From Fimbriosthenelais zetlandica (taxonomy: Eukaryota): a stretch of 64,000 bases of DNA. The translations under genes were made by a program, and so were the position numbers. Shown here piece by piece: positions 1-64,000 of the stretch. A model generated the notes under the pieces. It saw only the letters and a program-made list of their open reading frames with translations, was not told the origin of the DNA and made no database searches. The stretch covers positions 4,216,001 through 4,280,000 of the forward strand of contig OZ365116.1 of assembly GCA_977030845.1 (NCBI GenBank). Direction: 5' to 3'. Numbering within the stretch: the stretch's first letter is position 1; every line of letters begins with the position of its first letter.

Positions 1-3000
1 TTTGTTACCCTCATGAAAAACAATCACAGCCTCCTTTGAGCTTCTGCAGGAACTGCTTTTCACGCTTGACACTTGTGAAAACTTTCGGTTTGATCCCAGA
101 GACACTGTTCATCAGTCAACTAGGGAATCTGAGAAGATTTTCATGAAGAAGCCAATTGTTGTACGGTATTAGAGATTACCGAAACAATACTTGATGTTTC
201 CTCCTCGTTACATTGCTGGTGGATTACTCTGTGTAGATCGACAATGAGGGATAATATAATGCCATGCTTCCCATCTCACTTATTAAACCACCGTCAACCT
301 CAGTGTCTCTTCTAAGCTCATTGCTGAATACCAGAGCATCACCGGAGACCCATTCAATAGAGATCGCGAGGACAGGAATATGATGAATGGCAAATTAATT
401 TGGTCTGTGGTCCCAGATATACCCTCCCCTGTTAGCTTATGTATTGTATTGAGTCCAGTGGGTATTGGCGAGGACAGAAGAATCAATTCCACCCTTTATG
501 AACGAGCCTTAGAAGCAACATTCTTATACCACAAGGGAAGCCAGGCACCAGACCAACTTAGAATAACCCCATAAGTAGTAGACATTGAGTGAATAGGGAG
601 GTGGGTTATGGGTAGGCGGCCACCAGCCAATGCTATAATCCAACCCTGGAGACTATAGCGTACAATGCCATACATCATTACACATAATTTACTACCTACC
701 TCGCCTTGAAGCTTTTATAAGCTATGATTATTCATATATAGGATGGTCCTTTGTCTATATGGCCTTCACTTGCTAGTGCTTCCCTTACAAAGCCTCAGCC
801 CATAGAAAGGGTAAGCCACTCTAAAAACCCTGGCTACTACATCCCTCCAAGAAAAAGAATGCCATTGGCAGGCAATTCACTAAAGCATAGGGCTATGCAA
901 AAGGCTGTTCCATTAATGGAAGCAGTGAAAAGTGCTGTGAAATCCTTTTTAGCCAGGTTGTTTTTTCTGGTTGGCAATCAGGTCTCTGACAAAAAGAAGC
1001 TCACCCTACGACCCCTTCCTGATCCCCTCCCACTGCGGATCTCTGTCAGTGCATCAATCAATGATCAACAACTATTCATGTCAACTCAAAGGAACCCCTT
1101 ATAGCCAGAGTTCCCCTCAGCTGTTTGTGGCTTTCTTTTGTGGCCCACATGAAGATGTTCCTAGCTTGGATAATAAGCCCCTGATTTTTGCACCAATTAA
1201 GCTTCTGTGGTGTGGGCTTGCCGCCAGAAAGTCGCCCGTGATGGCAACATGTCCCACAAACACTCCCCGCCATGAATAAACGCCAGCAGTTATTTATACT
1301 CATTTCACATTCACTTGCTCTTCTTTGGGGGATAAAAAACTTGAAACACAGGAGTACTTAACTCATCACAATATCATATTGCGTTATTACGCCTGTAGTT
1401 CTTAGATTTATGTCCATATTAATACAAAATATGCTGCTTTATAGGGGGATGCTTCTGTATTGAAATTAATGAGAAGTCAGCAATATTCTTGTCTACTGAT
1501 AATTGAGCTTGTACAAGCCGTTTCAGGTGAAGGCCCTCCACTTCCCATTAACACATTCATATATATACACTCCTCAGAGATATTTGTAACATATAATTAT
1601 GTGTCTGCTTCAATGCCTCCTTTAAATATAGAAAAACAGAACAGCAATTAAAAGAGGACAAGTTACTGGATATATATCACTTTGAAGTATGAGGAAAATC
1701 CTTATTTTTAATTGCAAGAGGAACAAAGCATTTGAGATAAGTATTTGGTCTGCAGAATGTTTTCTTCGAAATAACGACGGGTGTTCCACTAGTATGCTTC
1801 TGCTCACACTAAAACCAGCACTCCGATGCTGTGATTAAGCATACTGCGACAAATATTATGTTGATGTCCCAATGGAAAATGTGCCTTTGGTGGAACGACC
1901 TTGACCTTGGGCACCACAATTTATATAATTCATTGCGACACAAACGTCAACTTTGTGACAGTAGTGTCGCAAGCTAAATCGCAGCAGTGGAGTCCGGGCT
2001 TGTAGACAAGTAGTGATGGTAGTATTGATTGAATTATATGTAGCCTGCCTACAAGGTCATCCCAGTATATATAGTGGGAACACTGAGTTGAAGCCATTGA
2101 CCTTTGTTGAGGTATATATAATGGAATTAATGACAATAGGCGATAGGGTGGGACACCTTGCACACAATACATGAGCCTTACATTATTCCTCCACCAGTTT
2201 ACCTCCATACTAGCCTTGTTTCTCCTTCAAGCGTTCGGTGAACTCTCACCTCAATGGCTGCTATACTTCATTCATACATAGAACCTTTAAGAAAAGCCAT
2301 GACTATACCGCAAAAACATCTCTCCTCTTTTAACCAGGAGCTATTATGTCTGCGCCTATTCAATCACCGCTTTTACCTGTAATCCTCCTCATGCAATTAT
2401 CCCCAAATCATGGAGATTCTATCTCCATGTCTGTATTATCATATACCTGTGATATTTACCTGCAAACGGTGAGGCTAAATACGACAAAAAGTTTAAGCAT
2501 ATTTGGCAAAATCCTCACTTTCCCTGGAGCAAGTTCTCGGTCTCTCAGGACCGGTCGGGATTGCATGCTCAAATCCCTAAGAAAAAACAACAAATTCATG
2601 ATACTTTTTTACAGGCTATAGTGAACAGCTGTGTTTACTGTGAGGATAATGACCCATTAGATCAGTGATGGTCTTTTCATGCCGCACGAGAAATAAATAA
2701 AGAGATAACTAATGATTCAAATCCCTTAAAGCAATGGTAGGTGTTGCTATCTACCTAATCACTGTGTTAATTGTGAATTAACTACTGTTAATGTGTCAAC
2801 AGGACATAAACATGCTCAATTTTTTTTTGCAGTTCTTGTAAGAACTGGCTTTGTAAGATTTCTCATCCTCCGAATTTCTCATCGTATTATCGCGATTTTC
2901 ATGTTATATGGGCCTGATATACGTTTAGACTTGATAAATAAGGTCTGATATATGGCCTAGTTGATATTATAACCTCAGGGTCAAGCTTGTGGTCTCTAGT

Positions 3001-3197
3001 AGATCCCACAGAAAGCTAAGGTCAGCTGGTGTTATTTACATACTTCACTTTTTCCCACTGAATCATCATCATTAATGCTCCCCACCAGGCATTGTCCAGG
3101 TGTGGCCGACAAATGTGGAAGATTCCTCTCTCTATATGTAACATGTACAGGTCCACCCAGGGCCAGTTTGGCCACCTCTCCTCACTGACCCAAGGCA

Positions 3198-3225
3198 GCA
3201 GTCTTACTGTGGCAGTCTTACTGTG
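3198..3225. repeat. 14-bp perfect tandem duplication
   Basis: GCAGTCTTACTGTG twice. Confidence 0.85.
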
Positions 3226-6200
3226 TATTGTAGCTCACGAACCTCAGTCTTTGTGGCTTTATTATGAACATACACTGGTGAAGGACCACGCCTTCCGGCC
3301 CCATGACTCATTATCTGCATTAAAACTGCCCTACATATCACTCAGCATATACTATTGACCTATATTATTTAATGAAAAAGTATACTGGGAACCAAAATAC
3401 AGCCCTGCATTATGAATGGAGTCTCTCTGCTATGGCTGTACTCAATATTTTTGAGTACTCATATTTTTCCTTTTATTGGAGAGATGAATGACGTTCTGTG
3501 TTGTAAATTACACCCCAGGGACGGCTAAGTGAGGCGGCAAACCATAGGTGTAAATTGAAACTGAAGCATGTAACTGAACAGTTATTAGTCATGTCAGCCT
3601 TGGCCTTTGATAAATGTCTTTGGTGAACCAGAAAATTGACCTCTTTGTCCTTGTGGACAACTTTACAGTGAAGACCAGGATTGATAGAGCTATAGGCTAT
3701 GTTCTCTTTATGATGTATCATCAAACCGTGCAATAATTAGATACCTACAAGTGATCAATGGTTAGTGACCAATACAACAAATCGTTTTCCTCACTCGCTC
3801 CAGGCTTAGCTATGCATGGCAGAATCCCCTCAAGCCTGGAAGGTAACAAACGTCACACCTTGGCTGGTTGAGCCCTTTGGTGCCATGACATGCGTTTGAT
3901 TGATACATTCAGATTATTGAACCTTGGAAATAAGCTCAGTGATGTGTGAATGCACGCTTGCCATGGATGGCAATGATCTTCACTTTGTATTGCCACCAAA
4001 ACTGCATAATGTATAACCTCTGGGACGTTACAATTCTGGTGAATAGCTAATGTTACACCTTGATGCGGTCGGAAGCCATTCCCTTTTGTTGAGACTTTAT
4101 AAAAGAGCTGATGCATTATTAAACATCCTTTATTAGGGTATGCTGTAGGCCCTGGGTGAGGCTTTTCAGTCGTATGCAGATTAAGTATGGATTGATGGAA
4201 CGTAAGCCTCATACGTACACTACCCCCAGGCTGACTCTGTAAATCTCTGGGGAGAAATGCTCAAAGACGCTGGCCAGTTATTGCCGGGCAACTAATGGAT
4301 TTTGGTGTATGAACAACAGTGGTATAGGTCCCGTTTGGCTGGCTTTATGTACACCAGAGCACCCCTATGGTCTACATTTCCTGCTCACTTGGTGCATGTA
4401 AATGCCAATAAAGATGTAGTCAAGGATCAGTAGCGCTGCCATAGATTGCAGTACATATTCCCAAACCAGGAATGCTGCCAATAAATATAGCAAACCTCAA
4501 CGCAATGTTATGGTTTTGAGGTACTTGGCTGTGTGTTTATACACACCCGATCAATGATTGATCTGGTATCGGTTGTTCTGATGATCGCCTGGTTTTTGTG
4601 TCACGCACAGTCAGTAAATATAATGGAGCACAATGGCCGAGTATGACATTCTGTGTGAGGCCCTTCATGTTTTAAGGAGCATAATACCATTTCTGATGGT
4701 GGGGCAAAGCAAGCCCATTAGGCGGGCCGAGCCACACACGCCCTCCATTCCCCACATATACTGATTACTCCCTCCTATAAAGGATCCAAAGGGATTGCGG
4801 CATTACTCAAATATAGGCCCTTTACAACGATGGCAATATAAGGCTTTTCTCCCCAAAGCCCAGGCACGATTCCCCAACTACTGCTATTGGTGGCCATAGA
4901 GAAATGAAACCTGTGAAATATGCCTCCTTTTAAGCCTTCACTGGAAGTAAACTTCCCCCAGATGAATGAGTGAAAAGTATTTTATTTACACCCAGGCCTG
5001 ATGCATGACAGTTGCTCCTCCTGCCTGCTTGTATGTACTCTATGGTATTTCCCGTCTTCTTTTTGATGCCAGTACACTCTTGACAAAGCCTCCCTTTATA
5101 TCCAGCCCACTATTATTTAGTCACTGTTGGTGCAACAGGCAATGATATGGGTAAAAAAATATGATGGTGGCCTTTTCAAACCTGTATATAATATGGATGT
5201 CTTAGAGTGGATGTTAAGATGGTGACAAACAGAGTACCTGGGTGAAGGATATTGTATTTAACATTACTATTGACACATCCACTCATAACCCCAGCAAGGC
5301 CCCCCTACACCAATATGAACTCATGTTACAAAAGCATTTGTTTTAATAGAATTGGAGCATAACGATTCATGCCAATCTGCACCCAAATTACTGTTAAAAT
5401 CACATCCTTCGGAGGTGATTTACTTTTAAAATTGAAATGAGATATCGAGCCGAACTTAATTAAACAATGTTTATAGAGGAAATGAAGGGGCTATGTCTAT
5501 ATTTAACATTAATCAGAAACTATACATATTCGTCAACCTGTCAGTATGTTCTATAACCGTATTTTACCTCACATCTTGTGCATTTTTCTCAGCCTCTAAC
5601 CGTTTAATCAAACTGTCTCTAAATATGAACGCCTGACTTGATCATTATACTTAACAGGCCATGGCGCCTCCATATCTCATCCCCCTCTCAATAATCATAA
5701 CGACATGTATATTGTAATGATTAACAGATTCATGATTATATACATGATCGAGTGATCACCTGTCGATTCATACAATGTTAAACATACATTAATATTGTAT
5801 CCATCTCTCACGTCCCACCATCTATTGACCACCATGTATATGAGGTGTAAGGACCCATTCACGCCTGATATGATCATTCATGATATCTGTCTTTTCTTTT
5901 GATCCTTCACCAATGGGCCTCGGGTGGTTCAGGCTAGATCCAATACATACACACTAAATGGACTCTCTGCGCCTGTATATACATTAAGTGGTAAATCATG
6001 TACATACATATGGCTGAATTATAACCTGTATGGGTGAGTATCTCCAGGGGCGTCTATACATGCCAACTGTGTGATGAACATGCTCCACAAATCAATGTGA
6101 CAAAAGATAATATTATGTTATTGAATCAATTATTACCCGTGACATTTGTTTTTCGTATTACACTATGCCTTGAACAGACCTGAGTGTTTTTGTGAGGTCG

Positions 6201-9200
6201 TGGTCGTGACACAGGCGATTTTTAGACCCACCCACCTTGGTCAGATCTGTCCCTTTGAACACCACTGCCGAGAGGGAGTGCCTAAATGAAGCAAACGCAT
6301 CTAGCCTTTGCAGCTCGATTCGAAAACCGAATTGTCCCGCTCAATAGCTGTTTTTGAACTCACATGAAGGAAAACGCAAGAGATCGGAGACGTTTGCAGT
6401 CTGTTACAGGCTTTAGAATACAATGGGGGCGACCGATCCTGTGAAGAATTGCTGGAGAATAGGCCATGAACTAGATTGTTGTCAGCCAGGTGTCTGTTGA
6501 CATCCTGTCTTTGCCACAATAAATATTATGACAAGATCTGTAATGAGGGAATCGTTTAATTCTATACCTCTATATTAGAGCGATCTCTGATAAGATTAGG
6601 CCTACAATGTCATATCTTACAGATAGAGATAATACCAAAACAATGATTAAAATCTGGGAAATCTGCCCTATTTGGGTATACCCTTAAAGAGCTACCATTT
6701 AAATTTTTCTCGTATCACTCTGTAGTGAATTAATTGGGCTTTATTTATGCTCTATGTATCTCCCGGTGGCTATACATCTTTCTGTATAATTGGAGTTGTT
6801 TGATGTTTGTGTGGGCCCTAGGTACTCTCTTCTGATTTATGAGTTTTTCCTTTGTCACAATTGGCCTTCTACCCAGACTAATAACTCCTGACCCTCTATA
6901 TCTAGTCATGGAGAGGGTGAATGACTTACGGAGCAGCGGTGAATTAAAGGTTAACTTGCTCATCCTATGATAACTTGTACGAGCCCTGTATGCACCATGC
7001 TGAACGACTGGCTAATTAGCCTACAAGAGAAATCTGGCTTTATTACCTTTATGTTCACTGCTGTAACAACTTTATGGAACGCCGAAGCGACTGATCTTTG
7101 GCGTAGCCAGTCTATACCGAATTAACTTCTGGTATATATTTCGGTTGCCAGGTAATTCTCACACTCCTGCCAATTGTGAGCCGCCATGTTGTGTTCCATG
7201 TGTGAACGACTTGGTGTTTATTTCTCAACTCCTGATGATTTGTTTCAAACAGACTCTGCCTTGTTTCATCTCTCAGGTATAGCGAATTGTTACGTCAAGA
7301 TGAAAGCATCTTAAATATTATTCTCTCTTCCCCCCTCGGGTGAAAGACAGGCATCTGTACGAGCCCTGTAGCTATCTGATCTACAGTACTTTATAAATGA
7401 GCATCTTTATGTCCTGGGGAGGGGAAGGCAGAAACGTCTTGCCTACCAACACCTCCACCTAACACCTGCCTCAAACCTTTACACCTTTCTTTACCTTCAT
7501 AAGATTGCATAACTAGCTACAGGTAATAGGTCTCGCATTCATTAGAGACATGCTACCTTGAGACATCTTTAGTCTTTGATATCAAAGGATGCTATCACGC
7601 CTGCGGAGCAGAGTTTAGATGAGAAATAACATATATATATAGTGATTAGTGACAAAGGAAGCCAGTATAAGTGAATGTCGATAGTGAAGCGTGTTTGTAT
7701 CACTAAGAGTGGAATCACCGCCTCTTGGCATGGGGCCCTTTCAGGCCTATCACTATTTATGATGGATTACCATTGAGAGGACAGAGCCTGTGCTTTGCCA
7801 GGGTCACCGCTTGGCCATTACCTGCGGCTACCTGAGTGAGATAGCATTCATTACCATGTCTCCAAACACTGCTGGCACCCACTGGAACTGTGAAAATGTT
7901 TTATACAACTTTCTTCTGTTTTTATCCAGCCTTACCTTTCAAGGGATTCATTCATTTCACTATGGGAGATGTTGATATATCATAATTAATTCCATGATTT
8001 CCCTACCAGCGGCAATCACTATTTGTTTTAATTGTGGGATTAGATACCTACCTACATGTCTCATTAATAAATAGGTATGTAGACAAATCCATATGGTAAA
8101 TGTGGGAATGTTTTGAGGTGTAATTATCATGTTTTACTATAGATAATCTACCTGTCATTATTGGTACATTATTTCCTCCATTTTGACAGGACCATTATTT
8201 TTCCCCAGGTCCTCCAGTCATGCCAAACCCCTCTTCTATGTTACCATCACTCATTATGTTGTTCTTACCTAGACATTATTATAATGTATAGTTATTTTCT
8301 CCTTGGTTGCTTTATGTAAGTTACTGAATATAATAAGAAGCAAATAGTATAAATGACCGTAGTTGTGTCTGCGACATTCCACCCAAATCTAAAAAATGAC
8401 AAATGAGTATTATTGGACCTTGGTCGAAAGTGTGGCCAAGTGCTTCACACAATCTTGTAGTTACATGTATTGGATGGCATATCACAGTAATAGTTGTAAA
8501 ATAATAAAAGAAAATATTAAAAAACTTAAGTAATTTATTATCATATATTCTTTAAGTAGTTCTCAAATCTGAAGTATACAAGTCATAGCATAGGATGATG
8601 GACTGTTTTAGTAGTTTGACATGAATGTGGCAGTAGTAGGCCTATCATTCAGCCAGCATTATGCAGTGTAGGTGAGGCCGTATACATGCATGATGAGGTC
8701 TCATTAATACCTGGTGCTTTCAAGTGTTGGTAGATGACATAATTAGCGGGAGTCACCTCTGTCAGGCCTTCTCACCTCTACCACCATCCTCCATGTAAAT
8801 CATGTAGACCACTCTCACCTATAACGTGTCCTACATTCCAACCAGAGGTGAACATTCATGGCTAGCTTTATCTCTCCCCAATAATTCCTCCCACCAGTTC
8901 TACCTAATATCATACAGCTGTCATCTTGATATTTTATTTAGAGAAACTAGGCATAACACCAATTGGCTATTCATTATGGTTGCATGTCTGCAAGAGACAG
9001 TTGTAAAAAGTCATTTTTCACGGATGAAATTGCTGTCATCTGAACGTATATTTTATCCCCTGAAATTTTTCCAAGAACAGTAATTGTCCCCCATATGTCG
9101 AGATATGGACTAGAGATTCTGTTGTGAGGATTTGCGTTTGTAAACATGCTCTCATGCAATTTATGGGATATGCTGAATAGCTATGATGAATGAAGAGTAC

Positions 9201-9375
9201 TTATACAGTCAAGTTGATAGACATCCCACCCTCCCTGCCTGACGATTATCAAAACTAAAACCCCAAGGCACCGTCTCAGCCTTCTTTTAATGCCTCTAAT
9301 TGACAGAGAAGCCTGACATCCTATATACACCTTTCATGTCTACCAAATGATTGATTAAGACTTGTCTTTCTGTAT

Positions 9376-9448
9376 CTAACAACTTTGTCTTTTTCTTTTG
9401 CAGGTAAGCTCAAACATTGATTGAAAATATGACTGCTTAAGGGTGAGT
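9376..9448 (+). other. Recursive splice site RS1 with 39-nt cryptic RS-exon (9404-9442)
   Basis: CTAAC branch point at 9376-9380, then AACTTTGTCTTTTTCTTTTGCAG|GTAAGC (junction 9403/9404). Second donor AAGG|GTGAGT at 9443. Confidence 0.8.
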
Positions 9449-9719
9449 CCGACAAAAATATTTCCAATTACCTTTCGGTTCAGAATTGGAAAAGTCCATT
9501 TAGATTTTTAAATCCATTTGTTTGCAAACTGTGTCTGTTTTAAGTGTCTTTTCCGGATAAATCTCCAGCCCACCCTTGAGTTTACTTAAGTGTCTCGATA
9601 GAAGAACAAATGCAAAGATCAAACCTCAAAGTGGGCTCAGATCCCACTAGAGATTCTGCGTTTCCCGACCCATGTGGAAGCATCAAGTGCTTGTCCTGCC
9701 TTCCCTGACCTTCCCTCTA

Positions 9720-9960
9720 CACCTCAATGTAGAGTTAGTCACACACGTCTCTCCTCTCCGGGATTATCAGCTTTAAATCTCATAACCAGGGTCAATATTA
9801 GCCTTCTATGGAGAGGTGTGTCCTCCCTGCCCTCAAGGATTCTCAATCTGTCCGGGTGAGGCATCTCTCCTGTGTGCAGAGAGTAAAGATCGACGTCCAG
9901 TTGAAATTGTTGGTGTCTTTGAGTTCAGGAGGTGAGGGACCTAGAGTTAAACACCCCCTG
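9720..9960 (-). mobile_element. Possible LINE endonuclease-RT linker relic
   Basis: The - strand reads ...NFNWTSIF...PWL*DLKLIIPERR, loosely like the CR1 linker (IDW...PWxTxEIKKLIRxK). Weak. Confidence 0.2.
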
Positions 9961-10721
9961 TGTTTGTCTAGAGGTCATCCAGGTCAATATTGGCTTTGAG
10001 GGCATTGTTCAGCCTACTGACCAGGACAGATTGGTCAGTCTCTGGAATGTGTACCCAGAAGGAAGGCCTTTGACCATTGAGTAATGCTTGGCAATGGTCA
10101 GCATTATGAAGGATACGGAACCTGATGTTGACCGACTAGAACCCATGTCTCATGCCCTGTAGACCAGGCACGGCTGTATAGGTGATCAGGGGCAGTAGTT
10201 GCCATGTTTGCCTCTGTTCCATGTTAAGTGTCAGGGGTAGATGACAAGGGTTTAATCAGGACCTTGTATGCTCAACAGTACAGGTGTTCATGTATAGAAT
10301 GCATAAATCAGTAAGCAACACACCCTTCATACTGAAAATAACCTATATGTATGTCCCAGGAAACTAATACATTTTGCCCATTGTACTTAGGTTTATTAAA
10401 TTTTCATTGCCATCTTCTAGTGCCGATGAGCAGGAGTAAATGAAATACGCTTTGCGTGAATATGGCAATTACTTTAATGTGTATAGGTAGACTATAGACG
10501 TGCCTGGTGCTCCATTGTACATAATTCTGCTAAAATTGTATGTAGATGTACTCCATGCACTTCTATTTTCTGTTCTATGCTTCTCCCTGAGTTTTATAAT
10601 AATTTTGTCTTTGGAAACAGCTCAGTGAGGTAATGATTTGTCTGTATTGAAGTCTGGGTGTTGTTTTTATTGTATAGTGATCATTATATCTCATCCTCTC
10701 CTTCCTTTCTAATGATGTCCA

Positions 10722-10790
10722 TGGGGCTCAGCTGGGGAAGCGAGTAAACAGAATGTGGTGCCAAGCACCGAAACAGGTTCGAAAGGCCCG
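10722..10790 (+). mobile_element. Possible degenerate tRNA-derived SINE head
   Basis: A-box-like GGCTCAGCTGG (10725-10735) and partial B-box GGTTCGAA (10776-10783) at tRNA-like spacing. No cloverleaf. Confidence 0.28.
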
Positions 10791-11479
10791 TAAAAACAAA
10801 CTATGATGTATGGGGATTATAACCGGTACACACTCGGTCGATTTTTTCATCAGCAGAAATCTATTATTCTAATTACCCACAGTTATCTGTTACCATTCAT
10901 AAGCTGATTGATATGTAATCAAATTAACTTCTTTGGGTGGAATTCGCATTAAGACATTAGAAAGTGAACATAGATCACTTATAGGTGCATATCGACTAGA
11001 TCTAGGGGTATCGGGGGTATAAACCCAGCTAGGGTGTGGCTGGGTAAAAATCAGGAGGAAAACATTATAGCCCTATTTTTATATTTATTCAGCTTTCTGG
11101 GGTTTAGCCCGCAGCTGTCTTATCTCAGGGCAGCCAGTGTATTTATACGCGTCTGTGCTAGCACCACATACACTCTGTACGATGTCACTCTCACTGACTG
11201 CCTCCATCCAGTAATGTGTAAATTTGAATTTAAGAGGCAAATTTAATCAAAGAAAAAAGCCAGGATGGTATAATAGGGAGTCGCCATTGGGGAGTTTCTA
11301 TAGGTTGGTTTAATGAATTGAAGTCAGTGATGTGAATGGCCTGACTTCATCTGTCCCTAGTCAGCCCCCTTATCTCTACCGACCAATGTGTGCTACCTGT
11401 CCACAGGGTTTAACAATGCTTATCATCAAATCCTGAATAGTTATCATCTACAACTTGGACGTACACTGCTCTTCAACAG

Positions 11480-11790
11480 TTTCCTTCCCAATCAAAAATG
11501 CTGATGGCATTCTGAAGTAATTTGGATTCCTTTGTTCCTGCTAAGATGGGGGCTATGACAGATCTGTAGGGCTGGAGAATGGCATCAAGATGTTTATTGA
11601 TGTGACTGTTGCCTCATTGGAATTAAATTCTTTATGTACTGCCATGGTCATATTAGGAGGGTGTACGGTATAGTCTTAATGGAGTGTTGTCTGGGTAGAC
11701 CCTCCCCGTCTTTCAATCTCTGTCTCTGTCTTGGGCAACACGTCTGTCACAGCAAGGGTGCGAGGACTATAGGGTGTCACTGAGGGATAC
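11480..11790 (-). mobile_element. Decayed LINE apurinic endonuclease (APE) domain fragment, CR1/L2-like
   Basis: The - strand reads YSPRTLAVTDVLPK (compare xxPDIIAITEVLPK). YRS and FDWE occur downstream in another frame (compare IYRSP and IDWE). Interrupted by stops. Confidence 0.4.
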
Positions 11791-11952
11791 AATGGGCAAA
11801 AACCTGCATGTTTTTATGCCTTGTTTTGGGCGTAATAGTGTTCTGTTTTTCTCATTTGGCACTTTTTGGTTGTCAAACGTAGTACAATGCTTTGTGTGGA
11901 GTATCTTAGAGCAATGAGTAAGTTACAATGTGAGAGGTAAATCATGGTAGAT

Positions 11953-12062
11953 GGGACATTATGAGTGCTTTATTGTATAGTGATAAGGCTTTGGTTGGTT
12001 ATGTATGTGGGACATATGATGAGTGCCACATTAGTAGTGATACAGGCATTCTGTTATGTAGG
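11953..12062. repeat. Diverged 56-bp tandem duplication
   Basis: GGGACAT..ATGAGTGC..AGTGATA..GGC.TT..GTTATGTA occurs at 11953 and at 12009. Confidence 0.7.
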
Positions 12063-13860
12063 TTGCCGGACTATTTGCCTCCGGCTCGTACTAACCTTCT
12101 TTATAACAGATCTTATCTCCTCAATAAGAACTGGCTTGAGAATTTATAATGAACTTCATATCAGTCAAAATCTGGAATAGCTTTGAAATATTCCCCCCTT
12201 GATAACTCCTCAACGAGCCATAATTACTGGCAATTACGGCAATTAAGCAATTACATGTGAAGCTCCTTCTACAAGCAGCAGGCATTCACATTGTGCGGGG
12301 AGTCTTTATAAAATTCTCCGGGGAACATTTTTGCCACGCCTCCTTTCTGCTCCTCAAAAAAGAAAAGACTATATATGAAAGAATCTATACGACCCGAGGG
12401 TACTTGCCTTTTTCAACTTTATATGCATTGCTGGAGCCACTTTAAATTTTCTCTTGACACAAAATCGATTGCTTATCTTGATGTATTGTTGCAGGCATGT
12501 TGGGGGGAAGAGTTCCATGCCCCGTCTGCCACCTTCCCCCGCTCACAACCCATGCAGGCATGGTAAGAGGCCAGCCCGGAGTTGAACCCTCCATTGCCTC
12601 CGCCCTTCTTTTACAAAATAATTCTCGGGTCATTGATGCATGCATTGAACTGGGGCTGTTTTTGACAGTAGGGAGCATAGTACAATCAACACAAAAATAG
12701 GAATGAGCAAGTGGAAAAAATCCTGAAAGGAAGGAGTAACTGATCCATCAAAATGATCTATATGCCGGTCTACTTTGGTCTCAACTTTTGACACCATTCC
12801 TGAACAATTGATCTAAAGAAGAGAACTGTGCAAAGTTCTGCGTGCCTTGTTTTTGATGATTGAATGGATGATTAATCTAGAGGGTTGAATATATCTCGTC
12901 TCTGTGACTGGATGGAGTGTTGTAGCATTCCTACTCAGAACCTGACCCAGAGGATCAAGGATTGAATGACTCGACTAAATTTTACATGAAAGCCAGCATA
13001 TGAAGGAAGGCCTGGCTTATTTATATCACATTTCAACTCCCCTTTCATTGAAAAATCCTCCGACAACAAACTTATGAGTTATCCACTTTATGATTTATTT
13101 TGATTATTGGGACAGGAAAGGGAGATACAAACTTCTGTATGTGACCAGTACTATGTAAGCTTCCTTCATGTCTATTAAAGGTCAATGACTTACTCAATCT
13201 GAAACATAATATAATTATATATCACTCTAGTTAATTTCTTTTAAATTTTGAAGTCTTTGCAGAGAGAATATCGCTTAAGAAAGAAAGCAAATCCAAATGA
13301 ATGCAATGGTGGTTTGAAGCCGATAAAGAACAAAATAAAAACATCAGTATGCGGATGGCCCCATGAATGAACTGTCCAAGCCAGGCCAATTTTTATTAGC
13401 AATCGGACACCGATTGATTACCTTTTTATTATGTAATATTCATCAGGTAATTAAATCTCTTATTAAATTGTATTTTTTAAGGTAGCGTACAGGTAATTAG
13501 TACACGCAAGTTTGAGTGAATTGAAGGGGATATGCTGCATTATGTTGTAATGCGACTTCGTTCTGAATTCACAATGAAGCATTTAACTGGACAAAAATGT
13601 TTTTTTCCATGTTTAAACCAGATACTCTAATGTAAATTGTAGAATGGCCCCTGGGCCTCCAGGGTCTCTTTCTTCAGTTAATGTAGAGGTAGTTTGAAAT
13701 TGGCTTCAACTTATGCTGCGCTGGGAGATCATTACCAAAAAAAACGTTAAAAACAAAATTCATATTATCTCACCAACTGCTGAGGGGCGTCATTTTAATG
13801 AAAGAGCCCACAAAAACTACATGTGGGCGTACCGTGACATGTCCATTGTGTGATCGTTTA

Positions 13861-13902
13861 GATACATGTTATGATACATGTTATGATACATGTTATGATA
13901 CA
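13861..13902. repeat. 12-bp tandem repeat (3.5 copies)
   Basis: GATACATGTTAT three times, then GATACA. Confidence 0.9.
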
Positions 13903-16900
13903 GTATTAACAGTCGTTATGTTGCTCAATCGTTGGCCATTCAACTCTCGACAGCGAGATTGTGATCGTGTCTGTATTCAACATGAAATGGGAATGAAAAC
14001 AGGTGTTGCAGTGTAGTACACGTCTGCCTCAGGCAGTGAACATTTGACAACCATTTCTGATGGCATCATACGATTAGTCCAGCGATACTTCCCCTAAACC
14101 TGCCCACGCCATGAGGAGGCCCCGTATATTATACATCAAGTTTTCTTATCGTATATCTCAATAACTTGATCGAGGGTGTCTAATCATTGCTCAAACAGTT
14201 CCTGTCAAAGAAAACTATTTCCCCATTTGCAAAGGAATATAAAGGGACATCATTCCTTTGGGAAAGACCTGAACATTCCAGGCCACTAGATCTAGGAAGT
14301 TTAAAAACCGTCAAAATGGCAGACGCCTGATGAAAAGTTCTTTTTATATACTACTTCAGTACATCTGTAGTTTGTGTAAATGACTTTCAGGATGGGAATG
14401 GATTACATGGATCGTCTGACGTTCAATGAATGGCGTCCGTTTAATTAATAGTCCATATATATGCTCCATCTCCATACATTCACGGTCTCTCAGATAGTAT
14501 CTGAAATAACTATAAATATACAATAAACTAAGTATTCATTTAGTAAGCATATAGTGCATGTTATGATGTTAAGAACATTGGGTGTCACTGAGACTTACTT
14601 GCTATTTGATGTGAGGTGATTTGTCTGTAGATTAAGGAGGTACAAGCTGGGAGTTATTGGAGTCTGGTGTCCCACAGACCGCCATTAAATAGATTGTTTG
14701 TGGATGCACCAAGTTGGGGAGTAGAGGCATAACAAATAAATCCAATAAACGGGGAAAATAATGAGGACAAATGAAATCGGAGGTGGACAGTGAGAGGGGA
14801 GAGGGGAGATTGGGCAGCCATCAATCTGTCCTAATTCCTGGCGTTCCCCTCTACTAATTGACTATAGCCAAGAAGCTGCAATTTTTCTCCCATCCATGTA
14901 CCACACTAAACAGACCTGTGATGGATACGAGTGATTTTTGTCTCATTTTATGCCCGTTTTTATGCACCACCATCATTCCTGGCATCATCATAGTTCTCAT
15001 TTGGCCAGATGACCATATCAGTGGTAGCGTACTTATTCATTTGATTCACTTGGTGAATTATGGAGAATTGGCAGTGAAGCATGTGAAAATGGTGAACCCT
15101 ATCATCACAAATTACAACGTGGACATGTTTCCATGCATGTACAAATTGATACAACATTTCCACGGACTTTTTCCCCTTTCTATCCTCTCTCGAACCTCAG
15201 CTGGAGCTCCGACAACCAGTGAACATGTCCATAAACAAGCCCATAACTTATTTAATAACAACTGGGCAAGATATTAAACATTTTATCTCGATTGTCAAGT
15301 CTTGTTTGTGGAGCGAGGCATACTATTGAACGAAAGCAAATGTTGTGCTTAAAGATCTTTAGTCTACATTATGAAGACCATATGTTTGTGGTTAGACCAA
15401 TACAAAAATCCGTCCAATTTTTGTTGTAAGCCAAATCTGAGCGCTCCATACACTAAGGTCTACCTGATATACTAATGTTGCCAAGCTCTTGGCAACTGTT
15501 GAAAACTGAGGGACATGACTAAAGGAAGAAAAATAAGAATAAAAAATCATATGTGGGGCTGTGCCAAAATGCGGTCAGAAATCTAAGAGAACTTTGTTCA
15601 GGGGCTTGTATTGATGTGGCGGGAAAGAGAAAGTTGGGCGGATGGGTGAGGGTTGATTGTAGAGTGAGAGACAGCAGACAATGAGACATGATTGTTGACG
15701 AGTTAGATCTTTTCTCGTGAGGATACATTGTCTCTCACTTTCTACGTACAGTGGCCTTTAACTTTAAAAGCTTTGGGACTTATGCTGCTCTCCATGGTTC
15801 AAAAAACAAAGCTTTGGATTACCTAATGATTTAGAATTTACTTTATTGCCTTCTAGTCTTCTAGTCATTTGTATGAAGAAACTGTTGCGGGTGTGTGACC
15901 CTTCATATACTGTGGAGAAGTTGTTCATCTCTGACGGTCCACACCTTCTGTCAGGAAGTCTAATGTATTCCTAAATGCTCACTGACAGCCTTGAACTGTG
16001 GCTATTCCCATCGTGGACTTAACACACCTGAACGTCAAGGCAATCATGTGAACACTTTAACCTACACTTATAGTCATGGATTCTCTACCTTCACCTCCAA
16101 CCCCTTCCTCACTTCCCATCCTCAGGGTTTCCTTTTGTCATTAATTATTCTCTATCACATTAATTAACATAGACAACTGCAATGTACCTATAGTTATAGC
16201 CTAACCAAATGCATTATACCAGTCCAAGTACCATATATCTGCTTAGGTAAATGGAGGTATATTGAACAACCAATCTTTGCCGAGGCAGGCATTTATTGGA
16301 AAGAATATTCAGTGGAGGATTTTACATTTACCCTGCTATATGATGACCCATCTCCACCAATGTATACCGTATATAAATGAACGGTGAAGTTGTATGTACC
16401 AAGTCTGAGACATTAAATCAGGGGATATGCGTATATACACACACTCAGTCATTGACTCTGTGATGGAATATGTATATAGAAACAGTGTAATTCAGCACAC
16501 CCTATAGTTCTCCCTGTAAGGGAGTTGCCCAAGCAAACACTGCCTTCTAGCCCGCTTATCACCACTTCTCTGATATGACAGTTTGTGATATGACAGTCGC
16601 CTACTGTCTGAGCACTCTGGTCGTAAGTGACTTCTGATGTCAGTTGGCTGTGAATACAGGGATCACAACTCCCGGCATGTGTAGATGTTGTCGGGACTCC
16701 ACTGCTGTGATTTTGCTTGCAACATCTGCGACCTTATTTTTTTGCACATCGCGAGGCTGCAGAACGGCCTTCTTAGGCCTGTTTTGGCTGCTCTTTTCAG
16801 TCTAACAGGCAGTTTTGGAGCTGCTTTTTCTTCTCAGGCTTGGACACTCCAACCACAATCATCTCTTTTGTCGCAGTAGTGTTGCAAGGAAAATGGCAGT

Positions 16901-19900
16901 ATTGGAGGACCAACTTTTTTTTTTTTTTAAATTTGATGGCCTACTGCACTGCACCGCTATGGGATGTTTATCCTCATAGGCCACCTCTTCCCTTCCTGCA
17001 GCATCTGATGCTGCTGTAGTACATGCAGTTTCTGATAAGCTTATATTTGAAGCTAAACTTAAATACATATCCACATTCGCTGAATCAACCTCTGCAAAGT
17101 TCTCAGTTGTTTGTGTCTCACCAAGTCTCAGATGTCTAGGTCCTATTCTGTAGATCCCTCTTGCCGTATAGAGGCCTGTATATATATTCTTGAAATATGA
17201 GCAAACTTAACTTCCTCTACTAGAATCTTGTTCTCAATTAGCTGGATGTCATCTAGTCATCGGAGAAATTACATCTCCCTGCTTTCATTTCATATCATAT
17301 GTTGGATTGCCATCTAGCCATCAGAGAAATCAGAATAATATGAGTCATCTGGCAATCTGAAGATTTTCAGACTAATACTTGGTTAATCTGCCATGTAACA
17401 TGAGGCCTCCTGAGATCGCTGCTGTCAGTTTGGTCAGTCTGTTCATTCCTTGATGGCAAGGTCAAGGTCATCTTTATATAGGTCATGTGTTGAGACCCTA
17501 CATGAGTATGATTTCTGTCAATGTGTGTACGACAATCTCGGATTTCGTTCGCTCTGCAGACTAATGCTTTTCTAAGGCTGCTGATTGGCAAATGAAATGG
17601 CAATTTAAGTAGGTACAACAACAATATGGAAGACCTACTATTAATGGTTAGAAAGATATGACAAAAAAGGTCTAAATCTCAGGAATGCTCGTTTTCTTTG
17701 CTGACCTTGACCTTTGACGAGACTGGCAGTTTCGTATCAGGGAGTCAGAGGAACAAAATGGCAACCTCTATTTTTGGTAATGGGTGCATCTCAAAGCGCC
17801 TCTGCTGCAGTACTATATAGCATAGAACATGTAGCCATTCTCTGAAACTTGTCCATGCAAGACATGAAGGATTCAAGTCCTACAAAGGAATATTATCAGA
17901 TTATAATGAATGTCGTTGTATTGTGATGGATCAGATGGTAAAAAAATAACCACATTTACTGCTGAGGTTTAATGATTGATATATCCCGCCACATCAGACC
18001 TTGACTGAGGCCGAGTAGATGTGAAATATTGATCCCATTCACATCTATTGATGGATTGGATCAATGACTAAAAGAGAATATTCTATGCTAAGTCTATTTC
18101 CAGGCAGACCAGAGTGAAAATTTAACCAACGTGCCATTCCCTGGGTGGTGTGGGGAGGCTGCGAGATTATTTTTTCCCTTGGGAATCTATGAAGGGGATG
18201 GAAATAGCTGTAGTAATTTATTCAATTAGGAGGAGGCTGGGTCAGTCCCATGCACCTCCGAGGCATCCTGTTAATACTTTGAGGTAAGAAGAGAGAATTC
18301 ATCTCAGTGGGAAGAAACAAAGAAGAAAGTGTGATGCTCAGAGGCGTGATGTTCAGGGTTTACATCTCATTATCAATATTCTCAAGGTCCAAAGGGATGA
18401 ATAGATTACTCGGTGGCCTTTGACAGATATCTTTAATATTGATGTAAGACAAAATGATTAGTGCATCTTGTGGGGGTTTCTGGTCCTCTAGGGGACTTTT
18501 GATGATTGCTTTAATGAGTCTTGGGTCGCTAGGTACCAGCTCTGGTGCTCAAGGTGCCAGGATGCTCGTTACAATGACATGCACCCCCATCTTACACTGA
18601 CTGACATCTTACAGTGTCACATGCGACGACAAGGATGTTGTCCACAGCATCCAAACCTTCAGATATACTTGCTAGTCATCAATTGAGTTTCATTGGGGAA
18701 TCGCTATTCCATTGGAATGGTTAAGCTAGGGTCTCCCCATTCCCTCTCACTGTCCCTCATTCATCCCTTTCTGTCCTCCGACCCCCGATACGATGTTTGC
18801 CAGTGACAGATATTTGTTGCAGAACTGATCCTGTCTGAACACAAACCAAGAGCAGCCCAATTAACCCAGCAGTATAGGTACATGACAGATGATGGCAGCA
18901 GCTCGGCCAGCCTGATAAATGGTGTTAATCAGCAGTCTGAAGGCTGAATCACAAGGTTCAAGCTGTAGAAATACACCAGAATCCCTGCATCTGCAGGAAA
19001 AGCCATCTTTGAAGCCACTTAAGAAGCCATGTAATCAGCCTGAGGTCCAGTGCTGCCAGTCAGCCCCGCCTCCCTTCACACCATCCTATACATAGTGTTG
19101 ACATACAGGTCGATGCTGCTTAAAGTTTGATTTCTTTATTTCAAGCCCCCGGGATTATGAGATCCATGGGGAATTGGTTTGTCACACTTTCAGACGCAGA
19201 CTGTGAATTTCCATTAAGATATGGATTGTCTTACTTACATTGAGAAAAAGCACTCAATCACTTACATTTCTAGGCAATCTTTTTTCTGTATTATATAAAA
19301 TGCAATCTTTGTTTTGATGCATCCATAGCAGTATAATTTAGCACTGTTCATAAGAATTAATCATTTAGAAAAGTGAACCTTCTCAGTTAAGTTATGGCAT
19401 TTATTGAATCCACCCTCACCACTTGCCCAAATCCGGCAGCATTGCCTACTATTCTCTTGAAGTAACAGGCCTTTTCTCTGGGATTATGCTCACGAAGAAA
19501 AGCCAGGGTTGATTAATGTGAACTCTGTCTGCTGATCAGTCAAACCTTACTCATTGATCAGGCAAAACTTGCCTGATTAACTGTCATCGTTGGTGGCCAT
19601 CAAAGCATTCTCCGCCCTACCTGTCTCCGTTACCCATCTTATCTCAGCTGTCCGCCAGGGGAGCTATAAGCTGTAGATGGGAGGGCTGCTCTCTGGCTGA
19701 TCAGATTAGATCCTTTGAGGTGCGTCTTGGGGTCATTAATTAAAGGTAGTCTCCACATACACCCCCTGATTACCATGTTAGATGTTTGTCATCAGATGTT
19801 GTTGAGGAAGCCTCCTGCCCGTTCCAGATCTTCCCTTTGTGATCTGGTTGCTATGTAGAATGGTGTCAGGAAGTTTGGTTCCTCTGTTCTTGGACATCTA

Positions 19901-20762
19901 CAAGCCATTAGTGTCCGTGTTGGTCACGGAGGTTACCTTGGAGCGCGGGGTCATTATCTAATTATCATGATAGGTTGTGTCTCTCTGTCTTGGGGATGAT
20001 TGGAGCAGGGTCTTGTTGGCCATTCTGGGTGCATGTTCTTTGTTGTATGTAGAAGCACCTCATTGTATGTCCTAACAAAGGCCTCTTTCCCTGCCTTCAT
20101 ATTACTTGCTCAGGGCCCTGAACAATGTATAAAACATAGTATCAAGATGTATATGATCATCTAGTAAGTTGTGGTGCCAACGTTTGACATCGTCTCATGC
20201 TTAGCTTTCAAATCATTACTGTGTACACAAAAATAGCTACAATATGAGAATGTCATCAATGCGGTATCATTTTATTACTTTAACATAAATATCCTGAGGG
20301 GATGGAGATGAGAAGGTTGAAGACTTGAGTTTTAAAGCGTTGTTCTGGGTCTGTACAGCTCATATCTGTCCTCGGGTTTTGCTTGTCAAAGGGAGAGTGG
20401 TTCAGGAAGTAAGCCAGCCTTCCAGTTAGATGTATCACTCGTCTTTTGCCTTTACCTGACTATAGTCCATTCCCCGCCAACCATCACCCTCACATACACC
20501 TTGTAAGCAAGATTTCCAAATAGTAAATTCTGACTATAAACAAGAATACCCTCTGTACTCTACTATCCTTGTAGTGTATCTTTGCTATGAATGACAGTCA
20601 TCTTGAATGGTTTTGATATACAAACTCCAGTCAGTCATGGCTGATGGTATATGTCTGTCCAAAGCTTATTGTTACAAAGTTTGGTTGGACAGACTGTAGG
20701 AAGACTATCTGATCGATCATTAACCACTCAGTGATGCATATAGAAAGCTCCAGAGGAACCCC

Positions 20763-20786
20763 GGGGGAAGGGGGGAGGGTGGGGGG
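20763..20786 (+). other. Canonical G-quadruplex motif
   Basis: G5-AA-G6-A-G3-T-G6. Confidence 0.7.
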
Positions 20787-23700
20787 ATCATTATAAAAGG
20801 ATACAGCTCCAGGCTTTCTATAGCTTGCTCTCTCTATCGCCTTCTACCAGGACAAATGGAATGTATTCACAGCTTGTATATGTCCTAATCAATTCCCATT
20901 TACCACGAAAGTAAACATAGAAAAGATATCCTCTACAGAAATATATGATACAAAAACGTAATGAAGTAATGAGGGAAAGGCTGGAAGAGAGGAAGAGACA
21001 TGTGTTCAGAATATTGTACACGTGGAATATTATGACTTATGGAAACTTATGACTTCCTAAACCAATTTGTGTTGCCCAGAATGACTGAATCCAGAATGCC
21101 TGAGAATCAAACATTAATAATTCTAAATTTTGGCTACATTATGGGCGTTTTCTCTATCGCATAAGCTATCTTAACTGCTCTGTAGTGGTCTGTCGTGGTA
21201 GTGGAGGCTCCGTTTTAGGAGATGAATAATGTGTTTGTGGGAGATTATCGTTTCTTTATTCTGGTCCTCCAACATATTCCGCCTGAGCCGCTCTGGTTTC
21301 AGGCTTGTTTTCTTAATCATTCCCCTTGTCAAATGGAGGGTTAATAATGAGGCAGCTATTGGTGGATCTTCTCTCCTCTGTAGCCTCCACCAGCCTCCAG
21401 GTACCCTCTCGTCTATTGGGTTTTCCTTCGCCTTCCCCAGGCTATCCTTCTGTGTGGAGCTTTGTCATCCCTTCTTGCTTCTGTCTCCATCAAAACTTTG
21501 CTAACCAGTCCTTGTATCTCTTACTTTTCTTTTGTTTTTCTTTCTCAATCATCCTTTCAAGTTCTTCTGCTCAGGTTTAGCCTTGTCCTTCCTGCTCCTC
21601 TTCTTTCCATTTTCCTCTCTCATTCCTTCCCTCATCGATGCATCCCAGGTCTTTTTCCTCTTCATTTCTAAGCCGCAGCCAGGACTGGATCTCTCGATAA
21701 CAAGATAATATTCCTCTACCCAGCTACTCCTCAGAGATTCCCCCAAACTCCCTCCTTCATTATCTCTCTCTTGGAAGGAAGCCTCTCCTTCAGTAAATGC
21801 ACTTTTCGGGCAATCCTTCCCCAAGAACGCCGCATCACGTCTACTAAATATCAAGTGCTTCACGTGGACCACTGCACGTTTTGCTAATTTGAGATAATTT
21901 AAGGCTTAAAATCCAAATAACGGCCCTTCTCACCAATCTCTCTCCCCCTTATCCGTCTTCTTCCACTTGGATTTTAATCTCGCGTGGCCTTGACAGAGAC
22001 ACTCTTGCAAGAGAAAGAGTTTCTTCACGTAAAAGTTTCTTAAAACCTTAGCAATGAAGTACCTTGATCATTTTGATCTTTGCGTCATTGTGATCTTTGA
22101 AATTGTTCAAATCAGTGACGACTGAATATATTACCCCTCAATTTATTGCAATGATATTGACGTATCATATGTAGGGTTGGATATTCCATGGCTGGTAAAA
22201 AGAAGGAATGAACCATTGGCCTTTTAGCACGAGAGTTGGCTGGTGATGACAAGGAAAGCATTGGTGAGCAGGGTTGTATAGGTAGGAACAGATGATTGAT
22301 GAGAGAGAATAGATTTAGAGTAGATCACTGTGATAGATTGTCCAACTCTGACTCAACCAAGTAGGAGAGACCAACAGCGAGGGGTCAGACTGGAGCCAAA
22401 GATATATCACATATCCCAGTGTTAGAATATCACCAGTGGTTTTTTTTAAAGTTAGAAACTAAGTTAGGGCTGGGCTGGAGGCACATGCAGCGCTCCATTT
22501 TCTCTACTAGCAAAGTTTTATGTAAACTCATTTTGGGCTCTTCCCCATCTCCCGTCTGATCGATTAGGGCGAGGAGAGAAGCTGGGAGTTAGTTATAAAT
22601 GATGGCCGGGTATATGTCAAGTGTGTCTGGACCAGTAATGGTGTTGAGACGTGAAAAAATAAATCACAATATACATCTCTGTGTATGGGGGTGTTGTCTG
22701 AATAAAGGGACAATAGAAAGGGCTCAATATTAAAACTAGGATACACACAACTGACAAGATGACATTAACAAATGTAAATTCCAATTTGATTTGTCAGTTG
22801 CTATCAAATTTCAATTAGGGGCTGTGACACACACCCCAAGTCCAATTTCCCCGAGACCTCTAAATATACATGTCATGAGAACTGCTCATGCCCAAATAGT
22901 GATGCATGTCGCTGTCAAACCAGAGACAGCCTTCCCATGAAAAAGAGTCCATCTCTGGACAATTTTACTCCCCTGCCAGCCACTTCCGAGTGGTGAAATC
23001 CAACAAGCTCACATATCCCAGAAGGTCAAGCCCCCACCAGAACGAACAGAGAACGAACAGCGCCGACCGCCAAAGAAAACTTGTCCCGATTGAAATAGTA
23101 CAGAGCAAAATCAATGGTAAGGGGGCGAGTCGCGGCCATCACTCGTCACTGGGGCTGGGGTGTTGGAGTGGGGGGAGAAGGCAATGAGTCCTGTGAATAG
23201 GAGACTCTATTTATGAAGCTGTAGATCTCAGGGACGACCCACAGACTGGGTGGCGGCCTTTGTGAGCTGTCAATGCTGCTTAAACGCACCCATACTTCTT
23301 CACTTATCTGTATTTGGGGGTTCTTGAAAGGTCAGATACTTCTACAACAATAGGATCCTTCAATCATACCATCTCCCCTGAAGGCACAAAGTAAAGTTAT
23401 GACATGTTGGGGGAGCTAGTACTATAACTGCACCTTATGGCAGGAGCAGACTGTCAACGTCTCCAGTTGCTTGCGTTTTTCTTGTCATGCGACTTAAGAA
23501 AAACGACACCAATCGAATGAGTGCAGCAATTAGATTTAGTGCAGCCTAGAGTTGCAGAGGCTATGTTGTCGCTTGATTTAGGCGTGCAAACTTGCGGCTT
23601 TAATAGTGGGCACAAATACACAGACCAAGACATGTATAAAAAATGTCAGGTGCCATGAACGCTACAGCAAAAACCCCTTATGGTATGTACAAGCCATTAT

Positions 23701-25696
23701 ACTTGTCTCCTGCACACTGGTTTAAAAACAAGTAACATTTAATCAGTCACACTGAATCATTTGAATCACATCAGAACTGAAATTGTGGCCATCTTCTAGA
23801 TGAATTGATTAGATTATACAAGTAATTAAATTATTTATCATCCTGGCATTCAGATAGATTCATCTGACTTTAGCAATCCTTGATTTTATTTATGATATTC
23901 GACCTGGATTCGCATTTATGTGAATTGCTCACTACCGGACTTCGTTATCCCCAGTTCAGGAAATAATCAATACTGATATGGAATGTATTTATGGGATGCA
24001 ACCCAAGTAGATCATTTTTTTCTGATTTATTTCGTGGCTTCGAATGGTCACTTGATGATAGGGTATCCTATAAAGTCCTCCATCCCCACATTTATATCAC
24101 ATGATGCGGCGTCCAGATCCATCACAATTACTACAACTGGAAGGCCTGAAGCTGAGAAGAAAAACTCAGAGGATTGACAATTGAACCTTGTCCTTGAAAG
24201 GCACCGATAACTTTTTGAATTTTATTTCATATATCTGAATTCAGACTGCAAATTAAATGTGTAGAAACTATAGTTTGGTACTGTACGTTTTGAGTTGAAT
24301 TGAAAATATATAAGTACAATGAGTAGTTCTTTTTATGTATCCTTTCTTCAATTTCTTGCGAATAACATCACATTTAATTTCTATGGTTGTATGAATGGTT
24401 TTGCATGCATATGTCAGAGAATAATTTGTAGGTTCTCAGAGCCAACATCATCCCCCTAATGTTTCATCACTTAGCTATCATATAGTTATATGTACCCCTC
24501 TTTTCACAATACATCGATATCATTGTATTTGTTACCAGTCTGAATGAGACAAAAATAGACTTGAAAAGATGAAAAAGTAAGTGGAGTCCATTATACTGTG
24601 GATTTTAATGTTGTGCGGTATTATTGACATCAGTCACTGGGCGCCTGGAGGGTAGGAACAGAAGGAGGTGGCATTGTGTGTGTTGACAGAGAGTGGTGTG
24701 ACTGGTTCAATATAAATGTTCAACGGTCACTGACTCTCTATCAATCATTACTCTCACTCACGCCTCGCGATAAGAGACCTGGCCCTGGGACATCTGCCGC
24801 CATTGTGGAATGGGTCAGAAAATCTATGACGAATGATCATAGAGCTGCTCAATGCTGAGATGGGGAACAAAGAGAAGGCTCCCGTCAAGTGAGACGACGG
24901 AGGAGGGAAGAGGCAGGAGGGATACAAGAGGTAGGGTGAGATGGAGGGGGAAAGGACACACCCTCAAGGGATGAGATCCCACAGGGGTGTTTGAGTGGGG
25001 GAATTCAAGTGGAGAAAGTAGAAAGAGAGGGTGAGAAGGAGACGCAGTGGGTGGGGCCCTCCAGCAGTCCCCAGCTGTCAATCATGCTCTCACAAAGACA
25101 TGTGGTTTATCCTTAACATTAACCTCTCCCCACATCTTCAAAAGATGGCCTGGAATTGTTTTCTCAAACGCTTGTCCATGTGGGTTTGGAGTGGCAGTTT
25201 TCACTCCCCAGTATTTTCAAATGTGTTTAAACTATTACACCATATGACATAGAAATCTGTTCTTCATTTAAGTAGCATATTTTAGTGAGCACAACCTTCC
25301 ATCTGAACTTTATCAAATGCTTTTCTGAATCCCCAATGCCACTTGTGCATTGAATACAGGTGCATGCACAATGTGCAATATAACAGTTCACAGCCGATAC
25401 TACTACTGACTGGGTCAAAGGTGGACATTCTGTTTCCTACCATTCCCATAACCCCATCATGGCAGATCTCATAACCCTGAGCGAGAAAATTGAAATCTCA
25501 ACGGGGAACCAAGCAGAGGCATGCTTTCCAAATGTGAAGCTATTATTATGTTAGTAACTGATCGAGTTATCATCTGCTGCCAGAAGGTAGCGTAAGTGAG
25601 CTCTAAATAAACTATGATACAAATATGACATAGTATACATGTTATGTGATTCCTTGCAACTGCTTTTTTCATTTTTGAATATTTCCAATATTGTTT

Positions 25697-25765
25697 CTAA
25701 CGTTTATTTCTTCTTTTTTTCAGGTAAGCATCTTAAAAATTATCAAAAGTCGGAGAAGGGTGAGT
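25697..25765 (+). other. Recursive splice site RS2 with 36-nt cryptic/alternative exon (25724-25759)
   Basis: CTAAC at 25697-25701, then GTTTATTTCTTCTTTTTTTCAG|GTAAGC (junction 25723/25724). About 88 nt upstream are free of AG. Second donor AAGG|GTGAGT at 25760. Confidence 0.8.
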
Positions 25766-25997
25766 TTTCTAGTATTCATAATAAAGTAATCAAGGATGGA
25801 AAAATGCCCTCAACATCTGCAATATGGTTAAAATGACATCGAGACTATATATATAATAATAGATGGGATGTTATGTTTCGATAGTCGGGATAATGTCCCA
25901 ATATCTGCAGCATGTTGATCTGATATGGTTATAACTCAGACATCAGTGTGATAAACAATAGATCCATGTGGCCATAGAAAACAATGAGACGGCTGTG

Positions 25998-26010
25998 TGA
26001 CCTTTGACCT
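25998..26010 (-). promoter_or_regulatory. Perfect DR1 nuclear-receptor motif (AGGTCAAAGGTCA)
   Basis: TGACCTTTGACCT on the + strand. Motif match only; function not shown. Confidence 0.3.
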
Positions 26011-29000
26011 AGACCAGGTGTGACCTTGGATGCGGTGTTAGCCTTGTGCTAATGTGTACCAATCAGGAGGACTCCCACCGCCTGACGTCTTTATACATGT
26101 ATTTACCATCCTAATCCACATTAACCTATAGGTCTAAAAAAACACAGAAAAAGTAAGCAAAATGGAACATGGTATGTACATTAGATAGACTGATACATGG
26201 TATTTTCCAGTCAGTATTCACAATGTGGCTAGCCGCAACAATATCGCAACACTCGAAAGGCAGAAAACGCAAGTTGAGTTACCCATAGCCAAATAATTCA
26301 GACATGTACTGCTATTGCTATTTTGAGATGGTATCTGACCATGTCAAAACACTTCGTAATTTCAAAGAAGAAATTGGAGTTGTTTAATGGAAGATTGAAT
26401 TTCACGACTAGAGGGTGGATGAGAGGAGGGAGTCTGGTCCATCTAGATTCTATTTGCCTTGGTCTTAGCTCTATGGAGGAGGTATGATCTAGTTTCCCAT
26501 CATGTGATTACAATGGATCACATGACATGGGCACATGGTTTGTATCCATGGTAACTGTAAAGGATCAGAAAGTAATGTCAGAGGTTGCTTGCCAACGTAA
26601 TGACAGATTGGTCTAAAGTTACCCACTATAATTGTTATACACTCCCTGCTCCTTACTTTTTAGCTTCTGATCTGTCAAACATGTTATCAAGTTTAATTTC
26701 AATTAACCCTTTTGTGGTGACAAAGTAACCTATTCAAACCCAGGTTGGGTATGTAAGGGTAAAGTCTGAGATATCTGAACCTGTGGGAACGCAGGTTAGG
26801 TGTTATTGTGAGACTGGCGGATGAGGATGGGGTGTAAATCGTGCATAGTCTGTTAGACAATTCACTGAAAGGACCGAGACTCAGTGAAAATGTGAAACGG
26901 AGTGTAAATCATGTGAGGAGTTAAGCCGAGGAGGCTGTGAGATGTGAAGACTGTTTCATTTCTTACCATCATGCCATGATCGCATGTCCTCCACTTTCAT
27001 GCAATTCAGTGTCATAACTAAATATGATTTAGATGATAATGAAAATGTCATTCTCTCGGTGCAAGTCCCTTTCAACATGTTGTGGAGGTGTTGTTTTTAT
27101 GGCTTCCATTTATGGAATGTTTTTTTGTGTGGCTCACATGTTGGTGTATAGGACTGCATGGTTGGATCCTGCTCTGTCTCATCATCTAATTCAGTCAATC
27201 TTCATGTATCTCATGCTTAGATGATCCCACCATGACAGTCAATCCCCATGTATCTCATTCTATCACAAGTATCACCAATGTCACTCATCATCTGCTTAAC
27301 AAAAAACCCAATTTGCCCACTTCCGCACCGACCCTTCTCTATGAATTGCATAGACAGTTTCATCTTACCACAGACAAGCCTCAATGTCCATCCCCCACAA
27401 AATTAATGAACCAAACATAAAGAGGTGCGGCGAATGGGAGAGTTTTGGGACGAGTCTTTGCCGGGGTTGATGGCTAGTTTTTGTTGGCTGCATTTCCCTG
27501 ATGGAGTTGATGGTTGAGCGTGAAGTGTGATTGTAAATGTTCACATTTGATGGGCTCGTGGGATGGCATGTTAGACGGACGGTTTATGAGGCTGCAGCTG
27601 GACTGAGAAAAGAACCCTCCCTCTACAAGACCAATGGTGACGGCCAATCTTTCCACTAGGCCGACCCCGTTAAAGGCACCTGCATGAAAGAGTAGGCTGA
27701 TCTCAAGTATAAATCTTTTGTCTGTCTGTCGGGAGTGATGGGATTGGTACACGTGGATTCTCTCCATCTCGACCTTCTCCCCATTTCTCTCCTATTTCAG
27801 TAAAGAAAATAAGTACAGTCCATACATCTCTGCCGGAGCTAATTTGACCAGAGCTGAAAGAAATATGTTATCCAAATGCCATCTCATATTGCAATTCCCT
27901 GAATGCCCTTGGATATGATCTCTGAATCCAGTTCTTTACATTCAAATAATTAGAAATGGTATTTTCAATTCATCGATGTTTGAAAACTCATGGACGAATT
28001 TCTATTTCTGGTTAGGCGGGGAGGGCAAAAGATTCATTTCTATTAGGAAAAGGTACGTGTGACTTTTGGACTATAGAGTTAATAAGTTCCAGTACATTTC
28101 GTCCACCATGCAGGCCTCAGTGTTCTGGGGAAGACGACTAAGTAAGATGGTTTATTAATGCCCTTCCCATTTGAGAGAATAATAAGTGTCATATTTGAAA
28201 GCCACTCCTCACTTTTTCCGACTTTCCACTCAGAAGTTATAAAACCAAATCCCCAGCCCACCCCATTCCAAAACGAATAATCTGAATCAATGCTGATTCA
28301 GCTGGGAGGTTCAAAAAGCCCGAGTAGTGGCAGTCGGTTTAAGCTCTCTTCTGACCCTGGCTTTCAACTTGTCACTATTCATTAATTGTGTGGAATTGTC
28401 GCTGAGTGTCTCGCCTTGCTAGGTGCGTGTTGTTTTTTCTGACATGGCTGAGAGCCTTTCTCGTGACAAAGTGTCTTCCCACGCCTCTATGAGTTATTCA
28501 GTCATTGTGAATTATTTCCGCGGCACACTTGTCTTCCCTTCCCCCCAATTTGTCTACCTTTAGGACATGCTATATAGGGGTATACATACACCTGGGTGAA
28601 CCCAACACTTTTAAAGTCCATCCTTCCCAAATTCTATTTCCCATTCCCTCCTCAATTCATCACATGATAGTCTTCTTTCAATTCATGATTAAAAGAAACA
28701 TCCCACTACAGCATTGCTATTAACTCTTCGTATAGCAAAACATTCCATTTTTCCCTTCCAATTTTGTTTCGGCACACAGCGGATCATATGAAATATAATG
28801 AACTTGGTTTCAAGAGCAACAATTCTGAAGCAGAATAGTTTAAAACAGGTCATTCCTATGTACGTACCTTTGGCTACACAGGCAATGTTTCTGTATTTTC
28901 AAATGTCACTTGAGGGTTGTGGTGGTAGAAGGGCACGGAGCCACTCCAAACATGCCAGGGGTCGGACCTGGGAATCTCCAGAAATAAACCCAAGCACCTA

Positions 29001-31348
29001 CCAAGGGGCCATCAATGATCTCAACCCCTTCTACAGGAATCTACTTAACCCCTCCCAGTACAAGCCCCTCAACCAAACTCTACCTCTAATGTGCATTAAA
29101 GTACACCCTTCGACTATAGGAAATTGCCATGAAATGAGATTGCTCGGTGTTCTGATGCCTATCCCTGCATTCTGCGTATTGATGCTTGACCATCCATTTC
29201 AGTTAACTACTTATTGAATATTTCACTTGATTAAACGACCTCGTGTATAATAGTCAAATATTAGTTACCCCCCCATGTTGTCACTGGTATAATTAGACAT
29301 ACCGCTTCAACATCTCCCTAGATCCCTCAACTGATGTCTGCTTGTATTACAATTATACCATTACACCTTCAAATTGCTCGAGTCTATCTGCCTTGATATC
29401 TAAGGTAATAACTATTATATCACAGAAGAAAGCAGTCAGAGTTGGCATCCCTCTTTGTTGAATATCGAACATTATCAATACCTCAAAATTATCAACATCT
29501 CGGTCTCCATTTGTCAATAGTTTTTACGTTGACAAATATAGGAAGTGGTTGGATTCTGTAACGCGATCAAATTACGAAGCTTTTCATCGATTAAGATGCC
29601 ATTCACATACATACACAGGACTATCGATTCAATCTCCAAGTAAATCAGAGAGTTCTCAATGTATGCCAATCAGTCTATACCTCCCCCGTAACCCAACCAG
29701 CTTGTTTGGAGATGGGTGGAGTTTTTTCTGAGCAAAGACCAAATGGCACACTCATGTTTAGCCCCCGAGGATCAGATCGAAGCGTCTTTTTTTCTAGAGG
29801 AGAGTGTCAGCTACGTGTGGGAGATCCAAGCCCCGTGCCCTGAAGGGATAAAGTGCAGGTCTGAGCTCCTATTCCGGGGGTTATTCTGCCGTATACCATC
29901 AGGGTTTGATGGAGCAGCATTGAGAGGCCCCAGCTGGTAACCCCTGATTATAGCAATACGATAGGCGGGGGTTTGATACCCGATGCTCACTGAAAACTGG
30001 ATGTTTGATGGTCTCAGGAAGTGTTCAGTGTTCATTTGACCCTCACTGCTCTCCTCCTATATGCCAGGATCCTTCAAATGCTCCTCCATTTAGAACCTCA
30101 ATAGGATATCCTAAACCACCATTATTTGCCATGAATTCTACCCCCACATTCAAGTAATAGCAGGTTCAATAGTGCAGTGTCTGCTCGAGTTAAAATGCAC
30201 CCTGCTGCACAAGTTAGGGTCTTAGTGGGTATCTCAATTTGTCTCAAACAATAACTCCACCCTTTCAAGCCTCCACCTTCATATCTATTAGCAGTTCAAT
30301 TCACGTGTATACATATATGAAACACATCAACTGCACTTATCGCTCATTTTACACATATTACCCCCTGTAGTACTTCACAAAGTGTCAGAACGTTCTACCT
30401 GCCGCCCGGGTTGAGGACAGTCGGGTGTTACATGGTTAGGGCCCACCACTGTGAAATTGCCACCATTCTCCCTGCTCACCACCGTGCCAAGGGCTGTGGT
30501 TTGAACATAATTATAATGCTACAGTAGACTGGATGCTAATCTTGGGTTTTGATATTTAACTGGACTTTTATGGGGGAAACTTGTCATTGAAGGAGCTCTA
30601 TACGTACATGTGGTCATGACATGGTTGTACTTGACCCTTCAGTACAAAGCAATTATAGCCGACACTGGGTAGAATAATTATACCATGACCATCAAGTTTT
30701 TTTAAATTCAAGTTGGGCCCACTTTCGCTGTTCCAGATGACAGCCTTGCATGTTTTAATATGTCAACCAATTTTAGCAATTTATCATCAAATTTTGTATA
30801 GAAAATTTAAAATTTCTCCCATTATAACTCATGCAAGTTCCATCACAGAACTGCATAAAAATATTTGTTTCAAGGTAAATTAAAAAAAAAAGGAGCTGAA
30901 CTATTTGATGTTTGGACTTCTACCACTTGAAATATGCCTCAACTTTCTATCGGTCATCAGATCTGGGTCCCTTGGCTGTGGTATATATCATTCTGAATGA
31001 AAGCTTGCCAGCGAAATTTGGCCCCAAAATATTGCCATTCATTAATGCCAACAGAGCAGAAGTTAGTGGTGGAAACAAGTTGTATAGGACACCGTGTGTC
31101 AGGCATTCCTTGGCAGAGGTCTATTGCCTTAGGTCTGTTGATAGCCTTGCTGCCTGGTTAAGCATCTAATAGAAGCTAGTCAGCCAAGGTGTGACATCTA
31201 CTTCTTACTGTAGGCCATATATATACTCCCCAATTAAAAAAATGTATACACTTTTGCCTCAGGATAACATCCGAGAAGAAAAGGATACTAATGGAGTAAC
31301 TTGGTTTTCATATATTATATTTTTTTGCTCTCGTTTGTATATTTTTAG

Positions 31349-31399
31349 ATTGGAAGGCTTATATATGCAGTCATATGTCTGGTATAACCCAGCTATGCC
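31349..31399 (+). other. Candidate 51-nt cassette exon
   Basis: TTTTTTGCTCTCGTTTGTATATTTTTAG acceptor with about 50 nt free of AG; donor GCC|GTGAGT at 31400. 17 codons, open in phases 1 and 2. Confidence 0.35.
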
Positions 31400-33690
31400 G
31401 TGAGTTGAAAATGTCCAGAAGTTGTGCGTCCTATTATAGACATGCCTTGATGGCCAGGCTTACTCCATGATTAGATTATCAGTGGGTCTAGCCCCTGGTG
31501 CCAGTCATGTTTCACCCTCCTACCATATGTATGTACAGGTTAGATGTAGGGTCTATGTTATTAAAGCTCTGTAAGTAGGCATGTCCAAATCCTCTCTCCT
31601 GCCACTGCCAGAACGCCATCGAGTGAAAGCATGCAATGCCTCAGGAAGCGCTGGCCAACTATAGACTGTGATTTCTGTGTCGAGGACCACTTGTGATAGT
31701 CGGGTTGGATTCTCTGGTATAAGACAAGAAGACATGGGTCATGTATGTGCATGTAGGGATTAGATTAGACCCTTCCTCCTGTATGCAGGGTGACTGTTGG
31801 CACATCCTCCAGGGAGTTTTACACAACAGTTCTGGTCCTCCTCCTTGGCAGACACCAGAGAGACTTTTTCACAGTCCCATCGGTGGCATCTTCCTATCAT
31901 GACGAGAGCTGGTGTTGCGCCACAGACGATCTTTGAATTGCTGCTCTGTTATTGCTGTCATAAATTGTCTTTGCTCCTGTTGGATGGCCTAGCTGAGAAC
32001 TGGCTATAAGGCTGGTGATATGGTGATGAAGCCCCTCTTAAAAGAGCATAATAAATGGGTTGAGGCATGACTGCGGAAAACATTCAACACTCACAGCCAT
32101 GTTCCCCCATCTCTTCCACTCAAATACTGAGCTCATGAGATGGCACACATTTCCCAATAGTTTCTTTGAATATTGTCTGATTAATCTCCCAGCAAAACAA
32201 GGTTAATTTTTCTTCCAGTTGTATTATAAAGTTCATGAGTATATTCATATTGAAGTGGGTAACTATTGCAGTCTTGATTCAAACGTTCGCCCCTCGGGAT
32301 CAACAGTTTCCATCATAAAACATGAGAAGACTTATCAGGTCCATATCGGGGCTCTCTCACAGGATCAATGTTGACAAGATATCTCTACAAATGAGGTCTG
32401 CTTTAGAGAGATTCTGGTACAAATACGCTCCCCAAGACTCGTCCCATGTCCCTCTGGGTCCCATTCTATTTTGAAGTAGGCAGAAGTAGCACGTAAAGGA
32501 AACTGGAGATGAAATATTTAGGACCAACTTTTGAAGAGTTTAATATTATCACATTAGGTGACGCGCAAAGTGATTCTCTGTTCTTTACTATCCGCTCATC
32601 TACACGTGGATAGGCGAACATGAATGGGAACTTTTAGACATTTCATAAGATTTGATGATTTCCTACATCAAAGCAAGTTGCTTTTGCTTTCTCTGTTGCT
32701 CAAAAAGTTTGCTTTACATTTGTTTTTCTCACAGTGTACTTTCCGATTCCTCGTCTCATCTGAATGATAATTACTTGTGTCTATTGTCATGCCGAGCGTT
32801 CTTGCCAAAGAATAAGAAAGTCAAAACTTTCAAGTGAAAGTAGAAAGTCATGACGATTCTGTCGGGAGACTTCATCAACTGTAGTCCCGTTAGTTAGCCT
32901 CATTGGATGTCTGAGCATGAAAGTCTTCTATTTCACTCCCCGTCTCCTCCTATAGTACAATTTTATGAGAAGTAGTTCACAATTGGTGTCCTTTCCAGTA
33001 TTGCTTTCAATGAACGATAAAATAGTTCCTGGGCTTCTAGCAAACATTTCTGTTACAGACTTCCCATGTAGACAGGAAAGTCTTTCTCGTCCTCAGAAGA
33101 AACTTTCTGAGTCAAAGAGTGTATGATTTTCGGGATGCGCTCGATTATTTATTGAAGAAAGTGTTTCTTCAAAGCATGGTGCAATGCACACTTCCCCCAC
33201 ACTCGCCTACTTGGCATATCTCTTATAGGATCAACCAAAGCCTTGCTGACAAATGGTTGAATATTGAGTCCAGAGCAGGTTTGCTTTCTACCCAAGCCTT
33301 CAGGCAAATGCTGCACTTAAAGCATTTGTTGGCGTTTCTCTGTGATGAATGCGTGTCGGGATTATGGAATATCATTCCATTAGCCTCTCTTTTTTTGAAT
33401 GTCATTAACGATGTGGATTTCAAATTAGCCCTCTTGATTTTTGGCATTACCACTGTATGGAGAGTGTGCCTGGATTATGTTGGAAGTCGTAGCTGGGATT
33501 TCTCCTTTATCCTCTGGCCTTAAAGCTGAATCTGCCTCCTTAAAGGATCGTAGTGAATCCTGTTGGAGCAGAGCCGGGTTGATTTGGAGGATGCATTTAT
33601 TGAAGGCTTTAGTAGCATGGCGCCCCGCTCTGGCACCACTCTGTCTCCGGCCTGATATTGCTGCCTGCTCCATAAGACAGCATCAGGGCG

Positions 33691-33749
33691 TTAATCTGCT
33701 ACTTAATCCTGCTTTAATCTGCTTTAATCTGCTTTTATCTGTGTAATCA
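33691..33749. repeat. About 10-bp degenerate repeat carrying TAATC(C/T) motifs
   Basis: TAATCT 33692, TAATCC 33704, TAATCT 33715, TAATCT 33725, TTATCT 33735, TAATCA 33744. Confidence 0.7.
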
Positions 33750-33844
33750 GGCCAGATAGGCCGAGGTCAGAGCTGGACGCTGATGACTTATAGGCTGCAT
33801 ACACAGGCGCCCATCAGATTAGGACGTTCTCCCTTGATGAATGA

Positions 33845-33889
33845 CTGCCTCATCGGCAAGACGCTGCCTCATCGGCAAGACACTGCCTC
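33845..33889. repeat. 19-bp tandem repeat (about 2.4 copies)
   Basis: CTGCCTCATCGGCAAGAC(G/A) twice, then CTGCCTC. Confidence 0.85.
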
Positions 33890-35280
33890 GCACAAACTTG
33901 CCAAAGAGAAAAGGTCCAGCGTCCATGCCCACTTGGAGGCTGTTTTCAAAGCAATGTAATCAACTTGTTCATCCATCTTCCCCCTCCCCGCCCTTTGCCT
34001 TGTGCAGATTTTCTCTACCTACTTAGGCTTTCATGTCAGTTCTTGTCATGCTTATCAACTTGGAGAAATAAATTTTATACCGTGCACAAGATTCTCTTTT
34101 TGATTCTGATTTTCGATCATCAATAAATTCTCTGATAAACTGATAGGATGTCTGGCATCCTACATTTTTCACTGAAATATATAGAGTACAATCTCTAAAG
34201 GATCAATGATTTAGCTATCTATACTGACTTTGTTAGTTGATATTTATTCAATAGATTGTGGAAATCGTACAATGGCAGCATATATCATTAGTTCCATGGC
34301 AATTTATTAAGTGATGTCAGAAGAGTATGAAGTATACAGTGGTATATGAACTCAACCTTGGTAATACTAGTAAACCCCGCAGGCTTTAGTTGTGCAATGT
34401 CCAAATCATCTATATATCACTGTCATTCTATGGCCATATTTTTAGCCATTAATTTCTACACAATGCGCATCACACAAATAGGCTGACCTCAGACATGATG
34501 GATGTATTCAATACTTACTGACCAATGAATTAAACTCGACCTGAACGGTCAAGCTGCAGCATGGTATACGTGTGCTCACGATCTTCATCATTATGTTAGC
34601 TTGCCCCAGTTTTTAATCATGTAAAAGTACCATTTACTTGTTTGTATTTTTGGCCACGTTGCCCAGAGAAGACATCTCAATGCCATGTCATGTTTGAGAG
34701 CTTTTTGTTGTCCTCCATGTAAGAGAAATGATCGCCCACGGTAGCAGCAGATTGTGTCGAGCGAGGAATGCATTAGCATTCATGATTAAATGAATGTATT
34801 TTTTTGCCATGTCAGCTTTTTTTTCAAGGCAGTAGGGGTCCATCATTCATGCATTGATGAGCTAATTTCTGGAGGCATACTAACTGAGAGGAGGCTTGGT
34901 TTTAGATTTGAAGCCACTTAAGCCGCTATGAATCCAACATGAAGCCAACCAGTGTGAATTAAGCCAGGGGCCAAACCCAACCTACTTAAAGTTTGGATTC
35001 TACCTTCACCTTCGTTAATACCTTTTGAAATTCTTTTGCAATTTTCTGACAGGTTCAAATACTTATGTGGATTTAGTATAGAAGAATGGTAACAGATTAG
35101 GCCTACTCATGCTATATGTATATAAACTGGGAGACTTTGTTTGCTTTTCTTTGGACAATATTTGTCTTCTGTAGCAGAGCCATGCAGGTTCCATTCCATG
35201 CCTAATACTTATTCTTTCAAGGGCATGGAAATAACTGATTAAAATGAAAATATGAAGCATGAAGTTATGCCTGATATTCT

Positions 35281-35373
35281 TTTCACTTATAAGTCCATAT
35301 TTATCTTTGTAGGTAAGTTCATTCACCTCTGTCCATTCAACAGGGAATGAAAGAATCCAACCATAATGTAAGT
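35281..35373 (+). other. Recursive splice site RS3 with 55-nt cryptic RS-exon (35313-35367)
   Basis: TCCATATTTATCTTTGTAG|GTAAGT (junction 35312/35313), with putative branch TTCAC at about 35282-35286. Second donor AAT|GTAAGT at 35368. An upstream AG at 35292-35293 makes the acceptor less clean. Confidence 0.62.
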
Positions 35374-38300
35374 CATCAAATAAGCCATAACATAAAGTAA
35401 TACATTGGGTAGGACACCTTTAGCTTAGCCCATATTGGTACTTGGCATAATCGCAATGTGCACACGTTCCTGCATTGGCTCTCACCCCATTCAGCGCTAG
35501 AAAGTGTTTTCCATGACCTTCCTCTGACGCCTGCCATTTTGATGCCATATTTGGCGCCATCAAGGGTGATTTACAAAGTATCCCAGAGAAGAGGCCTGCC
35601 TAACAATGGGACCTTGTGTGCCCAGCGATGTGCCATCCTTCTTCCCTAGTTTTGCACCACAGAAGAGATGGCAATGTTTTTCCCCTCTCATCAGCCTGGT
35701 TGGTGTATGTCTAGGCAGTATTGGCAAAATGAGGGAATACACTATGTAAATATGTTTTGTAAGTTCAGCCAGTGCGAGTGGACTGTATGTAAAGTATATC
35801 TGGAGTGGATTGTTTCTGCCTACATCTGGCCCACATTTCAGTCACACATGAATGTTTGTATATGCCATCTCATTGCATAAAGTGATCCTCCCAGACCATT
35901 TCTTAAAGAAGAAGTGTTTCCCACCAGATATTAAGTTTATGGTTTCAATCTGTGCAAAAAGCCCCGAACATATATGCATCCACTAAATCCATTTTATGCG
36001 AAAGTAAAGCACAACAAATTATACCATCAATTCAAGGGCATGGCGAGTTTGCCATACGCTTTTAAATATCCATCATATACTGGTATATATAGATGAAGGA
36101 TTGATGATGTAAAGCCCATTGGAAATTTTGAATTTATTCCTCTACAGAATAATTCATATGGCCGGACCTATGGTTGGTTTGAGGTGCCTCTGGCAGTGCA
36201 TTTATTTTCAGGGGAACTAATGGCTAGAATCTATCTCCTTCCAAACTGACAGCGCCTGCCCTATACACTAGACTAAGCTGTCAATTTCCCCTCGTTTGGT
36301 CAACGCTCGGGGTGACTGCTTCCCCTATATCCTTCATCCACCAAATGTGCCCTATGTAAACTCCGCCATTGTTGCATATTTCCTGTAGGGCCTGTGTGAA
36401 TTTGTGGCTTACTATTACCAAATGTGGAGTTAAGTGCTATAGGAACTCGATCCATTTCCGTCTGAACAATAATTTGTACCAGGCATTTACTAGTTAGAAT
36501 CATGGAGCCCTGGTGCTGGGATGATTGTCATTTTCATGTCTGTACATGAGGGTATACAAGGTACTTCTGCTTTGCAGATAATCGCTTACATGTTGCACTC
36601 GAGGAAGCTCTGGGGACACTTTTATAAACATTGAAGTGTAATGGCGCGGTGGGCATATTCCGCTTGCAACTAAATATGTTGCATGTTTTCCTTCAATGAA
36701 TTATTCATGGTTTGGAAGAGATTTGCATGTCGAGGTTTTAGGTGGGAGGATTATGGTGAAATAGCGAGGAGGGGACCGTGATGGGACGCATGTAAGAGGC
36801 TTGCAGGTGATAATGAAATAGCAAGAGAACAAACAAGACATCGATAGCTTTGCTTTGCCGAGCTGAAAACCGACCAGGGAAGAAGGCTGGGAATGTGAAA
36901 GGCAATTAAATATGAAACCTTATTGTAAAGCTCGAATTAAAGGGAAATACAAGGCCAGAATCATTTCCATTTTCATCCTCTGCTTTTATTGTTGCCCATT
37001 GTTGCAAGGGAGTTGCAGATGTTTGCGGCTGTCAGAATTGACTCTGAACATAAAGGCGGAAACAAGATGCAGGAATTGGGTTCATTTCCTGTGAGGGGCT
37101 GGCTTTCACCGTCTGACCTTTGTGGATGATTATCCTGTGTGTTTATCTGTTATAATCTTACTCATTATTACCAATTACCACCAGTCAACATAGGAGACCA
37201 TAATGGTGATATTAAACCAGTCACCAGTGGAGCTTGAATGAAAGGCTAACTAAAGCCCTGCTGGTCATCCATGATATTGATGGTATTATTTAACTCAACT
37301 ATTGCCCCGTGCCCTTTGGTCATCTCTTTCTTTGCCTGCTGGGTCAAGGTCTCCAGACTGTGAGGTCAAAGTTCACGGGAGTCAGCATAAACAGGAGTTT
37401 TTTTATGAAGCACATTAGTCATTGTAGTCATGTCACGGGTGGCCTTCAAGCAAACTTGGCTACAACTAGAAAAAACGAGATTTATTATATAGGCTTTATA
37501 TCTGACCTATAATATAATGTATTTGACTACCCGAGGCAAATTAGAGTTTGACAAACCGATCCTTGGTCTCAGATTGAAAAAGGCTTCCATCCAGTATAAA
37601 AACTTTCCGCTAGAAAAATATTTATGGAGTATTTAAGTGGCAATGGGATCAGTAGCGTGGGCCTGGATCTCCTTGGCCCTTGTCAAATGCATAATTTGAA
37701 AGCGGGCAATTTGGGAAGGTGACCCAACGAGGCCTCATCGCTCATATGTTTACATGAGTGGTGAAGGCTGGGGCTAATTGGCCTTACCTCAGCCTATAGC
37801 CGGCCCACTTCGCCTCTTATGTTGCAGTAACTGAGAGAGTATGATGCATGGGAGGAGAATGGCTGTCACTGGGCTGGGACTCGTCCTGATTGTTATACTT
37901 CCCCTACAGCTATGTATCATTTCATGCCTAATGTTGTGACAATGAGGAATGAGTAGTTGTTAAATGCACCAGCTGAGGGCTTGGGTCATCATCCATTTAT
38001 ATGTGTGGCCCTTATTGATGTGATACGCGCACTTTAGGTCATTTAGTCTTATTTTACTTTCCCACTCGTTTATACATCCATTTTGAAAGTTGGTTTAAAG
38101 ATGACAGGCTCTATTGTCCATTGTTTGAACATATTCCTGTTTGTCATGGTCACAGAGACCATGTATTATATATTTCCCTTTACCATGATTAAAGATTTTC
38201 TTGGAAAATTAAGAAGTACAATATTTTATTATTTAAACAACAGAACCAGAACATTCAAACAGTCAAAAATACCAGAGATCCTTTTCTCTCCCTCTCTGTG

Positions 38301-38770
38301 GAAAATGAGGCTCATTTTTGCTGAATTAAGAATTTGTCTGGATATGATCATTTCTCTTTGAGAAAAAAAGCTCCACTGGAAAATTTCATTCAAATGAAAA
38401 GCCATTGAGCTTCATCACAGGCCATGACAGCTTATTATGTGGCTAAGAAATGGCAACTGCTCGCCTGGTAAAAAACGCTATTGACCGCCAAGAATGACTT
38501 GCTCTCGTGCAGAAGTTGCCTCTTCTGGCATGGTCTGGCCAAACAAACCGAGCACACTGTCTGTGTACTGAATAGTTTTCACTTGCAAAACCAATTTCAT
38601 TTTGGCAAGATGACTATTGAACATTTGAAAAAAGGCCAGCAATTACTTGCTCTGGAGAATTTTAGTTTTCCATAGAAATAAACATGAGTTTTCTTCTTTA
38701 AAAGCATTTAGTTGTCGTTGGCTGTTGAACTTTCCTGGGCGAGAATGTTATGAGATCATGACAATGACAT

Positions 38771-38865
38771 GGGAGGAGGGGTGGGTAGAGGGGGGCGGTG
38801 GGGGGTGGGTAGAGGGGGGAGGTGGGGGATGGGTAGAGGGAGGAGAGGGGGGGAGGGAGGAGAGG
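38771..38865 (+). repeat. G-rich 24-bp tandem repeat (about 3 copies), G-quadruplex-forming potential
   Basis: (G/A)TGGGTAGAG at 38781, 38805 and 38829 (period 24), with many runs of 3 or more G. Confidence 0.85.
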
Positions 38866-41800
38866 ATGGACGAAGAAAGGGTGGGGGTAAGTCTGAAGAG
38901 TGGGTGTTTAGGGTGGTGGGTTGGATATTGAAGAAGCCATGTGAACAGCGGTTGATTGCGAAGGAAATTATGGAGATTGGTGGTGTGATTAGATTAGTTG
39001 GCCTTGGTAAGGCTGACAGGGCCTGGATGCTATGATGCCAGGCTGAATGGGAACACAGTCATGTGCTCCACAACTGCACGGGGGGAAGGGGGGACCACCG
39101 TGGGTAGAATAGATATTGGAAAACTTACCAAGTCTCTTGTAGAAAAGTGACAAAACAAACTCAGACCCCAATTAGTACTAAAGCAACGTGGAGAATTTCA
39201 ATCATGCCCAAAATAGATGTGTGGTGTTGGAGGTTTGGCAGACAGCTGCAAATGTTGCTGCCATTGAGGGATCAAGCCTCCATACAATCGTTGGAATATT
39301 GTGATTGCCTTGCCACACTCTACTGCCAGAGACTCGTCTTTCGTGCAGCAAGATCCTGTGCTGAAATTGGATGGTGCAGCTTTGTGGCTGGGATATGACT
39401 TCAATATTGATGGCCCCTATATACACGTTTCCTTCTCATCAAAACAAGAAATGGGAATTTTAATTGAACACGCAAATAAAGTTAACTAGGTTGTTGGCTT
39501 GTTTAGGATTGTGCTCACTTATTTGAAGTAGTGCCTTTCACTTTCTTGACTGCATATTTATTCTTAGGGCCTGATATAAGATAATGACTATACATCAGTT
39601 TTCGATCATGGTAATTCAATGCTAGTTTAATGACTCTAAATCGACCTCCAAGTGGCCTGCCCTATATAAGGTCCCTTCTATGGGAGATTAATACAAATTT
39701 GACACAGACAAAAATAAGCAGTTAAGGGAGCTGCCTGAGAAGATAGGATGGCCGGCCTGCCTTGATTGTTATTCAGATGGAAGATCCAACAAGATATTGA
39801 TTCATTATGGGTGGAGAGTGGGATGAACTTGGGGCATTGCCCACTCATGCGCTGGTCGTGTATCATCGGAATAAATCTGCCAATGGAGGTCAGCTGAATT
39901 ACAGACTAATTAAATCAAGAAATGAATCTTCCACAGGCAATTTGCTTGGCTTGGAATTGAATCTAGTTTTATCATGCAATTATCATCTTGTGACTTTGGA
40001 TTGGATTTGGACCAGCAGAACTAATGGATGGTTTCTGCATGTGCCAATGCATGGAGAGAAGGTCAAATCCCAGAAGGGAAGAAGGGTTGGTGTGACTAAG
40101 TGGTTTGAATTAGGCATTCAGCTCTGTCTATATATGTCACGGAGATAAGAGATGTGACAGTAAGTCACGATGCTGGAGGCGGATGGAAACATACTCTGCA
40201 TTTCAAATGGAGCTTTCTATTCCCTGAAAACTTTCCGGAGACGTGGATATTAATTTTTCAAGCCGAGAAAAAATCTTCTTCTCTGGTCGTGAGATTTTAC
40301 CTTCACTATAGTCAGTCCTTCATTATTGATTCCAATCCTCTCAGGCGTTATGAAGTCAGATCACGACTGCTGCAAAGCTTCAGGTTTAAGAGTCTATGGT
40401 GGCCAAAATCCAAACTTGTGGCCATCAAGTTGGGATGTTGGAGCGGGATGACTTATGGCCGGCAATATAAGCAGGGTACTGGGCTTGGCGGGGATGTTAT
40501 TATGGTCAGACTGGACACTGGCCAGTGATAGTATCACACTATGTCCGATCATTCCCGCTGTTCATCCTCACTCTCCCCATGCACTGTACAGTATCAACCC
40601 AGCCTGTATTACTTTCAACATCCATAACACTTTCTCACTGGAATTGCCAGTTTTATGCTTGATGTAGGCATTTGAGGAGAGACACAATCATGTCTTCCCT
40701 ACCATGTGTATGTGTGGATATGTTGAATACTACCATCCTCTAAAACCTGCCTGGTTTTAGTCTGTGACCACTGAATGCAGCTACTCAGTCATATACACTA
40801 TGATTTGCTTTATCGCTTTTACCTAACATTGTAGCTGGCCACGGCTTTGTACTGGAATCAATGGCCAGGAAGGTCATATTTCCCACTGTTTGTGTGCCGC
40901 AGTGAAGCCAGATACTGTGGCTTCCAACATTTATGATCGAGAGGTAAAAGTGTCCAGCTGTAAAAGCTGAGAATACACCGGAAGTTATAAATCGGTAGCC
41001 GGGTAGTTTGGATGTCGTGATCATGTCCCAGTAACATGCTATTTCCTCATCTGACAACCTGCCCTACCTTCAAAATGAAGCCGCCCTCAAAATAGAATAC
41101 CGACATGAATTTGCATTTACATAATGCATACATTGGGGGTTGTTTATGTACTTTGATAAACCAAAAATAACTCTGGAGTTAATGGGAAGCTCTCATGAGT
41201 ATCTATGTGATAATGGGTTTATTCAATCCAGGTCATATATCATAGAGCTGTGATAGAATAAAATCTGCATTTGATTTAAACTTCATCAGGAGAGATACAT
41301 GTGGCTGGAGCCAGTATTTCCCCAATGATCCATTTCTGTCCTATATATTTCTGCATCATGGAGCTAGTAAGCATGGGGCAGGATATGACCTGACTGGTCA
41401 TCTGACTGGTCTGATGGTTAATTTGGAGGACGGTCAGATAGATCCATCAGCTCTGTGAGACTGCACTGTAGTTGATAACCTTCTCAGTGGCACAACATTT
41501 GCCATGGGCATCCTTTGATTGAAGCTGTGAGCTTTGGCAATGCAGTGAAGCATTGAAAAACATTAAAGCATTAGAGCATGTTACATGTGGGGCACCTACC
41601 TGAGGGGATTACTAGAGATCCTCATATATAGAAATTAAACTCATAAACACTCATTGGATATGTCACATGAAGGCAGTATCTTTTGAGTTGCTGTGATGGT
41701 TTGTGAATAGCCCTGCAGGCATTTCATTTACCTCCACAACCTGCCTTCATTTCCACTTCCCATATACTACTCATTGATTTCCATGGCGCCCTCTGGGCTG

Positions 41801-42939
41801 TATACATTTGCCTCGTACCAACTAATAGCATGTTGATTCCCGATCTGATAAAAAATAGTACAGGTCCATTCTGATAAATTGATGGTACGGTTGATGTTCA
41901 GAATATAAGTAGGCCAGGGAATGGCGTGCGTGCTGCGGTAATCCCATTCTAATGAATGGCTTTGGATTTAGCAATCTGACTGAATAAATGCCATTCTTTT
42001 GGACATATTTTACTTGGCCAGTTTACCATCCTTATCTCCAGCTAACCAACATACCTGGTCAGCGCAGAGTTTGACTGCGGCAGTTGGAATGGCTGTGATG
42101 GTGAAATGAATCACTCCCTGCAGTGTCGTCCACATCAACCTTTTATCATTTCCATTCATCATAGTTGGCAATGAAGGGTCCTGACCTCTGTACAATCATA
42201 TTGCTGGGATAACTGTTATTCCCATGTTAACCTAATTCAGAGGACATGGAATTTGATATGGGAAAAACTAGGTAGTTCATGGGTATGAATATGTTCAATG
42301 ATTTATGTTCAGCACCCTTCCTAACCATTCTGTTAAACCTTCCGGGTCCCATTTGCTTTTTCCTGTATTTACTACGTTGAAAGCAGTCCATACTATCACT
42401 ATAAAGCCTTTTCCACCCAACCTTAACAAAGCAGCATTTCTATACATGTTCACGCAATTTCATCCGAAAATAAAATAAAGTGAGATATGACATGTCCTAC
42501 AGTAATATCGTCCTTGATTTATCCGGCCACTCGGCCTTCATCCCATATACTGCATCTCAATGTGTTCCGACCATTTTGTTTGGCATTTGACCATACAGGG
42601 CTAAAGAGCTCCTAGCCTTGAGTTATGAGTACATTTCTCTCTCAGCCACATTCATGTTGCCCTCGGTACATTTGATACCCGGATGGTTGGATTTTCCAAT
42701 ATATCCCACAGAATGAAGCATGGCTGGACATGAGGCATGGACTGGGCTTCCATGGGTAAAGTAAACTTATATGGTGAAGGATACCAATTGAATGGAAGCT
42801 TGGTTTTGACCTTGTGGCTTCTGGGATGTGGGTGCCATGGCTGGACTCTAATTGAGTCGTTTACTCGGCCAAACTCGGTCCTGTCTGGCTCTCTCCTCTG
42901 GACAGGCCCTTCGGGCGATAATGAAGGAATACTTCCCTT

Positions 42940-43350
42940 TATGGGAGGATCTCCCTCCTACCATTATTGGATCCTGATTCTCAGTATTGAAGGAAGACCA
43001 TATTAGGAAACATTCACTACTTTGAATCCAGGAGCAATTATCTTTGAGGCAATTGTCTGGTCAAAAGGATCCATCCCCCTTAGGGTAATGAGACGGGTTT
43101 ATGTGGGAGAATTCATACAGGAATAACATGCTAATGCAGGCTTCAGTATAATACTGGATGGGTATTCATAAAGCTTTGATCTTCAAGGCTTGTATTAGAC
43201 CTGCTTCCCTTTGGTCTTCTAAATGAGGCCTTAACCTTTCCTGCCTTGCTGATAATTGTGTTCTTGCTCAGCCTCTCAAAAACTACTCTTAAAGACCTAT
43301 ATGGTCTGATCTGCATTATATTTAACCCCAAAAGTCTATTTTCTCTTTCC
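42940..43350 (-). mobile_element. Decayed CR1/L2-like non-LTR retrotransposon, C-terminal part of ORF2
   Basis: Manual translation across frameshifts gives NRLLGL, then LRPHLE, then GLPS...EGD. These resemble, in the right order, the CR1/L2 ORF2 motifs KANRxLGxIKR, VRPHLEY and LPSLxxRRxRGD. Many stops; matched from memory, not by search. Confidence 0.5.
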
Positions 43351-43938
43351 ATATTTTCCTGATGCATAACCGATAATCGTATGTTTATTTGAGACCAATT
43401 TTACGGCAAAACTTCCCACAAATCTCACCGCAATCTTCACCATACTTATATTGATTGGACAAGAAGCCTAACGTCCTTTTAAGTTGAATGATAACTCATG
43501 CCTGACTTCCTCCTTCTGTCCCAGACACAAGCTTGTAAGCTAAACAACTGTAGTATAGATAGCCAGGTGATTGAAGGCCTGACAGTGGGAGAAGAAGCCA
43601 CTTCTGGCTGGGTTGGTGTGTAGAGGGATAGGTGGCGCATGGCAGCAAGCTGGAAGACGAGTCTCCTCATCCATGAGTGGACACAGAAGCCATCCATCTA
43701 CCGCTGGTCAGGCTTCCCCAGGGAACACTGACCAGCATGGCGTCCCAGACCCACAACATGTACCCTCCACTCCTCTCCCTTAACTGTCCCAATCGAATCG
43801 GATTGCTGGACATTGCACACTGTCTGGGACAGCCGTGGGTCTGAGAATTACACTGGTGACTGCTTCTGCATGTTGAATGGAACCAAGACATGTCGGAGAC
43901 AGGAGCTGCTGGACTCTGTCCTCTCCCCGCACCCACCA

Positions 43939-43952
43939 CTCTCTCTTTCTCC

Positions 43953-43991
<39 letters not shown>
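43939..43991. repeat. (CT)n microsatellite
   Basis: Perfect (CT)18 at 43955-43990 with an imperfect 5' extension. Confidence 0.95.
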
Positions 43992-43993
<2 letters not shown>

Positions 43994-46900
43994 CTGTCGC
44001 TTTAAAAAAACCGGTATAACCTGGCGCGAAACATCTCAAAACTAATAGTAAAAATCTTTTTTTAAATCCAGTTGACACCATGTCTACTTTATGAAATATC
44101 CCTCTTCAATCTCCCTACATCTTGGTATTCAAAGATTAAGTAATTTTCTGCACAATTTGACCTCAATAACTTCGGGGGGTAATTTATATATTTCTTTCAT
44201 ATTGTAGGAGAATTTTAACAAACATTACCATAAATCCTTGATGGGATGATTTTGTCCTGTCAGTCCTGCCAGGTTCTAGCCCCCTATTGAGTCCCACTGA
44301 CATGATTTACTCCAGCCCATCCATGCCTAATGAAAGCATTTCCTTTCCCCCCTTTTTTCATGGCGTAAGTAATAGGATAGTTTGTCTTTTTCCCTCGGAG
44401 GGCAGTTCTCTTAATATATGATCTCAGGATATTGCGTCAACCGTAAAAGAAAAATGACATTATGTATTTACCTTAAGTGATCCCCCTACTCATAAATATC
44501 TCTTCAGGATTACCTTATCGCCCTGGGATTTCAGGGAATTGTGGCCCGGCCCAATGCAGCTGACAAGCTTTTTATACCAAGTAGCCATTGATTTATGTTG
44601 GCAAATACCCTTATTAAACAACTAAGTTTCCAAACATTGACTGTCGTACACAGCTCTTCTTGAGAAATAAAACTCGCTGTTAAAAAACTGCATGCTGAGA
44701 TAGATTCAACACCCAAGGGCTGGGATTTTAGTAAATATATCCAGGATAATAGGATTCTTACCGTCACTTAGTGACAAATACTGATGGATGTCATAGCAAC
44801 CAAGAGGAAGATCTAGTGAAGTGTTTTTGACTTTTAAATCATTTAATAGCTCTCCCTCCCTGGGCATCGGTCCTCAGCTCCCATTATGTCCCATTCACTA
44901 AGCCCGGTATACATTTATATATCGATAATGTATAATAGACCCTCTCAACTACTCTCCCCTGTAATCTATGTGTGTATTTTAAAGCAAATATGTTATTTAA
45001 GACTCAAAACATTTGTATATACCAGGGGAGATCACTTAGATTATTGTGTTGCTCATGAGATGACATTTCCAGAGGCTTTTCCTATTATACATACTTATTA
45101 TAGGTTGCTTGGTGTACCTGACTGCTTGTCGCTTATTTGTGATATGATATTTGTAATATTAATGCTGTCCCCCACAGGAAAAACGTCCATCAATGTCTCA
45201 ATAATGAGCGCTTGTCATGAAGATATGCACTAAGGCTGTGTTAATTTCCAACTTGTCAAGGATATTATAATTTTTGATAGTTAAATTTATAGGGTGGTCC
45301 TGTATTTTTACAGAACCTTTTTTTACATGACCTTATCTGTTAGATGAAGACACTGAAAATAAAATGGCTGATACTTGAGTTTCAAAGGTGTTCCTAGATA
45401 GGATATGGACATGAAGGCGATGCTCTGAACAGCTTACTTTAATTTTTGAACTTTTCTAAATGAAAGAGAAGCAGTAGGTGGTGCAGTTACATCATTGTGT
45501 CAGCCATTAGTGTAAGGTGCTGCATTGAGCAGTCCCCATTTGAGAAATGATCACCTCTAGAAACGTCAAGAATCTAATCAATGTACTAATTAGTGCTATT
45601 CGCTCTCCAATGTGTGACTTTTGGATCCGCGGGCGTTTCAGTGATGGATCCGCCCTTTCCTAATGATCTCACACTAATTCTCTACTCTAATCTCTCCCCC
45701 AGGCCACGTCCTCCCCTCAAAATGTTCAAAATGTTTCTTCAAATTATTATTACCTCTGCGGGGATGATTTCTTTTTTTATAATAATTATTTCCCTCCTCA
45801 TTTCCCCTGTATGGACTTCATTTTCTTCTCATCTTGCTTTTGTTGAGACCATTCGGGTAATAATCTTTTTTCATTTTTTTGCATTAATGTGTTTACTGCA
45901 GAAAATGAAATCATTTATGGAGGGAGGTGAAACCACTTAGTGGTCTGTGTGTGGCAGCTTTGGCAGGCCTTGCCCATGTCTTAACTACCAATCTAGTAAA
46001 CACAACTCAAAGTACGCTTCACATACTCGATGTTTTCCCGTAATTGTCAGTCCTTTCTGACATTTCATAAGCATTTTGCAGCGCTTTAAGTGGACGCCAA
46101 TAAACCCATCAAAATCTAAGCGTATTCGTCTCCGTAAAAAAGCTACCTTTATGTATATGAGATTCGGTGTAGCGTTCTTTTCTGTGGAACGTTTTATGCA
46201 GATTTCTGACAGTTTAATGCCCTCAGAAATCACCAGTTGTCATGCATGGAAATGCAAGAGATATCCGGATTCTCAGATTAAAAAAAGTACCTTAAATTAT
46301 ATTTATATTTACTTTTGCCGAATGATTCATTCAAATTCTGCATCATTTCAACCCATTTGTCAGTTGGGAAGTGCAGAAATCGAGGCTAATAGCAATTTCT
46401 GTTTTCATTAATGAATCAATTAACCCAACTGAACAATTAATGCGGAGGAAAAGCCATGTCATTTCCTCAAGTCTTCTCTCCATATTGAATTTCTCCAAAG
46501 AAGCCTTCCAGAAGGTTCCTCATTATTGGAATGAATTTGTGTCATTTCTTCCCTTTTCTTCCTTCTGTTTTTTCGTATAATACAATGACACTCCTCTTCC
46601 CTTCGATATTCTGTTAGTCTATATTTTCTTTGATCAAAGTCAACGCTATTAAAAAAATAGGTGTAAAATAAAAGGCCTTCGTGATATGTTCACATATACC
46701 ATTCTAAATCTTTTTGGGTCATGTTTGGAAAATACATGATAGGATAAAATGTACCTTTATACCACTTTTGATTTCAGTTTCAATTCCCATTAAGGCATTT
46801 CAGTACCCAAGTTTTAATGATGGTCGGCCACGCCGTCATCTGAATAAGAGGTACAGGGACAATATTGAAGAGCATAATGAATTATACCCTGTCTGTTCTT

Positions 46901-49900
46901 ATCTCACCATCACACTGTTTTACCCCGTCTATTTATCACCCTCAGGACCACACAAGGAGATTGCTTGGGAACTGTGAAGGCTGTACTCTATTAATGCCCT
47001 CATCCAACTATATGATGTCCTTCCATGGTCTTTGTCCTCACCAATATATGCGCTTCAATTTATGTACTCAAGAACTCACTCCCTTCTCTATTCGTTCCTC
47101 TTATATTCAGAAATGAATTTTTTGTGAACATAGAGTTGGAGAATAGAAATATGATCAGAAGTCATTAGGTTTTATGTTGAGGATATGAAATATCCTTATC
47201 CATCCCCATTGTTGATGAGCTAAAGTAATGCAATATTTCTATCAGGAAATCAGTCTTCGCACCTTAAGATATAAGGAAACTGTTTTGTTGCAACTTACAA
47301 AGAAAAATGAAAATCATCTTACTCATATTGAATGACAAGAAACTTCCTTTTCATTGTGCTGAATCCATTTATCTTAGAAATGTCAATTGTGGAAGGACAA
47401 TGTTTTTGCCATAAATTATCTGGAAAATTTAGTGGAATGTACTGGCGTTTTTTGAATGAAAATGAGCCAACTTAAGTGTCCTTACCGAAGCCATTTATTT
47501 GCTTCTACCTCTTCACAGCCTCTTCCCTGCCTCCTCCACTCTCTCCACTACTATTCATCAGTGAAGAGAAGCATATACAAACACACAGCAGGTCCAGCAA
47601 GCTGTGAGAATGAAGGTCCTTTAGGAGGACATCACATCGTCAATGACAACATCCTCTGGTGCCATAAACAGACATTGCCTGGTCTTTGTGCCTCTCATGA
47701 GTTGAGAGCAGCATGTGAGAGCTCGCTGCTGAACGTCCAGCCTGCTCGCCTCTATACTTACATTGTAATGGCCACTTGTGACTTTCTTTATGACCAGCAA
47801 ATATTACCAGCTTTCAGCCGTGTGCCGGTAAAACTGGTTTAGGTGGGGTTTAGCGGCCATTAGTGGACAGGATAGAGACATCCATGTTATGGTCTCTGTC
47901 AGCAGGCCAGCAATACTAAGTGGACAATCTGCTTAACCTACCTAAATCTCCAACTGCACATAACCACCGGCAAAAGTGGCCACAATCACATTGACTAAGC
48001 TCGTGTAATTGTGTATATACGACTAGAGCTTAATGCACTTTGTAGGCCAACTAAGGATCACTTCAAATATATTGAGAATTGTTACAAAAAATCATCAGGC
48101 GATGCATTGCTCGCTGATTTTCATATCTTTGCACACGGATTATAGATTATTATATACTATAGGCCGGAAGCAAGCAGAAAAATAATCTTGAAGATGATAA
48201 ATGACACTTAAGGTTAATTAAATCGATGTTATTTGAGAGGAATAGATAGGATTAGCGAGGGTAGGGGTTAATGGTAATGTGGGGTGGGTATTTGTTTTAG
48301 GACTTCTAATTGAGAAATTGTACAATAGAAGTTTTATTGTAATATGGACAAAACTATCTGTGTGATAAAGAAACAGACATAATTGGCCGCCTGAAAATAC
48401 ATTGTAGAAATGGAATTGGTAAAGATAAAAGGCTTATTAAACTTCAAAAATATGTAAACCGGTTTTGCAAGAACCTGCTTTCATGTCCACCATGAAGTAT
48501 CAGCAGTGTTATACTCATATCTTCAGCAATCATCAGCAACCTACCTCTGTCATTTTACAGATCACAACCAATTACTAATCCTAACTCACCAAATTTATCA
48601 CGCCCAGTCAATTCCCCGCTTTGTACCATTTTCCCCCTTTTAATCTCCCACATCAAAGAGACCAGGAGATTTTCTCTGCTGAATAAACCATTGACTTTAA
48701 TGCTGCAATGGAACATGGGGCAAATACAATTTTATTCTACTGGGATATTTATGTGCATGGTTCAAGGGCCGGTCCCTTTGTTGCCTTAAAAAGTGGACAA
48801 ACACAGATATTTCAGCTCTACAGACCGATCCACCCACCTGGGTTTTTACTTTCATTTTCTCCCCCTTCATCCTCTTGAAGTTGCAAAGCAATTAAGGGAG
48901 ATTTTGCCTATGAACTGGGGAAAACAAATTTTCATTCTTTGTTCAGTGTAAACTCAGTACAATAGGTATTTCAACATGATGTTTGCACATTTGAAAAAAG
49001 AGGTTTTGCTGCTTTATCATAAGAAGTCTGCATGACGTAGCACTGTGAACATATATCAATGCATCGTGTATGCTGAAGGCTTTACAAGCATTACTTAGAC
49101 CTTTATGTCAATATGAAACCTTTTACTGGAAGTTTTACGATATTATGTCTCATCTTCTCTACCATAATATACATGTAGTGGACATGGTATGAAGCAAATG
49201 GAAGCAGGAACAGCTAGAAATGTAAGTTTCTCTATCTTGGTTTCTGAATTTCCTGTTTCTGATTATTAATTGCGGACAGCCCTTGTGAGGCTGACCTTTC
49301 TAAGGCCTCAACTGCCATACCTACCATCACTCGCACAATATACGGCCCTGCTTGTGCAGTTACACTTGCGGCAGTTGCAGCAGAATATCCTCTGGAACTA
49401 CCCGATCATGACACTCCTCAACACGAGTCCCTTAACAGGATTGCAGCTCTCGGCAGACCTGATAAAGTTTTTTATGATCATGGCCGCCTTGCTATAAGTG
49501 CATGGGTCGCGCGCCAATCTGGCAACTGTCGACATTCATATATTAACTGAGCGCGTGCAGGAAGACTATTAATGCCTTCATCCTCCCACCACCCTTCATG
49601 CCTGTCCTTTAGAAATGAAATACAACCGTCTTAAAAACATCTCCTCTCCTTTCTATGCATTAGCTTTGTGCGCCACCGATTCTCTTTATGGGTCTGCAAA
49701 ATGTCAGTAGTACTTAAGTCGTGTGAAAATTAATCAATGTTCTTGACATGCATCATTGACAGGTGAACCAAAATACGAAATAATTTCGTTTCTAAACTTA
49801 CTTCATCAGTTGTGATTTAACATTTTTTATCTCATTTATTAATGAAATATTGGCCCAGAAAGTTTCATAGAAGCAGATCGCTCTGAGAACGAATCATGGG

Positions 49901-52341
49901 AATCGACATCATCTTTCTTTTTGGGCCAGGGGAGGAGGGGAGATGGAGGAAATGGAGGAGGGAATTTCATTTTGCTGGGAAGTCATTCAATATGAAATAC
50001 CACAAGTGGAGGGAATCGATGGAGGTCGGGGCTAGATGATGATGTATTGTGGTGATATAAATCAGACACTAACTCCCGCAGGATGCGCGCTCTTCTTCAC
50101 GTGCTTGACCTGAGTCGTGAAGAATGGACTCTCCAATGTGGACCAGACCATGTTGTGATAGGCCACAGATACGTCCAGCGCCGCCCCGCGGGGCCATAGA
50201 TCACATTAGAAAACTTTTGACTGTCCCAGCACCCAGAGAAAATACCATCTCCTTCCTTCATCGATTGGAGAGCAATGTCTTTTTTCTTCAACTCAATCAT
50301 ACCTTCTTTTCGATACCGCTTTGGGATATTCTGGTCTTTCTCTTCATATTTTCCCCCTCAATAAAGGAGGCAAATCAGGATTTTTGATGGCTGGTCTTTC
50401 TCGCGTGGGCAAATGACTTGAGGGGACTGTAGGGGCAATATAATATGGCTTGGTGGCTGGTTGAGGTCATACTTCACCATGTAAAAGAGCCTGTAGAGCA
50501 GTATAATGTGTATATTAGCATGTCCCCACAAACCTACAGTGACATGCTACATGTGTATTATCCATACCTCACACATCCATGCTAGCATCCTCATACAGCC
50601 CGCAAATCCTTAACAAGCCTGCCACCCAGCCTACATCACTCATTATGCTACTTCACTGTCCTTACCATGCTCCCGCTATATACAGTAGTGTCTGGCAAGC
50701 AACTACAGATTAACTTCTCTACCTGTGGAGAATAATGCAACCACAGAACACGCAGACATGAAACTCTAGCACCTCTCTGTCAGTCAGCTCTTCTTCCTAT
50801 ACTGCAGCATCTCATGCCCTGATGCAATTGCCTCGTCAAAAAGTAAGATCCAGCATGAGAAAACTGAGTCAGGGCCTACTCGAGTCATCCAGATGGGAAG
50901 AGCCGAGCTGAGCGTCTGAAGTGACAGGCCTGTTTGTGCAGAACATAGGTCGGGCAGTCCTCCTCTGTTTGTCTGTAGACATCCTAGATTAAAGGCCAGC
51001 TTGGATGTGTTTTTCCAAGAAAACTTCTCCATAAGAGAAGTAGCGACTGACATCTTCCCAATGACGATAAGAAATCTGATGGATCCCATTTCTTAGGTTG
51101 TTTCCCTACTCTCCAAATGTCCCATAGATCTTATTTCATCTGAAGAATTTTTTTAAAAAATCTCTCAGTGTGATTGTACTGGGTCCTCAGTACATTATCT
51201 GGTAAACAGGAGAAAAGTTGTTTATAGTCGGTTTTGGATGAGTTTCAGAGTGGATGGATTCGGTGTATGAAGGATGAAATATCCTGGTTATCCTGGGGAT
51301 ATCCGGCAGGTGCTCTTATCGTGATCAAGATGCAGCACCAGGCTTGGCGGGGACGGCTGGTGACGGGCGGGGGCATGTCTCACACTAAAGGTCACAATCC
51401 GTCATTATAATACGCCACTTTGATGAGCCTTCATCATCCATGATCTACATTCAGAGGGGAAGAGTTTACTACTGAGCTCCTTGACACACTCCGCAATCCC
51501 CCACCATGGCTGGCGGCATGCTGGTCATTATTCCTGGATTTAAACCAAGATGAGATATGTCAGCAAAAAGGGCAGCATGATGCATCCATAGGCAATCTAC
51601 TCTTATAATATACAGGAGCTGGGATTTTGGAAACTGATGGGTCAGTGGGGTTAAGGGGGTGGGTCCAGTCTCGTGGCCCTTAAATTGCTCTATTTGAGCC
51701 GAAAAAATCTCATGATGATTTTAAAATGACCAGTGTAAGCCAAACCCTTCTGTCAGCTATTTCATGAGAGTTTCTAGATATTTTCTCCACAGTGATAAAT
51801 GTAGGTTGCTTTGCATTGCATGATTGTGCCTTACAAGCCCTGACATGTCTTTAAAGGTCATTCCACACTTATTACCTCCACCGTGGCTCAGTGCGGGATC
51901 AAGGTGTGACTAATGATTATTTATATGAAAAACACAGCGAGCACCAGCCGGCCAGTCACATCCTCCAGTCCGGTACCTGCCTCGGGTCCTGGAGGAAGGC
52001 TGAGGGCATAGGAGGGAAGGCTGAAGGCATGAGGTAGGGCCTATTGGCCAATCTGAAGATTGTCCGAGTATTGTGGAGACAGGAAACGTGGTACTGGCAT
52101 CGTATTTCCGATAAGATAAAATGTAAAATGTTAGAAACTTAGAACACTTTTGTTGACTCGATACATTATAGTATAGAGTATGTCCTCTGCTTGATATGTG
52201 ACATCTATTGCTGTCTTTGCTCTGTATTCATCAAAAGGTCAAAAGGACACATTATATCACACACTATATTATTGTGTCTAGTCTTATAGCAAAATCATTG
52301 ATTTCCTTTTTCGCGTTTTATAGAGTTTATTGTCTGAAAAT

Positions 52342-52425
52342 CTGATGACTTTGCATTTTTGTCATTGCAGGTGAGTTAGTCGTGACATTCTGATGAATTT
52401 ATAGATGTTAAAGGTTACAGTAAGT
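52342..52425 (+). other. Recursive splice site RS4 with 49-nt cryptic RS-exon (52371-52419)
   Basis: CTGAT/TGAC branch candidates at 52342-52349, then TTTGCATTTTTGTCATTGCAG|GTGAGT (junction 52370/52371). Second donor ACA|GTAAGT at 52420. Confidence 0.72.
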
Positions 52426-53070
52426 CTATATATACTTTACATATACTTTACGACATATATAGTTCTGATCTATCCTTAAAGGGATATAAAGTGATTTTTC
52501 TGTTGTCTCAGTTGAAAAAAAATCAATTTCTAAATGTGATGATTTGTGAAATACATGGAGGCCGCCATGTTATAGCCAAGATGTTGGATTAGCCAATCAG
52601 AACGAAGGGTGTAGTTCTCGTCTTTTGCACTAGAGGCCACCGTTTCACAGGGTATAGCTAACAAGCAGGAATATCTGATGCTATGATACGAATGTAGTCC
52701 CACGTAATGTAAGTGTTTCATATCACTTTAAATTGGCTGATATTTCTGTCAAAGGAAATTCACTTCAGTGTTGCTATATTCAAGCTGTCTATGACATATA
52801 TTCTGGCAGAGATGAAGAGCTGGGTATGAGGTTTATCTCTCTACTAAGGCATCATTTCACTGAGCTTTTCCAAGGCTCCTTTATGCCTAATAACCATTGT
52901 AAATGATACAGATGGATACTAGGACTCGGGTTACACCAGTAATAATGTCCTATTCCTTTCATGCATATGATCCATTAACTTCTATTTCTGTCCTTCGTTG
53001 GATTTGAAACTGAACATTATGTTAATGGCAACTCAGGAATATTTTGAGTTTTCAAATGTGTGAGTTGCCA

Positions 53071-53234
53071 TTAGTTGACATAAAAATTAGTAGACCAAAA
53101 TTTGAGTAGACATACAAATTAGCAGACATAAAAATTAGTAGACAAAGATTAGTAGACATAAAAATTAGTAGACACAAATTTGAGTAGACATACAAATTAA
53201 CAGACATGAAAATTTGTAGACAAAGATTAGTAGA
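53071..53234. repeat. Minisatellite of 14-17-bp monomers forming two 78-bp higher-order copies
   Basis: Monomer consensus TTAGTAGACATAAAAA. The length pattern 16-15-17-16-14 occurs twice (53071-53148 and 53149-53226), with 6 differences in 78 bp. Confidence 0.9.
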
Positions 53235-56200
53235 AATGCTCTATACATTAAACAAACTGGTTCCAGAGGATTTCTGTGTTGCGGAAAAATCTCACAATAT
53301 CTAAAAGGGTGGTAATAAAAATCAGATATCAATGACAGGTTTGCATTGGCTGGCTGATGTAGCATGATAGGAAATTGATGACATGATGGCAAGGATGACA
53401 TGTCAGACGTCAGTTCTCCTCCCAACCTTCACTCTCATCAATACCTTTTTAATAACACCCTCAAGCTCAACTATAATCAAATCTGAATCATGAAAGCTTT
53501 TCACGAATCTCTCCATGGCAAGCCACAATCACTGACATGACCTGAAGCCATGCTTTCATATTTCTCATCTGACGTTGAGGGCTATTTGATTAAGGTCCGC
53601 TCCAATTCAATGCTTATTAAAGGGTCATATGAAGCTTTTCACTTTGCCAAATGACTGGATGACATCCCTGACCCTGGCCTTTGATTCAGATTGAGCCGGA
53701 GAGGCGCTCCGACTCAGGTGGCCGGGGGAGTGAGGAGAGGCTTGTTTTATGAACGTTATACGACCTTGTCCTGTTTCATTTTGAGTCGGCGCTGTAATAT
53801 AAAGCTCCATGACGTTCATTATTTAATTTCATTGTTAAATTTTGAATGATTTTAGAATGTAAATATTCTAATGTTGCAGACTTTTACAAGGTGTTGCCTT
53901 GTTTTTATGCCAACATGAGCATCGATGGCCTATAGGCAGCCTCGCCTGCTGATTGTCCACCCACTCCCCCTCTCCATATATCCCTCATATATATCATTTA
54001 TATATTGCCTTGAGGGATCTATCCACCAAACTTGATCATGTTATACCAATATTGCCATGACCCCCGGGCTTATGGTGCCAAAAGTCAGACTCTCTGACGG
54101 CAACTGGTCCTTGGCTAATTATGAGAGTGTCAGGCCCACAGCCGTCACTTCACTTAGCCCGCCTCTATCGGGGACCGTGCATTATACATGCTGGCTTTGA
54201 TTCCAGCCTTGCTGAGAGGGTATGGATCATCATTAGACGGGGCAGGTGGGACAGGTAGAATTCCCCATCCCCTGTCACCCACTGTTTGTGGACCTTAACT
54301 CAAACTGACGCTTTAATCCTCAAGTCTTTTGCTGCTGCCAGCTTCTACTCGCCCGGATCTCCCACAGTGGGAGTTATGAGGCTTTATAAGCGGATTACTC
54401 ATTAATCACTCAACCCTTTAATAAAGCAGAACTTTGTCAAGGAGCTTTATCATGCCTTCATTAATACGCTGTATGCTTGATATTCTCATCAAATGGCAGA
54501 GATTGGGATTCATTCTAGTTCTGTTATGATCTCCATATTCCCATAGTGAGCAATATGAAGTTCAAGTTCTCAATAAAATGTCCTTTTCGCCATAACAGAC
54601 CTTTCACATCTTCATCCCACCAAGCTTAATGGTTCATATTTTATATCAATCATAAAAATACATCCTGAAAAGAAGTCCCTAATCCCTATATACTCGACAA
54701 CGTGAAGGGGATTAGGGATCAGTGAATCTGGTTTGGATCCTTTTCCAGTGCACTGTTTATGTTCAATTCCCGGGGGATGGGATCTACCCACGGCCACTCG
54801 CACATGTAGACCATCATGTTATTTAAAGGTTTTAATGGCTACCCGCTTCCATGAGATGTCTGTCCTGCTTTGAAGCAATCATTGGGGATCGTTATAGGTG
54901 GATTGCATGTTCTTGCTTCTGCCTATGAAAGTGTTACCGAAAGCTTTTTATTTCATACGGATGGCAATTTCCTTAGTACTCATGAGTCCACCTCTTCTTC
55001 TCTGTGCTTCTGGTTTTTGATGTGTATATATGTGAGAGTGCCAAGGATGGACTCAATGATGGATTTTTGTCCGCGTGGCATACATTGGTGGAGTTATATC
55101 ACGGGTGGATGTGGCATTAGTAATTGGCAATTTATCCATTACATTAACTCAGTCGTAAATCATCTCTAGTTGGTTTACTATTGATGGAGATGAGTGGATT
55201 TAATTAGTTTTGGGCCATTATATTGGTACCGATCTACAGCACCATACAGTATTACTTATATAGAAAGCATCTGCTTGTTAGAGAAAGCCCTTACTCATGT
55301 TTTTAATCGCTATATTGCCTTTTGATTTATTAACAAGACAACTGCTAACAGTGGGTGTCTTCCTTGGAACAATGCAGCAGTTATCAGAACCAAACCAAGG
55401 CCTGGTGATGTGTTCGTCTATGCTTCATAAATCATGAATTACATCATATAGGAGGAAGATGCCCATCTGCGCACCACATGTCCATTATCCAAGGCTCAAA
55501 GTTGGTGAAATGACTGCCTTGTCCTGTGCCAGTGTATGGATACTCCACTATGTAATAAACACCGTTTTTTGTCCCAAATTGGAAAGAATAATGACTGGCT
55601 CCATTATCTTGAGATGGGATATTTGATCCCAGACTTCATTTCATGCACATTGAAGCCGGGATGGTTCCATCGTATTTCATAATATAGCGAGTCACACACA
55701 ATGACTTGGAAGCTAGATCCATTGTTTGGTTTCTACGAGGAGAAATGATTAATAAACCCAAGCCGATAATAAATGTCAGCTTCATATGAACTTTTGAGAA
55801 ACATCACCTCCATTTTAACCGTACTTTATTTGACTTCCGGTACCAACTTTCTTATACCGCGCACTAAAGTGACACTTGTGGACCATCCCCTCCTTCCCCC
55901 CTATACAGCAGGTAAATATAATTGAGTGGGGTGCTTAAGGTATTGCCATTCTCTCCCTATATCCAGGATAATGTCTGTTACGGTTGTAAATTCATATTAG
56001 GCAAAGAGTGGAAGCGTGTAGCAAGGCCAACTCTAACAGAGCCTCGATTACCTCCCAGTTCAGGCTGACAGTCCTACTGATGGCAAGCATAAGGTCTAAA
56101 TACCTTATTGAATATGATCCAAAATAACTGGAAGTGTGACCATCTTTCCACCCAGAGTTCCTTTTGTAAAATGCTTGGAAATGCTTCAGAAAAGTCAGCC

Positions 56201-59110
56201 ATAAGGGGTAGCCGCAACAAAATCACAACACTCGCAAGGCAGAAGACCCTCAGTGGAGGCATGCACCCCAATAGTGATTCTAATGGGGAGCAGAGCTCAG
56301 CTGGCGGAGGCTGAGAGTGCATTAGGACTGGTTATATCCACCAATCTTACTCATCTGTGTCGATGTAGTCTTCAATCTGGGCACACCCAAAGCTCACAAT
56401 GTTCACAATGTCTGCAGGACAGTCAAAATGTCATCTCCAGGGTCAAAGGCAATGTTCAATCCATCTTGAAATGTGTCATATTTTCTTTATGGAATCTTTG
56501 ATGGCCAAAAGCGCATCAAGGATCTAGCATTCGAAAGCATCTGTGTCTTCTGCCTTACTATGCGAGTTGCGGTAGAAAGTTAGCAACACTTTTTACAAGA
56601 CCAACTTTGACAGTCTCATGTTCAATGTTGTATTGAGAAGGATAGAGTTTGGCTTTCACCATGCTGCAACTAATCGGTTTTACTAAGGATGCAATTATAT
56701 TCTTCACTCAAATGCTTTCTGAAGTTCCATTCAAGCAATGTTTACAATGAAAACAAAACCTCTCAATCTCTCTGAAAAAACAGAGGCTTATCTATTTCAA
56801 TAGAACTTCTACTCCCACAGCGCTGGGAGGCCCATTCAAGCGAAGCTTGCATTGAATTGGTTCAAATTGGAAATAAACTCCCGAGGGCTTTCACTTGAGT
56901 TTTTACTAAATGTGCTGGAAAACCTGGACCCCTGTGACCAGTTTGTATAGATGGGATGGAGGCGCCATATTGGCAATGCTGGATGTGAGGTGGGCTATAT
57001 ACAATCAATACTGGTGATAGAGAGAAAGCCTCCACCACCACCAGCACCCCAGTCTACCAGGTTTTTGTTCTTGTTTGAATGGCATGATTCTGTTGCTGTT
57101 TCACCACTGAGAACACGTGATTTAGACGTGAGGATGATGTTTACTGGCATGACTGATTCCCGCCAAGATGAGGGAAATCAGAGTTGGTGAAGCTGCTATT
57201 GGCAGTATTTGTTTTTCACACGGTTTACCCATATCCACGCGGCGGGGGTGGTGGGAGATGGATGGGAGACGGACTGGTCATCATCCAGTATTATGGACGA
57301 GCAATGGTTGGATTATCATGTCCATGTTACGATGGCGGACTTCTTGTTGACATTTGTCGGTCATGCTCAGTCGTGCGACTAATCTGGCCGTGTGACTTGA
57401 CTATCGCCATCACTCCGTGTTTCCCACAGAAGCAAGTTTCCGTGAAAAAACTCGTCTGTTCTGTGATGGATGTTGTTATTTGTGTTTGCACCATGGAGCA
57501 TCACGACACCTCTATTTATCCTGGTCACACTGAACCGATTATATAACAAGCCTGAGGCAATACAGCGAGCTATCAGTAGTTAGAGAAAAGCTTCATGGAC
57601 TAGATGTAACTTATATGCTCTGATCATGCGATTGACCTATACAACACTCCAGAGACTGCTTTATCATTCCCCTATTTCCATATACTGCTCACTGCTTTAA
57701 ATGTGACTTATATTGGTCCTAAACAAGTGAATGGATTTAAGAGATCATTGGCAATATTCACTGAAGCATACCAATGCTTTCCTGTCATTAACCTTTGTTG
57801 AACACTGTCCCTATCTCCTATGGAAGGGAAGACTACAAATACATAGACGGTAATTGGTGTCATTCACATGTAATTAACCTCAGGTTAATTTAGGATATTC
57901 AATCTGACAATGGAGAATCCCCGAAGATGTACAATCACTTCTTGTCTCTTCTCTTGTCTCTTCCTCTCCCCTCTTCTCTTCCATTGCCCACTCATTTCAG
58001 CTTTGATGACGCCAATGGCCGCCATCCATGGAAACACTTTAAGTCAGAAGACAAGACTGGTGGCCGCATCCATCCTCATCCCCGTCCACCCTCTACATAT
58101 GTCATGAAGGCCCAATCAACAGCTATTTCACCTTACCCTGTGGGTCATGGATCATCTTGTCCCTGCCTCTCTATTACCCTGACTAGATCTGCTCACATTA
58201 GCTCCTATTGGCCTCGCCCACCAACTCACCACTCGCTCGTGTCCTGAATTCACAGATACTCATTCCCAATACTCGCTCCCTTATATGCCAAGTGCCTCGG
58301 ACACAGCAAGTTCTGTCCGCTTAGGGTAGGCGTTGTCACATCGGAAGGTACTGATCAATCTTCATTTGAGGGTGCTTGACATCGGGGCTAAACATTGAGA
58401 GAAGTCGGAGGTGGAGAAAGCTCACTAGGCGAGGGAGAGGAAGACATGTAAAGATTCTAATGACTCGGGAGTGAATTAAAAGTCTCTCCTGGTGTAATTT
58501 GGGAAGGGCTGAACGTGACTTGACATTGGATGATTGGGTCTTATTAGGTGTGGCCGGTGGCAGGCCTTTGAGAAAGAAGAGGTCTTGGCTCGGCTGAGAG
58601 CAGGTATTTTGTTGCCAACTAGAATAACCTCAGAGCATTAAGAATTGACTTGAGTAATTGCCGTATAAAATGTTTCTACTATATAGCGCCTTTCGCTCAG
58701 GACTAGTGGTAGTAAATTGCTGGCAGTTTGTCACAATGAGGGAGGCAGCTGTAATTGTATGTCTGCTCCTTCCCACCTGTAGAATTTGTGTAAACAATCA
58801 GTATCCCGCTCCTCCAGGTGGCTTCCATCCATACCTGCCTGCCTTTGTTTTTGTCAGTGACGGGTAGGTGGCAGTGCTGCAGGTGTGACTGGTGCTCTTC
58901 TAGGTTAATTAGCTTCACACCTCCATACCCTGGAGGAAGTGCTAATGTACAGGAAGTGCTAGGGAAAGACAAGCATGCCTAAAGCCGAGTGTAAAACGGT
59001 ACGAAGACTGCAGGCTGGTATCTGATACTCTCCTGGTGCGAGGAGAAAAAAGGCAAATGAATGAGACTAATGAGATGTGTTGACACAATATCGATCCATC
59101 TTTCTTTCAG

Positions 59111-59125
59111 ATGCGATAATTCTGT
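59111..59125 (+). other. Candidate 15-nt microexon
   Basis: CCATCTTTCTTTCAG|ATGCGATAATTCTGT|GTGAGT, with TTGAC branch candidate at 59080-59084. Length is a multiple of 3 and it is open in phases 1 and 2. Confidence 0.45.
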
Positions 59126-62100
59126 GTGAGTTTATCTCGGATTTATTGCCTTTCTCGGTTGAAGAATTATTAGATACGTTTGGAAATTATTTTTAATCCT
59201 TGGACTTAAAAGCTACTTCTGTAGTTTTCTCTCAAAGCAATGGAATTGGAAATCCTGAAAGATGAATTAAATTTATTTTGCTGACAAATCAAGAAATTCG
59301 AATTTATTCGTCTTTTCTCGACCAGCAATAACCACCTTCTTTAAAATAGAAATTTAAATGTTTCGTGGTACAAAGGGACTCGGAAGGAATGATGGAACGC
59401 TGGGCTTTTAAAGAAATCAAAGCATCTTGGGCCTTGGACGATGACAATTGAACCCATGAGGAGCAGGGATATCTGATTATTCAGCAGATTAGAGAGGGTC
59501 AAAAGGGGCTCTCAGGGATGAAGTGTTAGGTAGAACTAATGTTATTTGTCGCTGAGACTTGATTCAAAGAGGCCAACCCTTGGGACCTCCCTTTACAAGA
59601 GGAACCTTAGGATGTAGGCGAAGAAAGGTGTGTTTACTTATTTAGGTAGGGAATTAAGGCATTCACTGTCACCTGGATAATTAGATTTGGCAGGAAATGG
59701 GATTGCCAAGGAGGGAAGGCCTAGCATTACAATGGCCTGAATCTCCTCCCATTGGGTACATGCTCCTATAGGGCTACCCCCTATTCACACCCTGGCCTGA
59801 GGATATCCCCGACCCTGTGTCAACACGGATTAGACGGATTAGACTAGGGGGATTAAAAGTAACAATACAACCTGATGAATCTCTTCTGTAGATCATTCTA
59901 ATAAAATGTCGTTCGAAAAAGCTTTCAAATCAAGCGGGATGTACATTGTGAATTAGTCCTTTCAGAGTGTCAAACTTAATCTATTGCCTCTTGATAATAC
60001 AAGTGTATTGCCTTAATCAGATAATTCACAAAGTAAGTTGGATTGAATGCTTCAACGACAGGAAATGTATCCTCCAATTCATGCTCATTTCTCTCCTTAA
60101 ATCTCCAGCATAAATCTTGTCTGTGTGGTCTCAGAAAAAAACTTAAAAGTGAATCTTATTAGAGTGATCAACGAGAGCTCTCGTGGAGTGATGAACCTTT
60201 CATTGAGCCCCGTCCTGGGTGGGAGTCAGAGTAGAGTTGAACCACAGTCCTATTACTGGACTCGGATACCGTGACGTCCCATGACCTTACGATCACATCT
60301 CTTACCCTTATAACCCCGCTTCTGAAAGGTCATCCTGATGCCCATTTTGATAACATTGGGGAACTAGTGACCCTTTGCTCTGGCTAGGTCCCACCTCTGT
60401 CCCTCGACCAAGGCATTGAATTGCAATCGTGAAATTGAATGTGTTGAATCGATGAGATAAAGTCAATAGCAACAATGACATTGGTGATTTTTTGAGGTAA
60501 AAACCAGTGTTAAGTGGGCGGTTTGTGTGGCTGGAGGATTGGACAGAGTCTCATTGCTGGCTTGTATCTACCCCCAAATAACAAAGCCCATCTCAGTATG
60601 AGGGATCAGGCGACCCTGGGGACATATGCAGATTGCCCATTACTGGGAATATACTGTGTTCCAGACAGTGTTAGGGGTCAGCAGGGAAGCAGACCCACCG
60701 GGACGCCTCGTAATGACCTCTGGTCCAATATCATAATGGATAGTCGCTGAGGAATAACCAAATGCTTTGTAATCCACTATGATGCTGCACAATTGCCCCG
60801 CCCTAAGCTTGTTATCTACCGCCAAGACTGCGCTAAAGTTCGCAGTATATCGCAGTGAAAGTCTCATGAACATGAGGGTTTTCTTCATAAATCTGATCGT
60901 ATGATACATCTGCTTCCGTACGTGATTCATGGGAGGTGTCCTTACATGTATATTGTCAGAGGTCCTAAATGTACAGCCATCGGAAGTGATAAAGAAGTAT
61001 ACATTGACCTTTACCGAGAGACCTCGGGTCATAATCATTTCCCTGGCCATAAGTATATCAGTGAATGTTGAATACCCCCAGAGAGTCGGGCAATTATCTT
61101 CAATTCTTATCCTATTTTCTCCTCCTTCTGGGAGTACATTGGAGTACAGATTATTTCCACTATTTTATGGTTATTTTTACATAAAGCTATAAATAATTCC
61201 CCACTGATAATCCAACAGGCTGACTTGTACATTCTGTCATTTCCTGTGGAAGCCACTTCTTCGGAACCGGGAAGCCACTCCAAATGGCACGAAGTCATTT
61301 GGGAGGTTGGACTGAGAAAGACAGTGGAGCACGGATAGACCTCGTGTGGTATGAGCTATATCTAACCTTCCCTCGTGGTAGATAGAAGTAGCCAACTCCC
61401 CTGAGGCAGAAGCCATAAGATAACCAGCTGGAAGGTTGATTCCCTGCGGGCATTGTTATCTCTGTATATAGCCTGCCCCGGAGTAATCTCCATGGTCCAC
61501 ATCACCCCTGTGTAGTGCCACAGAGGGAAATCTTGTCCAAAGGAAATTCAAGTATCTCCTACATGTTTTCTTCCCTTGAGACTTCACAGAAATCCCCTGC
61601 ATTTAAAGGAGTATCCCCTTAAGATTTTACAAATTCGAGGGTGGATTTTCATACGGGTACTGTTCAATGTCTTTATGAGTCTCTTCATTGCTTTAAATTC
61701 ATGATAAGACTTGCAGCCTCTTATCTTTGACTACTGTTTATATGACCTTGGCCATTGTAAAACAGCATAATGTTGTACATCTGAGCATTTAGAAAACAGC
61801 AGCTCTGCTCAGAACTGTACTGTTTTTTCACCAGGTAGCAATTCAAATCAGCAGTCAGTTGGACTGTTGCTTTATTGGTCTCTTGTTCTTTGATTGTTTT
61901 CTTGTCCAGATTAATGTCATACCTGGTTGAAATACATCCTGAACACATCTGGCTCGTCTCTTCAATACCTTCTAAGGACGCTTATTGCCAAACTTGCTGC
62001 AAATCAGATATAGATTCATGTATATATGAGTATAGGGGGAGGTTTATTTGACAGTGTCATATGATATTTACTGATGTACCAACAACTAGACCCAGTCCCA

Positions 62101-63159
62101 GCAACAATAACCATGAGATTCATTTTATGGTAATAAGCAGGCTACCCGGGAAGCCACTTGAGATTACCAGGACTACCTATATGGCTTCTGCCCGCCTCCC
62201 TCGGTCCTCATTACCTTTGCATATGGCTTTAACTCCGGGATGTGAAGAGGGATCTAGAGGGGCATCACCTCAACTAATGGATGCTAGACCTCCCAACAAA
62301 AGGTGCCATGGCGCAAAATATTATTACCAATTTTAGTATTTAAGATTTGCACAACGACGAAAGCTGTGCAATAAAAATCTCTTGAAACTCCAATAGTAAG
62401 TCAATGAGAAACTTTGAGTTCTAACATGTTTATACATTTAAAAAATATAACAAAAGTGGAACTACTTTTCCTGTCTATATGACTGCCCTTGACTGAGAGT
62501 GAGATATTGAAAACAAGCGTTTAAAAAACAGGTGTTTCTAGGCAGGGCAGTATCTTGTGTTTTTGTTGGCACTTCATGACAAAGATAGAGTCAGGAATTA
62601 ATTTTGTATTACTCACACACCTTGACCCTGAGCCTGCTGTCGTAGCAGGCTGCCTATAGCAGAGCCAGGGTGTCAGGCACCGAGCATGGGTCACATTCTC
62701 AATCAATCAAAAATGTAAAGACTCATAGTTGGTATTCACCTCCCCATCTCCTGCCCCTTCCAGCTTCTCCCACACACAACCAGTCTATTCATCCTCCATC
62801 TTCAATTTTCACTTGCTCCACAAACATCCTTTGTTGTCCACTCATACTTTCGCGATTGTGAAAACCTGACAAGAAAAAGTTTATTATTTCTAAAGTGTTT
62901 CAGAACCTCAGAGAGATGTGAAGAATATATATCGCCTGGATTCTTTCAAGTGACTTTGCAAGAAAACATGAGCTTCAAACAGGACTTCCTCTTCTTCTTC
63001 AGAGCTTCTGTCACTAATGAATGTCATTGTTTGACCTTCAATGATCCTGAATTACCGGGAGCCTTTCTACGCTTTACTAGTCATTGTGAGCTTTACCTAC
63101 GTCTTTCTTAAACTCTTTCATGTAACACAAAAAATTCACGAGATATCTTCTTCCTTTAG

Positions 63160-63183
63160 TTTAGACATCTGCCTGTGTGCAGA
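63160..63183 (+). other. Candidate 24-nt microexon
   Basis: TATCTTCTTCCTTTAG|TTTAGACATCTGCCTGTGTGCAGA|GTAAGC. An alternative AG at 63163-63164 would give 19 nt. Confidence 0.28.
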
Positions 63184-64000
63184 GTAAGCTTCTCTGATAT
63201 TCAACAAAGATTTCACAGAAAGTGTTCATAATTTATGAACATTCAGTTCTAGCGCATACTAGGCTGTACGTATGGTTATATATGTCTTATTCATATATTC
63301 CTTTATTCCTCGCTCTAGAAGTTTCACCCTGGGACTTTTGCCTATAGATTATTAATTGGATTCTGCTCGTTTGGGATTCACTTGGGCGGTATCGCGTGAG
63401 GGTCCATTTGTTTCACCAATGTCCCGTCCCTGTACCCACCACAGAATGTTGAACCATCATTATACAATGACAAATGAGGCCTCCTCCCAACTATCCTCGC
63501 ATCTGCATTTACCTTCTTTGTTCTCTTGAGTCTAGAGAAATTTTCGCATCACATTTTCTTATTTCTCTGCACTTAACTTTTCAAGTTCTTCGCAAAGGGA
63601 GATGATGGATCAGCTGCCTAGGGTAGCTGGTGTGATGCATCGATGCTGGCCTAGCCGGCAAGGAGAGGCTTGTGTTGCGGCTGAGTTTTGATTCTGTCAT
63701 TCCTGCTTTAATATCATTCATTTTGTGAAAAATAACATCAGCTTCCCAGACGAGGGCATCAATCAAAAACAGAGATTCCCATCTACTTTCCTTACAAATA
63801 ACTTGTCATTTAAAAAGCAAGGTTTCACATTAGTCAGTACCCCTCCATTGTACATACAGTCGAGTGCTTTGTATTCTGAATGTATGGTATTGTTTTAGTT
63901 GTATAACTGTGTTATCGAAAAGAAAACACTTTATGTTTGTCGAATAGTATACATATATTAAATGGATGAGTGGGAGTTGAAGGCACTTCCACCCTTTGGT

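Follow-up and report, generated by a model that had tools for sequence, protein, structure and literature searches.

The 64,000-nt stretch of DNA analysed here (the window) contains exactly four YAG|GTRAGY junctions on the + strand, in which a 3' splice site is juxtaposed to a 5' splice site: CAG|GTAAGC at 9404 (RS1), CAG|GTAAGC at 25724 (RS2), TAG|GTAAGT at 35313 (RS3) and CAG|GTGAGT at 52371 (RS4). The distances between them are 16,320 nt (RS1 to RS2), 9,589 nt (RS2 to RS3) and 17,058 nt (RS3 to RS4). An earlier note on this DNA had reported four junctions, and exactly the same positions and distances were recovered. The - strand carries no YAG|GTRAGY junction anywhere in the window, compared to the four of the + strand. 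The features predicted around the junctions are as follows:

1..64000, + strand: putative host intron extending past both ends of the window; CpG depletion throughout, T>A, almost repeat-free, non-coding.
9376..9403, + strand: RS1 3' splice-site module; CTAAC (9376-9380) with the branch A at -25, 15/16 pyrimidines, TT at -6/-5, CAG.
9404..9442, + strand: RS1 putative ratchet donor GTAAGC (9404-9409) and 39-nt cryptic RS-exon; stops in all three frames.
9443..9448, + strand: RS1 putative RS-exon donor, AGG|GTGAGT.
25697..25723, + strand: RS2 3' splice-site module; CTAAC with the branch A at -24, 15/16 pyrimidines, TT at -6/-5, CAG.
25724..25759, + strand: RS2 putative ratchet donor GTAAGC and 36-nt RS-exon; frame-preserving, open in two of the three frames.
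25760..25765, + strand: RS2 putative RS-exon donor, AGG|GTGAGT.
35271..35312, + strand: RS3 3' splice-site module; CTGAT with the branch A at -39, a weaker tract of 12/16 pyrimidines, TT at -6/-5, TAG.
35313..35367, + strand: RS3 putative ratchet donor GTAAGT and 55-nt cryptic RS-exon; frame-shifting, stops in all frames.
35368..35373, + strand: RS3 putative RS-exon donor, AAT|GTAAGT.
52342..52370, + strand: RS4 3' splice-site module; CTGAT with the branch A at -26, 12/16 pyrimidines, TT at -6/-5, CAG.
52371..52419, + strand: RS4 putative ratchet donor GTGAGT and 49-nt cryptic RS-exon; frame-shifting, stops in all frames.
52420..52425, + strand: RS4 putative RS-exon donor, ACA|GTAAGT.

The sequences upstream of the four + strand junctions share the elements of a 3' splice site: at least 12 of 16 positions are pyrimidines; TT occupies positions -6/-5 in all four, compared to 15.6% of the strong acceptors in the window; and a YTRAY branch motif lies 24-39 nt upstream of every junction. 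The branch points had been described as CTAAC, which holds for RS1 and RS2 only, RS3 and RS4 carrying CTGAT. No AG dinucleotide was found within the 60 nt upstream of the RS2 junction. The resemblance between RS1 and RS2 is confined to the functional motifs, and a repeat-borne motif was ruled out: the 300-nt flanks of RS1-RS4 align only at the splice signals, and the window is almost without internal repeats. Downstream, every junction is followed by a second GTRAGT donor, at +39 (RS1), +36 (RS2), +55 (RS3) and +49 (RS4), with a probability of about 0.012 per site. A fifth site, at 55912 (CAG|GTAAAT, 14.5 bits), was dropped; it lies within the noise of the - strand and of the shuffles described below, and has no second donor.

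The number of junctions largely exceeds the chance expectation. Block-wise dinucleotide shuffles (n = 1000) gave 0.10 YAG|GTRAGY sites on the + strand, none of the 1000 reaching four, and an independence estimate based on the 141 strong acceptors and the 48 GTRAGY donors predicted 0.106 coincidences; in the window, GTRAGY directly follows four of the 141 strong acceptors, and these are RS1-RS4. Scored with a PWM, the four junctions (22.5, 22.3, 17.4 and 15.9 bits) were the top four among 465 AG|GT sites (215 on the + strand, 250 on the - strand), the best - strand site scoring 13.9 bits; both the PWM and the pattern are generic, yet they were applied once the four sites of the earlier note had already been seen. 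Sites scoring at least 15.9 bits were expected 0.185 times in the shuffles, and the approximately 22 bits of RS1 and RS2 were equalled only by the single best of the 1000 shuffles. The 95th percentile of the best shuffle scores was 17.5 bits; the RS3 and RS4 junctions alone fall inside that range, so these two sites rest partly on their extra features. The joint presence of junction and second donor was observed four times, compared to 0.005 expected per strand (1000 shuffles, none with more than one). What the window shows directly is the architecture of the sites, their restriction to one strand and their number above chance. These observations agree with the previous estimate of well under one strong site per strand by chance (0.10-0.19 from the shuffles and the independence estimate) and with the statement that the - strand has no site of similar strength (no YAG|GTRAGY, best PWM score 13.9 bits); the observation is stronger than had been stated.

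The most probable explanation, to which we assign a probability of about 0.75, is that RS1-RS4 act as intronic ratchet points of the Drosophila type, each at the head of a short cryptic RS-exon, inside a + strand intron. The ratchet-point reading had already been proposed, and every sequence feature tested fits it: a 3' splice site directly abutting a 5' splice site, TT at -6/-5, branch motif, strand specificity, segment lengths, and an RS-exon with its donor. From these features we infer the use of the sites by the spliceosome, the order of the steps and the location of all four in one intron, the sense strand of the presumed host being probably the + strand. Following the established RS-exon model, U2AF would bind the TT-containing pyrimidine tract and the YAG as each site is transcribed, and U1 would bind the GTRAGT donor 36-55 nt downstream, whereby the RS-exon would be defined. 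Joining of the upstream exon to the RS-exon would release a lariat of 10-17 kb, and this ligation would set the upstream exon right before GTRAGY, regenerating a 5' splice site that would compete with the RS-exon donor and serve the next step. The RS-exon would then leave with the next segment and the mRNA would keep no trace of it; mistaken inclusion at RS1, RS3 or RS4 would bring in stop codons, a frameshift, or both.

CpG depletion was uniform along the window. The CpG o/e over the whole window was 0.425, as expected from the CpG depletion claimed previously, with a GC content of 41.4%, and in 29 of 32 bins the + strand held more T than A. There was no CpG island or internal promoter in the window (the top 1-kb CpG o/e was 0.72) and no local CpG or GC rise typical of exons. 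Coding exons and transposon genes were searched for in the 30 longest stop-free segments of the six frames, none of which matched a Pfam family at the cut-off, and no structured RNA gene reached the Rfam gathering scores in the window. Searches for orthologous DNA gave no match for the exact 33-nt core of RS1 in metagenome contigs, for a 118-aa stop-free stretch across RS3 (peptide-pattern scan of metagenome contigs and tblastn), or for an 87-aa - strand ORF over RS3 (protein search). Since no coding signal was found anywhere in the window, a single very long + strand intron holding all four sites is plausible; this putative host intron would be no shorter than 43 kb, and would probably exceed 64 kb. 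Alternatively, the sites might be real recursive sites distributed across two or more introns with small exons between them, or belong to a long non-coding transcript. The host gene lies outside the window, short exons could escape the methods used, and the + strand has eight further pseudo-exons; however, none of the 30 longest stop-free segments gave a Pfam signal and neither CpG nor GC rises locally as is typical of exons, which makes this arrangement fairly unlikely.

The properties of the predicted RS-exons bear on another alternative. Three of the four (RS1, RS3, RS4) have stops in all frames, and the length of two (RS3, RS4) is not a multiple of three. The all-frame stops were considered as a sign of selection and judged weak, because GTAAG or GTGAG closes one frame automatically. 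The frame-preserving RS2 exon could be an expressed micro-exon. The intronic halves of the ratchet donors (GTAAGC, GTAAGC, GTAAGT and GTGAGT, from RS1 to RS4) and of the RS-exon donors (GTGAGT, GTGAGT, GTAAGT and GTAAGT) are comparable, so the success of the ratchet donor would depend on the end of the upstream exon, outside the window. RS1-RS4 could instead be conventional short exons of the cassette or poison type (36-55 nt), or exons of a 5' UTR, present in some mRNAs, the 5' GTRAG being little used and the exons serving isoform or NMD regulation and not intron subdivision. Each of them is a well-formed exon, with a full acceptor and, downstream, a strong donor; two frames of the 36-nt RS2 exon are open; RS-exon and ratchet donors are of roughly equal strength; and RS-exons that are expressed occur in flies and frequently in mammals (PMC8605326). 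Nevertheless, a near-consensus 5' splice site opening four of four ordinary exons would be unexpected (just these four of the 141 strong acceptors are followed by GTRAGY), three of the four have all-frame stops and two shift the frame, and the regular 10-17 kb spacing fits intron subdivision; moreover, if included, these exons would still count as RS-exons. We therefore regard ordinary exons as an unlikely explanation. Chance or decaying pseudo-sites, lying in untranscribed or antisense-transcribed DNA and ignored by the spliceosome, are highly improbable: the RS3 and RS4 junction scores are in the upper shuffle range and the window has other pseudo-exons (eight more on the + strand, four on the - strand), but a joint architecture expected 0.005 times per strand was seen four times, all on one strand, with TT at -6/-5 in every case and with RS1 and RS2 at a score (about 22 bits) that only the best of 1000 shuffles equalled.

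As candidate ratchet points, the four sites were compared with those of Drosophila (Ubx, kuz, luna and Bx; Hatton 1998, Burnette 2005, Duff 2015, Joseph 2018, Pai 2018). The shared features include the juxtaposed (Y)nYAG|GTRAGY; the TT at -6/-5, present in 196 of 197 Drosophila ratchet points (Duff et al., bioRxiv 10.1101/006163); a strict sense-strand bias, taking the + strand as the sense strand here; several sites in what is here a presumed single intron, fly luna having five in 108 kb; distances between sites of 16.3, 9.6 and 17.1 kb compared to segments of ~9-18 kb in flies, where the median recursive segment is 16,368 (bioRxiv 10.1101/006163) and typical segments measure ~9-15 kb (PMC6110457); and a predicted cryptic exon that is about 50 nt long, has a donor of its own and in most cases is out of frame or bears stops (36-55 nt here; '~50 nt, variable, generally out of frame' in Drosophila, PMC8605326). 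Unlike that of Drosophila, the genome analysed here is CpG-depleted (o/e 0.42), and hence not Drosophila-like; GTAAGC replaces GTAAGT in two of the four ratchet donors, and the intronic halves of the RS-exon donors at least equal those of the ratchet donors. In flies, conservation and RNA intermediates have been shown, and mutating the ratchet donor of Bx or kuz switches splicing to inclusion of the RS-exon; the four-site chain described here is a prediction from sequence.

The predicted mechanism also resembles the recursive splicing of long neuronal genes in vertebrates (Sibley 2015; Blazquez 2018), in which the RS-exon is defined first, donor competition decides its skipping, and inclusion would lead to premature stops. 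Only nine fully suppressed intronic sites have been definitively noted in vertebrates (PMC8605326), in whose large introns ratchet sites are little enriched on the sense strand (ratio at most 1.5; PMC2773006); in contrast to vertebrates, four strong sites chained within 43 kb correspond to the fly pattern. Among other invertebrates, sense-strand enrichment of ratchet sites within large introns was computed for mosquito, bee, beetle and sea urchin (Shepard et al. 2009; PMC2773006), and a ratchet site was predicted, and partly tested, in the 230-kb intron of locust NPF1 (PMC8892266). The "uncharacterised lineage" of the earlier note consequently overstates the novelty, because these two studies already cover non-drosophilid invertebrates. 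They provide genome-wide counts or a single predicted site, whereas the window contains a resolved four-site chain with putative RS-exons, TT at -6/-5 and fly-like spacing.

To our knowledge, the RNA evidence for recursive splicing comes mainly from Drosophila and a few vertebrates, and motif counts are what exists outside these. A clean candidate chain of four sites, showing the complete fly architecture in a genome that is CpG-depleted and not drosophilid, gives concrete coordinates for RNA tests; these would bear on whether metazoans in general deal with long introns by RS-exon-mediated ratcheting, and on whether segment length (~10-17 kb) is a conserved constraint. The chain reveals no new mechanism and would be a further example of a known one, in a non-fly animal. 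More tentatively, and at somewhat less than even odds, the genome analysed here may be that of a non-arthropod invertebrate and use fly-style ratchet chains and cryptic RS-exons genome-wide; the full Drosophila architecture (TT at -6/-5, an RS-exon of ~40-55 nt, segments of ~10-17 kb) would in that case be ancestral to protostomes or bilaterians and not a dipteran speciality, and would coexist with gene-body CpG methylation.

Two minor observations concern the rest of the window. One Pfam match was found below threshold (DUF6463, E 0.017). Further acceptor-donor pairs forming pseudo-exons are present on both strands, four on the - strand and eight on the + strand, the latter including those at 8218, 20114, 31349, 35663 and 52634.

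The pattern YAG|GTRAGY, in which a 3' splice site abuts a 5' splice site, occurs four times on the + strand of the whole window and not once on the - strand. The sequences and positions of these candidate ratchet points (RS1 to RS4), spaced 16,320, 9,589 and 17,058 nt apart, match exactly those reported in the earlier note. A second donor downstream of each would close a short cryptic exon (RS-exon) starting at the junction:

RS1, + strand: junction 9404 (...cttttgcag|GTAAGC); branch motif CTAAC, branch A at -25, AG-free up to the acceptor; second donor AGG|GTGAGT, first base 9443, offset +39
RS2, + strand: junction 25724 (...tttttcag|GTAAGC); branch motif CTAAC, branch A at -24, AG-free up to the acceptor; second donor AGG|GTGAGT, first base 25760, offset +36
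RS3, + strand: junction 35313 (...tctttgtag|GTAAGT); branch motif CTGAT, branch A at -39, one intervening AG at -21; second donor AAT|GTAAGT, first base 35368, offset +55
RS4, + strand: junction 52371 (...cattgcag|GTGAGT); branch motif CTGAT, branch A at -26, AG-free up to the acceptor; second donor ACA|GTAAGT, first base 52420, offset +49

All four sites carry a pyrimidine tract directly 5' of the junction (at least 12 of 16 positions) and TT at -6/-5, the latter compared with 15.6% of the strong acceptors in the window. The CTAAC branch points previously proposed were found at RS1 and RS2 but not at RS3 and RS4, where the motif is CTGAT.

The pattern is genuine: it is confined to one strand and far more frequent than chance predicts. 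In 1000 dinucleotide-preserving shuffles (1-kb blocks), the + strand yielded a mean of 0.10 YAG|GTRAGY sites with a pyrimidine tract, and none of the shuffles reached four. On the real + strand, strong acceptors number 141 and GTRAGY donors 48, which if independent would coincide 0.106 times (four observed); the corresponding prediction for the - strand is 0.058 (none observed). A count of AG|GT sites on both strands against shuffled sequence, suggested in the earlier note, was made with a generic acceptor-plus-donor PWM employed only for ranking: RS1 to RS4 were the best four among 215 (+) and 250 (-) sites, at 22.5, 22.3, 17.4 and 15.9 bits, followed by 14.5 bits on the + strand and 13.9 bits for the best - strand site, and the shuffles gave 0.185 sites scoring at least 15.9 bits. 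Both the absence of a site of similar strength on the - strand and the estimate of well under one such site per strand by chance, made originally by eye and from composition, are thus borne out. The top score per shuffle averaged 14.1 bits (95th percentile 17.5), so that RS3 and RS4 are not singly beyond chance by the junction alone; RS1 and RS2 are.

The second donors add to this excess: there are only 25 GTRAGT on the + strand, which gives each site a chance of about 0.012 of having one within +30 to +60. Sites of at least 15.9 bits with a second donor numbered four, against 0.005 in shuffles (maximum one per shuffle), and among the top 14 AG|GT sites of each strand only RS1 to RS4 have GTRAGT 20-100 nt downstream. 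The RS-exons of RS1 (39 nt), RS3 (55 nt) and RS4 (49 nt) are closed by stop codons in all three frames, to which we give little weight since one frame is always closed by GTAAG or GTGAG itself; those of RS3 and RS4 would also shift the frame if included. The 36-nt RS-exon of RS2 has two open frames and might be an expressed micro-exon.

In Drosophila, a ratchet point consists of an acceptor and a donor in tandem, heading a short cryptic RS-exon. In sequence, RS1 to RS4 show the full architecture of such sites: the junction, TT, branch motif, strand bias and RS-exon all fit the ratchet points first proposed here. We estimate a probability of roughly three in four that they work as ratchet points within a single long + strand intron. 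The RS-exon would be defined by U2AF on the TT-containing tract and U1 on the downstream GTRAGT; the upstream exon would be joined to it, setting free a 10-17 kb lariat, and ligation would restore exon|GTRAGY, a 5' splice site for removing the next segment. As described, recognition of the RS-exon has to come first, and the exon is skipped afterwards as the regenerated donor prevails (PMC8605326). Here the ratchet donors, in their intronic halves (GTAAGC, GTAAGC, GTAAGT, GTGAGT, from RS1 to RS4), do not exceed the RS-exon donors (GTGAGT, GTGAGT, GTAAGT, GTAAGT) in strength, so the winner would depend on the last bases of the upstream exon, which is probably outside the window.

In Drosophila, Duff et al. 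described 197 ratchet points distributed over 130 introns, with recursive segments of median 16,368 bp, TT at -5/-6 in 196 of the 197 and up to five sites per intron, as in the 108-kb intron of luna (bioRxiv 10.1101/006163); Pai et al. described 'bite-sized' segments of about 9-15 kb (PMC6110457). The segments (16.3, 9.6 and 17.1 kb), TT and RS-exon lengths found here lie within the ranges described there. Vertebrates, with only nine fully suppressed intronic sites definitively noted (PMC8605326) and a small sense-strand enrichment in large introns (PMC2773006), are unlike this four-site chain. Ratchet sites in non-drosophilid invertebrates have already been predicted, by sense-strand enrichment computed for large introns of mosquito, bee, beetle and sea urchin (Shepard et al. 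2009, PMC2773006) and by a site in a 230-kb locust intron backed by U2AF65 immunoprecipitation (PMC8892266); the kind of element is itself known. The literature searched did not pair recursive splicing with molluscs, and mentioned it beside annelids or cephalopods without reporting it in either group. The interest of RS1 to RS4 is moderate, their main value being exact coordinates open to testing.

Locally, RS4 could be read otherwise: a further acceptor (ttttatag|) lies 47 nt 5' of it, and, paired with that acceptor, GTGAGT could also work as a normal donor that closes a 47-nt pseudo-exon (52324-52370). Eight other acceptor-donor pseudo-exons on the + strand and four on the - strand mean that small exons may lie between the RS sites. 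A mobile element as carrier of the motif is excluded by the 300-nt flanks of the four sites, which are not mutual copies, and by the near-absence of internal repeats over the 64 kb. RS1 (9376-9448) and RS2 (25697-25765) are near twins (CTAAC, T-rich tract, CAG|GTAAGC, A-rich exon, AAGG|GTGAGT), the likeness being confined to branch motif, tract, junction and AAGG|GTGAGT; it may reflect old duplication or convergent constraint. No orthologous DNA for conservation was retrieved with the exact RS1 core or an RS3-spanning peptide (metagenome contigs), or by protein search with the RS3 ORF.

The surroundings are compatible with a + strand intron, short of proof. The 64,000 bases (no N, GC 41.4%) have a CpG o/e of 0.425 (median 0.42 in 1-kb windows, none above 0.72), and 29 of the 32 2-kb bins hold more T than A on the + strand. 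The 30 longest stop-free segments in six frames (101-174 aa) gave no Pfam match above cut-off, and no Rfam family reached its gathering score in the window, which thus resembles one long non-coding, uniformly CpG-depleted stretch of strand-biased composition. Drosophila genomes are not CpG-depleted, so a drosophilid origin is unlikely, as the earlier note had argued. Within the window, 9.4 kb precede RS1 and 11.6 kb follow RS4, and the intron ends and host gene are therefore probably outside. It would be an unusually clean giant intron, with hardly any internal repeats, no recognisable transposon coding sequence and no stop-free stretch longer than 174 aa. A tandem array (53054-53234) lies some 700 nt 3' of RS4; its 16-nt unit, ATTAGTAGACATAAAA, is present in about 10.6 copies, and a higher-order period of 78 nt is seen at 93% identity. 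The stretch at 36-42 kb, where GC skew is unusually positive (as high as +0.19), contains a G-rich tandem repeat (38778-38865; 24-nt unit, 3.3 copies) with the potential to form + strand G-quadruplexes. Other repeats are a (CT)26 microsatellite (43939-43991) and a perfect tandem repeat of a 12-nt unit (13861-13902; 3.5 copies).
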